From a virus (lineage: Duplodnaviria > Caudoviricetes), in IMG/VR virus record IMGVR_UViG_3300025413_001239: 64,000 bases of DNA; one strand, given 5' to 3'. Shown here piece by piece: positions 1 to 64,000 of this stretch. Each line of letters starts with the position of its first letter. Within the stretch, counting starts at the first letter, position 1. Below the pieces are notes generated by a model that saw nothing but the letters and a program-made list of their open reading frames with translations, was not told the origin of the DNA and made no database searches. Both the position numbers and the translations under genes were made by a program.

Positions 1-10028: not shown

Positions 10029-10089
10029 AGAATCAGTTCAGCAAATTAAACAATTTTTTTATCTGAAACAAAAAAACAAAATGATTCTG
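10029..10089 (+). ncRNA. CAGCAA-family RNA, copy B (Phe-like loop)
   Basis: AGAATCA-gtt-CAGCAA ... TGATTCT-G; T7/A7 stem with CTGAAAC loop. Confidence 0.6.
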
Positions 10090-10094
10090 AAATT

Positions 10095-10168
10095 TACGTC
10101 ATTGGTGTAATGAGCACGTGCCCCCACATGGGGGGGGTTTAGACCAGTATCAAATCTGGATGACGTAC
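10095..10168 (+). tRNA. atypical tRNA-like gene (possible CAT anticodon)
   Basis: TACGTCA/TGACGTA acceptor, CCAG-tatcaaat-CTGG T arm, C/G-rich anticodon arm lacking U33. Confidence 0.45.
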
Positions 10169-10170
10169 TT

Positions 10171-10207
10171 GCGAGGTGGAGCAGTAGTAGCTCGCTAGGC
10201 CCGTAAA
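10171..10207 (+). pseudogene. 5' half of an initiator-type tRNA
   Basis: GCGAGG-TG-GAGC-AGTAGTA-GCTC-G-CTAGG-CCCGTAA with no 3' half. Confidence 0.5.
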
Positions 10208-10213
10208 ATACAT

Positions 10214-10285
10214 TGCGCTGTAGAGAAGTAGTATCTCGCAAGCCTCATAAGCTTGAAATCATTGGTGCAAATCCAATCGGCGCAT
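10214..10285 (+). tRNA. tRNA-Met(CAT)
   Basis: TGCGCTG/CGGCGCA acceptor; CAAGC-CTCATAA-GCTTG; TGCAAAT T loop. Confidence 0.85.
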
Positions 10286-10290
10286 CATAT

Positions 10291-10376
10291 CGTGGGATGA
10301 TGTAACGGTAACATTTGTGGCTCATAACCACAGTAGGCTTATAACCCTTGTATCAGTTCGATTCTGGTTCCCGCAA
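10291..10376 (+). tRNA. initiator-like tRNA-Met(CAT) with extra anticodon-like hairpin
   Basis: C1:A72 mismatch; TGTGG-CTCATAA-CCACA; variable region GG-CTTATAA-CC. Confidence 0.8.
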
Positions 10377-10383
10377 CAAAAAA

Positions 10384-10437
10384 AGAATGAATTCCGCAAT
10401 TTAAATTTTTTATTTGGAAAAAAACAAACTCATTCTG
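10384..10437 (+). ncRNA. CAGCAA-family RNA, copy C (Pro-like loop)
   Basis: AGAATGA-att-CCGCAA ... TCATTCT-G; T/A stem with TTTGGAA loop. Confidence 0.6.
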
Positions 10438-10513
10438 AAAAAATTAAAAGATTTATCGAAAGATAAGTCTTTTTTTATTTGTATTATCCTTAAGAATTTC
10501 GTATATTTGCATT

Positions 10514-10693
10514 ATGGATATTAATAAAATTAATGGTAATGAAATCATAGACTTTTTAAATAGTCTTGATATGGATTCAGATAAAGAAGCTGGTGAATTT
10601 ATTGGTGTTACTGGTGGTGCAATACAATATGCATGTTTAAAATCTAAAAACAATAAATGTAAAAATTATATATTTAAATATGAAACAAAATAA
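10514..10693 (+). CDS. 59 aa NUMOD1-like HTH mini-protein or endonuclease remnant
   Basis: SDKEAGEFIG..GGAIQYAC...K.Y.FKY resembles NUMOD1. Confidence 0.45.
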   Translation: MDINKINGNEIIDFLNSLDMDSDKEAGEFIGVTGGAIQYACLKSKNNKCKNYIFKYETK

Positions 10694-11189
10694 TATAAGA
10701 CTCAATATTGTGGGTTCAGCTAGGCATGGGAAAGATACACTTGCTGAAATTCTTAACGAACACTTCGGACTTAAATTTATATCATCATCTCAAGCATGTG
10801 CCGATATATTCATTTACGATGCGTTAAAAGACAAGTATGGTTATAAGACACCAGAAGAATGCTTTGACGATAGGGTTAATCACAGGTCAGAATGGTATCA
10901 AATGATATGTGATTATAATAAAGATGACAAGGCTAAATTAGCGAAGGAGATTCTTAAGTATAATAATACATATGTTGGTATGAGAAACCACGATGAAATT
11001 GAAGAATGTCGTAAACAAGGCTTATTTGATTTAATTATCTGGGTGGATGCCAGTGAAAGACTTCCAAAAGAAGATTCAACATCTTTCAATATTACTAAGG
11101 CTGATGCTGATATTATAGTTGAAAACAATCAAGATTTAAAGACATTTAAAAATAAAATTGATAAATTAGGTAAATTATTGTTTAAATAA
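10680..11189 (+). CDS. P-loop nucleoside monophosphate kinase (dNMP kinase-like)
   Basis: GSARHGKDT Walker A; GMRN..E; IWVDAS; ADIIVEN. Confidence 0.7.
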   Translation: MKQNNIRLNIVGSARHGKDTLAEILNEHFGLKFISSSQACADIFIYDALKDKYGYKTPEECFDDRVNHRSEWYQMICDYNKDDKAKLAKEILKYNNTYVGMRNHDEIEECRKQGLFDLIIWVDASERLPKEDSTSFNITKADADIIVENNQDLKTFKNKIDKLGKLLFK

Positions 11190-11265
11190 ACTTTCTAATT
11201 TGTTAACAATAATATCGTATATTTGCATCAGAATAAACAAAAAGGGTCGTTAAAAAAAAAGTTTT

Positions 11266-11315
11266 AAAAAAACTTGACAAATTAAAAAACTTTTCGTATA
11301 TTTGCATATATTTAT
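11266..11315 (+). promoter_or_regulatory. conserved promoter of tRNA operon 1
   Basis: TTGACA (11274)-17 bp-TATATTTG (11297), followed by ATATTTATT. Confidence 0.85.
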
Positions 11316-11339
11316 TAATAACGAACAAAAATTATCACA

Positions 11340-11441
11340 ATGATAGCAAACATAAACAATATGATTAATTCGATAAATTGGAGACATAATAGTCGCTCAA
11401 TTAATCAAGTCATGCTATCTAGTGATGTTAATAAAATATAA
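11340..11441 (+). CDS. leader peptide 1, MIANINNMINSINWRHNSRSINQVMLSSDVNKI
   Basis: Manually translated 33 aa ORF between promoter and terminator; 27 of 33 residues match downstream tRNA identities. Confidence 0.8.
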   Translation: MIANINNMINSINWRHNSRSINQVMLSSDVNKI

Positions 11442-11462
11442 CAAATTAAATCACAAATAACG

Positions 11463-11500
11463 AAAAGCCTCTGACTCATACGAATCAGAGGTTTTTTTTT
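11463..11500 (+). terminator. attenuator terminator, tRNA operon 1
   Basis: GCCTCTGA/TCAGAGGT stem plus T9. Confidence 0.9.
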
Positions 11501-11504
11501 ACCC

Positions 11505-11678
11505 ATGTCAGAAGAAATACGATATAAGAAATTAGGTGTTGTAAAACAAAAAGACTTGGATGCTGATTTTGATTCGATATACGATAAGTATAAGAGTATT
11601 GCTTTAGAACTTGGTTTAACAGGTGATTTAAAGTTTGTAAAAGAAAAGGGTAAAGTAATAATTTACATAGCTATTTGA
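11505..11678 (+). CDS. 57 aa hypothetical protein, first gene after attenuator 1
   Basis: Manual translation MSEEIRYKKLGVVKQKDL...IYIAI*. Confidence 0.6.
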   Translation: MSEEIRYKKLGVVKQKDLDADFDSIYDKYKSIALELGLTGDLKFVKEKGKVIIYIAI

Positions 11679-11694
11679 CATTTAGGAAAAACAC

Positions 11695-11795
11695 ACGTAA
11701 ATGACCGAGTGGTCGAAGGTGGTAGGCTCCAACCCTACTGAGATATATAACATTTATGTTAGGTCTCCGCATAGGTTCAAATCCTATTTTACGTG
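11695..11795 (+). tRNA. tRNA-Trp(CCA) with long variable arm
   Basis: GTAGG-CTCCAAC-CCTAC; ATAGG-TTCAAAT-CCTAT; about 30 nt variable hairpin. Confidence 0.8.
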
Positions 11796-11805
11796 CAAAA
11801 TATAT

Positions 11806-11972
11806 TGGTAGGTGATGAAATTAGGAATTATATTCCGATGGCAGACATGCCCAATTGTCTCTTGGGTGGTGATAACGAGATAGATAAACAATACAGGGTT
11901 GACCACTAGCTTGCAAGCGTTAATGTTGTTTATTGAATCGCACCGTGGATGGTTCGAATCCTCCTCTACCAG
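11806..11972 (+). tRNA. giant tRNA-Asp(GTC)-like gene (167 nt)
   Basis: TGGTAGG/TCTACCA acceptor, G73; CCCAA-TTGTCTC-TTGGG; extra D-loop hairpin and about 77 nt variable hairpin. Confidence 0.65.
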
Positions 11973-12016
11973 CAATAGTTTACTTGGACAACGTTCTTAA
12001 AATCGGAGTCCGTCAT

Positions 12017-12099
12017 GGAGAGTGGCACCCAAGGTGGGTAACTAGACTTGAAATCTAGGCCAAGGTAAAAACTTGAGGTTTCGATTACTTCACCATCCG
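12017..12099 (+). tRNA. tRNA-Ser(TGA)
   Basis: CTAGA-CTTGAAA-TCTAG, long variable arm; two acceptor-stem mismatches. Confidence 0.7.
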
Positions 12100-12127
12100 C
12101 AATTTTGGTTGTTTTTTACTTTTTTTT

Positions 12128-12216
12128 GGAGAAATAAGGAGGGTAATGGTGGACCCCGTCCGTTTGCTAAACGGAAACCCATTAAGTTGGGCACGTTTCG
12201 ATTACGTATTTCTCCG
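12128..12216 (+). tRNA. tRNA-Ser(GCT)
   Basis: GGAGAAA/TTTCTCC; TCCGT-TTGCTAA-ACGGA; type II variable arm. Confidence 0.85.
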
Positions 12217-12219
12217 CTG

Positions 12220-12305
12220 GATATATTGGCAGAGTGGTTTAATGCAATTTGCGTGAAGCAAATGGTCCTTAAAGGGCCCACAGGTTCGAATCCTGTATAT
12301 TATCT
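12220..12305 (+). tRNA. type II tRNA, possibly Ser(TGA), atypical
   Basis: Good D, variable and T arms; loop CGTGAAG lacks U33; bulged acceptor. Confidence 0.5.
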
Positions 12306-12312
12306 CTAAATA

Positions 12313-12387
12313 TGGGTTTCGAAGCTTTAAGGTGAAGCGCAAGTTTGTGGCACTTGAGAACTCGGTTCGATACCGTGCGTTACCCCA
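12313..12387 (+). tRNA. tRNA-His(GTG)
   Basis: CAAGT-TTGTGGC-ACTTG; CGG-TTCGATA-CCG. Confidence 0.8.
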
Positions 12388-12419
12388 AAATTGTTTTAAG
12401 TAATTAACTGTTAAAAAAT

Positions 12420-12492
12420 GGGTAGTTAGTTCAACTGGTAGAGCACTGTTCTGATACGACAGCCGTTACAGATTCGACTTCTGTACTACCCA
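12420..12492 (+). tRNA. tRNA-Ile(GAT)
   Basis: GGGTAGT/ACTACCC; CTGTT-CTGATAC-GACAG. Confidence 0.85.
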
Positions 12493-12497
12493 CAAAT

Positions 12498-12570
12498 TGG
12501 TCTTTAGCTCAATTGGTAGAGCAAGATACTCATAATATCGAGGTAATGGGTTCGATTCCCGTAGGACCAA
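12498..12570 (+). tRNA. tRNA(CAT), elongator Met or lysidine-type Ile2
   Basis: TGGTCTT/AGGACCA; GATA-CTCATAA-TATC. Confidence 0.85.
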
Positions 12571-12594
12571 CATAATATTCTTCCATGGTGAAAT

Positions 12595-12666
12595 GGCTTG
12601 GTAGCTCAAAGGTGGAGCATTCGTTTGTTAAACGACAGGTTGAGATATCGTAATTCTCCCAAGCCG
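12595..12666 (+). tRNA. tRNA-Asn(GTT)
   Basis: GGCTTGG/CCAAGCC; TCGT-TTGTTAA-ACGA; non-canonical T loop. Confidence 0.8.
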
Positions 12667-12734
12667 CAAATTAACTTTTTTTGTTAATTATTTGACTTTT
12701 TGTTCGAACTGTGTATATTTATAATAAAGAATAT

Positions 12735-13481
12735 ATGAAAGAAAAAATATTAGAATTAAGGAAAAATGGGTTATCAATAAATGAAATAGTTGAAGAGTTA
12801 AAGTGTGCTAAAAGTACTGTTTCATACCATATAAATAAAAACGGTTTAGGTGGTATTAGAAATAGGTTCTTAAAAGGTGTTAGTGATGAAACGATAAATA
12901 AAATTAAAATTTTTAGATTAGAGTCTAAAACATATAATGAAATTTTAGAGTTAATTGACATAAGTGAGGATAAATTAAAAAAAATTTGTCGATTATTTGA
13001 GATAAATAATAGTACTGGTGGTTTTAAACTTAAAGATGTTGATAAAGATGAGGTTATAAAGTATTATTTATCTGTAAAATCAATACGAAAAACTGCTGAT
13101 TATTTTAATATTAGTAGAGACACAGTTAAAAAATATATACCTGACAATCTTATCTTAATTAAAGATAAAATAACCAAATCACAATCAGTTATTAATTGGC
13201 GTAAAAGAACAAAAATTAAATTAATTGATTATAAAGGTGGTTGTTGTGAAAAGTGTGGTTATAATAAATCTACATCAGCATTACAATTTCATCATTTAAA
13301 CCCTAAAGAAAAGGATTTTCAAATTGGTGGTTCAAGTTATTCATTTGAAAATCTAAAAAAAGAAGTTGATAAATGTATATTAGTATGTGCAAATTGTCAT
13401 ATCGAAATACATGAAGAATTAAGGATTTGTAGCTCAGAGGCAGAGCATTCGTTTGTTAAACGACAGGTCGAGATATCGTAA
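12735..13481 (+). mobile_element. HNH homing endonuclease with HTH domains; C-terminus reads through a duplicated tRNA-Asn
   Basis: CEKCGY...LQFHHLNP...CILVCANCHIEIH. Confidence 0.85.
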
Positions 13482-13495
13482 TTCTCCATTAGCGC
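13430..13495 (+). pseudogene. 5'-truncated duplicate of tRNA-Asn(GTT)
   Basis: GTAGCTC..GAGCATTCGTTTGTTAAACGACAGGTCGAGATATCGTAATTCTCC nearly identical to 12601-12660; acceptor 5' strand missing. Confidence 0.75.
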
Positions 13496-13499
13496 ACAT

Positions 13500-13569
13500 T
13501 GCGTAGGTTATCGGAATACAACCATCTCTCATAAGGAAGGTCAAGGCGGTTCAGCTCCGCTCTACGCAA
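13500..13569 (+). tRNA. tRNA(CAT)
   Basis: TGCGTAG/CTACGCA; CTCATAA loop; GCGG-TTCAGCT-CCGC. Confidence 0.7.
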
Positions 13570-13572
13570 CAT

Positions 13573-13645
13573 GGTTCCATAGTTCAATGGATTAGAACAG
13601 ATGATTACGAATCATCCGATAAGCGTTCGAGTCGCTTTGGGACTA
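13573..13645 (+). tRNA. tRNA-Arg(ACG)
   Basis: GATGA-TTACGAA-TCATC. Confidence 0.9.
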
Positions 13646-13646
13646 C

Positions 13647-13757
13647 AGTATAGTAAATGTGATATAAGAAGAACTAATATCAGGTGGAGTTAGTGTCCGT
13701 ACCACGTTAAAAAATTGTGATGATTATACAAGGTGTTGTCGAGTACACAACTATACT
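13647..13757 (+). ncRNA. cloverleaf-like RNA of unknown identity
   Basis: AGTATAGT/ACTATACT closing stem with four internal hairpins, including T-arm-like GTGT-tgtcgagt-ACAC. Confidence 0.45.
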
Positions 13758-13761
13758 ATTT

Positions 13762-13787
13762 GGTCTTGTCGTTCAATGGATTAGGAC
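13762..13787 (+). pseudogene. 5' half of disrupted ancestral tRNA-Arg
   Basis: GGTCTTG acceptor strand pairs with CGAGACC at 14474-14480. Confidence 0.75.
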
Positions 13788-13795
13788 TACTATAA

Positions 13796-13868
13796 GCTTC
13801 TATGGTGTAACTGGATAACACTTTTGCCTTCTAAGCAAACTTTCTGAGTTCGAATCTCGGTAGGAGCA
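13796..13868 (+). tRNA. tRNA-Arg(TCT)
   Basis: GCTTCTA/TAGGAGC; TTTGC-CTTCTAA-GCAAA. Confidence 0.9.
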
Positions 13869-13921
13869 CTAGTTAAATGGATATTTTTTTTCTTTTTCCA
13901 TTTAACGATATATTTATTAGT

Positions 13922-14458
13922 ATGGAAAAAGAATTTTTAATTGATTGTATTAATAAAGGGTTAAGTCTAAAAAAAATAAGTAAATTATGTGGTAAAGCAC
14001 CTAGTACAATAACATATTGGTTAAATAAATTTAATTTAAAAACTAATAATTTGTCGTTTAAAGTTAAAGGAAAAATTGATTATAATAATCAAAGATGTTG
14101 CCCAAAATGTAAAATTACTAAAGAATTAAATGAATTTTATAATAGACGTGATAAAATAGGTAGTTCAGTTTATTGTAAAACTTGTACCAATAAACAAGTT
14201 TTAGATAGACAACGGGAACTTAAGCAACAAGCTGTTGATTATAAAGGTGGGTATTGTATAATATGTGGTTATAATAAATGTAATGCGGCGTTAGAATTTC
14301 ATCATTTAGAACCAGATAAAAAAGATTTTAGCATTAGTCAATTAAAAAAATATGCCTTTACTGAAAATATAAAAAAAGAATTAGATAAATGTATTTTGTT
14401 ATGTTCTAATTGTCATAGAGAATTTCATTCTGGTATTTTAATTCTAAGCAAACTATAG
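13922..14458 (+). mobile_element. HNH homing endonuclease
   Basis: CPKC, CKTC, CIICGY..CNAALEFHHLEP...CILLCSNCHREFH. Confidence 0.85.
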
Positions 14459-14481
14459 CAGTTCGAATCTGCTCGAGACCA
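14442..14481 (+). pseudogene. 3' half of disrupted ancestral tRNA-Arg(TCT)
   Basis: TTCTAAGCAAACT (also at 13829-13841), AGCAG-TTCGAAT-CTGCT, CGAGACC-A. Confidence 0.75.
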
Positions 14482-14491
14482 CATTTTTTAT

Positions 14492-14579
14492 GGAGAGCAA
14501 ACCCTGACGGTGAGGGGGTCCGCCTGCTAAGCGTGAAGTTCGGCGAAAGCTGGATTCGGTTCAACTCCGATGTTCTCCG
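14492..14579 (+). tRNA. tRNA-Ser(GCT), second copy
   Basis: GGAGAGC/GTTCTCC; CTGCTAA loop; long variable arm. Confidence 0.8.
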
Positions 14580-14600
14580 CATTTTTCATTTGTTGTTTTT

Positions 14601-14624
14601 AAGGGTACTTCGGTACCCTTTTTT
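14601..14624 (+). terminator. end-of-operon terminator, tRNA operon 1
   Basis: AAGGGTAC-TTCG-GTACCCTTTTTT. Confidence 0.9.
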
Positions 14625-14647
14625 ATTTTATGGGATATTTATAAAAT

Positions 14648-15292
14648 ATGCAAAAAGCTAAATTTATACTTCACGAACAAATGAATCGTATTCATGAATT
14701 ATCTGGAAACAATATGGTTTCAGGTAAACATCTAGTTGTTGTTGATATTCAACCAGAATACGAACAATGGTGCAGTCACATTCTCCCAGAATTTGTTGAT
14801 TTTTTAAATGAAAACTATGAAACCCTTTCCAGATTAACTTTCCTATATAATGGTGATAGTCTTGGTATGGTTTCTGAGGGTAACTATCAAAATTGGTGGT
14901 TCGATAATGGCTTAAGTGAAGATGTAATTTACAGTTCAAGGTTTTATGATAAAGGCTACGCATTTTTTAGGTATTGTATTGATGAGGGTATAGATGATGA
15001 AACTATTGTTAACCTAATAAAGTACATGCTTGAAAAGGATGTATTTGATACTAGAGAATTAGATGAGGAATTCTGGGATGAGTATGTCGAAAGATATGGT
15101 GCTGCGCATATCAGAGAATTATTAGAATTTGCTGGGGACTCAATGAATATACCAGACCTTATGGATGAATTAAAAAATTATACAAACATAATATTATGTG
15201 GTGGTGGGATTGATGAGTGTCTTAAAGAGGTTGAAATAGCTCTTCAAGTACTTAACAAACACTATACTGTTTTAACAAAATATACATACTAA
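14648..15292 (+). CDS. isochorismatase/cysteine hydrolase-like protein
   Basis: LVVVDIQ and ILCGGGIDEC patterns. Confidence 0.45.
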   Translation: MQKAKFILHEQMNRIHELSGNNMVSGKHLVVVDIQPEYEQWCSHILPEFVDFLNENYETLSRLTFLYNGDSLGMVSEGNYQNWWFDNGLSEDVIYSSRFYDKGYAFFRYCIDEGIDDETIVNLIKYMLEKDVFDTRELDEEFWDEYVERYGAAHIRELLEFAGDSMNIPDLMDELKNYTNIILCGGGIDECLKEVEIALQVLNKHYTVLTKYTY

Positions 15293-15954
15293 TGAAAATT
15301 TTAAACATATTTAAAAAACTCATATTAGAAAATGAAATACCTCTTGATGAGGAGTATCCATTAAGTTGGAGTATCGAAGAATTTAAGAAGTTAAGAAATT
15401 TTAGTCAAAGGGTTAAGTATTGTGAAACGCATCTAAAGCGTATATCATCAGGTTCTGGTAGAATTGCTTATAAGATTGATGAAGAAAAGGTTCTTAAATT
15501 GGCTAAAAATGAAAAGGGTGTTTCACAGAATCAAGCTGAAATTCAACAATCTGATGATTATTACTTACAACCAATACTAGCAAATGTATTTGAATACGAT
15601 GAGAATGGGTTATGGGTTGAAATGGAACTAGCGAGAAAATTAACTGCTGGTGATTTTAAAAGACTTGTTGGTTTTAATTTTAAAGACTATGCAGAATTAT
15701 TACATAATCACGGTGTTGTAGCCAATCTTGGTCGTGGTTTTAAATACTCAATAGATAAAGAATTATCAGATGCTATGTGGGATAATGATTTTATATCTAG
15801 TATACTAGATTATATTGGTAGTTGGGGTGTTCCATCGGGTGATTTAGAACGTCTTAATACATATGGTATAGTTAAAAGAGATGGTAAGGATACTATTGTA
15901 ATTGTTGATTATGGCTTAACTGAAGAAGTTCTTAATAAACATTATAAAAGATAA
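15292..15954 (+). CDS. atypical protein kinase-like protein
   Basis: SSGSGRIAY loop, VLKLAK, GDL and IVDYG motifs. Confidence 0.55.
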   Translation: MKILNIFKKLILENEIPLDEEYPLSWSIEEFKKLRNFSQRVKYCETHLKRISSGSGRIAYKIDEEKVLKLAKNEKGVSQNQAEIQQSDDYYLQPILANVFEYDENGLWVEMELARKLTAGDFKRLVGFNFKDYAELLHNHGVVANLGRGFKYSIDKELSDAMWDNDFISSILDYIGSWGVPSGDLERLNTYGIVKRDGKDTIVIVDYGLTEEVLNKHYKR

Positions 15955-16003
15955 ATTTGTTTAATTAAAATTTATGTCATATATTTGCTTTTTAAAAACA
16001 ATT

Positions 16004-16321
16004 ATGGACATACATAAGAAAATTAAAGACTTTGAAGATAGTTTAAAAATCTTTGCACACAAATTGGCTGAGCAAGGTAAAGAAACTGAGGTCGCAGCTA
16101 AAATTCTTGAGAAACACATAAAGGGTATTGATGTTACACCTGAAGAAGATGTGTTATTAAAACAAAACATTTACGATACCTTAAAAATAGCTGGAATTGG
16201 TATACCATTTATGCTGATACCAGGTGCTAGTGTCATATTACCAGCGTTAATTATACTAGCGAAAAAAAACAATATTAATTTATTACCGTCAAAATTTATT
16301 GAAGATGAAAAAAGTAATTAA
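16004..16321 (+). CDS. hypothetical membrane-associated protein
   Basis: Hydrophobic IPFMLIPGASVILPALI segment. Confidence 0.65.
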   Translation: MDIHKKIKDFEDSLKIFAHKLAEQGKETEVAAKILEKHIKGIDVTPEEDVLLKQNIYDTLKIAGIGIPFMLIPGASVILPALIILAKKNNINLLPSKFIEDEKSN

Positions 16322-17237
16322 GCAAATCTTAAGAGAAAACACTGAGAAGAATATTTTAGGTATTACCGTAACAAGACCTAATCAAGAGTTGATTATTATG
16401 AGAGGAATCTCTGGTAGTGGTAAAAGCACAATGGCTAAATCATTAGTTAAGGGTGGTGTCATACATTCAACCGATGACTTAATAGAAGCAACTGGTGATT
16501 ATAATGGATTCTTTGCTAAAATGATAGAAGCAAATAACTTTGCTGATTTAAGTCGTATGCACTCTAATAACCTCAAGAATGCGATGAAATCTATGGATAA
16601 TGGTATAAGTCCAGTCATAATAGATAACACGAATTTAAGACCTAGTGAGGCTAAACCATACGTAATGTATGCGTTAGAGATAGGCTATGCTGATGATAAT
16701 ATTAAAATTGTTGATGTTGGTACTGGTGGGTTAAGTGCTGAAGCTTTAGCGGCTAGAAATTCTCATGGTGTTCCATTAGAGAATATTCAACGAATGATTA
16801 ATACTTATAATGGTGTCGGCCCTTTAACTCTCAATAAAATTATTGAGGCTAGTGACATGTATAAATCATCTAATGTTTTATATTCTTGTGTTTTATTAGA
16901 TGATAATTCACGTAATTTATTATTATTAACATTTGCCGATGTTATACCGAATGGATGGAAAACGATAGCACATCATATGACAATTGTTTTTGGTAAGGGT
17001 ATTGACGATAAAAATGAGTTGGGTAAAGAAGTTGTATTAACAGTTACAAACGTTGGATGGAATGATAAAGCAATAGCTGTTTTGGTTGATGGTTATCCAT
17101 CTAAAAATGCTAATCCACATATTACATTAGCTATTAATCCAGATGGTGGTAAACCTAAGGATTCTAATGAAATTACAGATTGGAAAAAAATTAGACCATT
17201 TAAAATAAATGGTGTTGTGACAGAAATTAAAAAATAA
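16305..17237 (+). CDS. polynucleotide kinase-like P-loop fused to 2H phosphoesterase (RNA end-healing)
   Basis: RGISGSGKST, STDD, IIDNTN; C-terminal HMT and HIT motifs. Confidence 0.8.
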   Translation: MKKVIKQILRENTEKNILGITVTRPNQELIIMRGISGSGKSTMAKSLVKGGVIHSTDDLIEATGDYNGFFAKMIEANNFADLSRMHSNNLKNAMKSMDNGISPVIIDNTNLRPSEAKPYVMYALEIGYADDNIKIVDVGTGGLSAEALAARNSHGVPLENIQRMINTYNGVGPLTLNKIIEASDMYKSSNVLYSCVLLDDNSRNLLLLTFADVIPNGWKTIAHHMTIVFGKGIDDKNELGKEVVLTVTNVGWNDKAIAVLVDGYPSKNANPHITLAINPDGGKPKDSNEITDWKKIRPFKINGVVTEIKK

Positions 17238-17283
17238 ATTTGTTTGTTTGGTTTCTATTCTGTATATTTGCAAAAAGTTTTTT

Positions 17284-17658
17284 ATGACAAAAGAAGAAAG
17301 AAGGCTTGACCTAAGCGGTAAGCTATTAAAAATGGGTGAGTCTTTAATATTAGAGGGTCGAGATTCTATGGATGGTTGTGTCATGGAAACTGGTAGTGCG
17401 TTAATTTTATTGGCTAATATCATTGAATCAGAAGATGATATGTTTGTTTTTGGTGAATTTGTATCTATGTTTTCAGCTAAGAAAGTATTAGAGGAAATGG
17501 AAAATAAGAAAAAACCTAATACAACTGAAGATTTACTAAAGGAAATTCTTGATTCATTTAAGAATGTCGGTAGTGATTTACCAAAAGAAACACCCAAAAA
17601 GACTCGTAGACCAAGAAAAAAAAGAAACGACAATGATGAACCAGAATCTGGTTCATAA
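17284..17658 (+). CDS. hypothetical protein
   Basis: ORF with basic tail behind a TATATTTG promoter. Confidence 0.7.
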   Translation: MTKEERRLDLSGKLLKMGESLILEGRDSMDGCVMETGSALILLANIIESEDDMFVFGEFVSMFSAKKVLEEMENKKKPNTTEDLLKEILDSFKNVGSDLPKETPKKTRRPRKKRNDNDEPESGS

Positions 17659-17681
17659 TTTTTAATATTAAAAAATAAAAT

Positions 17682-18272
17682 ATGTTAGCAATAGTAGAAT
17701 ACATAAAGAAAAATGGTTTAGATAATGCTATCGAAACTTTTAATTTAAAGGCTAAATTATACGAAAATAAGGTTCACATTAAATATGACCAAATAGGTTC
17801 GGATATGTCTCTTAAGGAGGTTCAAGAATGTCGTGGACTTATCCTAGATAGAAATACATTTGATGTAATCTCAATGTCCTTTTTCAAGTTCTTTAATAAC
17901 GGTGAAACTAATGCTGCTAAGATAGACTGGGATACAGCTCATGTATTTGAAAAAGTTGATGGTTGCCTTGATGAAAATACGTTGATAACGACTAATGAAG
18001 GTGTTAAAACGATTAAGGAAATTTGTGAAGAAAAACTTAATTGTAAAGTCTTGTCATATTGGGTTAATAGTAATGAGATTATCTTTGATGATATAATTGG
18101 ATGGTCAATTAAGGATAATATTAATGATTGGTATGAAATTAAATTGGATGACGAAACTTCAATTAAACTGACTGGTAATCATAAGGTTTGGTTACCAAAG
18201 CTAAATTGTTATAGACAAGTTTCAGATTTAACGGAAGCGGATGAATTCTTATTAAGTACTAAAAAAAATTAA
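17682..18272 (+). CDS. T4 Rnl1-like RNA ligase N-part plus N-terminal split intein (17964-18272)
   Basis: ECRGLIL, FFKFFN, EKVDG|CLDENTLI (block A), LTGNHKV (block B). Confidence 0.9.
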   Translation: MLAIVEYIKKNGLDNAIETFNLKAKLYENKVHIKYDQIGSDMSLKEVQECRGLILDRNTFDVISMSFFKFFNNGETNAAKIDWDTAHVFEKVDGCLDENTLITTNEGVKTIKEICEEKLNCKVLSYWVNSNEIIFDDIIGWSIKDNINDWYEIKLDDETSIKLTGNHKVWLPKLNCYRQVSDLTEADEFLLSTKKN

Positions 18273-18658
18273 ATTCTGGCAGCAATGTTTCAAATTTAGA
18301 AAAACGAATTGGTTATACTTTAGATAATTTAAATATTAAATTTGAAACTCAATATTTAATTAATAGGTTTTCTTATGATTATTATATCAATGATATAAAT
18401 TTATTAATAGAGGTTAATGGTGATTTTTGGCGTGCTAACCCAATAAAATATTTACCTGATGATATATTACCATTTCCGAAAAGTATTGAAATTAAAGCCA
18501 AAGATTTATGGTTAAAGGATAAACGAAAGAATGAATTAGCGATTAAAAATGGTTTTAATATAGTTACAATTTGGGAAATGGAGATTAATAATTTAAATAG
18601 TGTTGAACTTGAAATATTTTTGTTAAATAAATTAAATAACTTTATAAATGGAGACTAA
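18263..18658 (+). mobile_element. start-less Vsr/DUF559-like endonuclease domain between the intein halves
   Basis: Manual translation ...YDYYINDINLLIEVNGDFWRAN...KDKRKNELA...IWE; in the -1 frame, no start codon. Confidence 0.7.
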
Positions 18659-19610
18659 CGTAGTTAAAATAAAATCAATTAAAAAAATTGATTCTAATTC
18701 GAAAAGATATGACATACAAACAAAATTAACTAATAACTTTTTCGCTAATAATATTCTAGTTCATAACTCGATGATGCAAGTTTATTGGGACCCTTACGCT
18801 AATAAGTGGTTTGCTGGAACTACAGGTACTGCCGAAGGTGAGGGTGAAGTAAACAATAAGTCTGGGACAACGTTTAATGATTTGTTTTGGCAAGTTGTAA
18901 ACGACAAAGCTCCAAATATGCTTAGGTGGTTAAATAAGTTAAAGCATTGCACGTTTGTGTTTGAATTAACAACACCTTATAACATTGTGGTTAAGCCGCA
19001 TGGTGAATCTAGTATTACACTTTTAGCTGCAAGAGATAATCAAACACTTAAAGAGTTAAGGTATATTGATTTAAAGGTATTAGCAACAACTTTTGGTGTG
19101 CCAATAGTTAAATTATTCGACTTAAAAGCTAAGAACTTTGGTGACTTGATTAGAACATTTGAAGGAATGCCATGGTCTGAAGAAGGTTATGTCGTAATGG
19201 ATGAAAACTTCAATCGTGTTAAAGTTAAGAACCCAGCATACTGCGCTGTACATTTACTAAAAGGTAAATCAGCTGAACATAACATTTTAACAATCGTTAA
19301 GTCTAACGAAATTGAAGAATTCGCATCAACTTTCCCAGAAAGAAAAGAAGAATTATTTAAGCTTAAGGCCAACTACGATTTGTTGAATGCAAAGTTAAAT
19401 TCAGTGTGGGATGAACTAATACCAAGAAAGCCTAAAAACATAACAGCTAATGAAAAGAAGTTGTTTGCGGCTGCTGTATTTGAAGTTTGTAAGAAGCATA
19501 AGGTTGATAATTTCACTGGGTTATTCTTCCAATTGGAAGCTGGTAAAATAGAATCAGTTGATGAGTATTTGATGGAATATGACAATAAAAAGTTGTACCA
19601 TATACTTTAA
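18648..19610 (+). CDS. C-terminal split intein (40 aa) plus RNA ligase C-part
   Basis: RYDIQT..NNFFANNILVHN|SMMQV; FELTTP, EEGYVV, VKVKNPAY. Confidence 0.9.
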   Translation: METNVVKIKSIKKIDSNSKRYDIQTKLTNNFFANNILVHNSMMQVYWDPYANKWFAGTTGTAEGEGEVNNKSGTTFNDLFWQVVNDKAPNMLRWLNKLKHCTFVFELTTPYNIVVKPHGESSITLLAARDNQTLKELRYIDLKVLATTFGVPIVKLFDLKAKNFGDLIRTFEGMPWSEEGYVVMDENFNRVKVKNPAYCAVHLLKGKSAEHNILTIVKSNEIEEFASTFPERKEELFKLKANYDLLNAKLNSVWDELIPRKPKNITANEKKLFAAAVFEVCKKHKVDNFTGLFFQLEAGKIESVDEYLMEYDNKKLYHIL

Positions 19611-19618
19611 AAAATAAA

Positions 19619-19650
19619 TTTGGTGGAATGAAAGTTCCACCTTATTTTTG
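19619..19650 (+). promoter_or_regulatory. promoter with palindromic operator in the spacer
   Basis: TTTG-GTGGAA-tgaaag-TTCCACC-t-TATTTTTG; repeated at 62735 and 63127. Confidence 0.65.
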
Positions 19651-19670
19651 CACTCTAAATAAAATAAACA

Positions 19671-20402
19671 ATGACAATTAAGCAAATTTTCGATGAAATC
19701 GCAAGCGAATCATCTACGAACAAAAAAGTTGAAATCCTTAACAAGTATAAAGACAATGACTTATTAAAGAGGGTTCTGTATTTGGCTAATTCACCTCGTA
19801 TTAAGTTTTATATCAAGCAAATTCCAGAGTATGAATCTGGTCCATTTAATCAAGACTTATCAGTTGGTTTGGATAGCTTGAGTCCATTATCCTTAAGGCA
19901 ATTAACTGGACATGCTGCCATAAATCACTTAGCTGCAACTCTTGAGTTTTGTAGCGAAGATGATGCTTATATCATCGAGCGTATCATCGAAAAGGATTGC
20001 AAAATTAATTTGGGTACTTCACTTATTAATAAAGTATTTCCTAAACTAATTGAAGAAACACCTTACATGGGTGCTAAGGCTTTTGATGAGAAATTAGCTA
20101 AGGCTATATTTAAAGATGGTTCAGCTTTAAGCCAAGTTAAGATGGATGGTCGTTATTGCAATGCTGTAATAGCGAATAATTCAGTTGATATGGAAAGCCG
20201 CCAAGGTGAACCAACGCTATTAGGTGATGCGTATTTTATAAGCGAATTAAATCAGCTTAAGGATTGCGTTTTAAACGGTGAGTTGACAATGAAGTGTATT
20301 GAATCTAAATTTACTTTTAATAAAGACGATTTAATCGAAATTGACGGTATTAAATATACCACCAAAGAAATAAAAAATAAATTTTTACCATTAATTGAAT
20401 AA
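19671..20402 (+). CDS. lig: ATP-dependent DNA ligase, N-terminal half of a split gene
   Basis: Motif I KMDG, motif III LNGEL, then an unrelated tail of about 35 aa. Confidence 0.85.
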   Translation: MTIKQIFDEIASESSTNKKVEILNKYKDNDLLKRVLYLANSPRIKFYIKQIPEYESGPFNQDLSVGLDSLSPLSLRQLTGHAAINHLAATLEFCSEDDAYIIERIIEKDCKINLGTSLINKVFPKLIEETPYMGAKAFDEKLAKAIFKDGSALSQVKMDGRYCNAVIANNSVDMESRQGEPTLLGDAYFISELNQLKDCVLNGELTMKCIESKFTFNKDDLIEIDGIKYTTKEIKNKFLPLIE

Positions 20403-20440
20403 AATGAAAGTTCAACATATTTATAAATAAATATAAATTT

Positions 20441-21337
20441 ATGTATGTAACTTATTTAATTATTTATAATGGTGATAAATTACCACCATTATATATTGGG
20501 TCAACTAGTTTAGAAAAAATAGAGAATGGGTATCGAGGGTCAATCTCATCGAAGAAATATAAAAATATTTTTAAAGAAGAGTTAAAAAGTAATTTTAACC
20601 TATTCGATGTTATCATTCTATCAAAACATGAAACTAGAATTGAAGCATTGGAAATGGAATTAGATTTACAAAAAAAGTTTGATGTGGTAAAATCAAATAA
20701 ATTTATGAATCAATCCTTAGCATCAGTTAATGGCATGTTTGGTATGGATGTAAATGGTAAAAATAACCCAATGTTTGGTAAGAAACATTCAGACAAAACA
20801 AGAAATGTACTAAAGGAAAAACGTGGAAATAATAAACGATATGAATTAACCGATAAACATAAAGAAATTATTAGTAAAACACACGCTAATAAAGTTATTT
20901 CTGAAAACACAAAAAAATTAATTTCAGATAAATTAAAGGGTAAATACATAGGTAAAGATAATCCTATGTTTGGTAAAAAACATAGTGAAGAGACTAAAAT
21001 TAAAATATCTAAAAGTAACAGTGGTAAAATTAGAACAGATGAATTCAAACAAAGAACATCCGAATTAAATAAGGGTAAAATTATTTCTGAAGATACCAAG
21101 ATAAAAATATCTAGGGCTAAAATCGGAAAAAAACGTACTTCTTTTAGTAAAGAGTGGCGAGAAAATATATCTAAAGCTAATAAAGGTAGAATTCTTAGTG
21201 AAGAAACTCGAAAAAAACTGAGTAAACCAAGAGAATCAACAAAATCGGTATGCCCATATTGTGGGTTTATTGGTGGTGGCGGTAATATGAAACGCTATCA
21301 TTTTGAGAATTGTAAAATAAATAAAAATAAGGTATGA
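20441..21337 (+). mobile_element. GIY-YIG/NUMOD3 homing endonuclease in DNA ligase
   Basis: LYIGSTS, NPMFGKKHS repeats, CPYCG...GNMKRYHFENC. Confidence 0.85.
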
Positions 21338-22164
21338 ACATTAATTCTAATGAAATAAAAAAAATAATAGTTAATAACGATGGTAGTCTTGAAATATTGA
21401 CAATGAAGGGTATATCTCGTTACGAGAGCAACGGCATCATAGCATCTCTTATTTCAATTAGAAAGAAAGAATTAGATGGTAAGGATGTACGCAAGGAAAT
21501 ACTTGAGTTTGAAAAAGAACACATGGTTTATCAAACAGCGTTGGATTCAATTATTTTCACTGCTTGGGATATGATAACACTTGAAGAATATACTGCCGCT
21601 AAATCAGTTAGACAATATCGTGAAAGATACGCTGAATTGGTTGCGCTATTAAACGCTAATAATTTTACCAATCTTTCAGTTGTTGAAACAAAAGAGGTTA
21701 AGACTTATGAAGAAGCTATTGAACACTTTCAAGAGGTTTTAGCTAGAGGTGAAGAAGGTACAATACTTAAATCATCTAAGGGTGCTTGGAAAGACGGTAA
21801 ACCTAACCATCAAATTAAGCTAAAAAAAGAAATTAATCTTGATTTAAAAATTGTAGGTTTTAATTACGGAACGGGTAAAAATAAAGACGTTATATCATCC
21901 ATTGATGTTGAGAGTTCAGATGGTTTACTTAAAACGAGCCCGACAGGAATTAATGAATCTATGATGAAATTTATCACAGAAAATCAGGATAAACTTTTGA
22001 ACACTATTATTGAGGTAAAGTGTTCTGGGTTGTCAAAGGATTCAGATGGTAATTATTCTTTGTTACACCCAGTATTCAAATCTTTACGTACTGATGAAAA
22101 GAGTATTGCTGATTCATTAGATGAGTGTATTAAAATAGATAAAGCTGCTATGGGGTTATCTTAA
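21334..22164 (+). CDS. lig: DNA ligase, C-terminal half
   Basis: New 20 aa N-terminus, then LTMKGISRYESNG, FTAWD (IIIa), EGTILK (IV), KLK (V), OB fold. Confidence 0.85.
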   Translation: MNINSNEIKKIIVNNDGSLEILTMKGISRYESNGIIASLISIRKKELDGKDVRKEILEFEKEHMVYQTALDSIIFTAWDMITLEEYTAAKSVRQYRERYAELVALLNANNFTNLSVVETKEVKTYEEAIEHFQEVLARGEEGTILKSSKGAWKDGKPNHQIKLKKEINLDLKIVGFNYGTGKNKDVISSIDVESSDGLLKTSPTGINESMMKFITENQDKLLNTIIEVKCSGLSKDSDGNYSLLHPVFKSLRTDEKSIADSLDECIKIDKAAMGLS

Positions 22165-22330
22165 CGGCGTACCAACCAATATACATTTTATTAGCAATTA
22201 ATACTTCTTTTTTAATTGTATTTCCTTGGTATATTGGTTTACCATTATTGTAATAAGATTTTCTTAATGCCTTCGTTGGTAAACCATTTGTTTTACATAT
22301 TGTTTCAAAATTACCGTTACACATGAACAT
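22148..22330 (-). pseudogene. C-terminal remnant of an endonuclease gene
   Basis: 60 aa fragment resembling terminal DNA-binding repeats, back-to-back with another truncated HNH. Confidence 0.35.
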
Positions 22331-22342
22331 AAGTAAGTTTAT

Positions 22343-22759
22343 TTGTTAAAAAAACAATGGGTGAAGAATAATCATCAAGGTGTAAATGAATATCGTAAAA
22401 ATTACTATTTAAATAATAAAGAAAAAATACTAACAAAAAATAAAGAATGGAATAAAAAAAATGCGCATATTGTATCTTGGCGCACCATTTTGAAATCGCA
22501 ACTTAGGAGAATGGGTAATAGTAAAGAAGGAAAAACAATTGATTTATTAGGGTATTCAGCGTTAGAACTGAAAAACCATATCGAATCCTTATTTACTGAA
22601 GGTATGACTTGGGATAATCATGGTGAATGGCATATTGACCATAAAATACCCGTAACTAAATTTGAAAAAAATGTTCCTCCACATATTGTAAATGCGTTAA
22701 ATAATTTACAACCATTATGGGCGAACGAAAACAGAAGTAAATATAATAAAATTTTATAA
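22343..22759 (+). mobile_element. 5'-truncated HNH endonuclease (WHIDH family)
   Basis: WDNHGEWHIDHKIP...LNNLQPLWA.EN; paralogues at 48347, 52163 and 53784. Confidence 0.75.
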
Positions 22760-22775
22760 ATTAAAAATAATTGAA

Positions 22776-23609
22776 ATGACAAGTAAACGACATATCGGGT
22801 TTCCATCTATTGACCAGTTTAAGACAGTTGTCTCCAACATCAATAGAAGACACAATTTTGTTGGTTTGGATGCCAACGGTGATGCAATTTATGACCCATC
22901 AAAACCTAAGCCAAAGCTTAAGTTTAAGGGTACGGTAAAACTACATGGTACCAACTTCGGTGTATGTTATAATGACATCGCTGGATTATGGGCACAATCT
23001 AGGGAAAATATAATCACCTCCCAAAAAGATAATGCTGGCTCCGCTTTTTTTGTTGAGTCCAATACAGAAGCTTTCTTGGATTTATTTAACCAAGTAAAGA
23101 ATAAGTTAAATTTGGATTTGACTCAAAACACAATTTCAATTTATGGTGAGTGGGCTGGTAAGGGTATTCAAAAGTCTGTTGCGATTTCCAATTTGGATAA
23201 GTCTATGTTTATTTTTGGTGTTAAGATTACACCTCATCCAAAGGATGAAGATGATAAGACACCAGCTTATTGGGTTGATTCGTCATACCTAAGGAACCAT
23301 GAGCATAGGATTTACAATATTGAGGATTATGAGACTTATGAGATTGAAATCGATTTCAATTATCCTCAATTGGCTCAGAATAAGCTAATTGAAATGACTA
23401 TTGCTGTTGAGGATGAATGTCCTGTTGGTAAAGCCTTTGGTCATGTTGCGTTAACAGACAATACAGCATATGAAGAAAATGGTAAAATTTGGTTTGAACG
23501 AGAAAATAGTTTTACAGATATATTAAAAAATCAATTAATTGATGAATTTAGAATACTTCGTAATAAATATCCGATAGGTATAAATAAAATATTTTTTACT
23601 ATTCTATAG
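22776..23609 (+). CDS. Rnl2-family RNA ligase, N-terminal half of a split gene
   Basis: Motif I KLHGTN, QSRE, IYGEWAG; homology ends at ECPVGKAFG (23441), followed by a 55 aa tail. Confidence 0.85.
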   Translation: MTSKRHIGFPSIDQFKTVVSNINRRHNFVGLDANGDAIYDPSKPKPKLKFKGTVKLHGTNFGVCYNDIAGLWAQSRENIITSQKDNAGSAFFVESNTEAFLDLFNQVKNKLNLDLTQNTISIYGEWAGKGIQKSVAISNLDKSMFIFGVKITPHPKDEDDKTPAYWVDSSYLRNHEHRIYNIEDYETYEIEIDFNYPQLAQNKLIEMTIAVEDECPVGKAFGHVALTDNTAYEENGKIWFERENSFTDILKNQLIDEFRILRNKYPIGINKIFFTIL

Positions 23610-23652
23610 TCTTTTATACAATACCCAGATATTTATAAATAAAGATAAATAT

Positions 23653-24648
23653 ATGGAAAAAAAATTTGTTGTGTATCGAACAATTTATTCTGGTGATAGA
23701 TTACCGAAATATTACATTGGTTCAACTAGTTTAGAAAAGATAAAATCTGGTTATTATGGTAGTGTCAGAAGTAAAAAATATAAAGATATTTTCTATTCTG
23801 AATTAAAACTACATCCTAATTTATTTAGTATTGAGATTTTGTCATACCATGATTCTAGGAATGATGCACTTTCAGAAGAATTATTACAACAAATTAAACA
23901 CAATGTTGTTGAGTCGGACGAATACTTTAATGAAAGTTTTGCTAGTATAAATGGTTATTTTGGTAGACATGTCAAAGGCATTAGCCATCCAAAATTTGGT
24001 TTATCAAATTACAAAATTTGGATTAATAAATATGGTTTAGATATTGCTAATGAAAAATTAAAAGTTTATTTAACGAAACAAAGTATATCTAACGGCGGTA
24101 AGAATAATCCAATGTTTGGTAGAAATAAAGAAGTTGTTGCAATTGATGTAAATAGCGGTCTGAAGGTTCGTGTAAATAAAGTCGAGTTTGATAATCGAAT
24201 TGATTTATCTGGTCATACACTTGGATATGTTACGGTTATTGATAAATCAACTGGTGAAAAAATAACGATTAATAAATCTAATTATAACTTAGAAAAACAT
24301 TTACATCATAACACAAATAGAAAACATAATGATACAGTTAAAGCTAAACTCTCAAAAATTAGAAAGGGTTTAATAACCGCTAAAGATTGGGATGGTAATT
24401 ATTATCGGGTGAGTAAAGATGACCCTAGATTTGAATCAGGTGAATTATCAAATATTTTTAGTAAACGTTGGATAGTTGTTGATAATTTTGGTAAGAAATA
24501 TAATGTTATGAATATTAAAAAATTTATGAAAAGTAAAAATATTCATTTTAATGAAAAAATTATAATTAACTCTGATGGTAGTGTAACAAATCATAATGTT
24601 AAAAAATATAATTCATTAAATGGTTGGAATTTAAAATGTTTAGATTAA
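23653..24648 (+). mobile_element. GIY-YIG homing endonuclease in Rnl2, paralogue of 20441
   Basis: GDRLPKYYIGSTSLEKI versus GDKLPPLYIGSTSLEKI. Confidence 0.85.
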
Positions 24649-24660
24649 AAATAAAATAAA

Positions 24661-25143
24661 ATGTATAAAATTAAATTAATTAGTGGTGGTTCGTCTGAAC
24701 ATCAAGAAGAAATTAACAAGGTTATTGATTTGGATATAAATACAATCGGTGAGGGTATTGTTTTCTCTTATTATGCTGAGGATGGTGAGGTTTATCGGTT
24801 CAAATCTAAGGGAACTAAACACTCAAAGGCTTCTAAAGTTACAACACTTAAGCCAGTTGATGATGCTAAAATCAATAACATTATTGAAACTGTTAATAAG
24901 GTTTGTGTTTCTTGGAGACTTGAGCAAATGCTTGACAAGACCTTTGACCTTATGAATGGTGGTACCATTGACATCAAAAGGCTTGGTGATTTTATTAGAA
25001 ATGTTATCGCCGATATTCTTAAAGAAGAATTGGAAACAATAGCTGAGGCTGGCCTTGAACCTAAAGACATTAATGCTAAGGTTTCTGAGAGATGTCGAAA
25101 TTACTTTTTTCAAAAACAAAATGAAGAAGTTGGGCTTGTTTAA
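24661..25143 (+). CDS. Rnl2 RNA ligase, C-terminal half
   Basis: New 28 aa N-terminus, then IGEGIV (motif IV) and FKSKG (motif V). Confidence 0.85.
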   Translation: MYKIKLISGGSSEHQEEINKVIDLDINTIGEGIVFSYYAEDGEVYRFKSKGTKHSKASKVTTLKPVDDAKINNIIETVNKVCVSWRLEQMLDKTFDLMNGGTIDIKRLGDFIRNVIADILKEELETIAEAGLEPKDINAKVSERCRNYFFQKQNEEVGLV

Positions 25144-25202
25144 AGCCTGACTTTTACTTTATTTACTAATTTAAAAGATTTATTATATTAAAATAAAAAA
25201 TT

Positions 25203-25415
25203 ATGATACAAAACAAAGTTTTAAAACTAAAACAAGCCGCAACACTTGCGAACGGTGTTAATTTTCCAGCTGGTCAAGAGATTGAAATAGTTATGGATGT
25301 GGTATATATTGGTGGATTTCCATTACCCCCAAACATGCAAGGTAATATGCTAAACTGGATTAACAATAATCCAAATTTATTCACAGAAACAACAATGAAA
25401 TGGAGCAAAAATTAA
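25203..25415 (+). CDS. hypothetical protein
   Basis: 70 aa ORF. Confidence 0.7.
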   Translation: MIQNKVLKLKQAATLANGVNFPAGQEIEIVMDVVYIGGFPLPPNMQGNMLNWINNNPNLFTETTMKWSKN

Positions 25416-26077
25416 AGACTGGTTATGAGTGGTGTTTAGAGGAAAGACTTAGACTTCTAAGATTATCTCAATGGCCAACACAAGAAGCATTCTTTGCTGA
25501 TTCATATTATGAAGAGAAAATAACCTTTGCTGATTTTTCTGAAAGGATTAAAGAATGTGATGTTAAACCTAATTCTATACCGAGAAAAACTGAGATGTAT
25601 TTGGAATATCGTATGTATGGATTAGTTGCGTATCAATTATCTGGAACGATACATGCTGGTATTCAGTTCGGTCATGCAGTTGTTGAATATGGACAATACG
25701 TAAAGGACATTCCACTATTTGAAGCAGTTTATGATAAATTCGCTAATAAGGATAAGACTTTTATAATTCTTAATGGTGGAACTACTAATGAGAATCCAGA
25801 AAGACTTGGCACTCTTCAACAACATGCGCAAGCTCTAAAGGATAATCTTGTATTATTTGCTGAGTTTAGGGAACCAGATTTAAATGATGCTTTAACAGCT
25901 ATTGTTTTCTTAGTGGATGAAAGAGTCTTTAAAAAAGACTTGTATCCAGATTTTGTTAGAGATGAAAAGGCTAGTTGGTCAAGAAATGAAATTCAATATC
26001 GTGAATGGCTTGAAAAAATTGGGGGTGAAAGAAATGTTTTCTTAAGAAGTTTCTTACCAAACTTTAGATTAGCATAA
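25400..26077 (+). CDS. peptidyl-tRNA hydrolase 2 (PTH2)-like protein
   Basis: AGIQFGHAV, KTFIILNGG, FREPDLNDALTAIVFL. Confidence 0.6.
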   Translation: MEQKLKTGYEWCLEERLRLLRLSQWPTQEAFFADSYYEEKITFADFSERIKECDVKPNSIPRKTEMYLEYRMYGLVAYQLSGTIHAGIQFGHAVVEYGQYVKDIPLFEAVYDKFANKDKTFIILNGGTTNENPERLGTLQQHAQALKDNLVLFAEFREPDLNDALTAIVFLVDERVFKKDLYPDFVRDEKASWSRNEIQYREWLEKIGGERNVFLRSFLPNFRLA

Positions 26078-26114
26078 TATTGATTTATTTTTTAGTATTC
26101 GTATAGTTATTTAT

Positions 26115-26672
26115 ATGGGTATTATTGAAAATCAAGTTTTGGATTATCTCAAAAAGAATTATAGTGTTAAGAACTTTAGGTTTTTACATGAGGTTAATAA
26201 AGAATATGAGTTTGGTGTAAACATTGTTGATTCAAATTGTTTAATATTTGATATAGACTTTGTAACATCTGAAAATACTTTTGTTAAATGGGCTGAAATG
26301 TTTGATTTTAGTCGTAAGGACTTAGAATGGCTCACAGCTTATTTACCAAGAAAACTTAAAACAAAATGGTCTGTTGAATTAGCTCAAGATTTATCATGGC
26401 ATACTACTTTTGATGTTGAATCATTTAATAAGATTTTAGATATGCTAATGCTTGAGTTAAACACTAAAGTATTTGATGATTTAAAACCCAAGATAAAAAC
26501 ACCTGAGGAATTATTGAGCGTTATGAGGTGCATTGGTTATGGGTTAACAGCAACGTATTACGACCCAAACAACTTTTTACCCTTTAAAAATTTTATATCG
26601 TTACCATTCACGGAAGTTTTAAATGAGCGAAAAATTAACCATAACTGGCAAGATTGGGTTCGAACCAATTAA
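26115..26672 (+). CDS. hypothetical protein
   Basis: 185 aa ORF. Confidence 0.7.
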   Translation: MGIIENQVLDYLKKNYSVKNFRFLHEVNKEYEFGVNIVDSNCLIFDIDFVTSENTFVKWAEMFDFSRKDLEWLTAYLPRKLKTKWSVELAQDLSWHTTFDVESFNKILDMLMLELNTKVFDDLKPKIKTPEELLSVMRCIGYGLTATYYDPNNFLPFKNFISLPFTEVLNERKINHNWQDWVRTN

Positions 26673-27144
26673 CAAAACCAAGAAGCATGAATCACAGGCC
26701 TCTTGGAAACGTATTGCCATGGTTTTCTTCGGTGGTGACATTTCTGATTACTATGCTTGGTTTATAAACAAGCGATATAATTTAGAGCTTGTAAAACCGC
26801 TTAGGGGTGGCCATATTTCGTTTATAAATGACCATGTGAGGGATATGATTAAAAATTGTAATTGTGATGAGGAAGAGGCTAATATTGCTTGGGATAACGC
26901 AAAGGCTAAGTGGGATGGAATTTATATTCCAATAACACTTGATTTATCACCTAGAACTAACGAAAAGCACTGGTGGTTAAATATACCAACAGATTCTTGT
27001 GAAATTTTTAATACTATCAGGCGAGAGGTAAATTTAGGACCACCGACATATAGGTACCACATGAGTATTGGTTATGCGAACGAAAAATGGTTGTCACATT
27101 CACGTTACATACATAGTTGTGTAAAATCTGGTTTAATAAAATGA
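26623..27144 (+). CDS. 2H phosphoesterase-like protein
   Basis: Two H-x-S motifs (GHISF, YHMSIG) about 90 residues apart. Confidence 0.55.
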   Translation: MSEKLTITGKIGFEPINKTKKHESQASWKRIAMVFFGGDISDYYAWFINKRYNLELVKPLRGGHISFINDHVRDMIKNCNCDEEEANIAWDNAKAKWDGIYIPITLDLSPRTNEKHWWLNIPTDSCEIFNTIRREVNLGPPTYRYHMSIGYANEKWLSHSRYIHSCVKSGLIK

Positions 27145-27258
27145 ATAAAGTAACACCAATTACACCACAAGAGGCAAAAGATGAAATTGAAAAGAATTTT
27201 CCAGATTTTGTTATTGAAGGTAAAAGAAAATAATAATAATTAAAAAAAAAGAGAAAAA

Positions 27259-27981
27259 ATGAAAAAAACGCTTATCACATTAATGTTAGTATTCAGTGCA
27301 TTACTAACATTTGCACAAAACACAATTACAATTAAGCACACGTATTATACAATTGAAGCGTATGATACCGCACACAGGTCTGAACTTATTGGGTTTTATA
27401 TTCAGACTAAAGAGCATGCTCTTATATCGATGGATAAGACAAGTGCTATTGACAGGTCATCAGTTGGTGTTTTTAAACAAGACCCTTTAATTCCACTTTA
27501 TATCCAAGAAATAGTAACTAATGATGTTTATTCTGATTGGAATAAAGCTCATAAGAATCAAAAAGTAGATAAGGGGCATCTAGTACCTTATTCAGCGATG
27601 GATTTTAATTTAACAGCAGCTTTAGAAAGTATGTATCTTGAAAATACATGCCCACAGGCACCCAGATTCAACGAACATCAATGGGAACAAGTTGAAATGT
27701 ACGTTCTAAAGACTGTATCACCACAATATGGTGATGTTAAAGTTTGGACTGGCGTTTTAATTGATGATAAAAAAGCGTTAAGGATTGGGCCATTATATAT
27801 GCCAGATTTTTATTGGAAAGTTATTGAGTATGTAAAGGATGGTAAAAAGGTTCAAGAAGCTTGGCTTGGCGTTAACAATTGGAGTAACGCTGATACTGAC
27901 CCAACACACATCGCAACTAGTGTCGCAGCTGTAAAACAAAAGGTTTCACAGTATTATCCAAAAATAAAGTTGGATTTCTAA
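27259..27981 (+). CDS. secreted DNA/RNA non-specific endonuclease (NucA/EndoG family)
   Basis: Signal peptide; DKGHLVP, NTCPQ..FN..QW, VWTG. Confidence 0.85.
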   Translation: MKKTLITLMLVFSALLTFAQNTITIKHTYYTIEAYDTAHRSELIGFYIQTKEHALISMDKTSAIDRSSVGVFKQDPLIPLYIQEIVTNDVYSDWNKAHKNQKVDKGHLVPYSAMDFNLTAALESMYLENTCPQAPRFNEHQWEQVEMYVLKTVSPQYGDVKVWTGVLIDDKKALRIGPLYMPDFYWKVIEYVKDGKKVQEAWLGVNNWSNADTDPTHIATSVAAVKQKVSQYYPKIKLDF

Positions 27982-28158
27982 AATAAATCCATATATTTGC
28001 ATAAATGATTTGGGTAATTTAAATTAGTATTGAGATTGAAACATTAAAAAAACTAAGGTTTATTGAGCGAAAATCAATAAGGGAAATAATGAGTATAATG
28101 AAAATAAATCAAACTAAATATTACCATTATATCAATTTATAATTAAATAAAAAATAAA

Positions 28159-29181
28159 ATGGGCGGTAGGGCATTAAAAGGTGGTACTTTTACTAGAAGG
28201 TATGAAAGACAAGAGTTCGATGATATAAGTAAGGAATTAACAGAAAGACTTAAGTTAACTTTCAAGCGTGTTGATGTTCCATTGTTTTATAAAAACAAGG
28301 GAACATTTGGTGATGCTGATATTCTTGTTTCATTAGATGGGTTAGAAAATGGGTTTAATATGCGTGAATTTATAGTAAATGAATTTAAACCTAATGAAAT
28401 ATTTCATAACGGTAATTGTTGGTCCTTTGACTATAAGGAGCTACAGGTAGATATAATCACAGTTTCTGTTGAACATTATGACTCAACGTTCAACTATTTA
28501 TCATACAATGACCTGGGAAATTTAATTGGGAGACTAGCGCATGGATTTGGGTTGAAATATGGCCAGACTGGTTTATTTTATGAACATGAATTTAAGGGTA
28601 GTAATATTGGTACTATTATGGTATCTAAGAATTATCCTGAAATATTCAAATTTCTTGGTCTGTCATATGACAAATTTGTTGATGGTTTTGAGTCACTTGA
28701 GGAAATCTTCATTTATATTGCTGAATCACCATACTTCAATTGGAAAAAGTATCAGTTTGAAGAACTTAACAAGATTAACCGTGACCGTAACAAGAAAAGA
28801 GCTTCTTACACAGCCTTCTTAGAATGGGTTGATTTACATGCCGCTGATGAAAATCACGAGTATAAGTTTGCTGAGGATAAATCAACATACTTCAATATGA
28901 TTAACGATGCGTTCCCAGAAGCGGACATCGTAACACAAGTTAGAAGACTTGAATACTTAGAGTGCAGAAAGCTTTATGTTCAATCTAAATTTAACGGTGG
29001 TGATGTAATGAGAAAGTATGGCCTTGAAGGTAAGAAATTGGGTGATGCGTTAAGTGGTTTTAAAAACTATATAACCGCTGAGTATGATTCATATAATGAT
29101 TATATTATACATACCGATGCTTTCGATATTTATATGGAATTTGAAGGGTATTTGAGTAAACATGAATTGGAAGTTAGATGA
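28159..29181 (+). CDS. nucleotidyltransferase-fold protein
   Basis: FGDADILV (G-D-x-D) and QVDII motifs. Confidence 0.55.
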   Translation: MGGRALKGGTFTRRYERQEFDDISKELTERLKLTFKRVDVPLFYKNKGTFGDADILVSLDGLENGFNMREFIVNEFKPNEIFHNGNCWSFDYKELQVDIITVSVEHYDSTFNYLSYNDLGNLIGRLAHGFGLKYGQTGLFYEHEFKGSNIGTIMVSKNYPEIFKFLGLSYDKFVDGFESLEEIFIYIAESPYFNWKKYQFEELNKINRDRNKKRASYTAFLEWVDLHAADENHEYKFAEDKSTYFNMINDAFPEADIVTQVRRLEYLECRKLYVQSKFNGGDVMRKYGLEGKKLGDALSGFKNYITAEYDSYNDYIIHTDAFDIYMEFEGYLSKHELEVR

Positions 29182-29432
29182 GAATAATATATATAGATAA
29201 ATCGTTACAATGTGATACAACACATGATAATATTCAATTAATTGATGGTAAAATATATCATTGGTGTGTTAAAACAGAAATGTTAAAACATAATGAAACA
29301 TTGCAGTTATTCTTAAAACGAAAAACAGCTTATGTGAATTTAAAAAAACCAGAAATTAATACTATATTAATTTATGATGTGGTACCAATTGAATCAGCCT
29401 TAATGGTAAGGTATGCTTTAATTACTACTTAA
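29178..29432 (+). CDS. hypothetical protein
   Basis: 84 aa coupled ORF. Confidence 0.55.
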   Translation: MRIIYIDKSLQCDTTHDNIQLIDGKIYHWCVKTEMLKHNETLQLFLKRKTAYVNLKKPEINTILIYDVVPIESALMVRYALITT

Positions 29433-29751
29433 AAAATGGGTTATCTCGCAATAAGAGTTCGATGGTTTCATCGAGCTTTTTGCATGTTTGTTGGAACCCA
29501 ATTACTTCTTCATCACTTAACCTAAAGAATTCATTCTTTGCAAGCGTTTGTTTATAGTTGTATTTTGCGTGAAGCATTGCTTCAACTTTCTTATAGTTTT
29601 TAGATTCATAAGTATTAAGAATTGAAAGCTTATTCGAATTTCCAGTTTGCAAATTCTTAAGTCTTTGTTCTGCTGGATTCTTTGAAACACCAATCTTATG
29701 CGCTTCATCGCCATTCTTGTCCACCTCTAATATCAAGTATACATAACCCAT
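29425..29751 (-). CDS. T5orf172/MUG113-family GIY-YIG protein
   Basis: GYVYLI...KIGVS..PAEQRLKNLQTGN...E..LH...EFF. Confidence 0.8.
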   Translation of the reverse strand: MGYVYLILEVDKNGDEAHKIGVSKNPAEQRLKNLQTGNSNKLSILNTYESKNYKKVEAMLHAKYNYKQTLAKNEFFRLSDEEVIGFQQTCKKLDETIELLLRDNPFFK

Positions 29752-29796
29752 ACCAAATAATATGGATTTATGTTTAAATTGTAAATATTTATTGGT

Positions 29797-30384
29797 ATGA
29801 GAAAATTAATAAAAAAACTCTTAAGGGAAAATTTGTATGAAGCTATCACACAAAAACCAATGTTTGCTAGAGGTGTTGAACATCAAATTTATTTATCAAA
29901 GTCAGACCCAAATATAGTCTTTAAAGTTGGATACCCTAAATCTGTTGATAGATTCGTATCGGTGTTTACATCTAATCCTGAGTATTTTCCAAAAATTTTT
30001 AAAGTTGGTAATTTAACATGGCAGGGTAAACCATTTAAATATGCTAAAATTGAAAGACTAAATACTGAAAGAGTCATTAGTGAGTGGAATTATATTACTG
30101 GTAAATTAGATGAAGTTGGTATATTAGATACTGACTCAAATTTATTAGAAGATGTTAGCGATATTTTTAAATCGGCCATAACTGAAGATTCAGAATATGA
30201 AACGTATATTACATCTAAACTACAACAGCATGATAAAAAAGCCTACAAGTTATTCATAGATTGGCTTAATTTTTTACATCATGTAAATTCGATAGTTGAA
30301 CCAGTAAAACATAAAATTCTTGATATTCATAAGTATAATTTTGGTTATGATTCCAGTGGTAAAATGAAGTGTTTAGACATATAA
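29797..30384 (+). CDS. atypical kinase-like protein
   Basis: G.EHQIY, VFKV, DIHKYNFG, CLDI motifs. Confidence 0.55.
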   Translation: MRKLIKKLLRENLYEAITQKPMFARGVEHQIYLSKSDPNIVFKVGYPKSVDRFVSVFTSNPEYFPKIFKVGNLTWQGKPFKYAKIERLNTERVISEWNYITGKLDEVGILDTDSNLLEDVSDIFKSAITEDSEYETYITSKLQQHDKKAYKLFIDWLNFLHHVNSIVEPVKHKILDIHKYNFGYDSSGKMKCLDI

Positions 30385-30398
30385 AAAAATATTTTTAA

Positions 30399-30450
30399 AA
30401 AAAAACTTGACAATTCAAAAACTTTTCGTATATTTGCAGTATATTTATTA
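30399..30450 (+). promoter_or_regulatory. conserved promoter of tRNA operon 2
   Basis: TTGACA (30407)...TATATTTG (30429), then ATATTTATT. Confidence 0.85.
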
Positions 30451-30473
30451 AAAGAGATTAAAAGATAACAAAA

Positions 30474-30554
30474 ATGAGAAATTTAAACAACATATTGGTC
30501 CTTGTGTTATGTGTGCTAGTGTTAACTAGTTCTACTGGGTATTCCATGTTTTAA
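30474..30554 (+). CDS. leader peptide 2, MRNLNNILVLVLCVLVLTSSTGYSMF
   Basis: 26 aa ORF between promoter and terminator; six Leu (TTA, TTG, CTT, CTA) and a Cys. Confidence 0.8.
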   Translation: MRNLNNILVLVLCVLVLTSSTGYSMF

Positions 30555-30578
30555 ATTTAACATTTAAAAATAATTGAG

Positions 30579-30609
30579 AAGCTCAGTCCGAAAGAACTGA
30601 GCTTTTTTT
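30579..30609 (+). terminator. attenuator terminator, tRNA operon 2
   Basis: AAGCTCAGT/ACTGAGCTT stem plus T7, 3 nt before tRNA-Cys. Confidence 0.9.
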
Positions 30610-30611
30610 AT

Positions 30612-30683
30612 GTGCCTTTGTCCGAGCGGTTTAGGTAGAGTTCTGCAAAAGCTCTTACGGCGGTTCAAATCCGTCAAGGCACT
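30612..30683 (+). tRNA. tRNA-Cys(GCA)
   Basis: GTGCCTT/AAGGCAC; GAGTT-CTGCAAA-AGCTC. Confidence 0.9.
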
Positions 30684-30910
30684 CTTTAAAATTAAAAACA
30701 ATGGAAAAAAAATGACATCAAAAAAGCATTGTATAAGGAAAAGCCATTAGCCACCTTATCACATTATGAAGAAGGATGGAATTGGCATAACCGAAACCTA
30801 CCCAACCATAAGTGGAGAGAGTATAAGAGTTGGAAGTATAATAGAAAAACTAAGTGGAAATGAAAAAGAGATTTGATGCCTTGTAACACTCTAATGTGTA
30901 ACAATGCAAA

Positions 30911-31180
30911 ATGAAAAAAATGAACAAGAAGCTGTATGATAGAACAGTTGACAACAAAACGTACAAGTTATGCCATTATCAACAAGAAAATATTTGTTGT
31001 TTAAGATGTGCGAAAAGAAGAAGAAGAAATTATTTTTATTATGACTATGACGGTGGGAAACATTGTTATCCAAGTTGGAAATTAGTAAGTAAAAATAAGA
31101 AGCAATGGATGCCAAAAAAACTTAAGATTGAGGAAGAAAAACCCAATCGTTGGTATAGTAGAGGTGACATTACTTGGTAA
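30911..31180 (+). CDS. small basic Cys/Trp-rich protein in tRNA operon 2
   Basis: CLRC and SWKLVSKNKKQW pattern. Confidence 0.6.
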   Translation: MKKMNKKLYDRTVDNKTYKLCHYQQENICCLRCAKRRRRNYFYYDYDGGKHCYPSWKLVSKNKKQWMPKKLKIEEEKPNRWYSRGDITW

Positions 31181-31276
31181 TTGCGACATCAAGACATATT
31201 AAAGTGTCGTGATAGGTTTAAAAGTTACAAATTGTTGCAATAATTGCGACATTTCACCAGATAAATGGTGAAATAT

Positions 31277-31361
31277 GGGGGTGTGGTGGAATGGTAGACA
31301 CGCAGGTCTTAAAAACCTGTGGACCGTAAGGTCCGTGTGAGTTCGACTCTCATTGCCCCTA
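31277..31361 (+). tRNA. tRNA-Leu(TAA)
   Basis: CAGGT-CTTAAAA-ACCTG; type II. Confidence 0.9.
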
Positions 31362-31366
31362 CACAA

Positions 31367-31475
31367 CTGTGTTTCTGATAGGGTTGCTCAGTAGGAGCTC
31401 CAGTAAACCTTATCCGTTGATGAATAGTGGTCATGACATGAGTTCATTTTTCTGGTACGACAATCCAGAATACGG
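31367..31475 (+). ncRNA. cloverleaf-like RNA of unknown identity
   Basis: Closing CTGTGTT/AATACGG; GATAGGGTT/AACCTTATC arm; TCAT-GAC-ATGA hairpin; CTGG-tacgacaat-CCAG T-arm-like. Confidence 0.4.
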
Positions 31476-31561
31476 CCCTATGAGCAAATTGGTAAAGCTT
31501 GCGGTCTAAGAAACCGTGGAAAACATTAGAAACGTTCTCAGTTCAAATCTGAGTAGGGCTA
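31474..31561 (+). tRNA. tRNA-Leu(AAG)
   Basis: GGCCCTA/TAGGGCT; GCGGT-CTAAGAA-ACCGT; type II. Confidence 0.85.
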
Positions 31562-31563
31562 CT

Positions 31564-31785
31564 ATGAGTTTTAATTTTGATGAAAAGAAAATTGGTGATA
31601 TAGTTCAGATGACGGATTATTTTATAAGTATAAATCCTAGTGAACATATTCAGGAATTTAAAGATTGTGAAGGCGAAGTTATTGGTTATAGTGATGAAGG
31701 TTATACTGATTACTTAGATGTTAGATGGCAACCTAGTGGGTTAAGATATGGTTATCATTGGGTACATTTAAAACTAGTCCAATAA
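31564..31785 (+). CDS. hypothetical protein
   Basis: ATG just after tRNA-Leu(AAG). Confidence 0.65.
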   Translation: MSFNFDEKKIGDIVQMTDYFISINPSEHIQEFKDCEGEVIGYSDEGYTDYLDVRWQPSGLRYGYHWVHLKLVQ

Positions 31786-31958
31786 TGGCTAAAAAAGTAT
31801 CAAAAGAAGTTCAGATTAAACATTCTGAGGATTATGTTGAATTTCTAATTAAGCGGTTAAATTCTAACAACTATAAGTTAGCAGCAACTAAGGAAGAGTA
31901 TGCGGCAACTAAAGCTAAATTAGATAAAGAGCGATTGATACTTAAGTTGTTAAAATAA
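31785..31958 (+). CDS. hypothetical protein
   Basis: MAKKVSKE..., coupled to the previous stop. Confidence 0.65.
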   Translation: MAKKVSKEVQIKHSEDYVEFLIKRLNSNNYKLAATKEEYAATKAKLDKERLILKLLK

Positions 31959-31959
31959 T

Positions 31960-32041
31960 GGGGGTATGCTGGAAATGGTATACAGCTACGGTTTAGACCC
32001 GTAGGTCAAAAGATTTGCAAGTTCGAACCTTGTTACCCTCA
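31960..32041 (+). tRNA. tRNA-Leu(TAG)
   Basis: CTACGG-TTTAGAC-CCGTAG; type II. Confidence 0.9.
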
Positions 32042-32043
32042 CA

Positions 32044-32127
32044 AAGATGATTTCAGCAAATAAATAGGATAAAAATTTACACTTAAAATGCAAATCGAAA
32101 GGGTTCAAATCCCTAAAAATCATCTTG
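32044..32127 (+). ncRNA. CAGCAA-family RNA, copy D (anticodon-like and T arms)
   Basis: AAGATGA-ttt-CAGCAA ... CTTAAAA loop ... AGGG-TTCAAAT-CCCT ... TCATCTT-G. Confidence 0.65.
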
Positions 32128-32199
32128 TTTTTTATTAACATATTAAATAATAGTAGAGTTTATATTTACATTTTCATAAACTCTACTATATTTATTAAT

Positions 32200-32868
32200 A
32201 TGAGAAAAGATATTATAGAAAAAGAAAATGATGTTTTACAAATGATTGCAAATAATGACCCTAAAGCAATGATTTGTAGGTTTTTAAATTGTAGACCAGA
32301 GGTTCTTGAAAAATATTTAAAATTAAAGGGTATTAAATATAGTGGTAATCGTAGAATGGTTGGTCGGAGAAATCATCCGCATAAAAAATCTGTGGATGAA
32401 TATTTGGCTCAAGATAGGATATCAATACATAAATTAAGAATTAAACTTATAGAAGAGGGTATTAAAAAAAATGAGTGTGAAAATTGTAAATTAACTGAAT
32501 GGTGTGGAAGTAAAATTCCTTTAGAGTTGCATCATATAGATGGAAATAAATTAAATAACGATTTAAATAACCTACAAATCTTATGTCCAAATTGCCATGC
32601 GTTAACACCAAATCACGCTGGAAAAAAGAATAAAAAGAAATTTGAAGATAAAGCTATCCATAAAAGAATAAAACTTTGTAAATGCGGCAAGACAATAAAA
32701 AAAACTAGTAATGAATGTCTTAGTTGTTATCATGAAAAACAACGTAAGATTAAAAATGCTAATTTAACGGAATTAATAGATAGTGTTAATAAAATTGGTT
32801 ATTTAGCGACTGGTAGAAAATATGGTGTTAGTGATAACACAATTAGAAAATATATAAACAAAAAATAA
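32200..32868 (+). mobile_element. HNH homing endonuclease with C-terminal HTH
   Basis: CENC..PLELHHIDG...NLQILCPNCHA. Confidence 0.85.
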
Positions 32869-33669
32869 ATGTTTTACGTTATTCAAGAGAATGTCTTTAG
32901 GGAAGAACATTATGATATGTTAATTGATTTAATCAAACGACATAAGTTTGAATATGATATAGTTAAATATCGACCATTTTTAAATGAGATAGTTGCACTT
33001 CCAGTTGAAAATGATGGTGAACAACAAGAAGACGTTATTTATAAAACAGACCGTAAAAATGTTTTTTGTTTCGGTGCTGTTTCAATGGCCAAAGCTGCCA
33101 CAAAGTATGGTTGGAACCCTGGTTCAATGATGAATAAAAACCATGACTATGAAGTATATGGAAAAGCATTTGGATTTGAAAACATGTTAAATGGCGAGGG
33201 TCATGTTATCAATTTTATTGATAAAATACCTATTGATAACTTTTTATTCTTCGCAAGACCAACAAGAGATACGAAGGTTTTTTCAGGACAAATATTTACA
33301 CAAGATTCTTGGAAAGAATACGTTGCTGCTGTTAGACATATCAGTGATGAAACAAAAATTCTTATTTCTCCCTTAAAACAGATTCAACAAGAAGTTAGAT
33401 GCTGGGTTATTGGTGGTAAGATAGTAACTGCAAGTTCATATAAGATAGGTACTCGTGTAGTTTATACCAACTATGATGATGAAACATTCTTTACAGACTT
33501 CGCACAAAAGATGATTGATGTATATCAACCAGCCGAAGCATTCGTTATTGATATTGCCTTGGCTAACGACAAATTGAGTGTCATTGAAATTAATAATATC
33601 AATTCAGCTGGATTTTATGATTGTAATATGGTAAAACTCATAACAGCGTTAGAAAATCATTTTAATTAA
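32869..33669 (+). CDS. ATP-grasp domain protein (DUF4343/R2K-like)
   Basis: FARP..DTKVFSG, EVRCWVI, FVIDIA, VIEINNINSAGFY. Confidence 0.75.
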   Translation: MFYVIQENVFREEHYDMLIDLIKRHKFEYDIVKYRPFLNEIVALPVENDGEQQEDVIYKTDRKNVFCFGAVSMAKAATKYGWNPGSMMNKNHDYEVYGKAFGFENMLNGEGHVINFIDKIPIDNFLFFARPTRDTKVFSGQIFTQDSWKEYVAAVRHISDETKILISPLKQIQQEVRCWVIGGKIVTASSYKIGTRVVYTNYDDETFFTDFAQKMIDVYQPAEAFVIDIALANDKLSVIEINNINSAGFYDCNMVKLITALENHFN

Positions 33670-33692
33670 GCTACTTTCGGGTAGCTTTTTTA
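33668..33692 (+). terminator. intrinsic terminator
   Basis: AAGCTAC-TTTCGG-GTAGCTTTTTT. Confidence 0.85.
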
Positions 33693-33724
33693 TTTTATAG
33701 AAATATTTATATAAAAGTCGTTTA

Positions 33725-36043
33725 ATGAAATTATATAAATTATATTCCCAATTACTTAACGAGGATTTTAAATCACAAACTGTTAATTTTATCAGACAAG
33801 GATTTGAACCAGATATTGTTAAGTCATACATTGATAAATTCAAACACATACGAGATAATAAATACAAAGAAATCTTTGATGAAAATTTAAAAGTATCTGT
33901 ACCTTCAAAAGAAAGGTTAAATATTGATGCTTATAAAAATTTCCATGATTTGGAGGTTGTTGTTGATTATGTATCTGGTAAAAGAGCCGTCAATACCAAT
34001 ATGACAAAAGGCGGTAAAGAAAATATTGAAGTTGATGGAACCCCAATTTATGATGATAAAAATTATGAAGTTTATTATGCTGATACACCTAGAGCTTGTA
34101 TAAAGTATAAGGGTAAATTTCCGTATTCTTGGTGTGTTGCTAGGTCGGATTCAGCGAATATGTTTTACACTTATCGTTTTAAACCCTACGAACCAGCTTT
34201 TTATTTCATTAAGAATAAAAAGGAAACTGATAAGGAATTTAGTCTTTGGAACATGGGTAAGAATGTGTTTCAAGGTAAATTTAGTAACCCTTATCACTTT
34301 TTTGTTATTCAAGTTCCAAAAAATGCAAATATTGATGATAACAAAACACAACAGTATATTGTAACATCAGCAAATAATGATGGTGATAAACAAATGAGTT
34401 GGGATGAAATTATTGCTATAAATCCTAATTTAAATTCAATTAAAGAAGTCTTAGTACCTAAACCACTCAGTGAAGGTGAAAGAAAGAAAATTGAAAGATT
34501 TAAAAATGGTATTAATGATAAGGAATTTGCTAAGTTAACCTATGAAGAAAAAAGAGATTATCTGGATATATACCCAACAATTGGTAGACCAATAACATCA
34601 AAACAATTAAAGGAGTTACCAGATGACCTACTAAATTTATATGTTTCTTTTGGTATTGGTTTAGATGATGAAGGTTTTGAATTTATAAAACCTAAAAAAG
34701 ACATTCTTAAAAGATATGCTCAAATAAGCAAAAGAAAACTTGAAGAATACTTAAAAACAGACAATTATCAGAGAAAACAACTTAAGATGATGTATAGTGA
34801 GTTAATTGTTTTATCCGATGAAGACATTAAGAGTTATTTGGAAAGTTTAAAACCTTATGAGATAAAACAATTTATACGTTTAAATGGTGAAGATAAATTT
34901 GAATTATTAGAAAAGCATTTACCTGATAAATTTGGTGCTCAGTTTCAATCTAATAAACAGCTTATTTTAATGGCCCAGTCTGGTGATGAAGAAGCATTAA
35001 ACAAATTAGCTTCATTAATACCAGAAGATATCGAATTTGATTTTTATGGTAAGTACATAGTATTTGAATTTGACAATACTGATAGTGAAAAGTTAAAAAG
35101 AGAATTAGATAACGATACATTGGATTTTTATAGTAGACTAGATTATAACGAATGGAATAGCAGTTATAATAATGATTATTATTTTGATGATGAATCTTCC
35201 CTAAATGATACTTACGATTTTCATATTGAATCGGTGTTAAAAGATGATGAAACACTAAGAGATGATTTACTTAGAATTGGAATCCAACCAGATTTAGAGT
35301 CTGTTAAGGATTTATTAGTAACATATAAAAAAGATTCATCAATTAAAGAATACATGGAAGAAAAGTATTCAGAAGGTAGAGATAATGCTCAAGAAAAAAC
35401 ATGGGAAAAACTTAGGGATGGTATAAAATCAATAGCTTATATTGATGATTATCGTAATTATAGTGTTTATATTAATGTTGCTTCTTTTGTATTTTACTTG
35501 AACGATAATGAATTTTTAACATCGGATATTGATAATTTTATTACAAAAATGGCATATTTACTTGAAAATATAATGGAGGATAACGACCAAATTAGTTATG
35601 TTGAAAGCATGTATGATGAGGTAAATGAAGGTGGTTATGATTTTACCGTTGGTAATGAAGTAAATGAAAGAGTTAAAAGTGAGATTCAAGATGCCATATA
35701 TGAATTTACATCTCAAGATGATGAAGATGAAACAGATTATGCGAATAATTTAGATTCATCAAAAATTCATAAACTTAAAGGTGAGGTTATTAAATTATTA
35801 AATGATACACTTCGTAATCTAGGTCAATCAGAAACTGCGTCAACAATTGAAAATGACATTGTAAGAATTGATATTGATAGACAAAGATTCCATTTAGATG
35901 GTAAAGTATTTGTTAGTATAACTGACAAACAAAATAATAAAAAACATGATGGTTATGTTTATATAAAAGACTTACCAACTTACTTTAAAAATTATAAATT
36001 GTTTGAAACAATACAAAGAATAAAATCAATAATTAAGTATTAA
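33725..36043 (+). CDS. large hypothetical protein (772 aa), possible virion-packaged protein
   Basis: N-terminal ...LLNE motif, ATATTTAT upstream, YSWC motif, acidic C-half. Confidence 0.8.
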   Translation: MKLYKLYSQLLNEDFKSQTVNFIRQGFEPDIVKSYIDKFKHIRDNKYKEIFDENLKVSVPSKERLNIDAYKNFHDLEVVVDYVSGKRAVNTNMTKGGKENIEVDGTPIYDDKNYEVYYADTPRACIKYKGKFPYSWCVARSDSANMFYTYRFKPYEPAFYFIKNKKETDKEFSLWNMGKNVFQGKFSNPYHFFVIQVPKNANIDDNKTQQYIVTSANNDGDKQMSWDEIIAINPNLNSIKEVLVPKPLSEGERKKIERFKNGINDKEFAKLTYEEKRDYLDIYPTIGRPITSKQLKELPDDLLNLYVSFGIGLDDEGFEFIKPKKDILKRYAQISKRKLEEYLKTDNYQRKQLKMMYSELIVLSDEDIKSYLESLKPYEIKQFIRLNGEDKFELLEKHLPDKFGAQFQSNKQLILMAQSGDEEALNKLASLIPEDIEFDFYGKYIVFEFDNTDSEKLKRELDNDTLDFYSRLDYNEWNSSYNNDYYFDDESSLNDTYDFHIESVLKDDETLRDDLLRIGIQPDLESVKDLLVTYKKDSSIKEYMEEKYSEGRDNAQEKTWEKLRDGIKSIAYIDDYRNYSVYINVASFVFYLNDNEFLTSDIDNFITKMAYLLENIMEDNDQISYVESMYDEVNEGGYDFTVGNEVNERVKSEIQDAIYEFTSQDDEDETDYANNLDSSKIHKLKGEVIKLLNDTLRNLGQSETASTIENDIVRIDIDRQRFHLDGKVFVSITDKQNNKKHDGYVYIKDLPTYFKNYKLFETIQRIKSIIKY

Positions 36044-36091
36044 AACTAGTTCTTAAAGTCACTAAAAAAAAAATTTTTTAAAAATAATTCA

Positions 36092-36142
36092 AAAAAAACT
36101 TGACAATTCAAAAACTTTTCGTATATTTGCATATATTTATTA
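36092..36142 (+). promoter_or_regulatory. conserved promoter of tRNA operon 3
   Basis: TTGACA (36100)...TATATTTG (36122), then ATATTTATT. Confidence 0.85.
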
Positions 36143-36165
36143 ACAACAAGTAACAATTAAAAGAT

Positions 36166-36264
36166 ATGAAAAAGGCATATACATATTATCAACCGAAAAC
36201 GCAAGGGGGCAAAACTCCTAATAGGCTGGGTGTATCTTTTTCTGATGAAGATGATTGTAAGTAA
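36166..36264 (+). CDS. leader peptide 3, MKKAYTYYQPKTQGGKTPNRLGVSFSDEDDCK
   Basis: 32 aa ORF between promoter and terminator; residues 5-18 are only Y/T/Q/P/G/K. Confidence 0.8.
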   Translation: MKKAYTYYQPKTQGGKTPNRLGVSFSDEDDCK

Positions 36265-36284
36265 ACAATTAGTAAGATATAAGT

Positions 36285-36321
36285 AAACCCCAGTCTGATG
36301 AAAATTCAAACTGGGGTTTTT
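36285..36321 (+). terminator. attenuator terminator, tRNA operon 3
   Basis: AAACCCCAGT/ACTGGGGTTT stem plus T tract, 7 nt before tRNA-Pro. Confidence 0.9.
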
Positions 36322-36327
36322 AATTTT

Positions 36328-36402
36328 CGGGAAGTTCCACAGATGGCTATATGGGCTTGTTTTGGAGACAAGTGTTCGCTCGTTCGAATCGAGTTTTCCC
36401 GA
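36328..36402 (+). tRNA. tRNA-Pro(TGG)
   Basis: CGGGAAG/TTTCCCG; CTTGT-TTTGGAG-ACAAG. Confidence 0.85.
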
Positions 36403-36415
36403 CACAGATTGGTTG

Positions 36416-36448
36416 GTACCGTAGACAGCAAAAATAAGGAACGGTATA
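36416..36448 (+). ncRNA. possible minimal CAGCAA-family hairpin, copy F
   Basis: GTACCGT-aga-CAGCAA ... ACGGTAT; same spacing as the other copies. Confidence 0.35.
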
Positions 36449-36451
36449 AAA

Positions 36452-36539
36452 CTAAGTGTGTAGTCAATCGAAGACGACTCCCTTTGGAGCGGAGAATAGC
36501 TGTAAAAGGCTTATGCAGGTTCGAGCCCTGTCACTTAGA
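36452..36539 (+). tRNA. tRNA-Pro(TGG)-like with Tyr-like hairpin in the variable arm
   Basis: CTAAGTG/CACTTAG; CTCC-c-TTTGGAG-c-GGAG; variable arm contains CTGTAAA; CAGG-TTCGAGC-CCTG. Confidence 0.65.
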
Positions 36540-36546
36540 CTAAAAT

Positions 36547-36618
36547 TGGGTTGTGGTGTAATGGTAACTACGTGTGGTTTTGGTCCACAAGTTTGGGGTT
36601 CGAGTCCCTACAACCCAA
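36547..36618 (+). tRNA. tRNA-Gln(TTG)
   Basis: TGGGTTG/CAACCCA; TGTGG-TTTTGGT-CCACA. Confidence 0.9.
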
Positions 36619-36703
36619 CAAAGTAAAGAAGTAATTGGGTTAGCTGTTTTCCGTGGCTGGTCTGATGAAGGTTAAGTCCTTATGATTAAATAACGGATAA
36701 ATT

Positions 36704-36775
36704 GGGATAGCCAGCAGGGTTCTGAAGACAGTCTGTAAAACTGAACTTCGTGTGTTTCGAGTACACCCTATCCCA
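36704..36775 (+). tRNA. tRNA-Tyr(GTA), short variable loop, atypical D arm
   Basis: GGGATAG/CTATCCC; CAGT-CTGTAAA-ACTG. Confidence 0.7.
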
Positions 36776-36780
36776 CATTT

Positions 36781-36862
36781 GGGTCAGTCGCATAGAGGCA
36801 ATTGCCGCGGACTGTAAATCCGCTCTCTTCGGAGTTCACAGGTTCGAGTCCTGTTTGGCCCA
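36781..36862 (+). tRNA. tRNA-Tyr(GTA)
   Basis: GCGGA-CTGTAAA-TCCGC; type II. Confidence 0.9.
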
Positions 36863-36870
36863 CAAAAAAT

Positions 36871-36941
36871 GCCTCCAAAGCATATATGGTGATGTACCTG
36901 ACTTGTAATCAGGGAAGTTGATTCGAGTTCAACTGGAGGCT
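36871..36941 (+). tRNA. tRNA-Thr(TGT)
   Basis: GCCTCCA/TGGAGGC; CCTGA-CTTGTAA-TCAGG. Confidence 0.9.
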
Positions 36942-36962
36942 CAAGAGTCTTATATAAAAAAT

Positions 36963-37034
36963 GCGGATATAGCACAGTGGTTAGTGTTGGGGTCTTCCAA
37001 ACCTCAGACGTCAGTTCGAATCTGACTATCCGCT
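36963..37034 (+). tRNA. tRNA-Gly(TCC)
   Basis: GCGGATA/TATCCGC; GGGGT-CTTCCAA-ACCTC. Confidence 0.9.
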
Positions 37035-37193
37035 CATTGGCTAATTTATTTTATAAAATAAATTTGTTTTGATTATGGAAAAAAATTGACTTTTATTGTA
37101 TTTATATGTATATTTGTGACGTAAAAAAGTTTTATAAATAGTGCTTTTGAAATATCTAAGCCACACATAACAAATAAAAATTAATTAATTAAA

Positions 37194-37466
37194 ATGGATT
37201 TAAAGTCTGGTATCAGAAATCCCGAACAGTTACGGGTTGCAATTGAGATTGCTAAGTTAAATAATGAATTTTATTCTGATGCTGTATGGGCAATCCATAA
37301 GTATAAGTGGTATAATTGGTATCAGAATCTGCACATTAAAGAAAATAGTCTAGAGGATATTGAGAATACTAAAATCTTTAATCAATTAGAAACTGAATAT
37401 CCGAGTATTCATGTGGATATTGAAAAAAATATTGATTATGAGATTATTAAAGCTAGTGCAAATTAA
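37194..37466 (+). CDS. hypothetical protein
   Basis: 90 aa ORF followed by a terminator at 37477-37504. Confidence 0.7.
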   Translation: MDLKSGIRNPEQLRVAIEIAKLNNEFYSDAVWAIHKYKWYNWYQNLHIKENSLEDIENTKIFNQLETEYPSIHVDIEKNIDYEIIKASAN

Positions 37467-37569
37467 TTTAAGATTTAAAAAGACGTAGAAATACGTCTTT
37501 TTTTATTTAGTTGAGATTCAAAAAAAAAAAATATTTGTAAGTTTAAATTTAATTTTGTATATTTGCACT

Positions 37570-37818
37570 ATGACAAACACAATACTACTTGATTTAAATA
37601 CTGAGAGAGACCCAATGATTCTATTCAGTAAACCTATGGAGCAGGACCCCCCAACTAATAGGGAAGAGATGCATAAGATGATAATTGAAGACATTGCATT
37701 TTTATCTGAAGCATTAACGGTTATGATTAAACGTGCTGATGAAAATGGTTATTCCAATAAAGAAGCTCTTATTGAAGCTTCAATAAAAACACTTAATAGT
37801 CTTTTAATAGAAAATTAA
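37570..37818 (+). CDS. hypothetical protein
   Basis: ATG just after TATATTTG. Confidence 0.7.
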   Translation: MTNTILLDLNTERDPMILFSKPMEQDPPTNREEMHKMIIEDIAFLSEALTVMIKRADENGYSNKEALIEASIKTLNSLLIEN

Positions 37819-37864
37819 TAATAAAGTTGTAACGATAGAAATTAATTCGTATATTTGCATCGTA

Positions 37865-38173
37865 ATGAGAAAAAGACCTTCAGATACAAATTCAGAAAAA
37901 CCGAAAGCACCAGTTAAAAAACAAGAAAGTGCTCTTGGTAAGTTACCACCAAAAAAGATGGTCATAACTAAGAATGGTATTGAAGAGGTTGATATTAAAT
38001 TGGATACAACTAGAAAATCTGACAATAAAAAATACGTAAAGGTTTTAGCTACTGAGACAAGCTTAGTATTCAAGGAAATCGGTGATAGGGTAGCTAAAAA
38101 AGAATTAAAGTGGTCGTATTATACGACTGAAAACAATATTGGTGTACATTATTATCAAATATTAAACGATTAA
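37865..38173 (+). CDS. hypothetical protein
   Basis: ATG just after TATATTTG. Confidence 0.7.
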   Translation: MRKRPSDTNSEKPKAPVKKQESALGKLPPKKMVITKNGIEEVDIKLDTTRKSDNKKYVKVLATETSLVFKEIGDRVAKKELKWSYYTTENNIGVHYYQILND

Positions 38174-38174
38174 A

Positions 38175-38570
38175 ATGAGTTTAAAGATTAAAATATCTGA
38201 AGATTTAAAAACAGCGATGAAAGAAAAGAATACAATCAAATTAGGTATTCTTAGAGTTCTTAAGGCTGAGATTGAAAGAAATGAACAATCCGCTAATGGT
38301 AAAATTGAATTACCAGATGGTGACGTTATTAAAATAGTTAAGAAACTAATTGAGGGTATAAAAGAAACTACTAAAGACCAAGTTGAAATTGATGCTTTAG
38401 ATTTGTATTTACCTAAACAAATGAATGAGGATGAAATAAAGGCCATTATTGCTCTTGTTAAACAATCTGGCATTTCACAGATGGGTGAATTCATGAAGTA
38501 CTTCAAGGTGTATCATGATGGTGAATATGATGGTAAATTATTAAGTAACCTTGTAAAAGAATCATTATAA
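38175..38570 (+). CDS. GatB/YqeY domain protein
   Basis: LK.KI.EDLKTAMK.K....LGILR.LK.EI...E; YLPKQM; MG..MK. Confidence 0.9.
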   Translation: MSLKIKISEDLKTAMKEKNTIKLGILRVLKAEIERNEQSANGKIELPDGDVIKIVKKLIEGIKETTKDQVEIDALDLYLPKQMNEDEIKAIIALVKQSGISQMGEFMKYFKVYHDGEYDGKLLSNLVKESL

Positions 38571-38971
38571 TGGCATCATTATTACTTATCGAGATTTTCA
38601 CAATTATATTTATTCATTGGGTATCCGATTTTGTGTTACAAACAGATTGGGAAGCTAAGAATAAAAGCAAAGATGACTTAGCTTTACTGTCACATACATC
38701 AAAGTATTCGATGTGCTGGTTTATTCCAATTTTTATTTTATTTACGAAATTTGGACATAATGGTGATGTCTATTATAGGGTTAATATATCGTTCTTTTTT
38801 TGTGTTATCACACTTGTATCCCATACCATAACGGATTACTTTACATCGAGACTTAATTCTAAATTATGGGCTAAGGGTCATGTACATAACTTCTTTGTTA
38901 GTGTTGGTTGGGACCAAATTTGTCATTACGTACAACTATTTTTAACATATTACTTATTAAAAACAATTTAA
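38570..38971 (+). CDS. DUF3307-family membrane protein
   Basis: HWVSDFVLQT, SH..TDY, GWDQICHY. Confidence 0.8.
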   Translation: MASLLLIEIFTIIFIHWVSDFVLQTDWEAKNKSKDDLALLSHTSKYSMCWFIPIFILFTKFGHNGDVYYRVNISFFFCVITLVSHTITDYFTSRLNSKLWAKGHVHNFFVSVGWDQICHYVQLFLTYYLLKTI

Positions 38972-39522
38972 TGGCAAATTCGCAAATTCACGAAACATTG
39001 GATGCAATGTTGGAAAATCCTAAAACTAAGAATTTTTTAGGTCACTTAGTTAAGAATTACTTTCCAACTTCTAACGTTCAGAAAGTCTTGAATCGTCCAA
39101 CAGGACCATTCAAGTGTGTTTTAACCAAAGAGAATTTATTCTCAGTTCAAGACATCCTTGAAGGTATTCAAACTGAGGAATACAAAAAGGACTTTAATGA
39201 GTACTTAACTCGTTTCTTGGATACTAACTTTAGTGGTGAAACACCAATGGGTAAACTAATTGGTGATAAGAAAATGGGGTTCACTGGTAAAGAAACCACA
39301 ACTTATATGTCTTTCACAGCATTACAAGAGTTTTATAACTGGGTTATAACTAAGTCTTTTGCTGGTGATAAACACATCAATTGGCTTTTAGGTGGTGTTA
39401 GAGATAATTTTTATAGCAAACCTAAACAAGTCGTTGAGAAAAAAAGCAACGTATCAACGTATACACTTGGTGAAGTTGATGCATTTAAGAAATTAAAAGC
39501 CAAGTTCGAGAATGAAAATTAA
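38971..39522 (+). CDS. hypothetical protein
   Basis: Coupled ORF starting MANSQIHE. Confidence 0.75.
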   Translation: MANSQIHETLDAMLENPKTKNFLGHLVKNYFPTSNVQKVLNRPTGPFKCVLTKENLFSVQDILEGIQTEEYKKDFNEYLTRFLDTNFSGETPMGKLIGDKKMGFTGKETTTYMSFTALQEFYNWVITKSFAGDKHINWLLGGVRDNFYSKPKQVVEKKSNVSTYTLGEVDAFKKLKAKFENEN

Positions 39523-40123
39523 TATTGACGTTTCAGATGGTAAAAATGTATTTTTTATCAGTGATTTACACTTAGGTCATCGAAATGTTATTAAGTATGA
39601 TAATCGACCATTTGTTACGGCAAATGGTGAACCAGACTTAGATTTAATGCATGAAACAATTATAAGAAATTGGAATTCTGTGGTTGGTGAATATGATGTT
39701 GTTTTTAATCTTGGTGATTTATGTTTCGGTAGTACTCAGTTAGCTAAAGAAGTTGTCTTTAAGTTAAATGGTAGAATCCATTATATAATAGGTAATCATG
39801 ATAACTACAAGGATATACTTAATTTAAATCGTTTTGATACTGTTAGTGATTTAATTGATTTAAACATATCTGGTGGTAAAGTATCTAAAAATTTACACAT
39901 GGTACTGTGTCATTATCCAATATACTCTTGGAATCGAGCACACCATAATAGTTATCATCTTCACGGCCATTGCCATGGTAATTTGCATCATGGTGAAAAT
40001 GCTGATTATTACATCGGCAGAAGGGTTATAGATGTTGGTTGTAATCTTATAAATTATACACCAATATCATATATTGATGCTATAACAAAAATAGAAGAAA
40101 ATTGGGTTAAAAAATCTAACTAA
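39512..40123 (+). CDS. calcineurin-like metallophosphoesterase
   Basis: SDLHLGH, LGDL, GNHD, LCHYP, HGHCH, DVG. Confidence 0.9.
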   Translation: MKINIDVSDGKNVFFISDLHLGHRNVIKYDNRPFVTANGEPDLDLMHETIIRNWNSVVGEYDVVFNLGDLCFGSTQLAKEVVFKLNGRIHYIIGNHDNYKDILNLNRFDTVSDLIDLNISGGKVSKNLHMVLCHYPIYSWNRAHHNSYHLHGHCHGNLHHGENADYYIGRRVIDVGCNLINYTPISYIDAITKIEENWVKKSN

Positions 40124-40145
40124 TCATATTAATAATATATAAAAA

Positions 40146-41453
40146 ATGGGAAGAAGTAAACAATTAGAAAAAATAATTAGAGAAATGGGAAAAAACACAA
40201 AAGCTGCTAGGGTTTCTAATGAAATCGAAGATTACATTGGTTATGATGAATTAGTACCCGTAATTTCGGATGATGAAATTGAGGAAGATTCTGAGTATCC
40301 AACAAATGGTGAGAGTTTTTCAATAACTTTCATTGAATTTGCGATATTTAATGAATATTTTTATGAGATTTATCGTAAAAAATCTGACGCTATAACTGTT
40401 AAAAGTTATGGTCACACAGATAGTGTTGGTAGGGTTAGCTTCGGCGCACCGTTCAATGTGACCAATAGTTGGTGGTTCAATGCAAATTTAGCTGATGATA
40501 CAAATGATTATATCTTCCAAACAAAGATGTTTTTGGATGGTAACCGTACAATCATCACAGAACTTCATGTAAGCCCTAAAAACGGCCTAAGTATGAAGAA
40601 ATTAACCGAGGTTTATAAGAAAGTTAAAGGACTTGCTTTTAACAACTCTAAGTTCAAGGGTAAGTGTATTGAGGTTAAATTGTATGATGGTAACTTCAAG
40701 GGTATTGATATTATCGATATGAGTAAGTACTCAACTAATCTTATACTTAGTGAGACACAAAGAAAATTCATTGACCACTTTATCAGTAGGGTTGCCAGAG
40801 GTGGTAACGCAAGATACTTGTTGAATGGTGAACCAGGTACGGGTAAAACTGAAAGCATTCGTGAAGTGGTTCAAAAGTTGATTCCAGATGTAACGTTTAT
40901 CATACCTAAATTTAGTCAAGCTGAGGACCTTACAGTTATTCTTGAGGCTTGTGAAATATTCGATAAGGGTGTTATCATAATGGATGATATTGACTTGTAC
41001 TTGGGTTCAAGAGACAGAGGTAGTTATACAAGCCTTTTAGGTCAATTTTTATCATTCTTTGATGGTGTTAAAAAGAGAAAAATCAGTCTTTTGGCATCAA
41101 CTAATGATAAGGGTCTTGTGGATAAAGCTGCTGAAAGACCAGGTCGTTTCAACATGACCTTAGATTATACATTCCTTACGAGAGAACAAATTGAGGGTGT
41201 TTGTAAGATACATCTTCCAGCTGAGTATTGCATTGAAGAAATCTATGATGTTTTAACAAGCAACATTGATGGTAAATCCGCTAAAATAACTGGTGCGTTT
41301 ATTGCAAACCTTGCTGACAACATAAAGGAAATGTCTGAGGACAGTGATGATTGGAAGTTAGATGATACAATCTCTTTGATTAAAGAATCTTACAAGGGCT
41401 TCTACATGAGTCAAACCAATAAGAACGCTTCAATAGGGTTCAAAGTTAATTAA
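40146..41453 (+). CDS. AAA+ ATPase
   Basis: GEPGTGKT, IIMDDID, STN, RPGRF. Confidence 0.9.
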   Translation: MGRSKQLEKIIREMGKNTKAARVSNEIEDYIGYDELVPVISDDEIEEDSEYPTNGESFSITFIEFAIFNEYFYEIYRKKSDAITVKSYGHTDSVGRVSFGAPFNVTNSWWFNANLADDTNDYIFQTKMFLDGNRTIITELHVSPKNGLSMKKLTEVYKKVKGLAFNNSKFKGKCIEVKLYDGNFKGIDIIDMSKYSTNLILSETQRKFIDHFISRVARGGNARYLLNGEPGTGKTESIREVVQKLIPDVTFIIPKFSQAEDLTVILEACEIFDKGVIIMDDIDLYLGSRDRGSYTSLLGQFLSFFDGVKKRKISLLASTNDKGLVDKAAERPGRFNMTLDYTFLTREQIEGVCKIHLPAEYCIEEIYDVLTSNIDGKSAKITGAFIANLADNIKEMSEDSDDWKLDDTISLIKESYKGFYMSQTNKNASIGFKVN

Positions 41454-41515
41454 ATAAATAAATAAATAAAAAATATCGAGGAAACAATTGCTTTCTTCGA
41501 TATTTTTTTGTATAT

Positions 41516-41923
41516 TTGCGTATGCCAATTTATAATAAACCAGCCCCAGCTAGACTTAAACGACTTGAAGAATCTGATTATATTACAATAAAAGGTGAGC
41601 AAAAAGACATAACTGTTGTAACTAAGCAAGAAACTAGGTCTGTAATTAAGGAGTTAATCGAAAAGGAATGCGGCCCTGCTCTAATCAAGGCTACAAGTAA
41701 TGTATTATCAACATTTGATACAATGATTGGTAATAATATAAAGCCTGAACTGAATGAGAAATTTGCCGTAATGCAACGAGATGTTGTTGCTTATATTGAT
41801 TTTAAGATTGATTTATTATCACAAAAGATATGTGATATGTTAACAACTAGGAAGTTTAATGAGGAAGTGGATAAAAAGGTGAAGGAAAAATTAGAAAAAT
41901 TAAAAATGAGTGGTAGATTTTAA
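41516..41923 (+). CDS. hypothetical protein
   Basis: 135 aa ORF. Confidence 0.7.
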   Translation: MRMPIYNKPAPARLKRLEESDYITIKGEQKDITVVTKQETRSVIKELIEKECGPALIKATSNVLSTFDTMIGNNIKPELNEKFAVMQRDVVAYIDFKIDLLSQKICDMLTTRKFNEEVDKKVKEKLEKLKMSGRF

Positions 41924-41989
41924 ATTATAAAAAATATAGCTGTTTACAGGTCCTACTGAAGTTATTAAAGAAATACTAAAAAAAGAAAT

Positions 41990-42349
41990 ATGAGTGTTAT
42001 AAAATTTGAGTTAAATGATAACCATGTTAAGTTGCTTAGACAACTTAAATGGTCTACTTCTACTGACAATAAGACTATTGTTAGTGTTGAGGATATTAAT
42101 GAACCGTTGTTGTTCAACGAGAATAACGTTTACGAAGCGGTTGATTTGATATTGAATGGTGCACCAGCTAATTTGGACCCAATGAATACTTTTGATGCGC
42201 CAGTATATACCCCAGAGCAAATAGCTGAATGGGATAAGTTATTATCTGAATTACCTATGGCTTTGGATATTATTCTTTATAATGGTAATTTCAATTTGGG
42301 TATTTACAAAACTAAATTCCACATAAGAGATTGGAAACTAATAAATTAA
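41990..42349 (+). CDS. hypothetical protein
   Basis: 119 aa ORF. Confidence 0.7.
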   Translation: MSVIKFELNDNHVKLLRQLKWSTSTDNKTIVSVEDINEPLLFNENNVYEAVDLILNGAPANLDPMNTFDAPVYTPEQIAEWDKLLSELPMALDIILYNGNFNLGIYKTKFHIRDWKLIN

Positions 42350-42356
42350 TAAAAAA

Positions 42357-43964
42357 ATGAAATTTAAAGATTTAACGGAAGAGAATAAAAAGTTACTAAA
42401 AGACTCTTACTTCAATAGAGCAAAATTGGGCTTAACTGTTGAAAAATTAGCCTCTAATTTGGGTAGTCAACTAAGTGTATCAGAAAGAACAATACGTAAG
42501 TGGTTTTCTGAAAAACTTGATTTAAAAGAAAAAGTTGATATTGAATCTGAGCAATATGAGTTAGCTAAAAAGAAAAAAGCTGATAAAACAAAAAAACGTT
42601 TTATTATAACATGGGCCCAAAACAACACGCCAATTCATACTAAGTTTCTTAATAATGTTAAAGCTTATGCTAACCACATCGATGCTGACATTCATGTGAT
42701 TGCTGGTAGGTATAAAAACCCCACATCTGTATTTTCAGATAAGAATGAAGATGTTTGGGCTGATGAGGTTTTACCATACTTAGATGCTAACAGACATGAT
42801 ATTCACAAGTACTTATCAATTATGTCTGACATAAAGATTCAACCAACCGCTACCAATCCAATGACTGGATTACAAGGTATGTCTGGAATCAATTCTTGTG
42901 TGTTTGGTAGTCCTAAAGTGCAAATGGAAATGATACCTGTATTAGAGGGTAAGAAACCTAAAATGATGCTTACCACTGGTTCTTGTACGCTTATGAACTA
43001 TACCGATTCCAAATCTGGTAAAAAAGGTGAATTTCATCATACAATTGGTTTTGTGGTTGTTGAGATTAAAGATAATGATAATGATACATTCTTTATCAGA
43101 CAAGTAACCGCACATGATAAAACTGGTTCATTTACTGATTTATTTTATAGGGTTGATAATTGTGAAATTAGTAAAGTTGAATCAATATCAGCTGCTGTTT
43201 TAGGTGATTTACACTACGGCCACCATGACCAACAAGTCTTAGATAAAACATTTGAAATGCTAAGCGTTTTAAAACCTAAGCATGTTATTCTACACGATGT
43301 CTTCGATGGTGATTCTATAAGTCATCACCAAATGAAAGACCCATTCATTCAATTTGGTAAAGAAGTAAATGGAACTAATTCTCTTGAAAAAGAAATTAAT
43401 TCAATGATTGAAGGGTTAAAGCCTTTTGAAAAGTATGAGAATGTGGTTATTGTTAGAAGCAATCACGATGACTTCCTTGACCGATGGTTAAAGAATGAAG
43501 ATTGGAAAAAACAACCAACAAGCAAAAATTCCATATTGTATATGGAATATAGTGCGATGCTTTTAAGACAATACTCTAAAGACCCTAATAATGTTAAGGG
43601 TGTAATCCCAGAGATTATTAATAAGTCTTACCCTAAATTTAAAACCCTTGGTCGCCGTGAATCATATACGGTTAACAATTGGGAGTTGGGTCAACACGGC
43701 GATGTTGGTGCTAGTGGTTCCAGAGGTTCTTTGCTTCAATTTAGGAAATTAAATACTAAAATTGTTGTTGGTCACTATCATTCCCCAGGTCGTAAAGACG
43801 GTGCCTTAGCGGTTGGTACCTCAACAAATCTAAGGGTTGGATATAATTTAGGACCTAGCTCTTGGTTACAATCACACGTATTAATCCATGAAGATGGAAA
43901 AGCACAGCATATTAATTTTATTCAAGATAAGGACGGTAATATTGGTTTCACAACTCTAGTTTAG
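42357..43964 (+). CDS. HTH plus metallophosphoesterase protein
   Basis: N-terminal SERTIRKW helix; GDLHYG, HDVFDG, SNHDD, QHGD, GHYHS. Confidence 0.7.
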   Translation: MKFKDLTEENKKLLKDSYFNRAKLGLTVEKLASNLGSQLSVSERTIRKWFSEKLDLKEKVDIESEQYELAKKKKADKTKKRFIITWAQNNTPIHTKFLNNVKAYANHIDADIHVIAGRYKNPTSVFSDKNEDVWADEVLPYLDANRHDIHKYLSIMSDIKIQPTATNPMTGLQGMSGINSCVFGSPKVQMEMIPVLEGKKPKMMLTTGSCTLMNYTDSKSGKKGEFHHTIGFVVVEIKDNDNDTFFIRQVTAHDKTGSFTDLFYRVDNCEISKVESISAAVLGDLHYGHHDQQVLDKTFEMLSVLKPKHVILHDVFDGDSISHHQMKDPFIQFGKEVNGTNSLEKEINSMIEGLKPFEKYENVVIVRSNHDDFLDRWLKNEDWKKQPTSKNSILYMEYSAMLLRQYSKDPNNVKGVIPEIINKSYPKFKTLGRRESYTVNNWELGQHGDVGASGSRGSLLQFRKLNTKIVVGHYHSPGRKDGALAVGTSTNLRVGYNLGPSSWLQSHVLIHEDGKAQHINFIQDKDGNIGFTTLV

Positions 43965-43997
43965 ATAAAACACTATTAATATTATCGTTATATTTTA

Positions 43998-44225
43998 TTA
44001 CAATTACCACCATTAAAGAACTTTATATTACCAAGAGGCGATGAAAAGGTTACTTTGATACATGTTTGTAGGACAATTTCACGCAGAGCAGAAATTGCTT
44101 GTATAGAAGCTGAAGCAAACCCAATAATTACAAAGTACCTTAACAGGTTAAGTGATTACTTTTTCGTATTATCAAGGTTTTATTTACATGAGGGTAATAT
44201 GGATGAAAAAATTTGGAAAAATTAA
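43998..44225 (+). pseudogene. C-terminal remnant of PduO-type cobalamin adenosyltransferase
   Basis: LPPLKNFILP, HVCRTISRRAE, YLNRLSDYFFVLSR; in-frame stop at 43977, no start. Confidence 0.75.
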
Positions 44226-44229
44226 AATT

Positions 44230-44571
44230 ATGAGTGAAGAATTAATAAGTTACGGAGAGTTTTTAGAAATAGCCAAAAAACTTGATATTAAATACGGTCA
44301 GGTAGTATCTGCTGAACGTATTGCAAAAAGTGATAAATTATTAAAATTGGTTGTTATTTTTGGTTCGGAAGAAGCTGACAAAAAAGTTGTTGTTACTAAT
44401 TTAGGTGAAAATTTTGAACCTTCAGCATTTGAAGGTTTAGTTTTACCATTTGTGATGAACTTAGTACCGTCTAAGATGATGGGTGTTACCAGTGAGGCTA
44501 TGATTATGGTACCTAAAATTGGTGATGTTATCGAATTAAATAACTATTCATTAGGTTCAAAATTGTTATAA
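44230..44571 (+). CDS. stand-alone tRNA-binding OB-fold protein (CsaA/Trbp111-like)
   Basis: LDIKYGQVVSAE...DKLLKL...NL.P.KMMG..SEAMI. Confidence 0.85.
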   Translation: MSEELISYGEFLEIAKKLDIKYGQVVSAERIAKSDKLLKLVVIFGSEEADKKVVVTNLGENFEPSAFEGLVLPFVMNLVPSKMMGVTSEAMIMVPKIGDVIELNNYSLGSKLL

Positions 44572-44572
44572 A

Positions 44573-45013
44573 ATGAGAAAAACCGCTGGTATATTTTTGG
44601 TAAAGAATGATGGTACTATTTTAGTTGGTCACCCTACAAACCATAAAAATGATTTCTTTAGCATCCCTAAAGGTGGTGTTGACGAAGGTGAAAGATTATT
44701 AGATGCTGCAATAAGAGAAACTTATGAAGAATCTAATATTGATGTTTCTGATTATACATTTATTTGGACTTTAAATCCAAGAATGCATAAGAATAATAAA
44801 AAGATTTTCTACCCTTATGTTTTACTTGAGAAGGAAAATCAATACGTTTTTGATGAGTTTGAAATTAAATGTAATTCAAATGTTACTATCGATGACTTTG
44901 AAATTCCAGAGATGGATTCGTTTAAGTGGTTAACATTCGATGAGGCTAGGACTCATTTAAATCAAACACAAGTTGATTGTATTGATGAGGTTGAAAAATT
45001 ATTTAACGCATAA
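44573..45013 (+). CDS. NUDIX hydrolase
   Basis: [23 protein letters not shown]. Confidence 0.9.
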
Positions 45014-45261
45014 TGTGGTATATTTATATAGTTGAGTGTGAAAAAGATGGGACACTCTATACTGGTATAACTACAGATGTAAATAGACGCATTTCAGAGC
45101 ATAACTCTGGCAAGGGGGCTAAATACACTAGAACTAGAACACCAGTCGTTTTAAGAGCCTTATTTGAGGCTAATAATCGAAGCGAAGCTTCAAAAGAAGA
45201 ATATAGAATTAAAAAACTTACAAAAATTGAAAAATTGAAACTATGCGACATAAAACAATAG
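45013..45261 (+). CDS. small GIY-YIG nuclease (UPF0213-like)
   Basis: [32 protein letters not shown]. Confidence 0.9.
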
Positions 45262-45464
45262 ACTTAGGTGAATACATAATAGAAATTGATTTTAATCCAG
45301 AGAATAATGATTTAGACATAAGCGTATTCGATGCTTTGGGTGAAATAATTGAATCAATGAATATTAGTGACGATGATGATGATGATGATGATGATGATTA
45401 TGACGATGATGGTGATGATAAATCATTTAGTGGTCCATTAAATATTTCTTTTAATCTTAATTAA
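45243..45464 (+). CDS. small acidic protein with poly-Asp tract
   Basis: (GAT)n repeat encoding [16 protein letters not shown]. Confidence 0.65.
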
Positions 45465-45490
45465 TTTAAATAAAGTTATATATTTGCAAA

Positions 45491-45814
45491 ATGTTTGATG
45501 TATTAAGAACAAGAAAGGGTAAATTGAAAGATAGAATTGAGTCTGAATTGGTTAAATCAAATCCAGATATTGATAATATCTTAGTCTATATTGATGATTA
45601 CGAAACATCAAACCTTGAAACAATTAAAAAATTAAAAAGAGCTAAGAAATTAGAGCTCAATAAAATAAACGGGGCTCTTAAACAAACAATATTTTTTCAT
45701 GGCCCTATAACAAAAGAACTAATTAGTTCCGCATCTAAGCGTATATATGGTAGTCTATTGGACTCAGAAAAAGAAAGTGTTATAAAAAGAATAATAAAAT
45801 GGATAAGAAAGTAA
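45491..45814 (+). CDS. hypothetical protein
   Basis: 107 aa ORF. Confidence 0.7.
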   Translation: MFDVLRTRKGKLKDRIESELVKSNPDIDNILVYIDDYETSNLETIKKLKRAKKLELNKINGALKQTIFFHGPITKELISSASKRIYGSLLDSEKESVIKRIIKWIRK

Positions 45815-46353
45815 TTAAAAAAGTTTTAAGAGAATCAGTGGGTGATAAAATAACGAGATTAGCCGTCTTCGATTTTGACGGAACGTTATTGGATACACCA
45901 TTACCAACCGATGAAAATAAAGAAATTTATAAGGAAAAAACAGGTGAGGATTGGCCTAGTAAGGGTTGGTGGAGTAGACCAGAAACTCTTAATCAAGATA
46001 TTTTTGATATTCCAGTTATTAAAGATGTTATTTCTGATTATAAAAAGGAAAAAGCTACACCTAACACTATGGTTATTATGCTAACTGGTAGAATACAAAA
46101 ATTATCTAGTTATGTTGAAGCTGTTTTGGCATCTAAGGGTCTTAAATTTGATGGTTATTTTTATAACACTGGTGGTAGTACTTTGGATAACAAAATCCAT
46201 ACAATGGAATCCATATTAAAACAACATCCAACAATCAATCAAATAAATTGTTGGGACGATAGGTTAGAACACATTCCACACTTTCAAGCTTGGGGTGATA
46301 ACCTTAAAGGTGTTGATTTTGAAATAACAATAGTTGAAAGCGGACATCATTAA
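45799..46353 (+). CDS. HAD phosphatase (Swiss Army Knife RNA repair-like)
   Basis: FDFDGTL, WW..P, LTGR, WDDR. Confidence 0.8.
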   Translation: MDKKVIKKVLRESVGDKITRLAVFDFDGTLLDTPLPTDENKEIYKEKTGEDWPSKGWWSRPETLNQDIFDIPVIKDVISDYKKEKATPNTMVIMLTGRIQKLSSYVEAVLASKGLKFDGYFYNTGGSTLDNKIHTMESILKQHPTINQINCWDDRLEHIPHFQAWGDNLKGVDFEITIVESGHH

Positions 46354-46374
46354 ACCCACACTTGTGGGTTTTTT
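46352..46374 (+). terminator. intrinsic terminator
   Basis: AAACCCACA-CT-TGTGGGTTTTTT. Confidence 0.8.
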
Positions 46375-46410
46375 GTTGTATGTGTGAAAATAAAATAGTA
46401 TATTTGCGGT

Positions 46411-48360
46411 ATGATTAAAATAAATGATGTGATAGAAGGAAAAATAAGCGTTAACCATAGTGGTTCCGCTTATTTGGTTAGTGAGCAATCACCAAAGGAT
46501 ATTTATGTTCATAAAAACAATATTAATAAAGCATTTCATTTGGATGTTGTTAAGATTAAAATAGTTAATGGTCGTGGTCGTGAACTTGAAGGTGTCGTTA
46601 CTGAGATAGTTAAAAGATTCAGAGACGAATTTGTTGGTAGTATTCAAATATCAAAAAAACATGCATTCTTTATACCAGATAGTAACAAGATGCCGATAGA
46701 TTTCTTTATACCTCTAACAAAATTAAAAGGTGCTAAAGATGCTCAAAAAGTTGTTGTTAAATTAACATCTTGGAAAGATAACAGTAAAAACCCTAATGGT
46801 GAAGTTATAAAGATTCTAGGTGAAGCTGGTGATAATGAAGTAGAAATTCACTCAATACTCCATGAGTATGATTTACCCTATGACTTTGAACCTGACATTT
46901 TGGCTGAAGCTGAGGCGATATCGAGTGAGATAAGACAGTCTGACATAGATGCTCGTAGAGATATGAGGGATGTACTTACTTTTACAATTGACCCAGTAGA
47001 TGCCAAGGATTTCGATGATGCTTTATCAGTACAATGGGTTAATGGTCAACTTGAAGTTGGTGTTCATATTGCCGATGTATCACATTATTTAAGACCAGAT
47101 ACGGACTTAGATAAAGAAGCTTATCGTAGAGGTACCAGTGTTTACTTAGTTGATAGAGTTGTACCAATGCTTCCAGAAAGGCTTTCTAATGGCTTATGTA
47201 GTCTTAGACCACATGAAGAGAAGTTGTGTTTTTCAGCGATATTTACGCTTGACCAAAATGCAACAATTGTAAATGAATGGTTTGGAAGAACAATTATTAA
47301 TTCTGACCATAGGTTTACATATGAAGGAGCCCAAGAAATAATTGAAGGTAAACCACATTTCTATGAGTCTGATGAACTTGATGTTAATGGTGGATATGTT
47401 AAAACGCTTGGTGGTATGATAAAAGATGCGGTATTAGCTCTTGATAAGTATGCTAAAAAGCTTAGAAAGCAAAGACTTGGTGAAGGTTCAATTACTTTCG
47501 ATAAGCAAGAAATAAGATTCAAATTGGATGAAAACAACAAGCCAGTTGACCTTATATTCAAGATAGCTAAAGACTCAAATCAATTGATTGAAGAATTCAT
47601 GCTTTTAGCGAATAGAAGGGTTGCTTATTTGTTAAATCACAATGATTACCCAGATATCAATCGTGTGCATGAGGAACCAAGTCAAGAAAAGCTTTTAGCA
47701 TTAAAGCAATTTATTAAGCAATTTGGTTATGATATTAAGGTAAATACACCTGAGGAAATAACTTTATCACTTAACAAATTACTTGCTAGTGTTAAGGGTA
47801 AAGCTGAAGAAAACATAGTTTCTAACCTTGTGGTTAGGTCAATGCAGAAAGCGGCTTATTCTACAAAGAACTTAGGTCATTATGGTCTTGGATTTGAAGA
47901 TTACGCTCATTTCACCAGTCCAATTAGAAGATATCCAGACGTAATGGTGCACAGACTTCTAGGACGCTATTTAGAGGCTAAAGCAGCCCCTAAATTAGAT
48001 AAGTTGGAGTCAAGGTGCCAATACTTATCTGAACGTGAAAGAAAGGCTCAAAAAGCTGAAAGAGATAGCATCAAGTATATGCAATGCATATATATGAGTG
48101 AAAGAATTGGTAATGTTTATAAAGGACTTATCACTTCGGTTACTGATTATGGTATGTTTATAACAATTTGTGAAAATAATTGTGAGGTATTGGTAAAATT
48201 AACATCAATCAATGGAACTTGGTTGGTGGATTTAAAAAAATATCAAATAGTTGAATTTGACACTAAAGAAAAAATAAGATTAGGTGATTATGTTCATGTA
48301 GTTATTACTAAAGTTGATGTTGAAAAAAAGAATATTGATGCATCAATTATGCTTCTCTAA
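46411..48360 (+). CDS. rnr: ribonuclease R
   Basis: TIDP.DAKDFDDA, VHIADV, HFTSPIRRYPD, C-terminal S1. Confidence 0.95.
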   Translation: MIKINDVIEGKISVNHSGSAYLVSEQSPKDIYVHKNNINKAFHLDVVKIKIVNGRGRELEGVVTEIVKRFRDEFVGSIQISKKHAFFIPDSNKMPIDFFIPLTKLKGAKDAQKVVVKLTSWKDNSKNPNGEVIKILGEAGDNEVEIHSILHEYDLPYDFEPDILAEAEAISSEIRQSDIDARRDMRDVLTFTIDPVDAKDFDDALSVQWVNGQLEVGVHIADVSHYLRPDTDLDKEAYRRGTSVYLVDRVVPMLPERLSNGLCSLRPHEEKLCFSAIFTLDQNATIVNEWFGRTIINSDHRFTYEGAQEIIEGKPHFYESDELDVNGGYVKTLGGMIKDAVLALDKYAKKLRKQRLGEGSITFDKQEIRFKLDENNKPVDLIFKIAKDSNQLIEEFMLLANRRVAYLLNHNDYPDINRVHEEPSQEKLLALKQFIKQFGYDIKVNTPEEITLSLNKLLASVKGKAEENIVSNLVVRSMQKAAYSTKNLGHYGLGFEDYAHFTSPIRRYPDVMVHRLLGRYLEAKAAPKLDKLESRCQYLSERERKAQKAERDSIKYMQCIYMSERIGNVYKGLITSVTDYGMFITICENNCEVLVKLTSINGTWLVDLKKYQIVEFDTKEKIRLGDYVHVVITKVDVEKKNIDASIMLL

Positions 48361-49072
48361 ACCCTTTAGACAAATTATCATACCACCATAACGGTTGTAA
48401 ATTGGATAATGCATTTACAATCTTTATATCCGTATTTTTATCGAATGTTGAAACTGGTTTAATATGGTCGATGTGCCATTCACCATAATTATCCCAAGTC
48501 ATATCTTCAGTAAATAACTTTTCAATATGATTTTTTAACTCTAAAGCTGAATAACCAAGTATATCAACTGTATTTTTCTCTTTCTTTTTATTAAATCTTC
48601 TTAATACAGATTTCAATGAACTTCTCCAAGCTCTTATATGTGGATTTTTTAAATCATATTGTTTTTTATATTCAGCAATTTTTTCTTTGTTGTTTTGTCT
48701 ATATTCTTTTTGGTATTCCAATATATGTGATTTATTTTTTACATAATCTTCTTTTTTTAGCCTCTTAATTATTTCAGGATTTGAATCTCTATAGTTTTTA
48801 CGATTAGTACTAATAATATTTCGATTAAGCTTATAATATTCTAGATTTGTTTTTTTAATGCTATCAGATTCTTTCAAATATTTAATTTTTGATTTTTCAC
48901 TTAATCTTTCTTTGTTTTTTTTATAAAAATTTTGTTTATCGATACTTATACAATTTTTACAAATTTTTTTATAACCATCAATAAAATTTTTATTTTTGTG
49001 AAATTCACAAAAATCTTTTTTTTTATTACATTTTACACATTTTTTCATAATTACTTTTATTATAAATATCAC
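48347..49072 (-). mobile_element. HNH endonuclease (WHIDH family) at the rnr 3' end
   Basis: N-terminal CxxC/CxxC; WDNYGEWHIDHIKP...LSNLQPLW. Confidence 0.85.
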
Positions 49073-49118
49073 CTAAAATGAAAAAGTTCGGTGTTTTTAT
49101 TGAAATTATTTGTGAAAA

Positions 49119-49340
49119 CCATTTTTTTATGGTATATTTGTTGAAGTATCAGAAAATAAATCTGAAGGTTTAATTAAACTAACAGATATTTCTGGTGATA
49201 CTTATAGTGTCGATATGAAGAATTATTGTGTTAGAGGTTTTAACACTGGTCGAGTATTAAGACTTGGGGATGAGGTTTTTATTAGTGTTGTAAGTGTTGA
49301 CATTGAGAAAAAAAATATTAACTTTGCACTTATAAATTAA
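49119..49340 (+). pseudogene. displaced RNase R S1 domain
   Basis: Manual translation FYGIFVEVSENKSEGLIKL...RLGDEV...DIEKKNINFAL*, parallel to the rnr C-terminus. Confidence 0.75.
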
Positions 49341-49345
49341 AGATT

Positions 49346-49651
49346 ATGATAGATTTTAAAACGAACATTTTAGTTTGTGATTGCAACAGTGCTGAACATC
49401 AATTATTAGTTAGATACTTTGAAGATGATACTGATGGTGAAGTGTATGTTGAAACACACTTAACAAAAAAGCCACTTTTAGAAAGGCTAATTTACGGTAT
49501 CAAGTATATCTTCGGTTATCAATCAAGATTTGGTGCTTTTGATGAGGTTGTATTAGGTCCTCAGCACATAAACAGCTTACAATCTGTAATTGACCATTTA
49601 AAGAAAATTGAGGGTGAGAAATTACAAACCGATATGTTTAATGACAGATGA
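49346..49651 (+). CDS. hypothetical protein
   Basis: 101 aa, C.C...EH motif. Confidence 0.7.
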   Translation: MIDFKTNILVCDCNSAEHQLLVRYFEDDTDGEVYVETHLTKKPLLERLIYGIKYIFGYQSRFGAFDEVVLGPQHINSLQSVIDHLKKIEGEKLQTDMFNDR

Positions 49652-50081
49652 GATTCTAATAAATAATTTTTTAACCAGACATTATGATGTAATCATTAAT
49701 AATGGTGAATTTTGTTTTCGGGATAAGTCATCAAAACAAACCCTTAAAATCGGTGAGCTTTCAATAGTATTTTCTAAAATTTTCAGTTATGATAAAACTG
49801 ATGATTTAAAAAAACCGATGGAGATTGCTAAACTTTGGTTAGAAAGCAAGAGAATTGAATTAACTAAAATTATTAACGGTTATTTAGCCGATTATAAAGT
49901 TATATTAAATAAATCTGATTGGGAAGTTAGAGATAAAGAAAATAATTTAGTAACAAATGAAACAATAATGAAATTAGCTACTAACGGTTCTATTGGTATG
50001 TTTTACGTATCAATATTTGAAGAATGGTTAGATAATGAAATACTTATTGTTTCGTTAAAATTAATGGATGAATATGATTAA
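49641..50081 (+). CDS. hypothetical protein
   Basis: Coupled ORF. Confidence 0.65.
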   Translation: MTDEILINNFLTRHYDVIINNGEFCFRDKSSKQTLKIGELSIVFSKIFSYDKTDDLKKPMEIAKLWLESKRIELTKIINGYLADYKVILNKSDWEVRDKENNLVTNETIMKLATNGSIGMFYVSIFEEWLDNEILIVSLKLMDEYD

Positions 50082-50778
50082 ACTTATTTTTATAAGCGAT
50101 ACTCATGGTAAGCATCGTGATTTAGATAATGATTTAAAGGCCTTAGGTTATGATAATGAAACAATTATTATACATGCTGGTGACTGCACTAATACTGGTA
50201 AATCATATGAGTTGGTAAACTTTTTGGGTTGGTTTGGTGATTTACCTTATAAACATAAGGTTTTTATTGCTGGTAACCATGATTTTTGTTTTGAGTCGAG
50301 TACTTCAAGTCCAAATGTATATCCTAACATTTCACAAGAATTTAAAGATAAGGGTATTACATATCTAATGGATGAAATGGTTGAAATTGAAGGTTTAAAA
50401 ATATATGGTAGTCCTTGGCAACCAGAATTTTATGATTGGGCGTTTAATGTAAAGCGTGGTGAAGCCATTGCGCAAAAATGGGTTAAAATACCAGAGGATT
50501 TAGATGTGCTTATTACGCATGGTGGTCCATATGGTATTTTAGATTATACCTATACTGGAGTTAGGGTTGGTTGTGAAGAACTTTATAAAAAAGTGATGAA
50601 GGTTCGTCCAAAGATACATGCATTCGGACACATACATTATGCTTATGGTTATAAAGAATTTGATGGAATGTCATTCATTAATGCTGCTAGTTTAGGTGAA
50701 AATTATGAATATCAAAACAAACCAATAATGTTAATATTAGATGATGATAAAAATATAATTGATATAAAAGTAAATTAA
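50068..50778 (+). CDS. metallophosphoesterase (MPPED-like)
   Basis: ISDTH, HAGD, GNHD, YGSPWQPEF, THGGP, FGHIH. Confidence 0.9.
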   Translation: MNMIKLIFISDTHGKHRDLDNDLKALGYDNETIIIHAGDCTNTGKSYELVNFLGWFGDLPYKHKVFIAGNHDFCFESSTSSPNVYPNISQEFKDKGITYLMDEMVEIEGLKIYGSPWQPEFYDWAFNVKRGEAIAQKWVKIPEDLDVLITHGGPYGILDYTYTGVRVGCEELYKKVMKVRPKIHAFGHIHYAYGYKEFDGMSFINAASLGENYEYQNKPIMLILDDDKNIIDIKVN

Positions 50779-50829
50779 TTTGATTTTTAATCAAATTATT
50801 TTGTATATTTGCACATCAATTTAATTATT

Positions 50830-51267
50830 ATGAACATTATTAACAAGAAAAAGGACGCATATTTTGAGTATGAAATACTTGATAAATTTACTGCTGGTAT
50901 CGTTTTAATGGGTACTGAGGTAAAGTCAATCAGAGAATCTAAAGTTTCAATCTCTGAAGCTTATTGTACAATTATTAACGGTGAAATTTTTATACTGGGT
51001 ATGCACATTTCTGATTATAAGAAAATAAAGCATACCAATCATGCACCATTACGCAATCGTAAACTTCTTTTGAATAGAAAGGAAATTGATAAATTATCCA
51101 AATCAATCAAAGAAAAGGGTTTAACAATTGTTCCATTATGTGTTTTTATATCTGATACTGGGTTAATTAAGATTGAAATCGGTTTAGGTAGAGGTAAAAA
51201 AGTCTACGATAAAAGAAACAGTATAAAAGAAAAAGACCAAAAAAGAAGTTTGGAACGAAATTATTAA
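50830..51267 (+). CDS. smpB: SsrA-binding protein
   Basis: AGIVL.GTEVKSIR, RKLLL.RKEI, GLT.VPL, GRGKK.YDKR. Confidence 0.95.
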   Translation: MNIINKKKDAYFEYEILDKFTAGIVLMGTEVKSIRESKVSISEAYCTIINGEIFILGMHISDYKKIKHTNHAPLRNRKLLLNRKEIDKLSKSIKEKGLTIVPLCVFISDTGLIKIEIGLGRGKKVYDKRNSIKEKDQKRSLERNY

Positions 51268-51324
51268 AATAAATTTGGTTAATAACTTTTTTACCCTTAC
51301 ATTTGCATAAAATTTATAATAACT

Positions 51325-52173
51325 ATGAAAGTATTTAGAATACAAGACAAGATTACGTCTAGAGAAACTGGTACATTTAAGCAATACTTAAATGACATTG
51401 CAAACATTAAGCCATTTACACCTTCTGAAGAAGAAGCATGCGCAAAAATGGCTGCTATGGGTGATAAAGCGGCTATTGACGAGTTGGTAACACGTAATTT
51501 AAGATTTGTAGTAACAGTTGCTAAGCAATACGAAACATCAACCATAAGCCTAGAGGATTTGGTTAATGAGGGTAATATTGGATTAATACTTGCCGCTGAG
51601 AAGTATAATTTAACCATGGGCTTTAAGTTTATCACTTACGGTGTATTCTGGATTAGAAAACTAATCTTGGAATATCTATCCAATCATAGCAAATTAATCA
51701 GGCTACCAACCAATAAAATTTCTAACATTAGCAAATTAACACAAAAGGTTAATGCGTTAGAACAAAGCCTAGGTCGTGAGGTTGATATTACTGAAGTAAA
51801 CTATGCTTCTGATTCAGACCTATCTGATGAAGATATTTTAGAACTTCAAAGAATATCAAATATTAGTTTTGAATCATTTGATTCACCATTAGATGGTGAT
51901 GAAGTTGGTTCTCGTTATGATTTTATTGCTAATACTAACGAAAAAACAACTGACCACATTGTGCTTGATACAGACTTAAAGAATCAAATTAATGATATAT
52001 TAAATATTCTTAAGCCTAGGGATAAAAAGGTTATGATTTCTTTGTTTGGTTTAGATGGTTCAAATCCATTAACCCTAAAAGAAGTTAGTGAAGATGTTGG
52101 GTTAACTAGTGAGATGGTTAGAAAAATTAAGGAAAGCAGTCTTGTTAAACTTAGAAATAAGTTTACGTTATAG
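51325..52173 (+). CDS. sigma70-family RNA polymerase sigma factor
   Basis: NLRFVV..AKQY, DL..EGNIGL, KFITY..FWIR, LTL.EV....GL..E.VR. Confidence 0.92.
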   Translation: MKVFRIQDKITSRETGTFKQYLNDIANIKPFTPSEEEACAKMAAMGDKAAIDELVTRNLRFVVTVAKQYETSTISLEDLVNEGNIGLILAAEKYNLTMGFKFITYGVFWIRKLILEYLSNHSKLIRLPTNKISNISKLTQKVNALEQSLGREVDITEVNYASDSDLSDEDILELQRISNISFESFDSPLDGDEVGSRYDFIANTNEKTTDHIVLDTDLKNQINDILNILKPRDKKVMISLFGLDGSNPLTLKEVSEDVGLTSEMVRKIKESSLVKLRNKFTL

Positions 52174-52750
52174 GGTTATGTACACAATATTTCTTTATGT
52201 CTCGATTAACCTTAGAACATAATGGTTGTAAATTAGAATAGTGGTTTAATCGAAGTAATTCAATTTCATTAATCGCTGAGTCTAAGGGTATTATATGGTC
52301 AATATCCCAACCATAATTTAATTCACCATTATATAACCCACGATTATTCCAATTCATCCATGGTTCAAATTTTGATTCTAAATATAATTTAAAATCATCG
52401 TAAGAGCATCCAAGTATTTTTTCTGTTTTTGATAATTTTTTAAAATTATTATGTCTTAATGAGTTTCCGATTAAATTTCTTATATTAGTTTTTAATTTGA
52501 ATAAGGTATCATTATTACGTTTTACCTTATAATATTCGTTAAGTTTATTTTTATTTTCCTTAGCCCATTTTTTTGAGCTATCTAAGATTTTATCTTTATT
52601 TGTTTCGTAATACGCTTTTTTACTTTCTTTAATTTTATCTCGATTGTTCTCTAAGTATTTTCTTCTTTTTTCTTTATTAGCTGCTTGATATGCTTTATCA
52701 TAAATTCGTTTAGCCTCTTTTTTTTCCTCTAATGTTAATTCTTTTTTCAT
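52163..52750 (-). mobile_element. HNH endonuclease (WHIDH family) flanked by a 16-bp inverted repeat
   Basis: WDIDHIIP..LNHYSNLQPL; GGGTTATGTACACAAT (52173-52188) and ATTGTGTACATAACCC (52817-52832). Confidence 0.85.
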
Positions 52751-52886
52751 AATATTCCTTTATTATAAATATTATGAAATGTACGAAAAAATAAAATATT
52801 TATTGTTTTGTACACAATTGTGTACATAACCCCTTATTTTTTATTTTTTTTTATCTATCGCTGATATTTATTAATAAAGATATTTT

Positions 52887-53261
52887 ATGGATAAAAAGGA
52901 AATTAAAATAAAATTAAAAGAAGGTATTACCGCATATTTACAATTGGTCGAAGCTAATAAGAAATCTGAAAAATCAGAGAAAAAAGAAAAATCTGATAAT
53001 AAGGATGGTCCTCAAAAAGGAACCAAAAGTAAATCTGGTAAAAAAGAATACGCTGACGTACAAAGGTCATTTAAAAAACTAGGTGGACCTAGCATGGTTG
53101 ACATCATGATTATGACTGGTATTCCAGATGACGACAAAGGTACTAACCGTTCCTTATTTAGAAAGAAAGTCTTACAAAAAAAGAACAAAGATACTGGTTC
53201 ATACTATCAGTTTGATGATGAAGAACTAGCAAAGGTTAGGGCAGCAATAGATTCTCAATAA
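52887..53261 (+). CDS. hypothetical basic protein
   Basis: N-terminal KLKE motif, ATATTTAT upstream. Confidence 0.75.
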   Translation: MDKKEIKIKLKEGITAYLQLVEANKKSEKSEKKEKSDNKDGPQKGTKSKSGKKEYADVQRSFKKLGGPSMVDIMIMTGIPDDDKGTNRSLFRKKVLQKKNKDTGSYYQFDDEELAKVRAAIDSQ

Positions 53262-53296
53262 GCACAAGAAACCTTGAAACTTATAGACATACAAAT

Positions 53297-53324
53297 AAAA
53301 TCCTCACAAATTGTGGGGATTTTT
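53297..53324. terminator. intrinsic terminator
   Basis: AAAATCCTCACA-aat-TGTGGGGATTTT. Confidence 0.75.
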
Positions 53325-53390
53325 CATTTTAACCTGCGAATATACGAAAAATACTTTAAATAAAAAAACCCCATTTCTGAGGTTTTAAAT

Positions 53391-53711
53391 TTATTCGGTT
53401 GGTTTAGTTGTAGTATCTGTTGTAGTATCGGTTTGTGTATCTGGTTTTGTAGTATCTGGAGCATTTTTAGTTAAGCCCTTTATACTAAATTTATCAACTG
53501 TATCGGCACCAATACCCACTATTGCTAATAAAAGAACAGCATTAACAATAACATCTTCTAATTTTAGGTCTGATTTATAACAATTTATAAATAAAATAAT
53601 ACAAAGTGTTAAAGCGCAAATTAAACCAACAACTGGTTTAATTGAAGTTGAACCTCTTTCGTCACGAAATAAATCCTGCAACCAAGATATAAAACCCATT
53701 TTTTCTTTCAT
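53391..53711 (-). CDS. two-TM membrane protein (holin-like)
   Basis: Two hydrophobic helices, charged tail; function inferred. Confidence 0.5.
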   Translation of the reverse strand: MKEKMGFISWLQDLFRDERGSTSIKPVVGLICALTLCIILFINCYKSDLKLEDVIVNAVLLLAIVGIGADTVDKFSIKGLTKNAPDTTKPDTQTDTTTDTTTKPTE

Positions 53712-53783
53712 ATAACTAATTTAATAATAAATATCAAAGTATTTAAAAAAAACTTTTGGTAATTTGAAAACTATTCGTATATT

Positions 53784-54602
53784 TTATATTATATCACGTT
53801 TAACCCACCTATTAACATAACTACATAACGGCTTGAGGTTTGTATAATGGTTTAATTTAACCACATCCTCTTCTGTTATAGCAGTTGTTACAGGAATGAT
53901 ATGGTCAATATCCCATGTCTTATTCGGTTCAAATAAACCGTCTTTAGGGTTACCGTAATTATCCCAATTCATCCATGATTCCCATTGAGATTCTAAGTGA
54001 AGTTTAAATTCATCAAATGAACATCCAAGTATTTTTTCTGATTTAAGTGATTTTTTAAAGCCTTTATTTTTAATTGACGAGCGAATTAATTGCCTAATAT
54101 TAGTTTTTATTCGGAAGAGTGGTTCTGTTTGTTTACGTTCCCTATTTCTAGCATTACGTTTATCCTTATCACCCTTAAATTTTTCTTTATTAGCCTGATA
54201 ATACGTTTTATTGTAAGCGGCTCTTTCTTCGGGTGTTTTTGATTTTTTTACTTTAGGTAATTTATTTAATTTAACTAAACTACGTTGTTCTTTTAATCTT
54301 TGATTACGTTTTATTTTATTTTCTTCTTTACTGCTATATATTTTATTTATGCTCGATATTTTAGATTTATTAACTTCTCGATATTCCTTGGCTTTTTTTG
54401 TTATCTTTTCTTTATTAGCCTCACGGTAATTTTTTTGTAATTCAATTAATTTAACTTTGTTAGCTTCACACCAAGCTTTTCGTTGTTCAGCTATTTTTTC
54501 TTTATTAGCTTTACGCCATTGTTTTTGCTGTTCAGCTAATTTTTCTTTGTTAGCTTCACGCCAAGCTTTTCGTTGTTCAGCTATTTTTTCTTGTTTTGTC
54601 AT
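53784..54602 (-). mobile_element. HNH endonuclease (WHIDH family) with N-terminal tandem repeats
   Basis: EKIAEQRKAWREANK-type 15 aa repeats; WDIDHIIP..LNHYTNLKPL. Confidence 0.85.
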
Positions 54603-54696
54603 AAAATAAATTTGTTTGTTTCGTTATTAAGTATTACATTTGCACTCTATTAATAAATATCACGAAAAAATAAAAAAGTTATCTAAAACAAATTTT

Positions 54697-55305
54697 ATGT
54701 TAGAGGAATTAGTAAAAAAAGAACTTGAGTTTGACTTAATCAAAGTTTTAAATGTGATTGAAAGTGATGAAGACCTTGATGAAATATTTAGGGATGGTAG
54801 ATTTACCACACCATATAATATGCTATATACTATGGCATCACAAAATGCTTTACCTGAGGAAATGCTTGAAAGAGCAACTGGTATCTTTGAACACATAATA
54901 CTTAAAAATCAAAAGCCTAAAATGGCTTATTGTAAATTTTTAAGAGAAAAAACAAAAACTGAAGTTTTAGATACGGCTGTTATCAACGAACCATTAGTTG
55001 AATCCGTAGAAACAACACCAGAAGAGACTTCAGAAGAAGAAGAAGACAAATCTAAATACAAGTTACCAAAGCATTATGGTAAAGAGCGTATCTTAAAGGA
55101 CATTGAAGAAAACAATGGTAAAACTGAGTTAGATACTGCGATGCTTGCTTTGAATGACTTTAGAAACATCTATGCAAAATTAAAGAATCGTTGCATTAAG
55201 GATAAACTTAGAGGTACAAGTATTCTAACTCAAGCTGATTGCAGGGATATTGTTGCTGTTCTTAGAATAGTTGAAAACAAATTGGGTCACATCGCAAAAA
55301 AATAA
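54697..55305 (+). CDS. hypothetical protein
   Basis: Probable start MLEELVKK. Confidence 0.7.
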   Translation: MLEELVKKELEFDLIKVLNVIESDEDLDEIFRDGRFTTPYNMLYTMASQNALPEEMLERATGIFEHIILKNQKPKMAYCKFLREKTKTEVLDTAVINEPLVESVETTPEETSEEEEDKSKYKLPKHYGKERILKDIEENNGKTELDTAMLALNDFRNIYAKLKNRCIKDKLRGTSILTQADCRDIVAVLRIVENKLGHIAKK

Positions 55306-55307
55306 AT

Positions 55308-55643
55308 ATGGAATTAGTCAAGGAATTATTCGATGTTTTTAGTCGTATCAGTGCTGAAACAAAAGTTAAAACAGCTGAGCATTCGGCGATTGATTCAGAA
55401 CTTAGTCAATGTTATCACAAGATTGAAGGTATGAAATTAGACCATGTTGCTAAGTCACATAATGCCATCAAGGAACTACAAGATGTGCTTAGAAGACGTA
55501 GACGGATAAAACACGAAGCATCGACATTACAGATAATGCATACTAATCTAGCACCATCAATGCAAAATCTTAGTGATAAACTAAAAGCATCTAAAGCTAA
55601 GCAGGAAAAGCTGTTAACGGACCTAGAAAAAAATTCCTATTAA
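55308..55643 (+). CDS. hypothetical coiled-coil protein
   Basis: 111 aa ORF. Confidence 0.7.
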   Translation: MELVKELFDVFSRISAETKVKTAEHSAIDSELSQCYHKIEGMKLDHVAKSHNAIKELQDVLRRRRRIKHEASTLQIMHTNLAPSMQNLSDKLKASKAKQEKLLTDLEKNSY

Positions 55644-55693
55644 AATTGTGAATATTCAAGTATTTTACATATATTTGCATTAAATTTATAATT

Positions 55694-56041
55694 ATGAAAG
55701 AAAATAAAGGTTTAGAGTTAGCAGAAAAATTAACGGATTATGTTAATACGTTTTCAATGAGTGAAAAGACTAAGGACTTCATCGAGGGTTTTAATCGTCA
55801 ACACAGAACACTTCAACAATCTTCATTTAGATTGATACTCTCCTTGATTGAGAATATCGCCAGTGATGATTTTCGTGTTGATGGTCGTAATGAGGCTAGT
55901 AAAAAAGTTGCGAAGATGCTTCTAAGCGGTTTTCAAGCGGAATATCATAAGGAGCTTATAGCTACTGGCATTTCTGAGGAAGCTGCCAAGAAGTACATCG
56001 GTCCAGATTTCAAACCAAGTAAACACTTACCATTCATATGA
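55694..56041 (+). CDS. hypothetical protein
   Basis: HRTLQQS motif; behind a TATATTTG promoter. Confidence 0.7.
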   Translation: MKENKGLELAEKLTDYVNTFSMSEKTKDFIEGFNRQHRTLQQSSFRLILSLIENIASDDFRVDGRNEASKKVAKMLLSGFQAEYHKELIATGISEEAAKKYIGPDFKPSKHLPFI

Positions 56042-56146
56042 TAACAGTTATTTTAGTATTCATGTTTTCACATATAACCTATGCTGAAACACTTAATGAT
56101 AAATCACTTATCCCTAAAATCTTAAGGGGTAAATAAAACTTATAGT

Positions 56147-56512
56147 ATGCTAATAAAAGAAAAAAAAGTCACTGAAGATGATTTTTATGATAAGTATCGA
56201 CCTATCAAAAATCACTTAGACCCTGATGCTGGTTGGGATGGGTGTTTATATGAGACATTTTCGGATGAATTGGAATATTGTTTTGAGTTATCTAAAAAAG
56301 AAAATAGAGTATGGACAATACTTGAATGTGATGATATTGAACATGAGGCCGATGATGAATTAGATGATATTTTTGATGAAAATCAAGATGATGATTATGA
56401 ACCAACGTGTTTTGTTATTGTCTCTGGATTTCATTATGTTAATCGTATTGGATTCTTTGTTACTGAAATACCTTATGAAGATAATGAAGATATTTATATT
56501 AAATTAACATAA
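56147..56512 (+). CDS. acidic hypothetical protein
   Basis: YETF..EL, VWT, SGFHYVNRIGFFVT. Confidence 0.7.
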   Translation: MLIKEKKVTEDDFYDKYRPIKNHLDPDAGWDGCLYETFSDELEYCFELSKKENRVWTILECDDIEHEADDELDDIFDENQDDDYEPTCFVIVSGFHYVNRIGFFVTEIPYEDNEDIYIKLT

Positions 56513-56853
56513 TGAAAAATACACTCATTGGTTGTATATATGGTCTCATCGCTCAATTCCTAACATTTATTCAACTACAAGGTAACGTAAAATATCATCT
56601 ATATGAGAAATACCCATTTTGGACGTTAGCTTTAAGTATACCAATAAGCTGGTTATATATTCAATCAGTCGATTACTTAGTTAAGAGCTTTAATGGTGAG
56701 ATTTTTCCTAGTCGCTTTATTGGTTTTAGTATAGGTATGATTGTTTTCACTTCGATGGCGTTAATATTATTTAAAGAACCAATTACATTAAAGACATTTA
56801 TTTGTATGGTTTTATCATTTGGAATATTTGCAATTCAACTTTTTATTAAATAA
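56512..56853 (+). CDS. small multi-TM protein (DMT/EamA-like)
   Basis: Four hydrophobic segments, FKEPIT motif. Confidence 0.6.
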   Translation: MKNTLIGCIYGLIAQFLTFIQLQGNVKYHLYEKYPFWTLALSIPISWLYIQSVDYLVKSFNGEIFPSRFIGFSIGMIVFTSMALILFKEPITLKTFICMVLSFGIFAIQLFIK

Positions 56854-57103
56854 ATTTTCTATAACCAAAGGATTAATCATTCCAGAGGATATGATGAGAA
56901 CAATCATCACATATGATTATAGAAATAAAATGGATGTTGTATCTGGTGAAAGAATCCGTGATGAATTGTATAAGTGTTTAAAATATAACACAATTGATAC
57001 ATTAGATTACTTGGGTGATTTCCCTAAATTGAGAAACTATATATTCACAAGGGTTAAAGCAGATAACAATCCATTATGGCTTGAACCAACATTTAAATTA
57101 TAA
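56852..57103 (+). pseudogene. C-terminal remnant of CCA-adding enzyme/poly(A) polymerase
   Basis: VSGERIRDELYK motif; catalytic head domain absent. Confidence 0.6.
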
Positions 57104-57104
57104 T

Positions 57105-57527
57105 ATGGGAAAGATGTTAGATGATTTAAAAAAGAAATTGGAACATCCAGAAGTGATAGAACGAATGAAAAAACATTATAAAGATATTCAGGATAAAAAA
57201 GAAAGGAATATTAAACGTGCTCGTTTATTCTTTAATGATGAAAAATCATTTGAAACTTTCTTATTAAAATTAATTGATAAACATGACCAAAGATGGGAAG
57301 ATGTTTGTTATAATAATGGTTATCAACCACATCCTTGGAATTTGATGTATGGAGTATTGTATATCGTACAACGTGGTGGGGATGAGGTTATGCCAGTTGA
57401 TGATTTAACAAGGAACTTTTCAAGTTTATTAATGAAGTATAATGATTTTACATTTGCTTGGACATTTGGTCAGGGAACTTGTATTTCAATATTTGATAAA
57501 AATAATGAATTAATTTATAGAACATAA
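57105..57527 (+). CDS. hypothetical protein
   Basis: Start MGKMLDD. Confidence 0.7.
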   Translation: MGKMLDDLKKKLEHPEVIERMKKHYKDIQDKKERNIKRARLFFNDEKSFETFLLKLIDKHDQRWEDVCYNNGYQPHPWNLMYGVLYIVQRGGDEVMPVDDLTRNFSSLLMKYNDFTFAWTFGQGTCISIFDKNNELIYRT

Positions 57528-57755
57528 GTAAACAAATTAGTAAAGAACCTTGGAATACTACATATTTTTCACTTTTTTAATATATTCTTAAACAATATAA
57601 AATTTTAAAAAATAACATTAGAATGTCCTAAGCTTTTAATTTTTTAATTAATTCATTAGTTAATGTTATTGATATTATTTTTTTCATATCTTTATTATAA
57701 TAAAAATATTTTGCAAAGTCAATTAAATTATTTATCTTTGTTTAAATTTAAAATT

Positions 57756-58694
57756 ATGAATAGAATTGGGTATTGTTGTATTTCACTTGGGATAAACATA
57801 AACCGTAGTAAAAAAAATCATATTACAGTTAATCGTGGTATGGTTAAGAAAACATTTATCGAAAAAGGAATTAAATATGCATCAGAATTGGCATACTTAA
57901 ACTTATGTGATTTACTGGAAATTTTAAAATACAACGTAAGAAAAAATATATATGTTTATCGGTTATCTAGTGACCTATTTCCTTGGATGTCAGAATACCA
58001 ATTACAAGATTTACCGAATATCAAATCAATCAAGAGTAAGTTGATAGAAATCGGTAATTTTATTAAAAAATATGATATTAGAACAGGGGCGCACCCAGGC
58101 CCGTTTAACGTTTTAGCAAGTGAAAATCAATCAGTTGTTACTAAGACAATATTTGAATTGAATCAACATGCTGAACTTATGGACTTGATGGGACTGGATA
58201 AATCACACTATTACCCTATCAATATTCATATCAATACAACTAAGCCAACTAGAGAATTGGCAGCTGCGCGTTTCGTTGAGAATTTTAAGCTTTTGTCTGA
58301 TTCATGTAAGGCTAGGCTTACTGTTGAGAATGATGATAGTCCTAATCAGTATTCAGTTAAAATACTACATGACTTAGTGCATGTTCAAACTGGCATACCG
58401 ATTGTATTTGACCAACATCATTTCAATTATGGTCAACAGGACCAAACTATGGAAGATGCGTTAAAATTAGCACATTCTACTTGGACTGTGAAGCCATTGA
58501 CACACATGAGTTCTTCTAAGACCTTAGAGGATTCTAAGGGTGTAGCAACAGCACACGCTGATTACATATATGAAAAAATCCAAACTTTTGGTTTGGATTT
58601 TGATATTGAGATTGAGGCTAAAGCTAAAGACTTAGCCGTATTGAAATACATCAATGAGTTTACTTCAAAGTTAGAAGATACTTTAGTTGATTAA
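57756..58694 (+). CDS. uvsE: UV damage repair endonuclease
   Basis: RIGYCCI, YRLSSDLFP, HPG.F..LAS, NIH, RL.VENDD, FD.HH, EAKAKD.A. Confidence 0.92.
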   Translation: MNRIGYCCISLGININRSKKNHITVNRGMVKKTFIEKGIKYASELAYLNLCDLLEILKYNVRKNIYVYRLSSDLFPWMSEYQLQDLPNIKSIKSKLIEIGNFIKKYDIRTGAHPGPFNVLASENQSVVTKTIFELNQHAELMDLMGLDKSHYYPINIHINTTKPTRELAAARFVENFKLLSDSCKARLTVENDDSPNQYSVKILHDLVHVQTGIPIVFDQHHFNYGQQDQTMEDALKLAHSTWTVKPLTHMSSSKTLEDSKGVATAHADYIYEKIQTFGLDFDIEIEAKAKDLAVLKYINEFTSKLEDTLVD

Positions 58695-58697
58695 CAC

Positions 58698-59465
58698 TTA
58701 ATTTTTGATTCTACCGTGAACCCATCCATTTTGTATATAGTTTTCTAATTGAGACACATTAATTTTTTTGAATATATTAAGTGATAAGTTAGAGACCCAT
58801 CTAAATTGTTTTGCTTGATTAGCTATATTTTTTTTATGTATGTCTGTTTTACTTTTACCCTTTAACCCTTCACTAATTTTATCTGACCAATCTATTTTTC
58901 TACCTTTATTCGCCTTTGTTATTTTATTTTTGGTTTCTTCTGAAACTATTTTTCCAATATGCGATTTAGAAATTTTAGCTTTGGTTTCTTCACTTAATTT
59001 ATTATTCCCATTATTTATCCTAGTCTCAGCTGCACGTTTAAACTTGTCTCTATCAATAACATTAATTTTTTTACCTGTTTTTGTTTTTGAAATTTTTTTA
59101 TATATTTCGCTTTTTTCTTCATCTGTTTTTTTAGCTTTTGTTTTTAAAATTTTTTCGTATATCTTACTTTTTTCTTCTTTTGTTTTTCCTGCCATTGAAT
59201 TTCCACCATCACCACCTGTATGGATATTGTAAAAGTCATCCGATTCAACGGCTGAGTAGATTTTAATAAAATATTTTTCTTTTTCGTTTAAATCGTTAAT
59301 ATTAGTACACGTCTCAAGAATTTCTTTTTTAAAATTTTCTTTTCCGTATTTTTTGATAGCTTTTTTAAGTAAAACCCCAGAACCTAAATATTCTGGGTTA
59401 TTTTTACTGTCTTTTCCAATATATTTTTTATTATTTAATAGATTCGTTGTTAAGTATATTATCAT
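58698..59465 (-). mobile_element. GIY-YIG (Seg-like)/NUMOD3 homing endonuclease
   Basis: IIYLTTNLLNNKKYIGKD...YLGSG; SEETKAKISKS repeats. Confidence 0.9.
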
Positions 59466-59607
59466 TTTTGTTTATTTTAGTTATTTCATCACTTATAAAA
59501 TTTCTAATTTTTTGGCTCATATTTATTGAGTGTTTTTCACAAATCTTTCGATATTCATTATACATCGATTCATTAATTTTAATTAATATTGTTTTATTTT
59601 TTTTCAT
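59431..59607 (-). CDS. 58 aa ribbon-helix-helix protein overlapping the endonuclease start
   Basis: Manual translation MKKNKTILIKINESMYNEYRKICEKHSINMSQKIRNFISDE... Confidence 0.65.
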   Translation of the reverse strand: MKKNKTILIKINESMYNEYRKICEKHSINMSQKIRNFISDEITKINKNDNILNNESIK

Positions 59608-59694
59608 GGTATATATCTTTATATATAAATATATATTAAAAACAAAAAAGACACATAATTTATGTGTCTTAAAAAAAATAATTTCATTAAACCT

Positions 59695-60066
59695 TTATTT
59701 TAATGATAAAAGATAACGCAACTTATTTACACTACCTAAAATTTCATCACGGATATTAAGAAGGTCAGAATCTTCTTCTGGTGAAAGTTGATTATTTAAA
59801 TCAATTAAGAAATCTATTATTGTTTTTATAAATATATTTATATCTAAGTCTTTTAGATTAAATAAATCAATAGTTGCTTTCTCACCAGAGAACTCAAAAC
59901 GACCTTTTTTACCCATACTAACTTCAACAAATTCATCAATATTCTCACCTAAGCTCTTATAGATTTTATCGTATGTTTTGTGTCTGGAATATGTTATTGT
60001 TTGCCAATGATAAATTTTAAATTGATTTTGAATTTGCATCAGCATTAACACTATATCTTCTTTCAT
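59695..60066 (-). CDS. ferritin/Dps-like protein (DUF5856 type)
   Basis: HWQT..Y.RHK..D..Y..L....DEFVE...G, DLLNIRDEIL...NKL.YLL.L. Confidence 0.75.
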   Translation of the reverse strand: MKEDIVLMLMQIQNQFKIYHWQTITYSRHKTYDKIYKSLGENIDEFVEVSMGKKGRFEFSGEKATIDLFNLKDLDINIFIKTIIDFLIDLNNQLSPEEDSDLLNIRDEILGSVNKLRYLLSLK

Positions 60067-60138
60067 AATAGAACTTTATTTATAAATATTCGAATTTTTA
60101 ATAAAAAATAACGTATATTTGCGTTTAAATAATAAGAT

Positions 60139-60423
60139 ATGGATTATAACTTAAAAGAAGATAACGTTACAGTAAAATCATCAACGGTGATTAAATTATC
60201 TGAGTACTTAACATTAACAACTAAAGATGAAACTTTTGATTTAAGGGTTGATATTTTGGCTGATTTTGAAAATATACCCATAAAATATCATGAGGTGTTT
60301 TTAAACATGCTCACAGCAAAGTACTTGAATAAGGTATCCTTTAGTGATAACCCATTCAGTGTTTGTCAATTAAATAAAAAAAGAAAATGGTGGAACTTTT
60401 TTAGAAAATTCCCAAAAAAATAA
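60139..60423 (+). CDS. hypothetical protein
   Basis: 94 aa ORF. Confidence 0.65.
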   Translation: MDYNLKEDNVTVKSSTVIKLSEYLTLTTKDETFDLRVDILADFENIPIKYHEVFLNMLTAKYLNKVSFSDNPFSVCQLNKKRKWWNFFRKFPKK

Positions 60424-60621
60424 AATTATTTTTCACAATTAAAATATAAAAAATGCCTTCAGAAAAAAGTTTAAAATTGACCGCAAGTATAATATCTATA
60501 CTATTATTAGTTTATTTGGTTTTCTTTCACATTGGTTTATTGTTGGTGATTATTGGGATTTCATTTCTTATAGTTATCGGAGTTTTACTCTTATTGAAAA
60601 AATTTAAAAACTTATTAGGTG

Positions 60622-60711
60622 ATGGAGATTAATAACGAATTATTTGAGAAAGCCCTTATATTTGCAGCGAAAAAGCATAAGGGTCAAAAAAGATTTGCAA
60701 GTTTAAAATAA
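60622..60711 (+). pseudogene. N-terminal stump of HD-domain (p)ppGpp hydrolase-like gene
   Basis: MEINNELFEKALIFAAKKHKGQKR then a premature end; matches the A..FA...H.GQ.R start of SpoT/Mesh1 HD domains. Confidence 0.55.
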
Positions 60712-60735
60712 AAGTTGTATATTTGCATTTCTTAT

Positions 60736-60807
60736 GGTGAGGTAGCTCAGTAGTAGAGCACAATTTTGAAAAGATTGGTGTCGGTAGTGCGAATCTGCCC
60801 CTCACCA
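60736..60807 (+). tRNA. tRNA-Phe(GAA)
   Basis: GGTGAGG/CCTCACC; CAATT-TTGAAAA-GATTG; own TATATTTG promoter. Confidence 0.85.
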
Positions 60808-60811
60808 CACG

Positions 60812-60835
60812 ATATCGGGATATTCCGAAAAAGTC
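60812..60835 (+). repeat. 24-bp dyad repeat, copy 1
   Basis: ATATCGGGATATTCCGAAAAAGTC; identical copy at 63171-63194. Confidence 0.8.
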
Positions 60836-60871
60836 ACGTCAATATTGACACGTAATTAAATACTTAATTTT

Positions 60872-61525
60872 ATGAGTTTAAAAGATTTGTTCATTGTTAA
60901 TGATGAAAACGCATCAAAACAAGCTGAACCTAAACAAGCAACATCGTTTCCAACTAGTGCGCCAGTTACAAGTTTTCCAACATCTGCACCAGCTTTCACA
61001 CCGCAAGTTAAAGATGAACATCTAAACAAATTTGTTGAGCAGTATCAATCAACTTTTGATGCCCTTAACCAAGCTGGATATGATTTTTATGAATTTTTCA
61101 ATGCCATCATTAAGACAAATGGTGTAGATAATCTACAAATGTATCAAATGGCTTTAAGTATGGCTACAGCCATGGATGCCAGTATTACTAAGGAAAAATT
61201 GGTATCTCAAGCGGATTATTACCTTAATGAACTTAATAAAGTTTATAATCAGTATGTTAGTGATGGGAACACCAAAAAATCTAATTTGGTTAATCAGAAA
61301 GAGTCTGAAAAACAATCATTAACAAATGACTTAGCCTCACTTAATCAACAATTGTTATCTATTCAATCTCAAATTAGTGAGAAACAATCAGCTTTATCTA
61401 GCATTGAGGATAAATACTCACCACTTATTGCTGAAGTTGGTAGTAAGTTACTGGCTAATGATTCAGCAAAAAATGACCTTGTAAATAAGATTTCTAAGGT
61501 AAAAAATAATCTTTCACAAATTTAA
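60872..61525 (+). CDS. coiled-coil hypothetical protein
   Basis: GYDFYEF motif, long C-terminal coiled coil. Confidence 0.8.
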   Translation: MSLKDLFIVNDENASKQAEPKQATSFPTSAPVTSFPTSAPAFTPQVKDEHLNKFVEQYQSTFDALNQAGYDFYEFFNAIIKTNGVDNLQMYQMALSMATAMDASITKEKLVSQADYYLNELNKVYNQYVSDGNTKKSNLVNQKESEKQSLTNDLASLNQQLLSIQSQISEKQSALSSIEDKYSPLIAEVGSKLLANDSAKNDLVNKISKVKNNLSQI

Positions 61526-61577
61526 TTTGTTAGTTTAAAATAACTATCGTATCTTTGCGCAAATAAAAGTAAATAAC

Positions 61578-62717
61578 ATGCAAACACAAACTACAACAGC
61601 GACATCAACGCTACAGGCAAATTTGATGCAATTGCCGATTCTTCAACACTTTGATTCAAATCAACTTGTTACTAGTGTGGATTCTTATCGTAAGGGTGAA
61701 AAGCCAATCAGTGGAATTTTAAAGCTATTGGCCCTTTTAGGTATTGGTTATGGCTTGTATCTAGCTATTACAACGATAATCCCACAATTCGTATTGGCTT
61801 TAGGTGTAATAGCCTATTATGGTACCATTGGTGCTGCAATTCTTTTTGGTATTGTTTTAACCCCTTGGATTTTTGGTAAAATGAGACAGCTAAGCAAATT
61901 CTTAGCTAAGAACCTTATTCAAAGTGACCCATTTGGTGAATTAGCTACTCAAAAGCAAAAGATGATTCAAAACCAACAAGTGTTTAGAATTTCTAAGTCT
62001 AAAATTGATGCTCTTAAGAATGATATGCAGGTTGAAGCTAAGAAATCTGAGGATGATGCTAATAAACTTCAATCACAAGTTGTTAGTTTACAAGCTAAAT
62101 GTTCAGCTCTTAAGACTAAACTAGATGATATGGTCAAGACTGGTGGTGCTGAGGCTAGAAATTCTGATGAATATGTAAATGGTCAATCTGATTTGATGAA
62201 AATGCTTGCTGACAGCCAACGTATGTCAAATAAACTTACCCAAAGCAAAGACTTTATTCAAAAGTATGGTACTCGTGCTGCGGTTATGAAGAAAATGGGT
62301 CAAAAATTAGTGATGGTTGAAGCTAGTATGGACATCAAAATAGCTGATTTCGATGCCACTGTTGAAATGCTTAAAAAGGATTATGATTTTGCTCAAAAAT
62401 CTCGTGCTGCTACTGATGCTGCTAAATCCGCTATGCTATTCGATAAATCTTGGGAATTGGATTATGCGTTGGATGTTGTTACAGCTACAATCGCTTCTGA
62501 TATTGCCATTACAAGTGGTAACCTTAGAGACATCGATAATCTTACAAGTAAGTATTCAATGGATTCTGACGAGTTGTACGCTAACCTTAACACTTTAGCT
62601 GATAATATCAAGGCTGGAAAAGACGATGTGCCAAGTGCTAAGCAATACAATAACGCTGATTATCAGTTCAGTGCTAGTGATAAACTTGGTTCTCAAGGTT
62701 TAACTGATATGTTCTAA
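61578..62717 (+). CDS. membrane-anchored PspA-like coiled-coil protein
   Basis: Two N-terminal TM helices, long helical body. Confidence 0.6.
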   Translation: MQTQTTTATSTLQANLMQLPILQHFDSNQLVTSVDSYRKGEKPISGILKLLALLGIGYGLYLAITTIIPQFVLALGVIAYYGTIGAAILFGIVLTPWIFGKMRQLSKFLAKNLIQSDPFGELATQKQKMIQNQQVFRISKSKIDALKNDMQVEAKKSEDDANKLQSQVVSLQAKCSALKTKLDDMVKTGGAEARNSDEYVNGQSDLMKMLADSQRMSNKLTQSKDFIQKYGTRAAVMKKMGQKLVMVEASMDIKIADFDATVEMLKKDYDFAQKSRAATDAAKSAMLFDKSWELDYALDVVTATIASDIAITSGNLRDIDNLTSKYSMDSDELYANLNTLADNIKAGKDDVPSAKQYNNADYQFSASDKLGSQGLTDMF

Positions 62718-62784
62718 AAAAAAGTTGTAAAATATTTGGTGGAATGAAAGTTCCACCATATATTTGCATCATAAAAATAAAAAA

Positions 62785-63120
62785 ATGACAAAAGAAACAG
62801 TTGAAGTTAGTGTTGAATTTATTAAGCAAGCTTTTAAGGCTGCTTGTGATGGTTGGAAAGAAAAATTGCTCAATGAATTTCCAGATTTGGATTTATATGG
62901 TGGTCCTAAAAAGGGTGATTTACGTAAAGCTACAACTAGCTCATTAGTAGTCTATGTAACTAGAAATTCATTTGGTAATAGTTTTTCTGGTATTGTGGTA
63001 ATTCCTGATGAGGAAAATAACTACCCAATTGGATATGTGAGTAAAGAATGGAGTGCGTCTAAATCCCAAATTTATGATGGTAAACCAATAGATGTCGCAG
63101 GAATTTTGGGGATTAAATAA
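62785..63120 (+). CDS. hypothetical protein
   Basis: Behind an operator-containing promoter at 62735-62768. Confidence 0.7.
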   Translation: MTKETVEVSVEFIKQAFKAACDGWKEKLLNEFPDLDLYGGPKKGDLRKATTSSLVVYVTRNSFGNSFSGIVVIPDEENNYPIGYVSKEWSASKSQIYDGKPIDVAGILGIK

Positions 63121-63170
63121 AAAAAATTTGGTGGATTAAAATATTCACCATATATTTGCATCATTAATAA

Positions 63171-63194
63171 ATATCGGGATATTCCGAAAAAGTC
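63171..63194 (+). repeat. 24-bp dyad repeat, copy 2
   Basis: Identical to 60812-60835, just downstream of a promoter. Confidence 0.8.
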
Positions 63195-63212
63195 GTTAAA
63201 AAAAAGTAAAAA

Positions 63213-64000
63213 ATGGGTAGTATTTTGAAAGTCAAGAATTTGACAACATTAGCAGAAGGTGTAATCGTATTCGTAGGATTGGCCGTAATTTTAACAGGTG
63301 TTTATTTCTTTGCGCCAGGTCTTCGAGTTTCGGGGTCAAAAGTCCTAAGTGGATTAAAGATTGGAAGTGAAAACATCGACAACGCTGGGGTAGCGGAGAA
63401 GATTAGTTTACCTTCAAAAGATGTATCAACAAAAGTAACAAGCAAGCCACTTAAGCGTATTGCTGAGTATGGTTGGAACGCAAACGCTGGTATGATTGTA
63501 GCAAATGGTGGTCCTCGTACAACTAAGGGTTCTATTTTAGAAGGTCTTGGTGAAAATATCGAAATCGTTAAGATTGACGGTGTATCAGATTTGCGTAACA
63601 TGCAAGTAAGCTTTGTAGAAGAACTTAATTCAGGTAACGAAAATCCAGTAGGTGAAAAATCAGCGTTTGCTGTATCTATTATGGGTGATGGTGCCGTATT
63701 TTATGCAACCACACTTCAAGCAGAATTGGATAATAAATTTGGTAATGGTAAGTATCATGCACAAATAATTGGTGGTTATGGTTTATCATTTGGTGAGGAT
63801 AAAGTTATCGGTCCAAGAATTTGGAAGGATAATCCTAAATCAATGGAAGGTGCTGTACTTAGTTCTGTAATCGGTGACGGTGACTGGGTTATTGCAATTA
63901 ACTATTGCTTCGCAAACGGTTTAAAGGTTAATACAGATGCAACAACTTACGATGCACACGCCGTAAACTTTTTACCTAGTGAAAATGATGATTACATTAA
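63213..64000 (+). CDS. membrane-anchored periplasmic-binding-like protein (partial; runs off window)
   Basis: Manual translation MGSILKVK..TM..AEYGWNANAGMIVANGGPRTTKGS...GDGDW; not in ORF track. Confidence 0.6.
   Translation, partial: MGSILKVKNLTTLAEGVIVFVGLAVILTGVYFFAPGLRVSGSKVLSGLKIGSENIDNAGVAEKISLPSKDVSTKVTSKPLKRIAEYGWNANAGMIVANGGPRTTKGSILEGLGENIEIVKIDGVSDLRNMQVSFVEELNSGNENPVGEKSAFAVSIMGDGAVFYATTLQAELDNKFGNGKYHAQIIGGYGLSFGEDKVIGPRIWKDNPKSMEGAVLSSVIGDGDWVIAINYCFANGLKVNTDATTYDAHAVNFLPSENDDYI

Follow-up and report, generated by a model that had tools for sequence, protein, structure and literature searches.

Three tRNA arrays in the 64,000-nt window (the whole stretch of DNA analysed here, from a large phage of Bacteroidota-type hosts) share one layout, in which a common promoter is followed by an open-reading frame of 26–33 codons, a strong intrinsic terminator and then the tRNA genes. 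We hold it to be very likely, in the absence of expression data, that each unit is a ribosome-mediated (leader-peptide) transcription attenuator gating a phage tRNA operon. An attenuator-like architecture, codon matching, a unit-specific alternative pairing and the absence of a separate promoter are all evident from the sequence and its comparison with relatives. A first-pass annotation had interpreted the units as attenuators, and computational support for this comes from codon enrichment in the leaders, the tracking of arrays by leaders, the pairing of leaders with their own terminator arms and the lack of a downstream promoter.

Architecture of the tRNA units

The promoter, short ORF, terminator and tRNA array that the first-pass annotation had described were located in all three units, with small corrections:

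11249–11306, + strand: promoter of unit 1, with A-tracts, TTGACA at 11274–11279 and a −7 box (TATATTTG) at 11297–11304; core at 11274–11306
11340–11441, + strand: leader ORF 1, 33 codons plus stop, codons 1–22 nearly all cognate to array 1
11467–11500, + strand: attenuator terminator 1 (predicted), 5′ arm at 11467–11477, 3′ arm and T9 at 11482–11500, −15.5 kcal/mol
11505–11678, + strand: conserved 57-codon ORF of unknown function
11695–14580, + strand: tRNA array 1, with two HNH endonuclease ORFs inside the array
14601–14624, + strand: terminator closing array 1
30407–30438, + strand: core of the unit 2 promoter, preceded by an A-tract and with a Bacteroidota-type −7 box (TATATTTG)
30474–30554, + strand: leader ORF 2, 26 codons plus stop, codons 8–17 Leu/Val/Cys
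30576–30609, + strand: attenuator terminator 2 (predicted), −14.6 kcal/mol, T-tract of 7, tRNA-Cys 3 nt past the T-tract
30612–32042, + strand: tRNA array 2, Cys-gca, Leu-taa, Leu-aag, Leu-tag
36100–36131, + strand: core of the unit 3 promoter, preceded by an A-tract and with a Bacteroidota-type −7 box (TATATTTG)
36166–36264, + strand: leader ORF 3, 32 codons plus stop, codons 5–18 Tyr/Thr/Gln/Pro/Gly plus Lys
36285–36321, + strand: attenuator terminator 3 (predicted), −18.1 kcal/mol, T-tract of 5, tRNA-Pro 7 nt past the T-tract
36328–37035, + strand: tRNA array 3, Pro-tgg, a second, 89-nt Pro/Ser-like tRNA, Gln-ttg, Tyr-gta, Thr-tgt, Gly-tcc

The common promoter that had been proposed is present at all three arrays; TAnnTTTG is the published promoter consensus (PMC7366714). 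The predicted terminators are GC-rich hairpins of −14.6 to −18.1 kcal/mol followed by T5–T9, for which there are no activity data. Promoters lying 3′ of the terminators would have refuted the attenuator interpretation and none is predicted, as in all three units the space between terminator and tRNAs is too small for a second promoter and lacks a −7 box, the first tRNA or ORF beginning 3–7 nt past the T-tract. From promoter to array end only one TAnnTTTG box occurs, at 31572 (window density 1.27 per kb). In unit 1 the 57-codon ORF starts 5 nt past the T-tract and would thus be transcribed by read-through only; neither its product nor those of most neighbouring ORFs had a Pfam or PHROGs match.

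Array 1 opens with a tRNA carrying a CCA anticodon, then an Asp-like tRNA with an insert, Ser-tga-like, Ser-gct-like, Ser-tga and His, which are followed by Ile, Met/Ile2 (cat), Asn, Arg-acg, Arg-tct and Ser-gct. Two of the original assignments need qualification here: the tRNA read as Trp (11695–11796) does have the CCA anticodon but is class-II-like, whilst that read as Asp (about 11808–11985) is Asp-like with a large insert but is called neither by ARAGORN nor by Rfam.

Leader codons match the downstream tRNAs

As had been claimed for leader 1, residues 4–22 are confined to amino acids of array 1, consisting exclusively of N, I, M, S, W, R and H. The mirroring described for the other two leaders holds in part. 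Leader 2, which includes LVLVLCVLVL, uses TTA, TTG, CTT and CTA, corresponding to the three Leu tRNAs, and TGT, corresponding to Cys, but its Val codons have no tRNA in the window; leader 3, which includes YTYYQPKTQGGKTP, matches array 3 in Tyr, Thr, Gln, Pro and Gly but not in Lys. The match is therefore imperfect, with Val, Lys and some Gly/Thr codons retained without a tRNA in the window's arrays, although tRNAs for Val and Lys are present in the arrays of relatives.

The expected enrichment of leader codons for the cognate array was borne out in comparisons with protein chunks, with other frames and by codon class. The best 14-residue window falling within the amino-acid set of the leader's own array scored 14/14, 7/14 and 12/14 in leaders 1, 2 and 3. 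Among chunks of equal length cut from proteins encoded in the window, 0/339, 1/439 and 0/349 did as well. At the strict codon level, 10/10, 4/4 and 5/5 anticodon classes are covered (P = 0.0011, 0.034 and 0.027), so that each of the 19 anticodon classes in the three arrays is represented by a codon in the leader of its own array. The signal is specific to the reading frame, with 148 of 252 codons cognate in frame 0 versus 62 and 52 in the other frames.

Leaders track their arrays in related phages

Searching related IMG/VR and metagenome contigs with the promoter recovered 25 distinct leader variants, including homologues of leader ORF 1 (L004, L005, L006, L014 and L037). All 25 keep the ATG and an in-frame stop and differ in length by whole codons. 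Their amino acids change freely, yet within the set of the array, and in diverged type-3 leaders the order is scrambled whilst composition is kept; classical dN/dS-type reasoning is inapplicable to such leaders. In relatives with complete arrays the matched codons span positions 8–17 (Cys/Val/Leu, L001), 1–21 (L004) and 2–18 (Pro/Gln/Tyr/Thr/Gly/Lys, L029). New leader types were also found among the relatives, with leaders rich in Phe/Asp/Ala/Glu lying before Phe/Asp/Ala/Glu arrays and a mixed type that also matches its array. In a 7 × 7 permutation of leaders against arrays, the scores were block-diagonal over array types and the observed score was reached by only 1 of 5040 assignments, the true one. 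The survey of related phages that the first-pass annotation had called for thus finds homologous and non-homologous leaders alike tracking their own arrays.

In independent lineages the same layout occurs behind other promoters: in two uncultured phages of 635–642 kb (LR745206.1 and LR756502.1) and in the cultured Cellulophaga phage phi4:1 (KC821632.1). In phi4:1, leader A lies at 87065–87133 and leader B at 88025–88108, with duplicated TAtgTTTG boxes as their putative promoter elements. Also in phi4:1, gp076 lies 5′ of Ser/Trp/Phe tRNAs, where a convincing leader/terminator unit was not seen. A search of GenBank phage DNA with arrays 2 and 3 returned tRNA-level matches only and no close relative, and a protein-based search for the locus with a neighbouring 772-aa ORF gave no match.

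Predicted antiterminator pairing and ribosome position

Each leader contains a segment (region 2) that may pair with the 5′ arm of the terminator:

11407–11417, + strand: region 2 of unit 1, AGUCA/UGACU plus 3 bp with the terminator 5′ arm, weak
30533–30545, + strand: region 2 of unit 2, ACUGGGU..UUC, pairing with the terminator 5′ arm
36221–36234, + strand: region 2 of unit 3, AGGCUGGGU, pairing with the terminator 5′ arm, −15.8 kcal/mol

This complement of the terminator arm sits directly after the matched codons, at about codons 20–24, and in most units the best partner of the arm lies within codons 19–27 and changes along with the arm sequence. Pairing was stronger with a unit's own arm than with unrelated arms (−10.7 vs. 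−6.9 kcal/mol, permutation p = 0.00045), and RNAalifold predicts the helix between region 2 and the arm on type-2 transcripts. The complementarity had been claimed for all three units; against shuffled sequence it is clear in unit 3 (0/300 as good), marginal to moderate in unit 2 (0.09) and weak in unit 1 when taken alone (0.18), and the antiterminator of the Phe/Asp/Ala/Glu type, like that of unit 1, is no better than shuffled sequence on its own. With this reservation for unit 1, the predicted structures include the antiterminator that attenuation requires, a helix formed with the 5′ arm of the terminator and incompatible with the terminator hairpin itself. A 1:2 anti-antiterminator, in which the 5′ UTR and start region pair with the 3′ end of the ORF, is predicted in units 1 and 2, but the folds contain none for unit 3 or for many relatives.

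We also folded the transcripts with a ribosome masking part of the leader (25 units, and the window's three). The terminator arm paired upstream only when the A-site codon was at or before about 16–20 (25 in the longest leader). In each leader type, the run of cognate codons ends at this same limit. Read-through is accordingly predicted, in silico only, when the ribosome stalls inside the matched codons and not elsewhere. The informative folds are those truncated before the terminator 3′ arm, as masked folds at full length always retain the terminator. Once the whole transcript is free to fold, the terminator hairpin is invariably favoured thermodynamically, hence antitermination must be kinetic. 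Unlike in the trp model, the untranslated truncated transcript of many units likewise pairs region 2 with the arm, which predicts read-through without translation.

A model for tRNA supply control

In the model we propose, transcription would start at a strong host-type (Bacteroidota sigma-A) promoter and a ribosome would translate the 26–33 codon leader, in which codons 2–20 or so are those read by the downstream tRNAs. Slow decoding at any matched codon would stall the ribosome 5′ of region 2 (codons 20–24), leaving region 2 free to pair with the emerging terminator 5′ arm and RNA polymerase to read into the tRNA genes. Were decoding fast, the ribosome would lie over region 2 or at the stop codon, the terminator hairpin would form and transcription would end. 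On this model the phage probably transcribes a given tRNA block only while its matched codons are being decoded slowly, and tRNA output would be high early in infection or under tRNA scarcity, and low once tRNAs are plentiful. As the regulated products are the sensed molecules, each block would have its own negative feedback on tRNA supply. Translation, stalling, regulated read-through, the direction of the response and its dependence on cognate charged tRNA are inferred. The model is plausible for such hosts, in that flavobacteria lack Shine-Dalgarno sites and possess leader-peptide attenuation signatures 5′ of amino-acid operons (PMC9723704).

It seems likely that this extends to Bacteroidota phages of large and medium size as a general, ribosome-based 'tRNA homeostat', in which modular leaders list the codons of the downstream tRNAs and each block is transcribed in proportion to its own shortfall, including that caused by host defences targeting tRNA.

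Phage tRNAs are known to counter tRNA-targeting defences. A special case of our explanation, the one emphasised in the first-pass annotation, is that the attenuators specifically serve counter-defence, sensing when anticodon nucleases or similar defences deplete particular host tRNAs and inducing the tRNAs that replace them. Such a sensor would react whenever a tRNA with a codon in the leader was lost, and the leaders do cover every isoacceptor of the array. We consider it unlikely, since no defence or anti-defence gene linked to the units was found in the window, the arrays span nearly all amino acids rather than the few anticodons known as nuclease targets, and feedback on supply together with the difference in codon usage between phage and host explains the design without it. 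A link to host anticodon nucleases remains speculation, without evidence in the window, and simple tRNA-supply feedback explains the data equally well.

A stalled ribosome cannot distinguish a missing from an uncharged tRNA and the architecture is that of amino-acid attenuators, so the units might sense amino-acid starvation, as in classical biosynthetic operons, rather than tRNA abundance. We find this rather improbable, as extra tRNA does not relieve an amino-acid shortage and the leader codons match single isoacceptors (three Leu anticodons, two Arg and two Ser classes), a level of matching expected if tRNA species, and not amino acids, are monitored.

The alternative that the short ORFs and terminators form small genes or sRNA units in their own right, with the tRNAs transcribed by constitutive read-through of leaky, unregulated terminators, is more doubtful still. 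A gene for an sRNA or small protein would likewise consist of a promoter, roughly 190 nt and a terminator, and no fold is ever more stable than the terminator, but this leaves unexplained the use of own-array codons in seven array types, the conserved composition with scrambled peptide order and the match of region 2 to its own terminator arm. Direct, translation-independent binding of tRNAs by the leader RNA, as in T-box leaders, which sense tRNAs and control terminators, can be virtually dismissed, as the conserved ATG, in-frame stop, in-frame length changes and frame-specific codon signal all indicate translation, a run of 10–20 different codons could not capture a tRNA at every codon unless a ribosome were present, and no T-box or other Rfam family was found in the window (tRNA matches only at the gathering threshold, with the Trp, His, Leu and Thr leader families and T-box unmatched; no match other than tRNA in 9790–12320 at E ≤ 1).

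Comparison with known systems

The tRNA-supply model has its closest parallels in the enterobacterial attenuators ilvGMEDA (Ile/Leu/Val), thr (Thr/Ile), trpL, hisL, leuL and pheL, which have in common with the phage units a promoter-proximal ORF rich in regulatory codons, a terminator before the structural genes and an alternative helix with its 5′ arm, the position of the ribosome deciding between helices; in multivalent leaders several amino acids are likewise sensed by one leader. The phage units differ in that they would regulate tRNAs and not enzymes, the product being the sensed molecule, that one leader covers up to 7–8 amino acids and 10 anticodon classes, and that some units show no clear 1:2 anti-antiterminator. 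They are, moreover, phage-borne, with Bacteroidota-type promoters, no Shine-Dalgarno sites and no homology to Rfam leaders. The pheM leader of E. coli pheST (phenylalanyl-tRNA synthetase) also places a decoding component under leader-peptide control by decoding speed, but its target is a synthetase, it responds to a single amino acid and it is chromosomal. T-box riboswitches share the sensing of tRNA status and a terminator/antiterminator switch 5′ of translation-related genes, but bind uncharged tRNA directly without a ribosome, one tRNA each, through a specifier loop and T-box motif absent here.

Phage tRNA arrays, as described in accounts of codon-usage compensation or counter-defence, similarly comprise clustered tRNA genes interspersed with homing endonucleases. 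The published accounts we found treat them as simply expressed genes and none describes a codon-matched leader and attenuator; our search of the literature on attenuation of tRNA genes found nothing relevant. Regulation of phage tRNAs is essentially unstudied, the arrays usually being regarded as passively expressed cargo. If correct, the model would represent the first transcription attenuator known for tRNA genes; with as many as 10 anticodon classes in a single leader, it would also be the most multivalent. A textbook mechanism would then apply to targets of a new kind, whose products act directly on the sensor that controls them. It would mean that the phage gauges codon-specific decoding speed in the infected cell and tunes tRNA output to it. 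The simple sequence signature could be used to annotate phage tRNA operons and predict which tRNAs are co-regulated, and the units could provide compact, programmable multi-codon sensors for synthetic biology. The model is directly testable, as the cultured pair of Cellulophaga baltica and phage phi4:1 carries two such units.

Other tRNA genes in the window

A fourth, extended copy of the promoter precedes tRNA genes without a leader ORF, which counts against the model, as does the lack of a leader at the lone tRNA-Phe gene described below:

9767–9799, + strand: extended promoter, 5′ of a conserved structured RNA and two tRNA-Met genes (10214–10377)

A candidate 'specifier' AUG in a loop of the RNA in this Met unit was rejected, as it is not conserved. 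The lone tRNA-Phe gene at 60736 has no leader and is served by a plain promoter.

Layout of the tRNA units

ARAGORN and Rfam placed 21–24 tRNA genes across the window, every one of them on the + strand. Three arrays are among them, and one extended promoter recurs ahead of all three, composed of A-tracts, a TTGACA-like box and the −7 box TATATTTG. Downstream of it in each unit come an untranslated, A-rich stretch that lacks a Shine-Dalgarno site, a short leader ORF, a spacer of 20–22 nt and a GC-rich hairpin with a T5–T9 tract (−15.5, −14.6 and −18.1 kcal/mol in units 1, 2 and 3). The common promoter, short ORF and strong terminator that the first-pass annotation had described ahead of each array were all present.

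Leader ORFs and tRNA arrays (arrays called by ARAGORN and Rfam)
11340-11441, +, leader ORF 1, 33 codons, ATG start
11.7-14.6 kb, +, tRNA array 1
30474-30554, +, leader ORF 2, 26 codons, ATG start
30.6-32.0 kb, +, tRNA array 2
36166-36264, +, leader ORF 3, 32 codons, ATG start
36.3-37.0 kb, +, tRNA array 3

The −7 box fits the sigma-A consensus TAnnTTTG published for Bacteroidota (PMC7366714), so the host, judged from this motif, is probably a member of that phylum. The short box alone precedes ~15 ordinary genes, whilst the extended form occurs in four copies, three of which lead into the leader-ORF layout; the fourth (9767-9799) lies upstream of two tRNA-Met genes. A second −7 box (CGTATATTTGCA, 11212-11227), 80 nt 5′ of the unit 1 promoter, may be part of a tandem promoter.

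The T-tract lies 3 nt from the start of tRNA-Cys in unit 2 and 7 nt from tRNA-Pro in unit 3. In unit 1, a 57-codon ORF (11505-11678) begins 5 nt past the T-tract; it is conserved in every relative with a type-1 unit (one corresponding to unit 1), no family match was found for it, and its protein would share control with the array 1 tRNAs. Promoters past the terminators would have contradicted the first-pass annotation; from promoter to array end, however, none of the three units has another + strand TAnnTTTG box except at 31572 (average density over the whole window 1.27/kb), and the arrays are therefore transcribable only through the terminators.

Leader codons match the downstream tRNAs

That each leader mirrors its own array, as first proposed from composition, was borne out by comparison with protein chunks, by strict codon matching and by reading frame. 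Residues 4-22 of leader 1 are exclusively N, I, M, S, W, R and H, leader 2 includes LVLVLCVLVL and leader 3 includes YTYYQPKTQGGKTP. The best 14-residue stretch of each leader fell within the array's amino-acid set at 14/14, 7/14 and 12/14 positions (leaders 1, 2 and 3), scores reached by 0/339, 1/439 and 0/349 chunks of matching length cut from proteins that the window encodes. At the strict codon level, 10/10, 4/4 and 5/5 anticodon classes in units 1, 2 and 3 have a cognate leader codon (P = 0.0011, 0.034 and 0.027 for full coverage, given window codon usage; P = 0.00015, 0.009 and 0.014 for cognate codon counts). We consider a sensor of amino-acid starvation unlikely, since the match extends to individual isoacceptors. 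Cognate codons make up 148/252 in frame 0 versus 62 and 52 in the other two frames; a translation-independent RNA element is likewise an unlikely explanation. The match is block-diagonal, leaders fitting their own array type and not others, and among the 5040 permutations of seven leader/array types only the true assignment attains the observed cognate codon number, which satisfies the permutation check suggested with the original claim.

Relatives and independent lineages

No close relative was found among GenBank phages at the DNA level. A promoter search of public viral and metagenome contigs recovered 48 loci (L001-L048), with the same layout at nearly all extended-promoter matches and 25 distinct leader variants. 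The unmatched residues of the window leaders are explained by these relatives, whose arrays carry the corresponding tRNAs: Val in type-2 arrays (L001, L013, L024) and Lys, Gly-gcc and Thr-ggt in type-3 arrays (L003, L029). Judged against arrays with these tRNAs, almost every codon is cognate at leader positions 8-17 in type 2, 2-18 in type 3 and 1-21 in type 1 (L004). Two sets carried by relatives are absent from the window's arrays, namely three Val tRNAs lying between those for Cys and Leu (region 30684-31277) and the Lys/Gly-gcc/Thr-ggt tail after 37035, yet the window leaders keep the codons; from this comparison, the phage seems to have lost the tRNAs and retained the leader.

Leader codons also tracked tRNA content in new leader types, as the first-pass annotation had anticipated. 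Phe/Asp/Ala/Glu arrays stand behind leaders rich in those residues (L019, L027, L038, L047), and a Leu/Arg/Pro/Asn/Tyr array behind a mixed leader (L021, L045). Diverged type-3 leaders (L022, L030, L042) keep their T/Y/Q/P/K/G composition in scrambled order, and most amino-acid changes within leader types remain in the array's set. As composition is kept while sequence varies, the inferred target of selection is leader codon content, not peptide sequence. Many leaders of differing types share an N-terminal M-(K/R)-x-(I/L/F)-N-N-I, which suggests that the units arose by duplication. Many relatives have a small GGGG-loop-CCC hairpin in the 5′ UTR, and in many units an ATG lies immediately 3′ of the T-tract.

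Judged by an RNase R-like protein (47% identity), the closest GenBank records are LR745206.1 and LR756502.1, two uncultured phages (635 and 642 kb) with promoters unlike the window's and the same layout. In LR745206.1, 23 of the first 25 leader codons are cognate to its Asn/Arg/Leu/Val/Ile/Thr/Met array; the leader of LR756502.1, in which E, Y, I, G and A abound, stands ahead of Glu, Tyr, Ile, Gly and Ala tRNAs. Both presumably stem from the huge-phage study. Attenuators, leaders and terminators are not mentioned in that paper (PMC7162821). The cultured Cellulophaga phage phi4:1 (KC821632.1; L051) has a duplicated promoter, then two codon-matched leader/terminator units.

Leaders in phi4:1 (L051 coordinates)
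4564-4632, unit A leader
5524-5607, unit B leader, inside annotated hypothetical gp075

Codons 4-14 of the unit A leader read QRLHLQELEQP, and its array is exactly Pro, Glu, Gln, His, Leu, Leu, Arg. The unit B leader has residues T, K, G, I, V, D, A, R and Y ahead of Ala, Lys, Ile, Gly, Met, Asp, Thr, Val, Arg, Met and Tyr tRNAs; gp075 is probably mis-annotated.

Predicted pairing between leader and terminator

For each unit we sought the upstream segment pairing best with the terminator 5′ arm. In most units it lay within nt +55 to +81, counted from the ATG (codons 19-27), immediately 3′ of the matched codons (region 2), the main exceptions being a later segment in the longer L021 leader and codons 12-14 in L038. 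The partner varies along with the arm.

Leader segment and terminator arm
GGCUGGG, CCCAGUC
ACUGGGC, GCUCAGU
AACUGGGU, ACCCAGUU
GGACUGG, CUAGUCC
AGUCAGGU, ACCUGAUU
UGUUCGG, CCGAACA
CUGAGGGUU, AACCCUCAG (LR745206.1)
GGGAGGU, GCCUCUC (phi4:1)

With the same optimisation run on mismatched pairs, pairing energy was −10.7 kcal/mol for own arms versus −6.9 for unrelated arms (p = 0.00045, assignment shuffled among seven distinct arm classes), and RNAalifold independently predicted the same helix in type-2 transcripts ending before the 3′ arm. The complementarity claimed for all three window leaders was strong in unit 3 (−15.8 kcal/mol, 0 of 300 shuffles as good) and moderate in unit 2 (−9.5 kcal/mol, a fraction of 0.09 of the shuffles as good), but weak alone in unit 1 (−7.9 kcal/mol, a fraction of 0.18), where the own-arm pairing beats every unrelated arm. 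Most leader types have an in-frame AUG 1–4 codons past region 2.

Each transcript was folded as far as the loop of the terminator while a ribosome footprint of 30 nt was masked at one codon after another. Region 2 captured the arm up to an A-site codon of about 16-20 (or 25 for L021, whose leader is long), and the arm was free with the ribosome further along or at the stop codon. In every leader type the run of cognate codons ends at this boundary, and the folding model therefore predicts read-through upon a stall at a matched codon and termination upon unimpeded translation. Leaky, unregulated terminators with constitutive read-through into the tRNAs are unlikely, since they would leave unexplained both the match of each leader to its own array and the fit of region 2 to its own arm. 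Of the helices expected by the first-pass annotation, region 2:arm and the terminator were recovered, whereas a helix of the 5′ UTR/start codon with the ORF 3′ end, which would sequester region 2 without a ribosome, was predicted in units 1 and 2 but not in unit 3 or many relatives. Untranslated transcripts of the latter may therefore read through, a departure from the trp model. Folds that included the complete terminator always had it as the most stable structure, so the switch must be kinetic.

Proposed feedback on tRNA supply

A leader-peptide attenuator on tRNA operons is, in our judgement, probably the right reading, whereby each tRNA block would exert negative feedback on its own tRNA supply. 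Such attenuation is plausible in the presumed hosts by analogy, since in Flavobacterium psychrophilum, which has no Shine-Dalgarno sites, signatures of attenuation precede amino-acid operons (PMC9723704). A response of the sensor to host anticodon nucleases, as proposed initially, is compatible with the data, which lend it no support here. Our full-text literature search turned up no account of tRNA genes being controlled by attenuation. Leader-peptide attenuation is a textbook mechanism class; new here are tRNA genes as the target, direct feedback from product to sensor and the degree of multivalence.

Met unit, unusual tRNAs and other genes

Behind the fourth promoter copy, 9800-10213 has no leader ORF and contains a conserved structured RNA (core 10027-10170), with a GAAUCA/UGAUUC helix that encloses an A/U-rich loop of 47 nt and is followed by a junction of three stems. 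Compensatory changes occur at six base pairs across six relatives, no Rfam family matched, and two tRNA-Met genes follow; the RNA could regulate the Met tRNAs in a different way.

Unusual tRNAs and embedded ORFs
10291-10377, +, tRNA-Met, 87 nt, unusual/over-long
11695-11796, 102-nt tRNA (Rfam 53 bits), long class II-like extra arm, CCA (Trp) anticodon
about 11808-11985, tRNA-like gene with acceptor, T-arm, loop TTGTCTC (Asp anticodon GTC) and ~85-nt insert
12017-12100, +, Ser-tga-like tRNA, relaxed ARAGORN settings only
12131-12217, +, Ser-gct-like tRNA, relaxed ARAGORN settings only
36452-36540, +, 89-nt tRNA, Pro in the window but Ser-gga in relatives
12711-13481, HNH/HTH homing-endonuclease ORF in or adjoining array
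13877-14458, likewise
32125-32868, likewise

The CCA-anticodon tRNA is kept in L004 beside a normal tRNA-Trp, whereas the window has the odd one only. Neither ARAGORN nor Rfam called the tRNA-like gene at about 11808-11985, whose anticodon stem covaries between the window and L004. The three HNH/HTH ORFs lack −7 boxes of their own and would therefore be co-regulated with the tRNAs. A lone tRNA-Phe (60700-60808) has a plain −7 box promoter and neither leader nor terminator; in relatives, the Phe tRNA sits in the leader-controlled Phe/Asp/Ala/Glu array. The phage also encodes a full DnaJ (6254-7264), an RNase R/II-like exoribonuclease (46411-48360) and a UvdE UV endonuclease (57663-58694).

Follow-up and report, generated by a model that had tools for sequence, protein, structure and literature searches.

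We describe a leader region, at positions 11274-11500 of the 64,000-nucleotide stretch of DNA analysed here (the window), which probably functions as a multivalent leader-peptide transcription attenuator gating a phage tRNA array by negative feedback. Termination, translation and regulation are all inferred in this reading, no expression data being at hand. An earlier note, made from sequence alone, had proposed that a leader ORF mirrors its own tRNA array and is wired to a terminator. This proposal is now strongly supported by its replication elsewhere in the window, by about 20 related contigs, by distant huge phages, and by tests in which leaders were cross-matched with arrays and with terminators; the regulation itself is still an inference.

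Three criteria of a leader-peptide attenuator are met by the first unit of the window (unit 1): a short leader ORF, codons related to the array, and an intermediate intrinsic terminator. As for the antiterminator, the pairs of unit 1 are kept in all five sequences compared but are weak and show no covariation; support comes from cognate pairing across the whole class of leaders and from compensatory changes in a sister unit (unit 3). The features discussed below are collected in Table 1.

Table 1. Positions of the leader, its predicted RNA elements, the downstream array and the sister units in the window
Feature	Positions	Strand	Remarks
Upstream tandem copy of conserved promoter core CGTATATTTGCAT	11216-11228	+	Member of repeat families D5 and D7
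Leader-transcript promoter	11274-11307	+	TTGACA 11274-11279, 17-nt spacer, TATATTTG 11297-11304
Region 1 (ATCAC..GATAGCA)	11334-11348	+	Spans start codon; pairs with region 2 in MFE fold
Leader ORF	11340-11441	+	33 codons plus TAA, ATG start; stop codon 11439-11441
Array-matched sensing codons	11343-11405	+	Codons 2-22; nearly all read by downstream tRNAs
Region 2 (AGTCA-T-GCT...GTGAT)	11408-11426	+	Alternative partners: region 1, or terminator 5' arm plus inner hairpin
Inner hairpin (GTGAT.TTAAT / ATTAA ATCAC)	11422-11454	+	Encloses stop codon; present in predicted stalled-ribosome folds
Intrinsic terminator (predicted)	11463-11500	+	Stem 11463-11496, core CCTCTGA.TC / GA.TCAGAGG; T9 11492-11500
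57-aa ORF, function unknown	11505-11678	+	Between terminator and tRNA-Trp, in all type-1 loci
tRNA array 1, presumed controlled	11695-14580	+	ARAGORN and Rfam
tRNA-Trp-CCA	11695-11795	+	Rfam
tRNAs Ser-TGA, His-GTG, Ile-GAT, CAT tRNA, Asn-GTT, Arg-ACG, Arg-TCT, Ser-GCT	array 1		ARAGORN
Two HNH/HTH homing-endonuclease ORFs	12711-13481, 13877-14458		Interrupting array 1
Unit 2	30427-30610	+	Promoter, 26-codon Leu/Val/Cys-rich leader (30475-30555), terminator
Unit 3	36120-36325	+	Promoter, 32-codon Tyr/Thr/Gln/Pro/Gly/Lys-rich leader (36167-36265), terminator

Promoter and genomic context

Proteins encoded in the window are 46-48% identical to those of LR756511, LR745206 and LR756502, uncultured phages of 0.6 Mb, and we take its source to be a large uncultured phage of Bacteroidota type, the identity of the host being inferred. 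A DNA similarity search of 11150-11720 against 50,697 phage records returned no match. An Rfam scan of 9000-15500 at E<=1 reported tRNAs only, with no T-box (RF00230), known leader, sRNA or other cis-regulatory family.

The TATATTTG element of the leader promoter is a -7 box of the TAnnTTTG type. TAnnTTTG is the Bacteroidota -7 box consensus, and the leader promoter fits it. Transcription is inferred to start near 11308-11310, about 30 nt before the leader ORF. The core CGTATATTTGCAT, seen here also as an upstream tandem copy, occurs 14 times in the window against 0.11 expected, and the promoter block of about 45 bp also heads the leader/array units at 30427 and 36120. Shine-Dalgarno-like words lie upstream of only two of 47 long ORFs, and upstream regions are A-rich at -13 to -8; since genes of this phage generally lack a Shine-Dalgarno sequence and have A-rich upstream regions, and the leader likewise, a leader without this signal is normal here.

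Other observations concern the same genome. In 9788-10213, a further copy of this promoter leads into about 400 nt devoid of any leader ORF, with two CAT-anticodon tRNAs (10214 and 10291) beyond them; the 400-nt stretch is GC-richer and possibly structured, with no Rfam match. A tRNA-Phe located right after a promoter copy (60716-60808), with neither leader ORF nor terminator, provides an unregulated counter-example. The window further encodes an RNase R/II-like exoribonuclease (46411-48360; RNB, CSD and S1 domains; E 2e-110) and a UvdE UV-endonuclease (57663-58694).

A leader ORF matched to its tRNA array

An exact recount confirms that 27 of the 33 residues of the leader ORF are M, I, N, S, W, R, H or D. 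No other among the 183 small ORFs of the window is as extreme for this content. Stop-free 33-codon windows taken over the whole stretch contain 12.5±3.0 such residues on average, and only 4 of 26,420 contain 27 or more; these four are likely to be overlaps of the leader ORF itself, which we have not checked. The window has a GC content of 30.5% and N, I and S are therefore common residues. AT bias does not, however, explain the composition of the leader ORF, from which K, F, L and Y are almost missing despite this bias.

The match extends to codons. Under standard wobble rules, the nine tRNA species of array 1 can read 24 of the 32 codons that follow the start, against a background of 0.293 expected from the phage's own codon usage (binomial p 1.2e-7); 24 or more in-set codons were never reached in 200,000 random draws. 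For each of the nine species, the leader contains one or more cognate codons (P=0.003 for random codons of this phage). Four ATA codons count only if the CAT tRNA at 12498 is a lysidine Ile2 species, and similarity did not separate Met from Ile2 for this tRNA; without ATA, the figure is 20 of 32. The codon run from TCG to AAT on which the earlier note relied is exactly as quoted and corresponds to codons 11-22, and its claim that the leader samples every isoacceptor holds for the nine species found. Its description of an array for eight amino acids holds in part: seven are verified, and the Asp tRNA is unconfirmed.

The interior of array 1 deserves separate description. It also holds several low-scoring Ser-like elements. 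Its tRNA-Trp(CCA) carries an insertion of about 29 nt in the variable region, according to the Rfam alignment, while Trp tRNAs of related contigs have an ordinary length of 72-73 nt. Positions 11806-11982 are tRNA-like, with acceptor-like ends (TGGTAGG/TCTACCA), large insertions, a TTCGAAT loop, and a stem-loop CCCAA-TTGTCTC-TTGGG that has GTC at the anticodon position. Neither ARAGORN, even when relaxed, nor Rfam called a tRNA in this element, which was left out of counts; it could be a disrupted or unusual tRNA-Asp. With 85% identity to 12595-12672, a degenerate second tRNA-Asn (13423-13500) overlaps the first homing-endonuclease ORF at its 3' end, and may be a homing scar. Upstream of the array, the 57-aa ORF shows no Pfam family above cut-off and no PHROG match. 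Its sole homologue in the phage collection (LR745206, 584983-585147) is not beside tRNAs, and the ORF is probably a passenger gene.

Terminator and alternative helices of unit 1

The sequence of the unit-1 terminator, whose hairpin has a predicted dG of -16.1 kcal/mol, is invariant across the five homologues, and the whole leader folds with z=-6.9. Most structural elements proposed in the earlier note were recovered, some with modifications. The terminator, given there as 11467-11500, held, its stem now being mapped as 11463-11496 followed by T9. The complementarity of GATAGCA and TGCTATC (11342-48/11413-19) held as well, and is extended in the MFE fold by ATCAC/GTGAT (11334-38/11422-26). Its proposed role as anti-antiterminator is only partly upheld: the region 1:2 helix is present in three of five sequences (that of the window, W1, with L019 and L020) and absent from L022 and L013, and the 78% of cells paired across homologues is no better than in shuffles.

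The proposed antiterminator (11408-12/11472-76 and 11414-16/11466-68) can pair in each of the five type-1 sequences, a single C-to-U wobble included; its pairs are 100% conserved and thus give no evidence of covariation. The structure we predict is a longer irregular stem than had been drawn, including the inner hairpin around the stop codon, a counterpart of which is seen in all five type-1 sequences. In the window, the duplex between leader and terminator arm reaches -7.9 kcal/mol (p 0.13) and the extended antiterminator -7.7 kcal/mol, versus -16.1 for the terminator. In the nearest relatives, L019 and L020, a better inner hairpin brings the extended antiterminator to -16.6. When leaders were crossed with terminator arms, W1 was best in its own row and worst in its own column. 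We consider unit 1 a genuine member of the class, with a fine structure that is less certain and possibly leakier toward termination.

Sister units in the window

Three units in the window follow one layout: a promoter, an ORF of 26-33 codons, a terminator and a tRNA array. tRNA-Cys begins 2 nt past the T run of unit 2 and precedes three Leu tRNAs. Unit 3, with the leader core YTYYQPKTQGGKTP, is followed from 36328 by tRNA-Pro, and its array runs in the order Pro, Pro, Gln, Tyr, Thr, Gly. In both units, the first tRNA lies 2-10 nt past the T run; because this leaves no room for another promoter, these tRNAs can be expressed only by read-through of the terminator. The antiterminator helix of unit 3 (AGGCTGGG/CCCAGTCT) has 87% of cells paired, a level reached in 7 of 500 shuffles, and two of its pairs show compensatory changes; slid controls gave 24-46%.

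One peculiarity concerns leader 2, which contains five Val codons, yet no Val tRNA was found in array 2 of the window (30612-32042). Val-TAC and Val-GAC tRNAs are present in the corresponding array of L001, L003, L006 and L038. Leader 2 might thus keep the memory of a lost or relocated part of its array.

Related phage contigs

About 20 related contigs of metagenomic phages that share the promoter-ORF-terminator-array layout came to light when the promoter 19-mer was searched for in IMG/VR and metagenomes. Four of them (L013, L019, L020 and L022) have type-1 arrays (Trp, Ser, His, Ile, Met, Asn, Arg), in which the leader ORF is kept and the homologous leaders have the common core (S/N)S(I)(N/S)WR(H/R)NSRS. 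Differences from W1 are either synonymous (AAT/AAC, CGC/CGT, CAT/CAC) or mostly within the amino-acid set of the array, as for 8 of 9 changes in L022 and 6 of 8 in L013. Using the type-1 terminator as query brought up four loci, all of them known beforehand.

Other arrays in these contigs differ in content. The Cys/Val/Leu array of L010 and L021 is also equipped with Asp, Phe and Ala tRNAs, and its leader run ILALLDCTAVLFDAFDAL contains D, F and A. Lys tRNAs in the arrays of L007 and L003 go with Lys-rich leaders, and the different arrays of L018 and L112 have leaders that differ correspondingly. Within the Pro/Gln/Tyr/Thr/Gly/Lys array of L007, we also observed a tRNA with a CTA anticodon (3197-3272), of the amber-suppressor type and reported as 'Pyl' by ARAGORN.

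Leader units in distant phages

All eight arrays examined in LR745206 and LR756502 have leader units, which rely on different promoters and terminators. A leader with HKNFSKSHKWFS precedes a His/Phe/Trp/Lys/Ser array, a PVNPQPQDQDP leader a Pro/Asp/Gln array, leaders with IETIGYTGYEGAYSE and SYESYYEEG precede Glu/Tyr/Gly/Ile/Ala arrays, and a MNLNMTMNLTLNVVNITL leader an Asn/Leu/Thr/Val/Ile/Met array. LR756511, which has sigma-70-like promoters and Shine-Dalgarno sites, has a SASLRLSSYSLSSLLYS leader ahead of a Ser/Leu/Tyr array. One instance in a cultured phage, examined in part, also fits the layout: gp083 of the Caulobacter phage phiCbK, a 45-aa hypothetical protein rich in S, L, P and K, is followed 3' by an annotated rho-independent terminator and then by Pro, Pro, Lys, Lys, three Leu and two Ser tRNAs. 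The phiCbK genome paper (PMC3556154) does not mention a leader or attenuation.

A bolder reading, which we consider more likely than not, is that several unrelated lineages of large phages would autoregulate their tRNA arrays by codon-matched leader-peptide attenuators; among them would be the giant phage of Bacteroidota type with its relatives, the uncultured phages of 0.6 Mb, and phiCbK-like phages.

Matching of leaders to arrays and terminators

We compared 11 leader classes with 11 arrays, scoring each pair by a codon-level Z against the codon usage of the phage. Over the diagonal, Z sums to 41.9 versus 0.5±4.1 for derangements, none of which reached the observed value in 20,000. Eight leaders rank their own array first and the other three rank it second. 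Type-1 leaders score 0.60-0.79 on type-1 arrays, and 0.03-0.13 on Cys/Leu(/Val) and Pro/Gln/Tyr/Thr/Gly arrays. Pooled over leaders, the fraction of decodable codons is 0.55 in frame versus 0.28 and 0.18 out of frame; taken with the conservation of start and stop, this dependence on frame speaks for translation and against a reading as RNA only. Since many of the compared sequences are related, permutation tests overstate independence. The four lineages whose promoters and terminators are unrelated can in effect be counted as independent.

More than 25 units have an ATG start (GTG in one), 23-38 open codons, and a stop located 19-35 nt ahead of the terminator. In the clade of the window, 18 of 18 units examined have a T run (T6-T9 tails) preceded by a hairpin of -11 to -17 kcal/mol, and terminators of huge-phage units range from -12 to -27 kcal/mol. 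When each leader is paired with its own terminator's 5' arm, the best duplex invariably lies within the 3' third of the ORF and stops 9-30 nt short of the stop codon's end; it is individually significant in most units (p 0.003-0.05). Cognate duplexes sum to -92.4 kcal/mol versus -64.2±4.8 for non-cognate assignments (0 of 7,337).

We also modelled a ribosome stalled at codons 8-16 by folding the remaining RNA with the terminator 3' arm not yet made. The MFE fold then pairs the terminator 5' arm in 15 of 15 sequences, as an extended irregular stem enclosing the stop codon, and this structure is lost in most sequences when the stall is moved to codon 20. Such stall-dependent folds have, in this model, the geometry of a classical attenuator.

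Proposed mechanism

The attenuator reading assumes that transcription and translation are coupled, and that intrinsic termination is efficient, in an unknown host. When charged tRNAs are ample, the ribosome would reach the stop codon and unwind region 2 and the stop-codon hairpin; by separating region 2 from the terminator 5' arm, it would let the terminator form, and the transcript would end near 11500. Should any one of the sensed tRNAs become scarce, through a mismatch in codon usage, host shut-off or host anticodon nucleases for example, the ribosome would stall within roughly codons 2-18. Region 2, the inner hairpin and the terminator 5' arm would then fold into the extended antiterminator, and polymerase would read through to the 57-aa ORF and the tRNA genes, the newly made tRNAs relieving the stall in a negative feedback. 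Without translation, region 1 would sequester region 2 and termination would prevail.

Alternative explanations

A first alternative is an ordinary small-protein gene with its own terminator, with tRNAs expressed by leaky constitutive read-through and a codon resemblance due to AT bias or chance. It can invoke the GC content of 30.5%, which makes N, I and S common, the resemblance of leader 2 to a hydrophobic membrane peptide, and the annotation of phiCbK gp083 as merely a hypothetical protein. We judge it very unlikely: the ORF tops 183 small ORFs with K, F, L and Y nearly missing despite the AT bias, leaders fit their own arrays and not others, in a frame-specific manner, and leader composition tracks array content across lineages through substitutions that preserve composition rather than sequence. 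No more credible is an RNA-only switch, T-box-like or an sRNA, that would bind tRNAs or another ligand and leave the ORF untranslated. The strong structure of the leader (z=-6.9), the location of the start codon inside the region 1:2 helix and the absence of a Shine-Dalgarno sequence speak for it. Against it, start, open frame and stop are kept in more than 25 units, the codon match is frame-specific, third-position changes are synonymous, Rfam gives no match at E<=1 to a T-box or any other family, and genes of this phage generally lack a Shine-Dalgarno sequence.

The polarity of the switch could also be reversed, efficient translation of the leader promoting read-through in a feed-forward manner so that tRNAs are made when translation is healthy. 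In favour of this, region 1:2 plus the terminator is the MFE state without translation, and some translation would thus be needed for read-through. But at least 21 nt separate the stop from the terminator stem, too far for a ribosome terminating there to melt the stem; the strand that can pair with the terminator 5' arm is inside the ORF, where a passing ribosome destroys the antiterminator; and codons matched to downstream tRNAs make sense only as a shortage sensor. This polarity is therefore highly improbable. Finally, the hairpin and U run might not be a regulated terminator at all, and serve instead in pre-tRNA processing or stability, for example by forming the 3' end of a stable leader RNA or by giving an RNase access. 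Precursors of tRNAs undergo heavy processing, and the hairpin adjoins the first tRNA in units 2 and 3. This explanation leaves unaccounted for both the array-matched ORF and the complementarity of the leader to the hairpin 5' arm, and the hairpins have the canonical form of terminators, with T6-T9 tails; we give it very little weight. Leader-peptide attenuation remains our preferred reading.

Implications

Why phages carry tRNAs, and to what use they put them, is an open question, for which codon-usage compensation, host tRNA degradation and escape from anticodon nucleases are candidate answers. A demand-sensing switch before each array would reveal tRNA supply to be something that phages regulate, and the leaders would form a readable record of the decoding events that the phage monitors. 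If the bolder reading is true, each array is a self-tuning module, in which the speed of ribosomes on a test ORF gauges the supply of the array's own tRNAs, and which switches on once the tRNAs of the host are depleted or come under attack. Such control would be the first known case of ribosome-mediated attenuation acting on tRNA genes, and viral tRNA arrays would follow a general design rule. Attenuation would be extended to a new class of targets, where the sensed molecule is the product itself. These compact, modular "codon-supply sensors" could be used as synthetic-biology parts. Annotation would gain too: tiny ORFs and terminators before phage tRNA blocks are now ignored or called hypothetical proteins.

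Comparison with known attenuation systems

Full-text literature searches brought up no account of attenuation acting on tRNA genes or on the tRNA arrays of phages. A Phe-rich leader of E. coli pheV was considered as a precedent and rejected: the 105 nt upstream of pheV (K-12) show none, and pheU and pheV have leaders of 3-4 nt (PMC7049720). T-box identity was likewise rejected for unit 1, no RF00230 match being found at E<=1 in 9000-15500. T-box riboswitches, marked by a specifier loop, a conserved T-box sequence and a stem I, resemble the phage units in sensing tRNA status through a terminator/antiterminator switch upstream of translation-related genes. They read one uncharged tRNA by RNA-RNA pairing without translation, however, whereas the frame of the phage leader is conserved and its match frame-specific.

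Multivalent attenuators are known in enterobacteria, such as the ilvGMEDA leader (Ile/Val/Leu) and the thr leader (Thr/Ile), next to trpL, hisL, leuL and pheL. Like these, the phage units would have a short translated leader rich in regulatory codons followed by an intrinsic terminator, a 5' antiterminator strand in or near the ORF, and an anti-antiterminator that operates when the leader is untranslated, the corresponding region 1:2 helix of unit 1 being found in only three of five homologues. As in the multivalent leaders, several amino acids would be sensed together. Unlike enterobacterial leaders, the phage leader is phage-encoded, lacks a Shine-Dalgarno sequence in keeping with Bacteroidota-type initiation, and covers at least seven amino acids with all their isoacceptors, most of them only once or a few times and without long runs. 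The unit would also regulate tRNAs, so that the molecule sensed is the operon's own product and feedback is direct.

The pheST attenuator of E. coli, with its pheM leader, is a case of leader-peptide attenuation of an aminoacyl-tRNA synthetase. It is conceptually the nearest system, as a component of the translation apparatus is there attenuated through cognate regulatory codons, but it is cellular, senses a single amino acid and controls a synthetase, while the phage unit would control tRNA genes. Attenuation itself is textbook; its trp-operon-style, leader-peptide form, as inferred here, would be newly applied to tRNA genes.

What the first reader, a model, noticed from the sequence alone, without database searches (positions are those of the whole stretch)
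19671..25143. DNA ligase and Rnl2 both fractured inside the catalytic core by paralogous GIY-YIG cassettes, without intron or intein
DNA ligase is cut just after motif III. The 12-bp repeat TTGACAATGAAG (20283-94, 21397-408) brackets the insert, and its exact removal restores LNGELTMKGISRYESNG in frame. Rnl2 is cut just before motif IV. Each N-half gains a 35-55 aa tail and each C-half a 20-28 aa head; spacers are too short for a ribozyme and no C...HN intein ends are present. The two endonucleases are close paralogues. With the Ro60-like gene, that makes three such splits, pointing to a recurring mobile strategy that supplies adaptor peptides for non-covalent reassembly. All three ligases in 17.7-25.1 kb are interrupted.
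Basis: partly seen in the sequence, partly recalled or inferred. Interest (0 to 1): 0.8.

Follow-up and report, generated by a model that had tools for sequence, protein, structure and literature searches.

The report
Phage ligase genes split by endonucleases
In this large phage a DNA ligase gene and an RNA ligase gene have each been cut in two by a selfish endonuclease gene, and each cut comes with short conserved extra peptides on the two halves; this repeats, in new genes, a trick already shown for one phage enzyme.

Summary
The ATP-dependent DNA ligase (19671-20402 and 21334-22164) and the Rnl2-type RNA ligase (22776-23609 and 24661-25143) are each cut inside the nucleotidyltransferase core by a free-standing GIY-YIG endonuclease gene. 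The 12-bp repeat is exact. About 75 related metagenomic phages carry contiguous genes that read straight across both junctions.

No group I intron or intein signal was found. Only 38-55 nt of each insert is non-coding.

New here:
- The same two sites are occupied in other, distantly related phages: ligase in 3 further contigs, Rnl2 in 7, plus 13 database clusters.
- The tail and head peptides are conserved and under purifying selection, at least as strongly as the enzyme cores.
- Tail, endonuclease and head are more alike between phages than the surrounding gene is, and split alleles are scattered over both gene trees. The cassette therefore moves laterally with its peptides.
- Tails and heads persist where the endonuclease is frameshifted, deleted or replaced.
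- The ligase and Rnl2 peptides are unrelated to each other.

This matches the Aeh1 nrdA-a/mobE/nrdA-b precedent (Friedrich 2007; Crona 2011), so it is a new member of a known kind. Binding and activity of the halves are inferred, not shown. The third ligase (Rnl1-like, 17682-19610) is split by a genuine split intein.

The parts
19671..20294 (+). DNA ligase N-half core (N-terminal DNA-binding domain, motif I KMDG, motif III LNGELTMK)
   Evidence: Aligns end to end with intact ligases of about 75 relatives; the family HMM alignment stops at aa 209-215
20295..20402 (+). Ligase N-half tail, 35 aa plus TAA stop
   Evidence: Absent from intact relatives. Conserved in L071/L115 (69%) and L080 (38%), with 11 invariant columns. 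L071 vs L115 shows 4 synonymous and 0 non-synonymous changes
20283..20294 (+). Left copy of the 12-bp direct repeat TTGACAATGAAG (codes LTMK)
   Evidence: The same duplication occurs in L080 (11 of 12 bases) and L071 (first 8 bases)
20417..20429 (+). ATATTTATAAATA motif 12-24 nt before the endonuclease ATG; probable phage promoter or gene-start signal
   Evidence: Present before the endonuclease in all nine cassettes examined. In the window, 10 of 21 plus-strand copies lie within 60 nt upstream of an ORF of 80 aa or more, against 1.4 expected at random
20441..21337 (+). Free-standing GIY-YIG/NUMOD3 homing endonuclease gene 1 (298 aa)
   Evidence: Pfam NUMOD3 4e-19, GIY-YIG 0.002. 58% identical to the L080 copy and 80% to the frameshifted L115 copy
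21334..21408 (+). Ligase C-half head (25 aa). Its ATG overlaps the endonuclease stop (ATGA); it ends in the right copy of the 12-bp repeat (21397-21408)
   Evidence: L071 vs L116 shows 4 synonymous and 0 non-synonymous changes. Residues 1-19 have pLDDT < 50 when the C-half is folded alone
21409..22164 (+). DNA ligase C-half core (motifs IIIa, IV EGTILK, V IKLK, OB domain)
   Evidence: Pfam DNA_ligase_A_M positions 113-204; alignment to intact relatives
22343..22759 (+). Free-standing HNH endonuclease gene between ligase and Rnl2 (context)
   Evidence: HNH signature by eye. Paralogues lie at 48365-48760 and elsewhere in the window. Homologues sit upstream of Rnl2 in L029 and L083
22776..23447 (+). 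Rnl2 N-half core (motifs I KLHGTN, III GEWAG, IIIa)
   Evidence: Pfam RNA_ligase 1e-8. The AF2 model aligns to T4 Rnl2 1S68 with Z 11.2, rmsd 3.6 over 174 residues, model range 5-225
23448..23609 (+). Rnl2 N-half tail, 53 aa plus TAG stop
   Evidence: 15 invariant columns in 6 alleles. L037 vs L080 differ at codon positions 1/2/3 by 3/3/21. 13 database cluster representatives at E < 1e-10, always C-terminal. Predicted as hairpin, helix, strand
23629..23641 (+). Second copy of the ATATTTATAAATA motif before endonuclease 2
   Evidence: (D16)
23653..24648 (+). Free-standing GIY-YIG homing endonuclease gene 2 (331 aa)
   Evidence: 55% identical to endonuclease 1 over aa 1-112. 91% to L111 and 50-54% to L037, L080 and L083
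24661..24744 (+). Rnl2 C-half head (28 aa)
   Evidence: Absent from intact relatives. Pattern (M)EY.[IF]KL... conserved in L037, L070, L080 and L112
24745..25143 (+). Rnl2 C-half core (motif IV GEGIVF, motif V FKSKG, C-terminal domain)
   Evidence: Alignment to intact Rnl2 of Caulobacter phage Cr30 and about 70 metagenomic relatives
17682..19610 (+). Context: Rnl1-like ligase split by a true split intein. N-extein plus 102-aa IntN at 17682-18272; start-less Vsr-like endonuclease remnant at 18263-18658; 40-aa IntC plus C-extein at 18648-19610
   Evidence: Pfam Intein_splicing on both halves; open frame without a start codon. Relative L111 still has a 310-aa DUF7487 gene there

Best explanation
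Both ligase genes are 'genes in pieces' created by homing-endonuclease cassettes. Each cassette consists of a tail-coding segment with a stop codon, a short AT-rich gene-start motif, a free-standing GIY-YIG endonuclease gene, and a new start codon with a head-coding segment. It sits at one fixed site inside the nucleotidyltransferase domain: after motif III in the DNA ligase and before motif IV in Rnl2.

Shown:
- The cassette is an insertion relative to contiguous genes in most relatives.
- It recurs at exactly the same sites in distantly related phages.
- It is more similar between phages than the flanking gene, as homing with co-conversion would give.
- The tail and head are translated and under purifying selection, and survive decay or swap of the endonuclease.

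Inferred:
- The endonuclease cuts cassette-free alleles during co-infection, and repair copies the whole unit in.
- N-half and C-half are translated separately from one transcript. No terminator-like hairpin lies between them, and the ligase C-half start overlaps the endonuclease stop.
- The halves assemble non-covalently into an enzyme with a composite active site.
- The site-specific tail and head stabilise or enable that assembly, as the tails of Aeh1 NrdA-a/NrdA-b do.
- The 12-bp LTMK duplication is part of the ligase cassette. Most likely it is a scar of the founding microhomology-mediated insertion, kept because each half needs that strand.
For: - Contiguous genes across both junctions: nearly all of about 80 ligase loci and about 70 Rnl2 loci.
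- Same-site insertions: ligase in L080, L071 and L115; Rnl2 in L037, L080, L070, L083 and L111-L113.
- Selection on the peptides:
  - Rnl2 tail, L037 vs L080: 91% aa identity, with differences at codon positions 1/2/3 of 3/3/21.
  - Ligase tail plus head, L071 vs L115/L116: 8 synonymous and 0 non-synonymous changes, against 46 and 49 in the core (Fisher p = 0.006).
  - Rnl2 tail identity between distant alleles is 46-57%, equal to or above core identity of 41-52%.
- Lateral movement:
  - L037 vs L080 nt identity is 68-71% in the distal core, 82-90% across the last 200 nt of the N core plus tail, endonuclease and head, and 71% again further on.
  - The L115 endonuclease is 80% identical to the window's, while the ligase core is 63%.
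  - The window vs L111 Rnl2 block is 88% identical against 70-79% for neighbouring genes, and L111 has an intact ligase.
  - The split state needs at least 5 changes on the Rnl2 tree and at least 3 on the ligase tree.
- Persistence without the original nuclease: frameshifted in L115 with an intact C-half, deleted in L071, and a different GIY-YIG lineage (25-33% identity) in L070.
- Spread: 13 cluster representatives carry the Rnl2 tail, always at the C-terminus of an N-half.
- No intron or intein.
- Precedent with biochemistry: PMC3045599 and the review PMC2988022.
Against: - No direct evidence that the halves bind or are active. The complex predictor and read data were unavailable.
- Unlike the Aeh1 tails, these tails and heads show no opposite-charge pattern.
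- In Aeh1 the tails were not needed for heterodimer formation itself, so 'adaptor for assembly' may be too simple.
- The ligase head is low-confidence when folded alone, and the Rnl2 tail only moderate (pLDDT 59-78).
- In L071 the ligase C-half carries a further break, so at least one split allele may be decaying.
- Conservation of the tails could partly reflect DNA-level constraints, such as endonuclease regulation. The third-position bias argues against that being the main cause.
Confidence: 0.75

Rival explanations
1. The split genes are dead. The endonuclease insertions inactivated the ligases, the halves are decaying fragments, and the extensions are accidental read-through.
For: L071's ligase C-half has a second break near motif V. 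Phages can often use host ligases (general knowledge).
Against: - All catalytic motifs are intact in both halves.
- The cores show third-position-biased divergence, for example 61/43/139 for the Rnl2 N core, window vs L080.
- Tails and heads evolve under purifying selection.
- Stop and start positions are conserved across alleles that share only about 40-65% core identity.
- The Rnl2 split form is found in 13 or more 50%-identity clusters.
Confidence: 0.08
2. Tail and head are the remains of a split intein, or an atypical one, and the halves are still joined covalently by protein trans-splicing.
For: - The same genome uses true split inteins next door and elsewhere (earlier notes).
- The window's ligase tail starts with Cys.
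- Both tails contain a beta-hairpin with a D/N-G turn followed by a helix, loosely like intein block A.
- Crona et al. raised this origin for the Aeh1 tails.
Against: - Tail plus head is only 60 aa (ligase) or 81 aa (Rnl2), too short for a HINT fold.
- No Pfam Hint or Intein hit, even at E <= 10 on the tails.
- The first tail residue is C, S or P across ligase alleles and A, I or V in Rnl2.
- No ...HN before the junction.
- The +1 residue is Gly (ligase) or Ile/Gly (Rnl2), not C, S or T.
Confidence: 0.05
3. The insert is removed at the nucleic-acid level: a cryptic self-splicing intron, or precise deletion or slippage between the 12-bp repeats, yields some intact ligase gene or mRNA.
For: An exact 12-bp direct repeat brackets the ligase insert, and its removal restores the frame. 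Phage GIY-YIG genes often live in group I introns (general knowledge).
Against: - No Rfam intron match at E <= 10.
- Nearly the whole insert is coding, and the tail and head are selected as protein.
- Rnl2 has no flanking repeat.
- In L071 the two repeat copies have diverged to 8 shared bases without loss of the arrangement.
Confidence: 0.05
4. The tails and heads are selected for something other than reassembly, for example shielding the cassette-bearing allele from its own nuclease, controlling nuclease expression, or altering ligase specificity.
For: - In Aeh1 the tails were not needed for heterodimer formation but for a later assembly step.
- The tail stop lies just upstream of the conserved ATATTTAT motif.
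Against: - The third-position-biased substitution pattern shows protein-level selection, not DNA-level selection.
- The peptides persist after nuclease loss (L071), so their role does not depend on the nuclease.
Confidence: 0.07

Closest known systems
Aeromonas phage Aeh1 nrdA-a / mobE / nrdA-b (Friedrich et al. 2007 PNAS; Crona et al. 2011 NAR, PMC3045599)
   Same: - A free-standing homing endonuclease gene sits inside the catalytic core of an essential nucleic-acid enzyme.
- No intron or intein.
- There are new stop and start codons.
- The N-half has a unique C-terminal tail and the C-half a unique N-terminal tail.
- The endonuclease gene overlaps the start of the downstream half.
- Active-site residues are divided between two polypeptides.
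   Different: - The nuclease here is GIY-YIG, not HNH.
- The targets are a DNA ligase and Rnl2, not ribonucleotide reductase.
- There is no opposite-charge pattern in the tails.
- Many alleles exist, so conservation, selection and lateral movement of the tails can be shown; Aeh1 was a single case.
- No biochemistry here.
T4 topoisomerase gene 39 / mobA / gene 60, and Aeromonas phage 25 DNA polymerase 43A / seg43(25) / 43B (review PMC2988022)
   Same: A phage replication enzyme is split into two co-purifying polypeptides at a homing-endonuclease insertion. The phage 25 case involves a GIY-YIG (seg-like) gene.
   Different: The T4 cassette also carries the 50-nt ribosomal bypass. For phage 25 it is unclear whether the nuclease caused the split. 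Conserved portable tail and head pairs were not described for either.
Fractured genes with split inteins and free-standing endonucleases (Dassa et al. 2009, PMC2677866)
   Same: The gene order is the same: N-half, endonuclease (GIY-YIG or Vsr-like), C-half. The environment is the same (metagenomic phages), and a DNA ligase is among the hosts. The neighbouring Rnl1-like gene in this window is a member.
   Different: The ligase and Rnl2 extensions lack every intein hallmark and are far too short, so rejoining cannot be by protein splicing.
Group I intron-encoded GIY-YIG endonucleases (I-TevI in T4 td)
   Same: A GIY-YIG nuclease with NUMOD-type DNA-binding modules, inserted at a conserved catalytic-site codon of a phage enzyme gene and spread by homing.
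   Different: There is no ribozyme. The flanks of the nuclease gene are translated as parts of the two host polypeptides.

Membership tests
Endonuclease-fractured 'genes in pieces' with tails (Aeh1 nrdA type) | Gene is contiguous in related genomes and the break is an insertion | tested here: met
   Contiguous ligase and Rnl2 in about 75 and about 70 relatives, reading straight across both junctions
Endonuclease-fractured 'genes in pieces' with tails (Aeh1 nrdA type) | Free-standing homing endonuclease ORF between the halves, not embedded in an intron or intein | tested here: met
   GIY-YIG/NUMOD3 ORFs; no Rfam intron and no Pfam intein; 38-55 nt non-coding in each insert
Endonuclease-fractured 'genes in pieces' with tails (Aeh1 nrdA type) | Unique tail on the N-half and head on the C-half, absent from intact homologues | tested here: met
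   Family HMM alignments stop at the junctions; tails and heads are conserved only among split alleles
Endonuclease-fractured 'genes in pieces' with tails (Aeh1 nrdA type) | Halves assemble into an active enzyme, and the tails are required | not testable with these tools
Purifying selection on tails and heads is indirect support only
Split-intein fractured genes (Dassa 2009) | IntN begins with Cys/Ser and has blocks A and B; IntC ends in HN followed by Cys/Ser/Thr; together they form a HINT fold of about 130 aa | tested here: not met
   Ligase and Rnl2: no Hint or Intein Pfam hit; first tail residue is C, S or P, or A, I or V; +1 residue is Gly or Ile; 60 and 81 aa in total. The neighbouring Rnl1-like gene does meet these features
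Group I intron carrying a GIY-YIG ORF | Ribozyme core (P3-P9) flanking or enclosing the ORF | tested here: not met
   No Rfam match at E <= 10. Almost all flanking sequence is protein-coding under purifying selection
GIY-YIG homing endonucleases | N-terminal GIY...YIG catalytic domain plus NUMOD-type DNA-binding modules | tested here: met
   Endonuclease 1: NUMOD3 4e-19, GIY-YIG 0.002 (below Pfam's cut-off). Endonuclease 2: SegE_GIY-YIG 0.012, and 55% identity to endonuclease 1 over the catalytic domain. Cleavage activity not tested
ATP-dependent DNA ligase (T4 gp30-like) | Motifs I, III, IIIa, IV, V and the OB domain in order | tested here: met
   Present but divided between two ORFs. 46-54% identical to Cellulophaga phage phi4:1 ligase over both halves; Pfam DNA_ligase_A_M 1.6e-07 (above cut-off) on the C-half and a weak sub-threshold hit (0.031) on the N-half
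Rnl2-type RNA ligase | Rnl2 nucleotidyltransferase fold with motifs I, III, IIIa, IV, V and a C-terminal helical domain | tested here: met
   Pfam RNA_ligase. N-half model vs T4 Rnl2 1S68: Z 11.2, rmsd 3.6, 174 residues aligned. Motifs IV and V and the C-domain lie in the C-half by alignment to intact homologues

The most novel reading that the evidence does not exclude
Each tail and head pair may be the two parts of a small self-complementing fold that the homing cassette carries with it. For Rnl2 this would be hairpin-helix-strand on the tail plus one or two strands on the head. That would be a naturally evolved, portable protein-fragment-complementation tag, which lets a selfish endonuclease invade the catalytic core of an essential enzyme at no cost to the phage. 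If so, phage metagenomes would hold a library of site-specific natural heterodimerisation tags. 'Tail-assisted gene fission' would then be a third general way, beside introns and inteins, by which mobile endonucleases neutralise their insertions.
Probability: 0.3. Interest if true: 0.7.

Novelty: new member of a known kind. Interest (0 to 1): 0.5.

Why it matters
Crona et al. (2011) showed for a single phage enzyme that tails created by an endonuclease insertion rescue a fragmented gene. They predicted that this might be a general mechanism that similarity searches overlook.

This locus and its metagenomic relatives give the first comparative support I know of. Two further enzyme families carry fixed insertion sites with conserved, selected tail and head peptides. 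The peptides move laterally together with the nuclease gene and outlive it.

The finding also yields concrete, short natural peptide pairs to test as heterodimerisation modules. It explains why annotation pipelines will report 'truncated' ligases in such phages. Finally, one genome uses a split intein and tail-type fission side by side in three adjacent RNA/DNA repair genes.

Tried and rejected
1. Tails as degenerate duplicates ('decoys') of the gene's own next segment. By eye the Rnl2 tail resembles the motif IV-V hairpin. Against this: Smith-Waterman scores against shuffles were not significant; HMMs of the intact families stop aligning at the junction; the N-half model aligns to Rnl2 structures only over residues 5-225. 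Rejected, except for the real 4-5-residue LTMK overlap in the ligase.
2. Homology between the ligase tail and the Rnl2 tail: hhalign found none.
3. Known family for the Rnl2 tail:
   - Pfam at E <= 10 gave nothing useful.
   - The ESM Atlas feature search gave no lead.
   - Weak hits of the tail profile (a Prok_Ub repeat protein, FG-GAP, Reg_prop) share only a D-G beta-hairpin.
4. Fused forms with tail and head in one chain: none among the profile hits.
5. A cultured phage carrying the Rnl2 tail: no tblastn match in 50,697 phage records.
6. More ligase-tail carriers in the 5.8-billion protein set: only the window's own.
No binding test, read-level test or genome-wide count of cassettes was therefore possible.
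8. Similarity of the ligase head to the C-terminus of endonuclease 2 (repeat D17; E = 0.06): not conserved in the L037/L080 nucleases, so treated as chance.
9. The KLEP7 'intein-containing RNA ligase': its intein sits after motif III, at a different site, so it is not an ancestor of this split.

Full report
**What is there.** The window is AT-rich (about 30% G+C) phage DNA. Earlier notes on the same genome place other findings more than 150 kb away, so it is a very large phage. Between 16.3 and 25.1 kb lies a plus-strand nucleic-acid repair block:
- a kinase/phosphoesterase gene;
- an Rnl1-like RNA ligase;
- an ATP-dependent DNA ligase;
- an HNH endonuclease gene;
- an Rnl2-type RNA ligase.

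All three ligases are in two ORFs.

**DNA ligase.**
- The N-half (19671-20402) matches intact ligases up to LNGELTMK (motif III, aa 208), then runs on for 35 unrelated residues.
- A 298-aa GIY-YIG/NUMOD3 ORF follows after 38 nt (20441-21337).
- The C-half starts at an ATG that overlaps the endonuclease stop (21334). It has a 25-residue head ending in LTMK, then resumes at GISRYESNG.
- The 12-bp repeat TTGACAATGAAG is exact and unique to these two places. Shuffles expect 0.03 copies.

**Rnl2.**
- The N-half (22776-23609) matches intact homologues to ECPVGKAFGHV, then has a 53-residue tail.
- A 331-aa GIY-YIG ORF follows (23653-24648).
- The C-half (24661-25143) has a 28-residue head before IGEGIVF, which is motif IV.

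**The two nucleases.** They are 55% identical over the first 112 residues only.

**Relatives give the before-and-after picture.** Two scans of IMG/VR with the N-half cores returned 109 loci.
- Nearly all carry contiguous ligase and Rnl2 genes that read straight across both junctions. For example, L004, L008 and L009 read LNGELTMKGISRYESNG.
- The ligase site is also occupied in L080 (intact GIY-YIG, 58% identical), L115 (GIY-YIG 80% identical but frameshifted, followed by two small extra ORFs and an intact C-half) and L071 (nuclease deleted, small ORFs retained).
- The Rnl2 site is occupied in L037, L080, L083, L070 and the close relative L111-L113.
- L070 carries a GIY-YIG gene only 25-33% identical to the others.
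- L111 has an intact 461-aa ligase but a split Rnl2.

**The extensions are real, selected peptides.** In every occupied allele the tail and head are present at the same lengths and with conserved patterns (alignments A3, A6, A7).
- Rnl2 tail, L037 vs L080: 91% aa identity, with nucleotide differences of 3/3/21 at codon positions 1/2/3.
- Ligase tail plus head, L071 vs L115/L116: eight synonymous and no non-synonymous changes, against 46 and 49 in the N core (Fisher p = 0.006).
- Between distant Rnl2 alleles the tail is as conserved as the enzyme core or more so (46-57% against 41-52%).
- A profile of the Rnl2 tail, searched against 1.84 billion cluster representatives, found 13 at E < 1e-10. 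In each the tail ends an N-half of about 270-283 aa or a contig-end fragment, and it is never internal.
- One hit (P0014) starts with a C-intein and ends with the tail. That Rnl2 is therefore in three pieces, using both solutions.

**The cassette moves.**
- L037 and L080 are 68-71% identical in the distal N core. Identity is 82-90% over the last 200 nt of the core plus tail, nuclease and head, and falls to 71% again further into the C core.
- L071 and L115 rise from 50-81% to 94% toward the cassette.
- The window and L111 are 88% identical over the Rnl2 block but 70-79% in neighbouring genes.
- On maximum-likelihood trees of the cores, the split state needs at least five changes among six Rnl2 rows and at least three among four ligase rows.

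This pattern is what homing with co-conversion of flanks produces. The mobile unit includes the tail and head.

**Not an intron, not an intein.**
- An E-value Rfam scan found no intron family.
- The inserts have only 38 nt (ligase) or 43+12 nt (Rnl2) outside ORFs.
- Pfam finds intein pieces on both halves of the neighbouring Rnl1-like gene but none on these four halves, nor on the tails at E <= 10.
- The first tail residue is C, S or P in the ligase alleles and A, I or V in the Rnl2 alleles.
- The residue after the junction is Gly or Ile.
- Tail plus head is 60 or 81 residues in total.

**Structure hints.**
- AF2 of the Rnl2 N-half (34-sequence alignment, mean pLDDT 84.6) predicts the tail as a beta-hairpin (230-240), a helix (248-264) and a strand (271-273), at pLDDT 59-78.
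- The model superposes on T4 Rnl2 (1S68; Z 11.2, rmsd 3.6, 174 residues) only over residues 5-225, so the tail is an addition to the fold.
- AF2 of the ligase C-half leaves head residues 1-19 below pLDDT 50, with LTM as a short strand.
- The tails and heads show no charge complementarity.
- The ligase and Rnl2 tails are unrelated.

**Expression logic (inferred).**
- No terminator-like hairpin lies between the halves. Such hairpins flank the block at 17636-17656, 19622-19641 and 25125-25155.
- An ATATTTAT motif lies 12-24 nt upstream of every nuclease ATG in all nine cassettes, including L070's unrelated nuclease.
- In the window the motif precedes ORFs of 80 aa or more in 10 of 21 plus-strand occurrences, against 1.4 expected at random. 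It is probably a phage promoter or start signal that also feeds the downstream half.

**Comparison with what is known.** The arrangement matches the Aeh1 nrdA-a/mobE/nrdA-b case.
- There, tails created by the insertion are essential for activity, and the authors predicted that similar, sequence-unrelated tails would exist at other fractured genes (PMC3045599).
- Other precedents are T4 39/mobA/60 and phage 25 43A/seg/43B (PMC2988022).
- Dassa et al. noted that endonucleases also fracture intein-less genes (PMC2677866).
- I found no paper describing tail-type fission of a DNA ligase or Rnl2.

**Verdict.** What this locus adds is new host genes, several events in one genome, and comparative evidence that the tail and head peptides are conserved, site-specific, co-mobile with the nuclease gene and retained after its decay. 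Non-covalent assembly and activity remain inferences.

Noticed in passing
window 17682-19610; L111:1406-3926: The Rnl1-like ligase is split in motif I (KVDG|C...) by a true split intein: a 102-aa IntN and a 40-aa IntC ending in HN|S. Between the halves is a start-less 131-codon Vsr-like frame (18263-18658). Relative L111 still has a 310-aa DUF7487 gene at that place, so the window's endonuclease has decayed while the split intein remains.
   Followed up: partly
P0014: A 244-aa metagenomic Rnl2 piece begins with a C-intein (...NGTLVHN|S) and ends with the conserved tail. That Rnl2 is therefore in three pieces, using a split intein at one site and tail-type fission at the other.
   Followed up: no
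L071:1910-2679: In L071 the ligase C-half is broken again near motif V. One ORF ends ...WQIKCILM and a second frame overlaps it, with about 20 residues missing. This could be a decaying allele, a further split or an assembly error. Relative L115/L116 has an intact 278-codon C-half.
   Followed up: partly
L115:5085-5649; L071:1495-1879: The ligase cassette of L115 and L071 carries two extra small ORFs after the nuclease, one of them Cys-rich. Neither has a Pfam match. These cassettes can therefore pick up cargo.
   Followed up: no
window, e.g. 12715, 14635, 20417, 23629, 29785, 32188, 33703, 52864, 56490: ATATTTAT lies 12-24 nt upstream of many gene starts. On the plus strand, 10 of 21 hits precede an ORF of 80 aa or more, against 1.4 expected at random. 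It lies upstream of every cassette nuclease in related phages, so it is probably this phage group's promoter or start motif.
   Followed up: partly
window 23607-23642: The Rnl2 N-half ends in TAG, as it does in L037, L080 and L111. Read-through would add only 10 residues before a TAA. L070 and L083 end in TAA.
   Followed up: no
window 1703-4115: The 'Ro60-like' gene (Pfam DUF2828, DUF7788, VWA) is in two ORFs around an antisense SegE-like GIY-YIG gene. The halves match DUF2828 profile positions 1-123 and 274-395, so about a third of the profile is not matched. This split may differ in kind from the two ligase splits.
   Followed up: partly
window 22343-22759, 48365-48760, 52199-52666, 53808-54215: At least four paralogous free-standing HNH endonuclease genes lie in the window. 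The copy before Rnl2 has 63-69% identical homologues at the same place in L029 and L083.
   Followed up: no
P0019: A protein made of three Prok_Ub (PF14454) repeats shares the hairpin motif N-[AT]-T-A-Y-x-D-E-[DN]-G-x-I-x-F with the Rnl2 tail. The match is too short to call homology, but it hints that the tail hairpin could belong to a beta-grasp-like unit.
   Followed up: partly

Follow-up and report, generated by a model that had tools for sequence, protein, structure and literature searches.

How does a phage decide when to make tRNAs of its own? The question is raised by positions 30474-30609 of a 64,000-nucleotide stretch of phage-like DNA (the window; GC 30%), where a short ORF filled with Leu, Val and Cys codons is followed by a strong terminator and then by tRNA genes. 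An earlier note on this DNA, made from the sequence alone, had read the ORF as a leader-peptide attenuator ahead of Cys and Leu tRNAs, and had seen in its Val codons the trace of a hidden or lost tRNA-Val. The attenuator reading is supported by the anatomy of the element, the composition of its leader and an antiterminator that covaries with the terminator, and we consider it likely that 30474-30609 is a ribosome-mediated (leader-peptide) transcription attenuator controlling a phage tRNA operon. Translation of the leader, the regulation of read-through and the direction of that regulation are predictions drawn from the sequence and from folding models.

ARAGORN at default settings finds 21 tRNA genes in the whole window, with extra ones from Rfam and relaxed scans, and an RNase R-like gene and homing-endonuclease genes are also present. 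Curated phage records contain no close relative of the window; the sole relative there is a 595-kb uncultured phage with 46% amino-acid identity, and the remaining matches are at the level of tRNAs alone. The phage is probably a giant one whose hosts are Flavobacteria-like, that is, members of the Bacteroidota. A Bacteroidota host is probable because the -7 box TATATTTG of the promoter described below fits the Flavobacterium sigma-A promoter, which has a TAnnTTTG -7 element at -12 to -5; Flavobacterium is also without Shine-Dalgarno sequences, and its amino-acid operons use leader-peptide attenuation (PMC9723704).

The features of the locus are collected in Table 1. In the promoter cassette, a TTG at -33 sits within TTGACA (30407-30412), the -7 box at 30429-30436 is of the Bacteroidota sigma-A type TAnnTTTG, and the transcription start is predicted at ~30441. 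An A-rich untranslated stretch of 33 nt separates this start from the leader ORF, in which codons 4-17 (30483-30524) are the putative sensing codons for Leu, Val and Cys. The leader frame is open, with zero frameshifts, in seven distinct homologues of the Cys/Leu/Val class and in 21 modules overall. In the terminator stem, AGCTCAGT (30580-30587) pairs with ACTGAGCT (30596-30603) and is lengthened by GAGA/TTTT pairs, and the T-run occupies 30603-30609; 30 nt of terminator sequence are identical in the window and in the related loci L001 and L021. A search for TAnnTTTG boxes from the terminator to the tRNA genes found no further box, leaving tRNA-Cys without a promoter of its own. With a terminator just upstream and no promoter, tRNA-Cys would therefore be expressed solely via read-through. 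The next strong terminator is likely to be the end of the attenuator-controlled transcription unit, which appears to span ~30441 to ~33695 and contains tRNA-Cys, small ORFs, the three tRNA-Leu genes, an HNH endonuclease gene and an ATP-grasp gene.

Table 1. Positions of the features of the attenuator locus, its downstream genes and its paralogues in the window.
Feature	Position	Strand	Basis or remark
Promoter cassette, conserved	30397-30452	+	sigma-70 scan 11/12; TAnnTTTG consensus from PMC9723704
Leader ORF, 26 codons, predicted product MRNLNNILVLVLCVLVLTSSTGYSMF	30474-30554	+	ORF list, homologues
Predicted antiterminator 5' strand (region 2), ACTGGGT-A-TTCCA	30534-30546	+	best duplex with terminator 5' arm
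Small A/U hairpin, 21 nt	30549-30569	+	enclosed by antiterminator; holds leader stop TAA (30552-30554)
Intrinsic terminator	30576-30609	+	12-bp hairpin and T7; -16 kcal/mol
tRNA-Cys(GCA), putative first regulated gene	30612-30684	+	starts 2 nt past T-run; ARAGORN/Rfam
Deletion scar, two fused small ORF remnants	30701-30863	+	junction ~30750-30765
89-aa ORF, conserved	30911-31180	+	homologues in L001, L002, L021; no Pfam match
tRNA-Leu(TAA)	31277-31362	+	ARAGORN/Rfam
Spacer, 111 nt	31363-31473	+	no Rfam tRNA match at E<=10
tRNA-Leu(AAG)	31474-31562	+	ARAGORN/Rfam
tRNA-Leu(TAG)	31960-32042	+	ARAGORN/Rfam
Next strong terminator	33668-33695	+	downstream of HNH endonuclease gene and ATP-grasp gene
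Paralogous module	11270-11500	+	promoter, leader MIANINNMINSINWRHNSRSINQVMLSSDVNKI (11340-11441), terminator
Paralogous module	36099-36321	+	promoter, leader MKKAYTYYQPKTQGGKTPNRLGVSFSDEDDCK (36166-36264), terminator

In the mechanism that we propose, transcription would begin at the strong promoter of Bacteroidota type, and ribosomes would translate the 26-codon leader while it emerges. If charged Leu-, Val- or Cys-tRNA runs short, the ribosome would slow on codons 4-16, leaving 30534-30546 free to pair with the terminator's 5' arm at 30575-30587. Termination would then be blocked and RNA polymerase would continue into tRNA-Cys, the three tRNA-Leu genes and the small genes interspersed among them. 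When decoding is fast, a ribosome at codon 17 or the stop codon would cover or unwind 30534-30546, the hairpin 30576-30607 with its T-run would form, and transcription would stop ~2 nt before tRNA-Cys. The phage would thus probably make its Cys and Leu tRNAs only when Leu, Val and Cys codons are read slowly, a feedback loop in which the tRNA set is supplied on demand.

The module at 30474-30609 is one of at least three paralogues in the window. Its 33-nt promoter core recurs identically at 36099, and near-identical copies with a single added base lie at 9763 and 11270 (chance expectation 0). After the copies at 11270 and 36099, the layout is again a short ORF, a strong terminator and a tRNA array. 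The leader at 11340-11441 is followed by a tRNA with a CCA anticodon (Trp-like) and then by Ser, His, Ile, Met, Asn, Arg, Arg and Ser tRNAs; in relatives Trp(CCA) is the first tRNA past this Asn/Ile-type leader, fitting its single Trp codon. The leader at 36166-36264 precedes Pro, Pro, Gln, Tyr, Thr and Gly tRNAs. To find relatives (L-numbered loci), the promoter core and the terminator were used as exact patterns in IMG/VR and JGI metagenomes; this gave 117 loci, of which ~30 are from related phages and supplied 21 distinct modules. A protein-based locus search with the upstream gene found no relatives. One of the related loci, L016, has a fourth class of leader, MRTLTNIFDFAFFAAEEDYSFGRSNTVIS, ahead of Glu, Met, Asp, Ala and Phe tRNAs. 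The same cassette, with its leader rewritten for other amino-acid sets, would gate the other tRNA operons.

Each leader is enriched in the amino acids of the tRNAs that follow it, measured against the amino-acid content of the window's long ORFs. As the earlier note had counted, the leader at 30474 has six Leu codons (TTA three times, TTG, CTT, CTA), one Cys codon (TGT) and four Val codons (GTC, and GTG three times). Cys, Leu and Val make up 11/25 of its residues (16% expected, P=7e-4) and 11/16 of residues 4-19 (P=3e-6); Cys and Leu alone, for which the window actually has tRNAs, account for 7/25 (P=0.009). The corresponding counts are 25/32 (P=3e-8; 16/16 in residues 4-19) for the Asn/Ile class, scored against Trp, Ser, His, Ile, Met, Asn and Arg; 18/31 (P=1e-3; 14/16) for the Pro/Gln/Tyr class, scored against Pro, Gln, Tyr, Thr, Gly and Lys; and 12/28 (P=0.03; 11/16) for the L016 leader, scored against Glu, Asp, Ala and Phe. 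Leaders set against non-cognate tRNA sets gave no enrichment (all P>0.1), and the four sets jointly span all 20 amino acids. A further pair is suggestive: 18/22 residues of the L082-type leader are cognate to an array that is partitioned in another way (Arg, Pro, Asn, Leu, Tyr, Met, Val, Gly; P=6e-5), the tRNAs lying 2 kb off with an opposite-strand ORF between.

The choice of codons is also skewed. All four Val codons of the leader belong to the two rarest Val codons of the genome (GTG 6.8%, GTC 4.5% of Val codons), the chance of drawing at least three GTG among them is P=0.001, and the rare Val codons of the leader are not a matter of chance. The leaders draw on rarer codons than the genome, here with P=0.003 over the whole leader; rare-codon use is typical for stall sensors. 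The match between the Leu codons and the three Leu isoacceptors, which the earlier note had offered as evidence, carries no weight: six draws under genome usage sample all three isoacceptor classes with P=0.36, and the match is uninformative because the three tRNAs jointly read all six Leu codons.

A 26-mer so rich in Leu, Val and Cys also resembles a membrane micro-peptide. The ORF might accordingly encode a free-standing hydrophobic micro-protein, a membrane or type I toxin-like peptide, with the tRNAs made by unregulated leak-through; its 11-residue Leu/Val/Cys core could partly span a membrane, and the unit has a strong promoter and terminator of its own. Against this, the paralogous leaders, which share the promoter, the architecture and a similar C-terminal part, are hydrophilic peptides rich in Asn/Ile/Ser/Arg or in Tyr/Thr/Gln/Pro/Gly, each fitting its own tRNA set. 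Across the leader family no conserved hydrophobic helix was found, the common factor being the match to tRNA sets alone, and within the Cys/Leu/Val class the core residues are shuffled inside the Cys/Leu/Val set and not conserved by position. A micro-protein also does not account for an in-ORF segment that covaries with the terminator, or for a tRNA-Cys without another promoter, and we regard it as very unlikely.

That in-ORF segment forms one side of the predicted antiterminator. ACTGGGT (30534-30540) and GCTCAGT (30581-30587), which the earlier note had proposed to pair, are the core of a 12-bp interrupted helix in which 30534-30540 and 30542-30546 pair with 30575-30587, enclosing the stop-codon hairpin; by eye, the equivalent of this hairpin in L001 is TTAATT/AATTAA. 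In 21/21 modules, RNAduplex finds the best partner of the terminator 5' arm at ORF nt 53-84, just past the sensing codons (region 2), with a Fisher's combined P=1e-9 over modules that are homologous and so not fully independent. At -9.7 kcal/mol (shuffle P=0.09), the antiterminator of the window itself has only moderate stability, and 5/13 non-cognate leaders pair equally well with the window's terminator arm. The antiterminators of the near-identical L001 and L021 are clearer (-13.2 and -13.5 kcal/mol; P ~0.005).

The strongest support for the putative antiterminator comes from comparative covariation. Four unrelated terminators occur among the relatives of the Cys/Leu/Val class, and the complement in the ORF changes to match each of them at the same place. 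The 5' arm AGCTCAGT of the window, L001 and L021 is matched by ACTGGG(T/C), ACCCAGT of L002 by ACTGGG, ACCCATT of L004 and L016 by GATGGGT, and ACCTGATT of L100 by AGTCAGGT. In L001, L004, L100, the module at 36122 of the window, L005 and L003, the cognate leader and terminator pair better than every non-cognate combination. Covariation was judged by duplex energies with shuffled and cross-terminator controls; in a MAFFT alignment of the seven Cys/Leu/Val-class modules, the non-homologous terminators and the shifted region 2 of L004, L016 and L100 are unalignable.

The effect of ribosome position was modelled in silico by masking a 29-nt ribosome footprint and folding the nascent RNA. With the A site at codons 1-16, the model gives a probability of 0.42-0.75 that the terminator arm is sequestered; from codon 17 to the stop codon this drops to 0-0.09. 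The antiterminator belongs to the minimum-energy nascent fold with the ribosome on codons 8-16, and the permissive range includes 5/6 Leu codons, 4/4 Val codons and the Cys codon. For RNA free of ribosomes, the probability of sequestration is 0.19 in the window, compared with 0.58-0.82 in L001, L002, L004 and L100. The full-length RNA at equilibrium always prefers the terminator fold, which means that the switch decision must be kinetic; in the trp attenuator the terminator is likewise the stabler equilibrium fold. Asn/Ile-class modules have weak antiterminators, and a ribosome at the stop codon of the Pro/Gln/Tyr class would sit too far downstream to mask region 2, so that the simple model misfits some paralogues.

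These last observations bear on whether translation might be coupled to read-through with the opposite sign, or whether the element is without amino-acid specificity, for example with the hairpin only fixing tRNA dosage by constitutive partial termination. In Pro/Gln/Tyr and some Asn/Ile modules a ribosome at the stop codon leaves the modelled antiterminator unblocked, and the dominance of the terminator at equilibrium could be read in the same way. In the module at 30474 and its Cys/Leu/Val homologues, however, the permissive ribosome positions are the sensing codons, with the same endpoint, and rare codons suit a stall sensor. We judge both variants improbable.

The terminated transcript of ~170 nt could instead act mainly as a trans-acting sRNA, or as an element in the processing or stability of a tRNA precursor, with the ORF incidental or secondary. 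The transcript is short, structured and terminator-ended (z=-2.9), it has sub-threshold Rfam similarities such as one to the Bacteroidetes FopS (25.9 bits, E=0.34), and rnTrpL is reportedly an sRNA derived from an attenuator. Such a role leaves unexplained why four classes of leader match their own tRNA sets and why the frame is open in all homologues, and the Rfam matches are far under thresholds; as the main function it has little probability. The Rfam matches in the leader (MicC, FopS, RsaJ and Phe_leader) were all rejected on their scores. The terminated RNA may have a second, trans-acting role beside attenuation.

With attenuation as the preferred reading, the four Val codons need an explanation, since the window has no tRNA-Val anywhere by ARAGORN at default settings or by Rfam, as the earlier note had remarked. 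It had also proposed to look for tRNA-Val in the syntenic arrays of related phages, and there the gene is found: in the same operon L001 has Val(TAC) and Val(GAC), L002 and L021 have three Val tRNA genes each, and L004, L016 and L100 have Val(TAC). These genes are placed between tRNA-Cys and the counterpart of the ORF at 30911. The order in L002 is tRNA-Cys, ORF A (...KKALYKEKPMATLLYIRKG...), three Val tRNAs and ORF B (...YPPYYDEGWNRRIIKFPNHKYRSYKTWKYNRKTKWK); the window has, in a single frame, ...KKALYKEKPLATL followed directly by SHYEEGWNWHNRNLPNHKWREYKSWKYNRKTKWK, so that the first part of ORF A runs into the last part of ORF B. Positions 30600-30746 of the window align with ORF A of L001, and 30760-31300 are 90% identical to the stretch of L002 downstream of the three Val tRNAs. 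An A8 run (30705-30712) shifts the original ATG out of frame.

The fusion of the ORF A front to the ORF B back, together with the L002 alignment, indicates that a ~0.5-kb deletion took out the Val tRNAs. The scar region is identical in three independent assemblies (JGI 3300004684, ENA ERZ27271937 and ERZ27272019) and is therefore no assembly error. It is thus highly probable that the operon of this phage lost tRNA-Val through a ~0.5-kb deletion, which agrees with the earlier suggestion that the Val codons imply a lost gene. The Val codons of the leader are taken as ancestral because they are present in the leaders of L001, L002, L021, L004 and L100. They would be an ancestral input to an operon that formerly held tRNA-Val genes, and would now report on a tRNA that is no longer among the operon's products.

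The earlier note had placed the missing gene elsewhere, suggesting that a cloverleaf-like RNA at 31367-31475, between Leu(TAA) and Leu(AAG), could be a degenerate tRNA-Val. A degenerate or intron-containing tRNA-Val(GAC) hidden in the spacer at 31363-31473 is a highly improbable reading. ARAGORN finds no tRNA in the spacer at default, 90% or 80% thresholds, and the relaxed scan that the note had recommended yields a call there only under -ps80 with introns allowed: Val(GAC) at 31366-31478, including an intron of 32 nt. Shuffled sequences never produced Val (0/300); the same settings make 129 calls in the 64-kb window, ~100 of them false, and some call in 15/300 shuffles (5%). The Val(GAC) call vanishes upon a whole-window scan, and its D arm and 9-nt T loop are non-canonical. 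The Rfam tRNA model matches nothing in the spacer at E<=10, BLAST of the spacer against the relatives' Val tRNAs, the relative loci and the rest of the window shows no similarity, and its fold energy is ordinary (z=-0.69). The Val genes of the relatives are also located elsewhere in the operon, between tRNA-Cys and the ORF at 30911. A degenerate tRNA-Val in the spacer is thus not supported by Rfam or BLAST, and the relaxed ARAGORN call is within the false-positive rate. In L002 the Leu genes flanking the spacer position are just 4 nt apart, indicating that the spacer of the window is an insertion.

The predicted attenuator resembles in style several known systems and differs from each in its output. 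The closest are the multivalent ilv leaders of enterobacterial operons for branched-chain amino acids. Like ilvL (ilvGMEDA), ivbL (ilvBN) and trpL/hisL/leuL/thrL/pheL, it has a promoter-proximal short ORF packed with chosen codons, and as in the ilv leaders Leu and Val would be sensed, ribosome position would set the choice between the terminator and an exclusive antiterminator, and the sensor codons are rare. The ilv-type leaders control biosynthetic enzymes, whereas the phage element would control tRNA genes and small phage ORFs, its output being a tRNA set. Unlike the enterobacterial leaders, the phage cassette has been copied and rewritten, four leaders splitting all 20 amino acids, and is of Bacteroidota type, with a TAnnTTTG promoter and no Shine-Dalgarno sequence. 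No sequence homology to known leaders was detected, the Rfam Phe_leader match being at 19 bits (E=4.6).

In E. coli, the pheM leader attenuator governs the pheST (phenylalanyl-tRNA synthetase) operon. It is alike in being a leader-peptide attenuator of a component of the decoding machinery and not of amino-acid synthesis; pheM controls the synthetase of one amino acid, whereas the phage element would control tRNAs for a multi-amino-acid set. T-box riboswitches also sense the supply of specific charged tRNAs through a terminator/antiterminator switch, but they bind uncharged tRNA directly, without translation, whereas the sensor of the phage element would be the translating ribosome. Rfam finds no T-box at its gathering threshold, and in 30300-32200 there is no T-box match even at E<=10. 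The tRNA clusters of T4, T5 and huge phages are similar arrays with small ORFs and homing-endonuclease genes interspersed. To our knowledge, leader-peptide attenuation has been described in genes of amino-acid biosynthesis and in a single synthetase operon, and not in tRNA genes. A full-text literature search, with subscription journals mostly outside its coverage, returned no leader-peptide attenuation of tRNA genes or of phage arrays.

If the attenuator works as proposed, its sensor (the speed of the ribosome on certain codons) and its output (the tRNAs reading those codons) form a direct feedback loop, which would explain how large phages dose many tRNAs. Release of tRNAs on demand would be useful, for example, when infection depletes or cleaves host tRNAs, and would provide a link to host tRNA depletion and anticodon-nuclease defences. 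The copy in the window would be a natural experiment, in which Val sensing is kept although the Val tRNA genes were recently deleted. The leader rule correctly foretold the former Val tRNAs, and leaders may therefore be usable to infer past or missing tRNAs of an operon. As a compact and reprogrammable part, the module should change what is sensed when its leader codons are altered. On balance, we favour the broader view that giant Bacteroidota phages may hold their whole tRNA complement as self-tuning operons built on a duplicated cassette, with at least four leaders covering 20 amino acids, each of which would sense ribosome speed on its own codons and release its own block of tRNAs.

A more distant phage lineage, seen in the metagenome locus L082 and likewise in L003, L010 and L068, carries a module with the leader MKLLTNILTLNPNPLYNGNRGNVQSIVCSEYKI. 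In L082 this leader fits an array with another partitioning of the amino acids, namely Arg, Pro, Asn, Leu, Leu, Tyr, Met, Val and Gly tRNAs (18 of 22 residues, P=6e-5). An ORF on the opposite strand separates the leader from this array, which is 2 kb further downstream.

The promoter also occurs in other settings. Behind its fourth copy in the window, which lacks a leader ORF (only MVTAT), come about 400 nt of RNA that appears to be structured and then two tRNA-Met(CAT) genes, a layout also found in the relative L101. In two unrelated viral contigs, L006 and L009, the same 21-nt promoter core stands ahead of a homing-endonuclease-like ORF (MEQIEEWKPVKDW...); the interval of about 100 nt between them contains a conserved RNA segment that appears to be structured.

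Within the Cys/Leu tRNA operon, a run of eight A residues, seven in the relative L001, throws the small ORF that follows tRNA-Cys out of frame (MEKK-stop). Independent assemblies agree on this run, which therefore reflects either a genuine pseudogene or a slippery site. Immediately 5' of the start of the conserved 89-aa ORF is an imperfect 13-bp hairpin (TGCCTTGTAACAC...GTGTAACAATGCA). L001 conserves this hairpin with substitutions in the stem, and the element may control translation.

Coordinates of the features described, in the window unless a locus is named.
Feature	Position	Strand	Remark
tmRNA candidate	8834-9186	+	
Promoter cassette, fourth copy	9763-10213	+	
CCA-anticodon tRNA	11695-11795	+	101 nt, 53 bits (Rfam)
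Ser(TGA), tRNA-like	12017-12100		relaxed ARAGORN threshold only
Ser(GCT), tRNA-like	12131-12217		relaxed ARAGORN threshold only
Met(CAT), tRNA-like	13492-13568		relaxed ARAGORN threshold only
Thr(AGT), tRNA-like	14702-14791		relaxed ARAGORN threshold only
A8 run	30705-30712		A7 in L001
Hairpin	30873-30912		L001, 14240-14280
Conserved ORF	30911-31180		
Tyr(GTA), tRNA-like	36704-36776		relaxed ARAGORN threshold only
Exoribonuclease gene	46411-48360	+	
CTA-anticodon tRNA, L005	3197-3272		
Module, L082	2445-6250		

Five extra tRNA-like genes are listed in the table. In the window's lineage, many tRNAs for amino acids that usually have short ones measure 84-91 nt, among them those for Met (87 nt) and Pro (89 nt). 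Another tRNA, missed by ARAGORN at default settings, is assigned a CCA anticodon because its anticodon loop reads CTCCAAC; its D arm is Ser/Leu-like, its extra arm is about 28 nt long, and its place is occupied in relatives by a 73-nt tRNA-Trp. The relative L005 has a CTA-anticodon tRNA (amber suppressor, labelled 'Pyl' by ARAGORN) within the Lys/Gly section of its array.

The phage also encodes an exoribonuclease of the RNase R/RNase II family with an RNB domain, two cold-shock domains and an S1 domain (Pfam, E=2e-110). A further segment of the window, not called by ARAGORN, matches the Rfam tmRNA model RF00023 over its full length (46.1 bits, E=4e-15; gathering score 47) and looks like a phage-encoded tmRNA.

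Follow-up and report, generated by a model that had tools for sequence, protein, structure and literature searches.

A probable leader-peptide attenuator ahead of a tRNA gene array in phage DNA

Introduction

Several enterobacterial operons are controlled by leaders whose regulatory codons sample more than one amino acid. The thr leader carries Thr and Ile codons, and the leaders of ilvGMEDA and ilvBN carry Ile, Leu and Val codons; trpL, hisL, leuL and pheL are further enterobacterial leaders. In the pheST attenuator of E. coli, a leader with Phe codons controls phenylalanyl-tRNA synthetase. T-box riboswitches (RF00230) recognize a single uncharged tRNA by direct binding, using a specifier codon and the T-box sequence, and require no ribosome. 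The role of the tRNA genes carried by phages is debated, and codon-usage matching, compensation for the decay of host tRNAs and evasion of anticodon nucleases have all been proposed. The general theory of leader-peptide attenuation has been set out (PMC1183508), and the supply of phage tRNAs is reported to be important during attack on the tRNAs of the host ('Evasion of antiviral bacterial immunity by phage tRNAs', PMC11555353). The latter paper, as far as its abstract goes, concerns what phage tRNAs do rather than the control of their transcription, and the abstract names no leader or attenuator. We found no published description of leader-peptide control of tRNA genes in the full-text literature, a scope outside which most subscription journals lie.

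Here, we describe a genomic unit (unit C) in a 64,000-nucleotide stretch of Caudoviricetes DNA (IMG/VR record IMGVR_UViG_3300025413_001239), the whole of which is referred to as the window; it is AT-rich phage DNA in which ARAGORN finds 21 tRNA genes. The unit is probably a leader-peptide transcription attenuator that gates a phage tRNA array, such that read-through induced by ribosome stalling would act as feedback on tRNA supply. Like the multivalent enterobacterial leaders, it comprises a short leader ORF with regulatory codons for several amino acids, an intrinsic terminator and a predicted pairing that competes for the terminator 5' arm, and the proposed signal is likewise the speed of the ribosome on the regulatory codons. 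Unlike them, it would regulate tRNA genes rather than biosynthetic enzymes, so that the molecules sensed would be its own products or their host equivalents. A single phage leader would sample as many as seven amino acids, synonymous codons would report on different isoacceptors, and the amino-acid alphabet is divided among several leaders; moreover, the element is viral, has a Bacteroidota-type promoter and lacks a Shine-Dalgarno sequence. With pheST it shares attenuation acting on the translation apparatus rather than on biosynthesis, whereas pheST controls a protein gene in response to one amino acid and the phage unit a tRNA gene array. As in T-box riboswitches, tRNA status would set the choice between terminator and antiterminator ahead of translation-related genes, but the phage element, unlike a T-box, has an ORF with many codons. 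T-box identity was ruled out, as Rfam returned no T-box match at either the gathering or the E <= 1 threshold; the only model that Rfam matched to the leader was L10_leader, below threshold (23.7 bits versus a gathering threshold of 44) and largely on account of the terminator hairpin.

Results

Layout of the promoter, leader and terminator

The elements of unit C lie in the following order.

36100-36129, plus strand: promoter, with TTGACA at 36100-36105 and the Bacteroidota-type -7 box TATATTTG at 36122-36129
36166-36264, plus strand: leader ORF MKKAYTYYQPKTQGGKTPNRLGVSFSDEDDCK, 32 codons, with orthologues in L002/L016, L003/L028, L010/L032, L017, L018, L029 and L062
36178-36219, plus strand: sensing codons, TAT ACA TAT TAT CAA CCG AAA ACG CAA GGG GGC AAA ACT CCT = Y T Y Y Q P K T Q G G K T P
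36204-36219, plus strand: small hairpin within the sensing region, AGGGG / CUCCU
36221-36234, plus strand: region 2, the putative antiterminator 5' strand AUAGGCUGGGUGUA, inside the ORF and directly 3' of the sensing codons
36285-36327, plus strand: intrinsic terminator, with 5' arm 36285-36298 (region 3), loop 36299-36305, 3' arm 36306-36319 (region 4) and a U-run to 36327

The promoters of the window are of the Bacteroidota type, TTG ... TAnnTTTG, and take the form TATATTTGCA. A 33-nt promoter word is present in identical copies at 36099 and 30406 and in near-identical copies at about 9765 and 11272, and the same word precedes tRNA arrays in the related contigs L001-L034. When the promoter was used as a blastn query, the only phages matched were those of Bacteroides, Prevotella, Riemerella, Chryseobacterium and similar hosts. 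The 5' UTR of unit C is A/T-rich and about 30 nt long.

The terminator consists of a GC-rich stem of 14 pairs (36285-36319) followed by UUUUUAAUUUU, and it is present in the minimum free energy (MFE) fold of the full-length leader. Its end at 36327 adjoins the start of the first tRNA gene, tRNA-Pro, at 36328, and thus there is no room for a second promoter between them; because the terminator abuts the first tRNA, the array would be transcribed only through terminator read-through. The spacer between the leader stop codon and the terminator stem is 23 nt in unit C, and lies between 23 and 31 nt in every unit of all four leader types described below. The small inner hairpin is kept at the same place in L017/L018 with another sequence (GGCG / CGCC), and may serve as an RNA polymerase pause hairpin.

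Relatives of the unit

Relatives were retrieved by the promoter word and comprise 7 IMG/VR contigs, 27 metagenome stretches and further IMG/VR contigs. Among deposited phages the window has no close relative: blastn of INPHARED with 35900-37200, and with the promoter plus leader, yielded matches to tRNAs or to the promoter only and no related element. The 772-aa ORF upstream of the unit (33725-36043) had no match in IMG/VR, three neighbouring ORFs had none in PHROGs, and a degenerate back-translated pattern of the leader recovered L002 and L003 only.

The composition of the leader matches its tRNA array

Downstream of the terminator, ARAGORN assigns tRNAs for Pro, Pro, Gln, Tyr, Thr and Gly (36328-37035). 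The genes of array C, including one that is Tyr-like, are as follows.

36328-36403, plus strand: tRNA-Pro(tgg)
36452-36540, plus strand: an odd tRNA of 89 nt, whose variable arm is long and which scores only 20.9 bits with the Rfam tRNA model
36547-36619, plus strand: tRNA-Gln(ttg)
36703-36777, plus strand: tRNA-Tyr-like gene with a non-canonical cloverleaf and the anticodon loop CUGUAAA, missed by ARAGORN and Rfam
36781-36863, plus strand: tRNA-Tyr(gta)
36871-36942, plus strand: tRNA-Thr(tgt)
36963-37035, plus strand: tRNA-Gly(tcc)

A previous reading of the letters alone (the sequence-only reading) had counted 12 of 14 consecutive leader codons as specifying the five amino acids of the array, the other two being Lys. 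This count is correct for codons 5-18 (36178-36219; Tyr, Thr, Gln, Pro and Gly), as is the total of five Lys codons in the ORF 36166-36264. With the residue frequencies of the 47 long ORFs in the window as background, the probability of at least 12 of 14 residues falling in {P,Q,Y,T,G} is p = 3e-7, or 4e-6 if any 14-residue window of the peptide is allowed; when Lys is included, all 14 residues belong to the set (p = 8e-8). Across the three leaders of the window (units A, B and C), composition p values range from about 1e-6 to 1e-9, and a cross table shows each leader to be enriched solely in its own set. The codon match of leader C to its array is not due to chance.

In relatives with full arrays (L016, L003, L010, L022), 18/19 to 20/21 of the set codons are decodable by anticodons of the array under plain wobble rules, and 9/10 of the distinct anticodons have a codon in the leader. 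The leaders contain synonymous codons that call for separate isoacceptors: in L016, Gly-tcc serves GGG and Gly-gcc serves GGC, Thr-tgt serves ACA/ACG and Thr-ggt serves ACT, and Lys-ttt serves AAA and Lys-ctt serves AAG. Over 30 distinct units the leader frame contains 0 in-frame stops versus 88 and 104 in the other two frames, and the reading frame is therefore maintained.

Lysine codons and the missing part of array C

Array C of the window lacks tRNAs for three classes of leader codon, AAA/AAG, GGC and ACT, which counts against the main reading. The Lys codons had been proposed either to sense tRNA-Lys as the target of PrrC and PARIS or to mark a lost tRNA-Lys, with a search of relatives for tRNA-Lys in this array as the check. 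That search was positive: L003, L016, L017 and L062 carry Lys tRNAs in array C, where the window has none, which fits the loss of tRNA-Lys, and in L003 and L016 no -7 box lies between the Lys tRNAs and the tRNAs that precede them. Since relatives carry Lys tRNAs in the array, PrrC and PARIS are not needed to explain the Lys codons, and that proposal was set aside as unnecessary. The 160-kb relative G001 is syntenic with the window, and comparison of window positions 37036-37938 with 27.7-32.6 kb of G001 places about 4 kb of the distal part of array C in G001 that is missing from the window. The missing segment holds three Lys tRNAs, a CUA suppressor, Gly-tcc, Gly-gcc and Thr-ggt, and the genes that flank it are common to both genomes at ~71-73% identity. 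The AAA, GGC and ACT codons of the leader are thus best explained as relics of tRNAs that were lost from the array or are kept elsewhere, or as sensors for them.

Two genes of the array are irregular. The 89-nt tRNA at 36452-36540 is called Pro(tgg) by ARAGORN in the window and in L002, and its counterpart in L003 is called Ser(gga); if it is a tRNA-Ser, it falls outside the amino-acid set of leader C. The tRNA-Tyr-like gene is conserved, being identical in the relative L016, and the 80 nt ahead of it (36620-36702) hold a conserved hairpin.

Sister units and four leader types

The window contains two further units of the same design.

30406-30611, plus strand: sister unit B, with promoter, leader MRNLNNILVLVLCVLVLTSSTGYSMF (30474-30554) and terminator, followed by Cys and three Leu tRNAs
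11272-11500, plus strand: sister unit A, with promoter, leader MIANINNMINSINWRHNSRSINQVMLSSDVNKI (11340-11441) and terminator, followed by a tRNA array

Array A encodes tRNAs for Trp, Ser, His, Ile, Met, Asn, Arg, Arg and Ser, and 20 of 21 residues of the leader A core, MIANINNMINSINWRHNSRSIN..., belong to its own set (p = 9e-10). The leader B core, LVLVLCVLVL, falls wholly within {L,V,C} (10/10, p = 7e-9); array B of the window has no Val tRNA, and the Val codons of its leader are explained by relatives, whose type B arrays do hold Val tRNAs.

Besides units A, B and C, some 35 units from related metagenomic phage contigs with this Bacteroidota-type promoter follow the design, and the leaders are of four types. 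The type A set is I, N, M, S, W, R and H; type B is L, V and C; type C is Y, T, Q, P, K and G; and type D, seen in relatives only, is F, D, A and E, exactly the residues absent from the other three. The four sets do not overlap and jointly make up all 20 amino acids. Type D leaders, for example MRTLTNIFDFAFFAAEEDYS... and MRNINNNFDFNFEAEAD..., are followed by Phe, Glu, Asp and Ala tRNAs. A type D leader was found neither in the window nor in the first 80 kb of the syntenic G001, and the division of 20 amino acids among four leaders is therefore a statement about the phage family and not demonstrably about this genome.

In all distinct units of L001-L034 and the window, 214 of 228 array tRNAs fall within the set of their own leader, and 9 belong to another set. 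The off-set tRNAs, which count against the main reading, are Val-cac in type A arrays, a Ser-gga-like tRNA and a CUA suppressor in type C, and Met, Thr, Arg and Ser in type D. Suppressor-type tRNAs occur inside the arrays of relatives (L025/L026 and L003/G001), with CUA in type C and UUA in type D, which hints at stop-codon reassignment or read-through in these phages.

The order of residues diverges among type C leaders (MKKTYTYYQPKTQGGKTP, MRTYNTYQPKQKTQGGKTP, MMTTKTYQTKQYQPKGGTPQGTTGY, MNTYTTYQYKQPQGGTT and MKTYTTYQPKQKPQGGTG), all of which are drawn from T, Y, Q, P, K and G. A codon sensor, in contrast to a functional peptide, would be expected to conserve composition without order.

A predicted antiterminator co-varies with the terminator 5' arm

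The sequence-only reading had also paired GGCTGGGT (36224-36231) with ACCCCAGTC (36287-36295) of the terminator and placed it downstream of the sensing codons, and both the pairing and the position stand. The best duplex that the terminator 5' arm forms with any part of the leader is 36221-36234 x 36286-36298 (-15.8 kcal/mol; z = -2.4, p = 0.024 versus dinucleotide shuffles), and until the 3' arm has been transcribed, region 2 is the MFE partner of the 5' arm. In all type B and type C units, the best antiterminator site lies at nt 56-74 of the ORF, a few codons past the sensing run, with z scores between -1.0 and -4.7. In the type C alignment 86% of cells pair, versus 15-56% with slid partners; within type C alone the co-variation is modest, with two pairs showing double changes among related sequences, which counts against the reading. 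When arms were swapped among 14 distinct type B and C units, the real assignment was equalled in only 4 of 20000 permutations, relatedness inflating such tests somewhat. Examples of compensatory change between region 2 and the arm are AGGCTGGG / CCCAGTCT, GGACTGGGC / GCCTAGTCC, AACTGGGT / ACCCAGTT, TGGACTGGG / CCCAGTTCA, GGCTGGG / CCCAGCC, AGTCAGGT / ACCTGATT and ATGGGT / ACCCAT. Judged from these comparisons, region 2 co-varies with the terminator 5' arm across types B and C. For types A and D, simple duplex tests scored no better than shuffles whether the loop was included or left out; this counts against the main reading, and we claim no antiterminator for these two types.

The sensing region had been suggested to pair alternatively with region 2. 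Such a pairing does appear in MFE folds, but in the window copy it is no better than shuffles (z = -0.15). This 1:2, or anti-antiterminator, helix would involve the invariant ACAUAU together with the Pro codon; folding predicts it in every type C unit, and in L003, L017/18 and L029 it is significant, with z scores of -2.6 to -3.9. RNAalifold recovered the terminator and the small inner hairpin from the type C alignment and did not recover the 1:2 helix, the register of which differs between copies.

In folds of the nascent RNA, the terminator 5' arm pairs with region 2 with a probability of ~0.7-0.8 when the ribosome is placed on early or middle sensing codons, and of ~0 when it is placed on region 2. 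Two points count against the proposed switch. A ribosome at the stop codon of a type C leader leaves region 2 uncovered, and termination without a stall would therefore need the 1:2 helix, steric hindrance or timing; in addition, a ribosome stalled on one of the final three or four sensing codons would itself cover region 2. Equilibrium folding by itself does not settle the switch, since the full-length MFE fold contains the terminator.

Discussion

The sequence features assembled here, a leader ORF with a cluster of regulatory codons, an intrinsic terminator with no promoter beyond it and a putative antiterminator directly 3' of the codons, are those of a leader-peptide attenuator. The sequence-only reading, which had named the unit an attenuator, is supported by the open ORF, the tracking of array by leader composition, the fixed spacing of stop codon and stem, and the finding that region 2 and the terminator arm vary in concert in types B and C. 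We infer that the leader is translated, and likewise the sign of the switch and its physiological trigger.

In the mechanism that we propose, transcription would start at the strong promoter at 36100-36129, and the 32-codon leader would be translated while RNA polymerase advances. With aminoacyl-tRNAs for Tyr, Thr, Gln, Pro, Gly and Lys in ample supply, the ribosome would cross region 2 and reach the stop codon; region 2 would be covered, or would re-pair with the sensing region behind the ribosome, so that the terminator at 36285-36327 forms and the tRNAs stay off. If any of these tRNAs were scarce, the ribosome would stall within 36178-36219 and leave region 2 free to pair with the emerging terminator 5' arm, allowing read-through into the Pro, Gln, Tyr, Thr and Gly genes. 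The outcome would be negative feedback on tRNA supply, with this unit as one of three channels in the window and of four in the wider phage family.

That the match merely reflects chance or the compositional bias of an AT-rich genome, the ORF not being real, is scarcely credible. AT-rich DNA abounds in short ORFs and weak pairings, and leader A is rich in Ile and Asn, residues that such genomes favour; yet the p values of 1e-6 to 1e-9 were calculated against the window's own proteome, the leader A core has no Lys, Glu, Leu, Phe or Tyr, all of which are common in this genome, and both the ORF and the match of codons to tRNAs are conserved over ~35 units. We reject this reading on the composition statistics, the 0 in-frame stops and the 214 of 228 array tRNAs that match. 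Leaders that are small functional peptides, for example a hydrophobic membrane peptide in type B, would account for the likeness of the core LVLVLCVLVL to a membrane helix and for the conservation of C-terminal tails within leader types; the terminator would then simply end the gene, and the tRNAs would arise from constitutive leak-through. We regard this as very improbable, since four unrelated peptides each fit the amino-acid set of the tRNAs downstream, type C keeps its composition and not its order, and the conserved tails, which overlap region 2, vary in step with the terminator. Leak-through is, moreover, hard to square with a strong promoter that faces a strong terminator with promoterless tRNAs beyond it.

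An unlikely reading, although one with a better claim than the two just weighed, keeps the sensor and changes its output or sign, either because efficient translation promotes read-through, giving positive feedback, or because the hairpin is an element of RNA processing or stability through which translation would govern whether the tRNA precursor is cleaved or decays. In its favour are the weak 1:2 helix of the window copy, the lack of a significant antiterminator in types A and D, and the type C ribosome that leaves region 2 uncovered when at the stop codon; the constant distance from stop to stem could also serve another relation between ribosome and hairpin. Against it, the hairpin has the form of a canonical intrinsic terminator, with a GC-rich stem and a U-run. 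A ribosome footprint reaches ~12-15 nt past the A site, and the stop codon lies 23-31 nt from the stem, beyond that reach, so that the ribosome cannot melt the stem. Region 2, finally, is located immediately downstream of the sensing codons and shows co-variation with the 5' arm, as antitermination induced by stalling predicts. Attenuation with read-through upon stalling is accordingly the reading that we prefer.

If attenuation of this kind operates, the phage would gauge translational capacity for each class of codon and top up only what is short. The debate on phage tRNAs would gain a direct test, namely which stress opens which leader, and leader-peptide attenuation, described for amino-acid and synthetase genes, would be extended to RNA genes, to viruses and to Bacteroidota hosts. 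The compact, modular design, in which leader composition matches array composition, could serve as a naturally occurring sensor for the availability of tRNAs and supply an annotation rule by which phage tRNA operons and odd tRNAs are found. We suggest tentatively, as a possibility that may well prove wrong, that the leaders form a multi-channel alarm for tRNA depletion, in which the loss of particular tRNAs to a host defence, for instance an anticodon nuclease, or to phage-induced host shut-off would stall ribosomes on the corresponding leader and open just the block that makes up for the lost species, as an inducible counter-defence. Such an alarm would be a counter-defence that uses the oldest known attenuation logic, with 20 amino acids spread over four sensors.

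Other features of the tRNA regions

A lone tRNA-Phe lies directly behind a Bacteroidota-type promoter at 60686-60808, with no leader and no terminator, whereas in other lineages Phe is part of the leader-controlled type D array. A fourth copy of the tRNA promoter heads the region 9765-10377, which has no long leader ORF, just MVTAT, followed by about 350 nt of structured or tRNA-like RNA and then two tRNA-Met genes; the same layout is found in L005, L006 and L031.

Between the terminator of leader A and tRNA-Trp lies a 57-aa ORF (11505-11678; MSEEIRYKKLG...) that is kept in all type A relatives, has no PHROG match and would be co-regulated with the tRNAs; as a query it yielded no contigs beyond those already collected. 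It is followed by a 101-nt gene (11695-11795) that was found by Rfam only (53.4 bits) and has, by eye, a tRNA-Trp-type CCA anticodon loop, with ~28 nt extra after the anticodon arm; relatives have a normal 73-nt tRNA-Trp there. Further into array A are two paralogous ORFs (12736-13420 and 13923-14450) with HNH-type Cys/His motifs discerned by eye, which look like homing-endonuclease insertions. The first is followed by a partial tRNA-Asn copy (13423-13486) that is 85% identical to 12595-12667.
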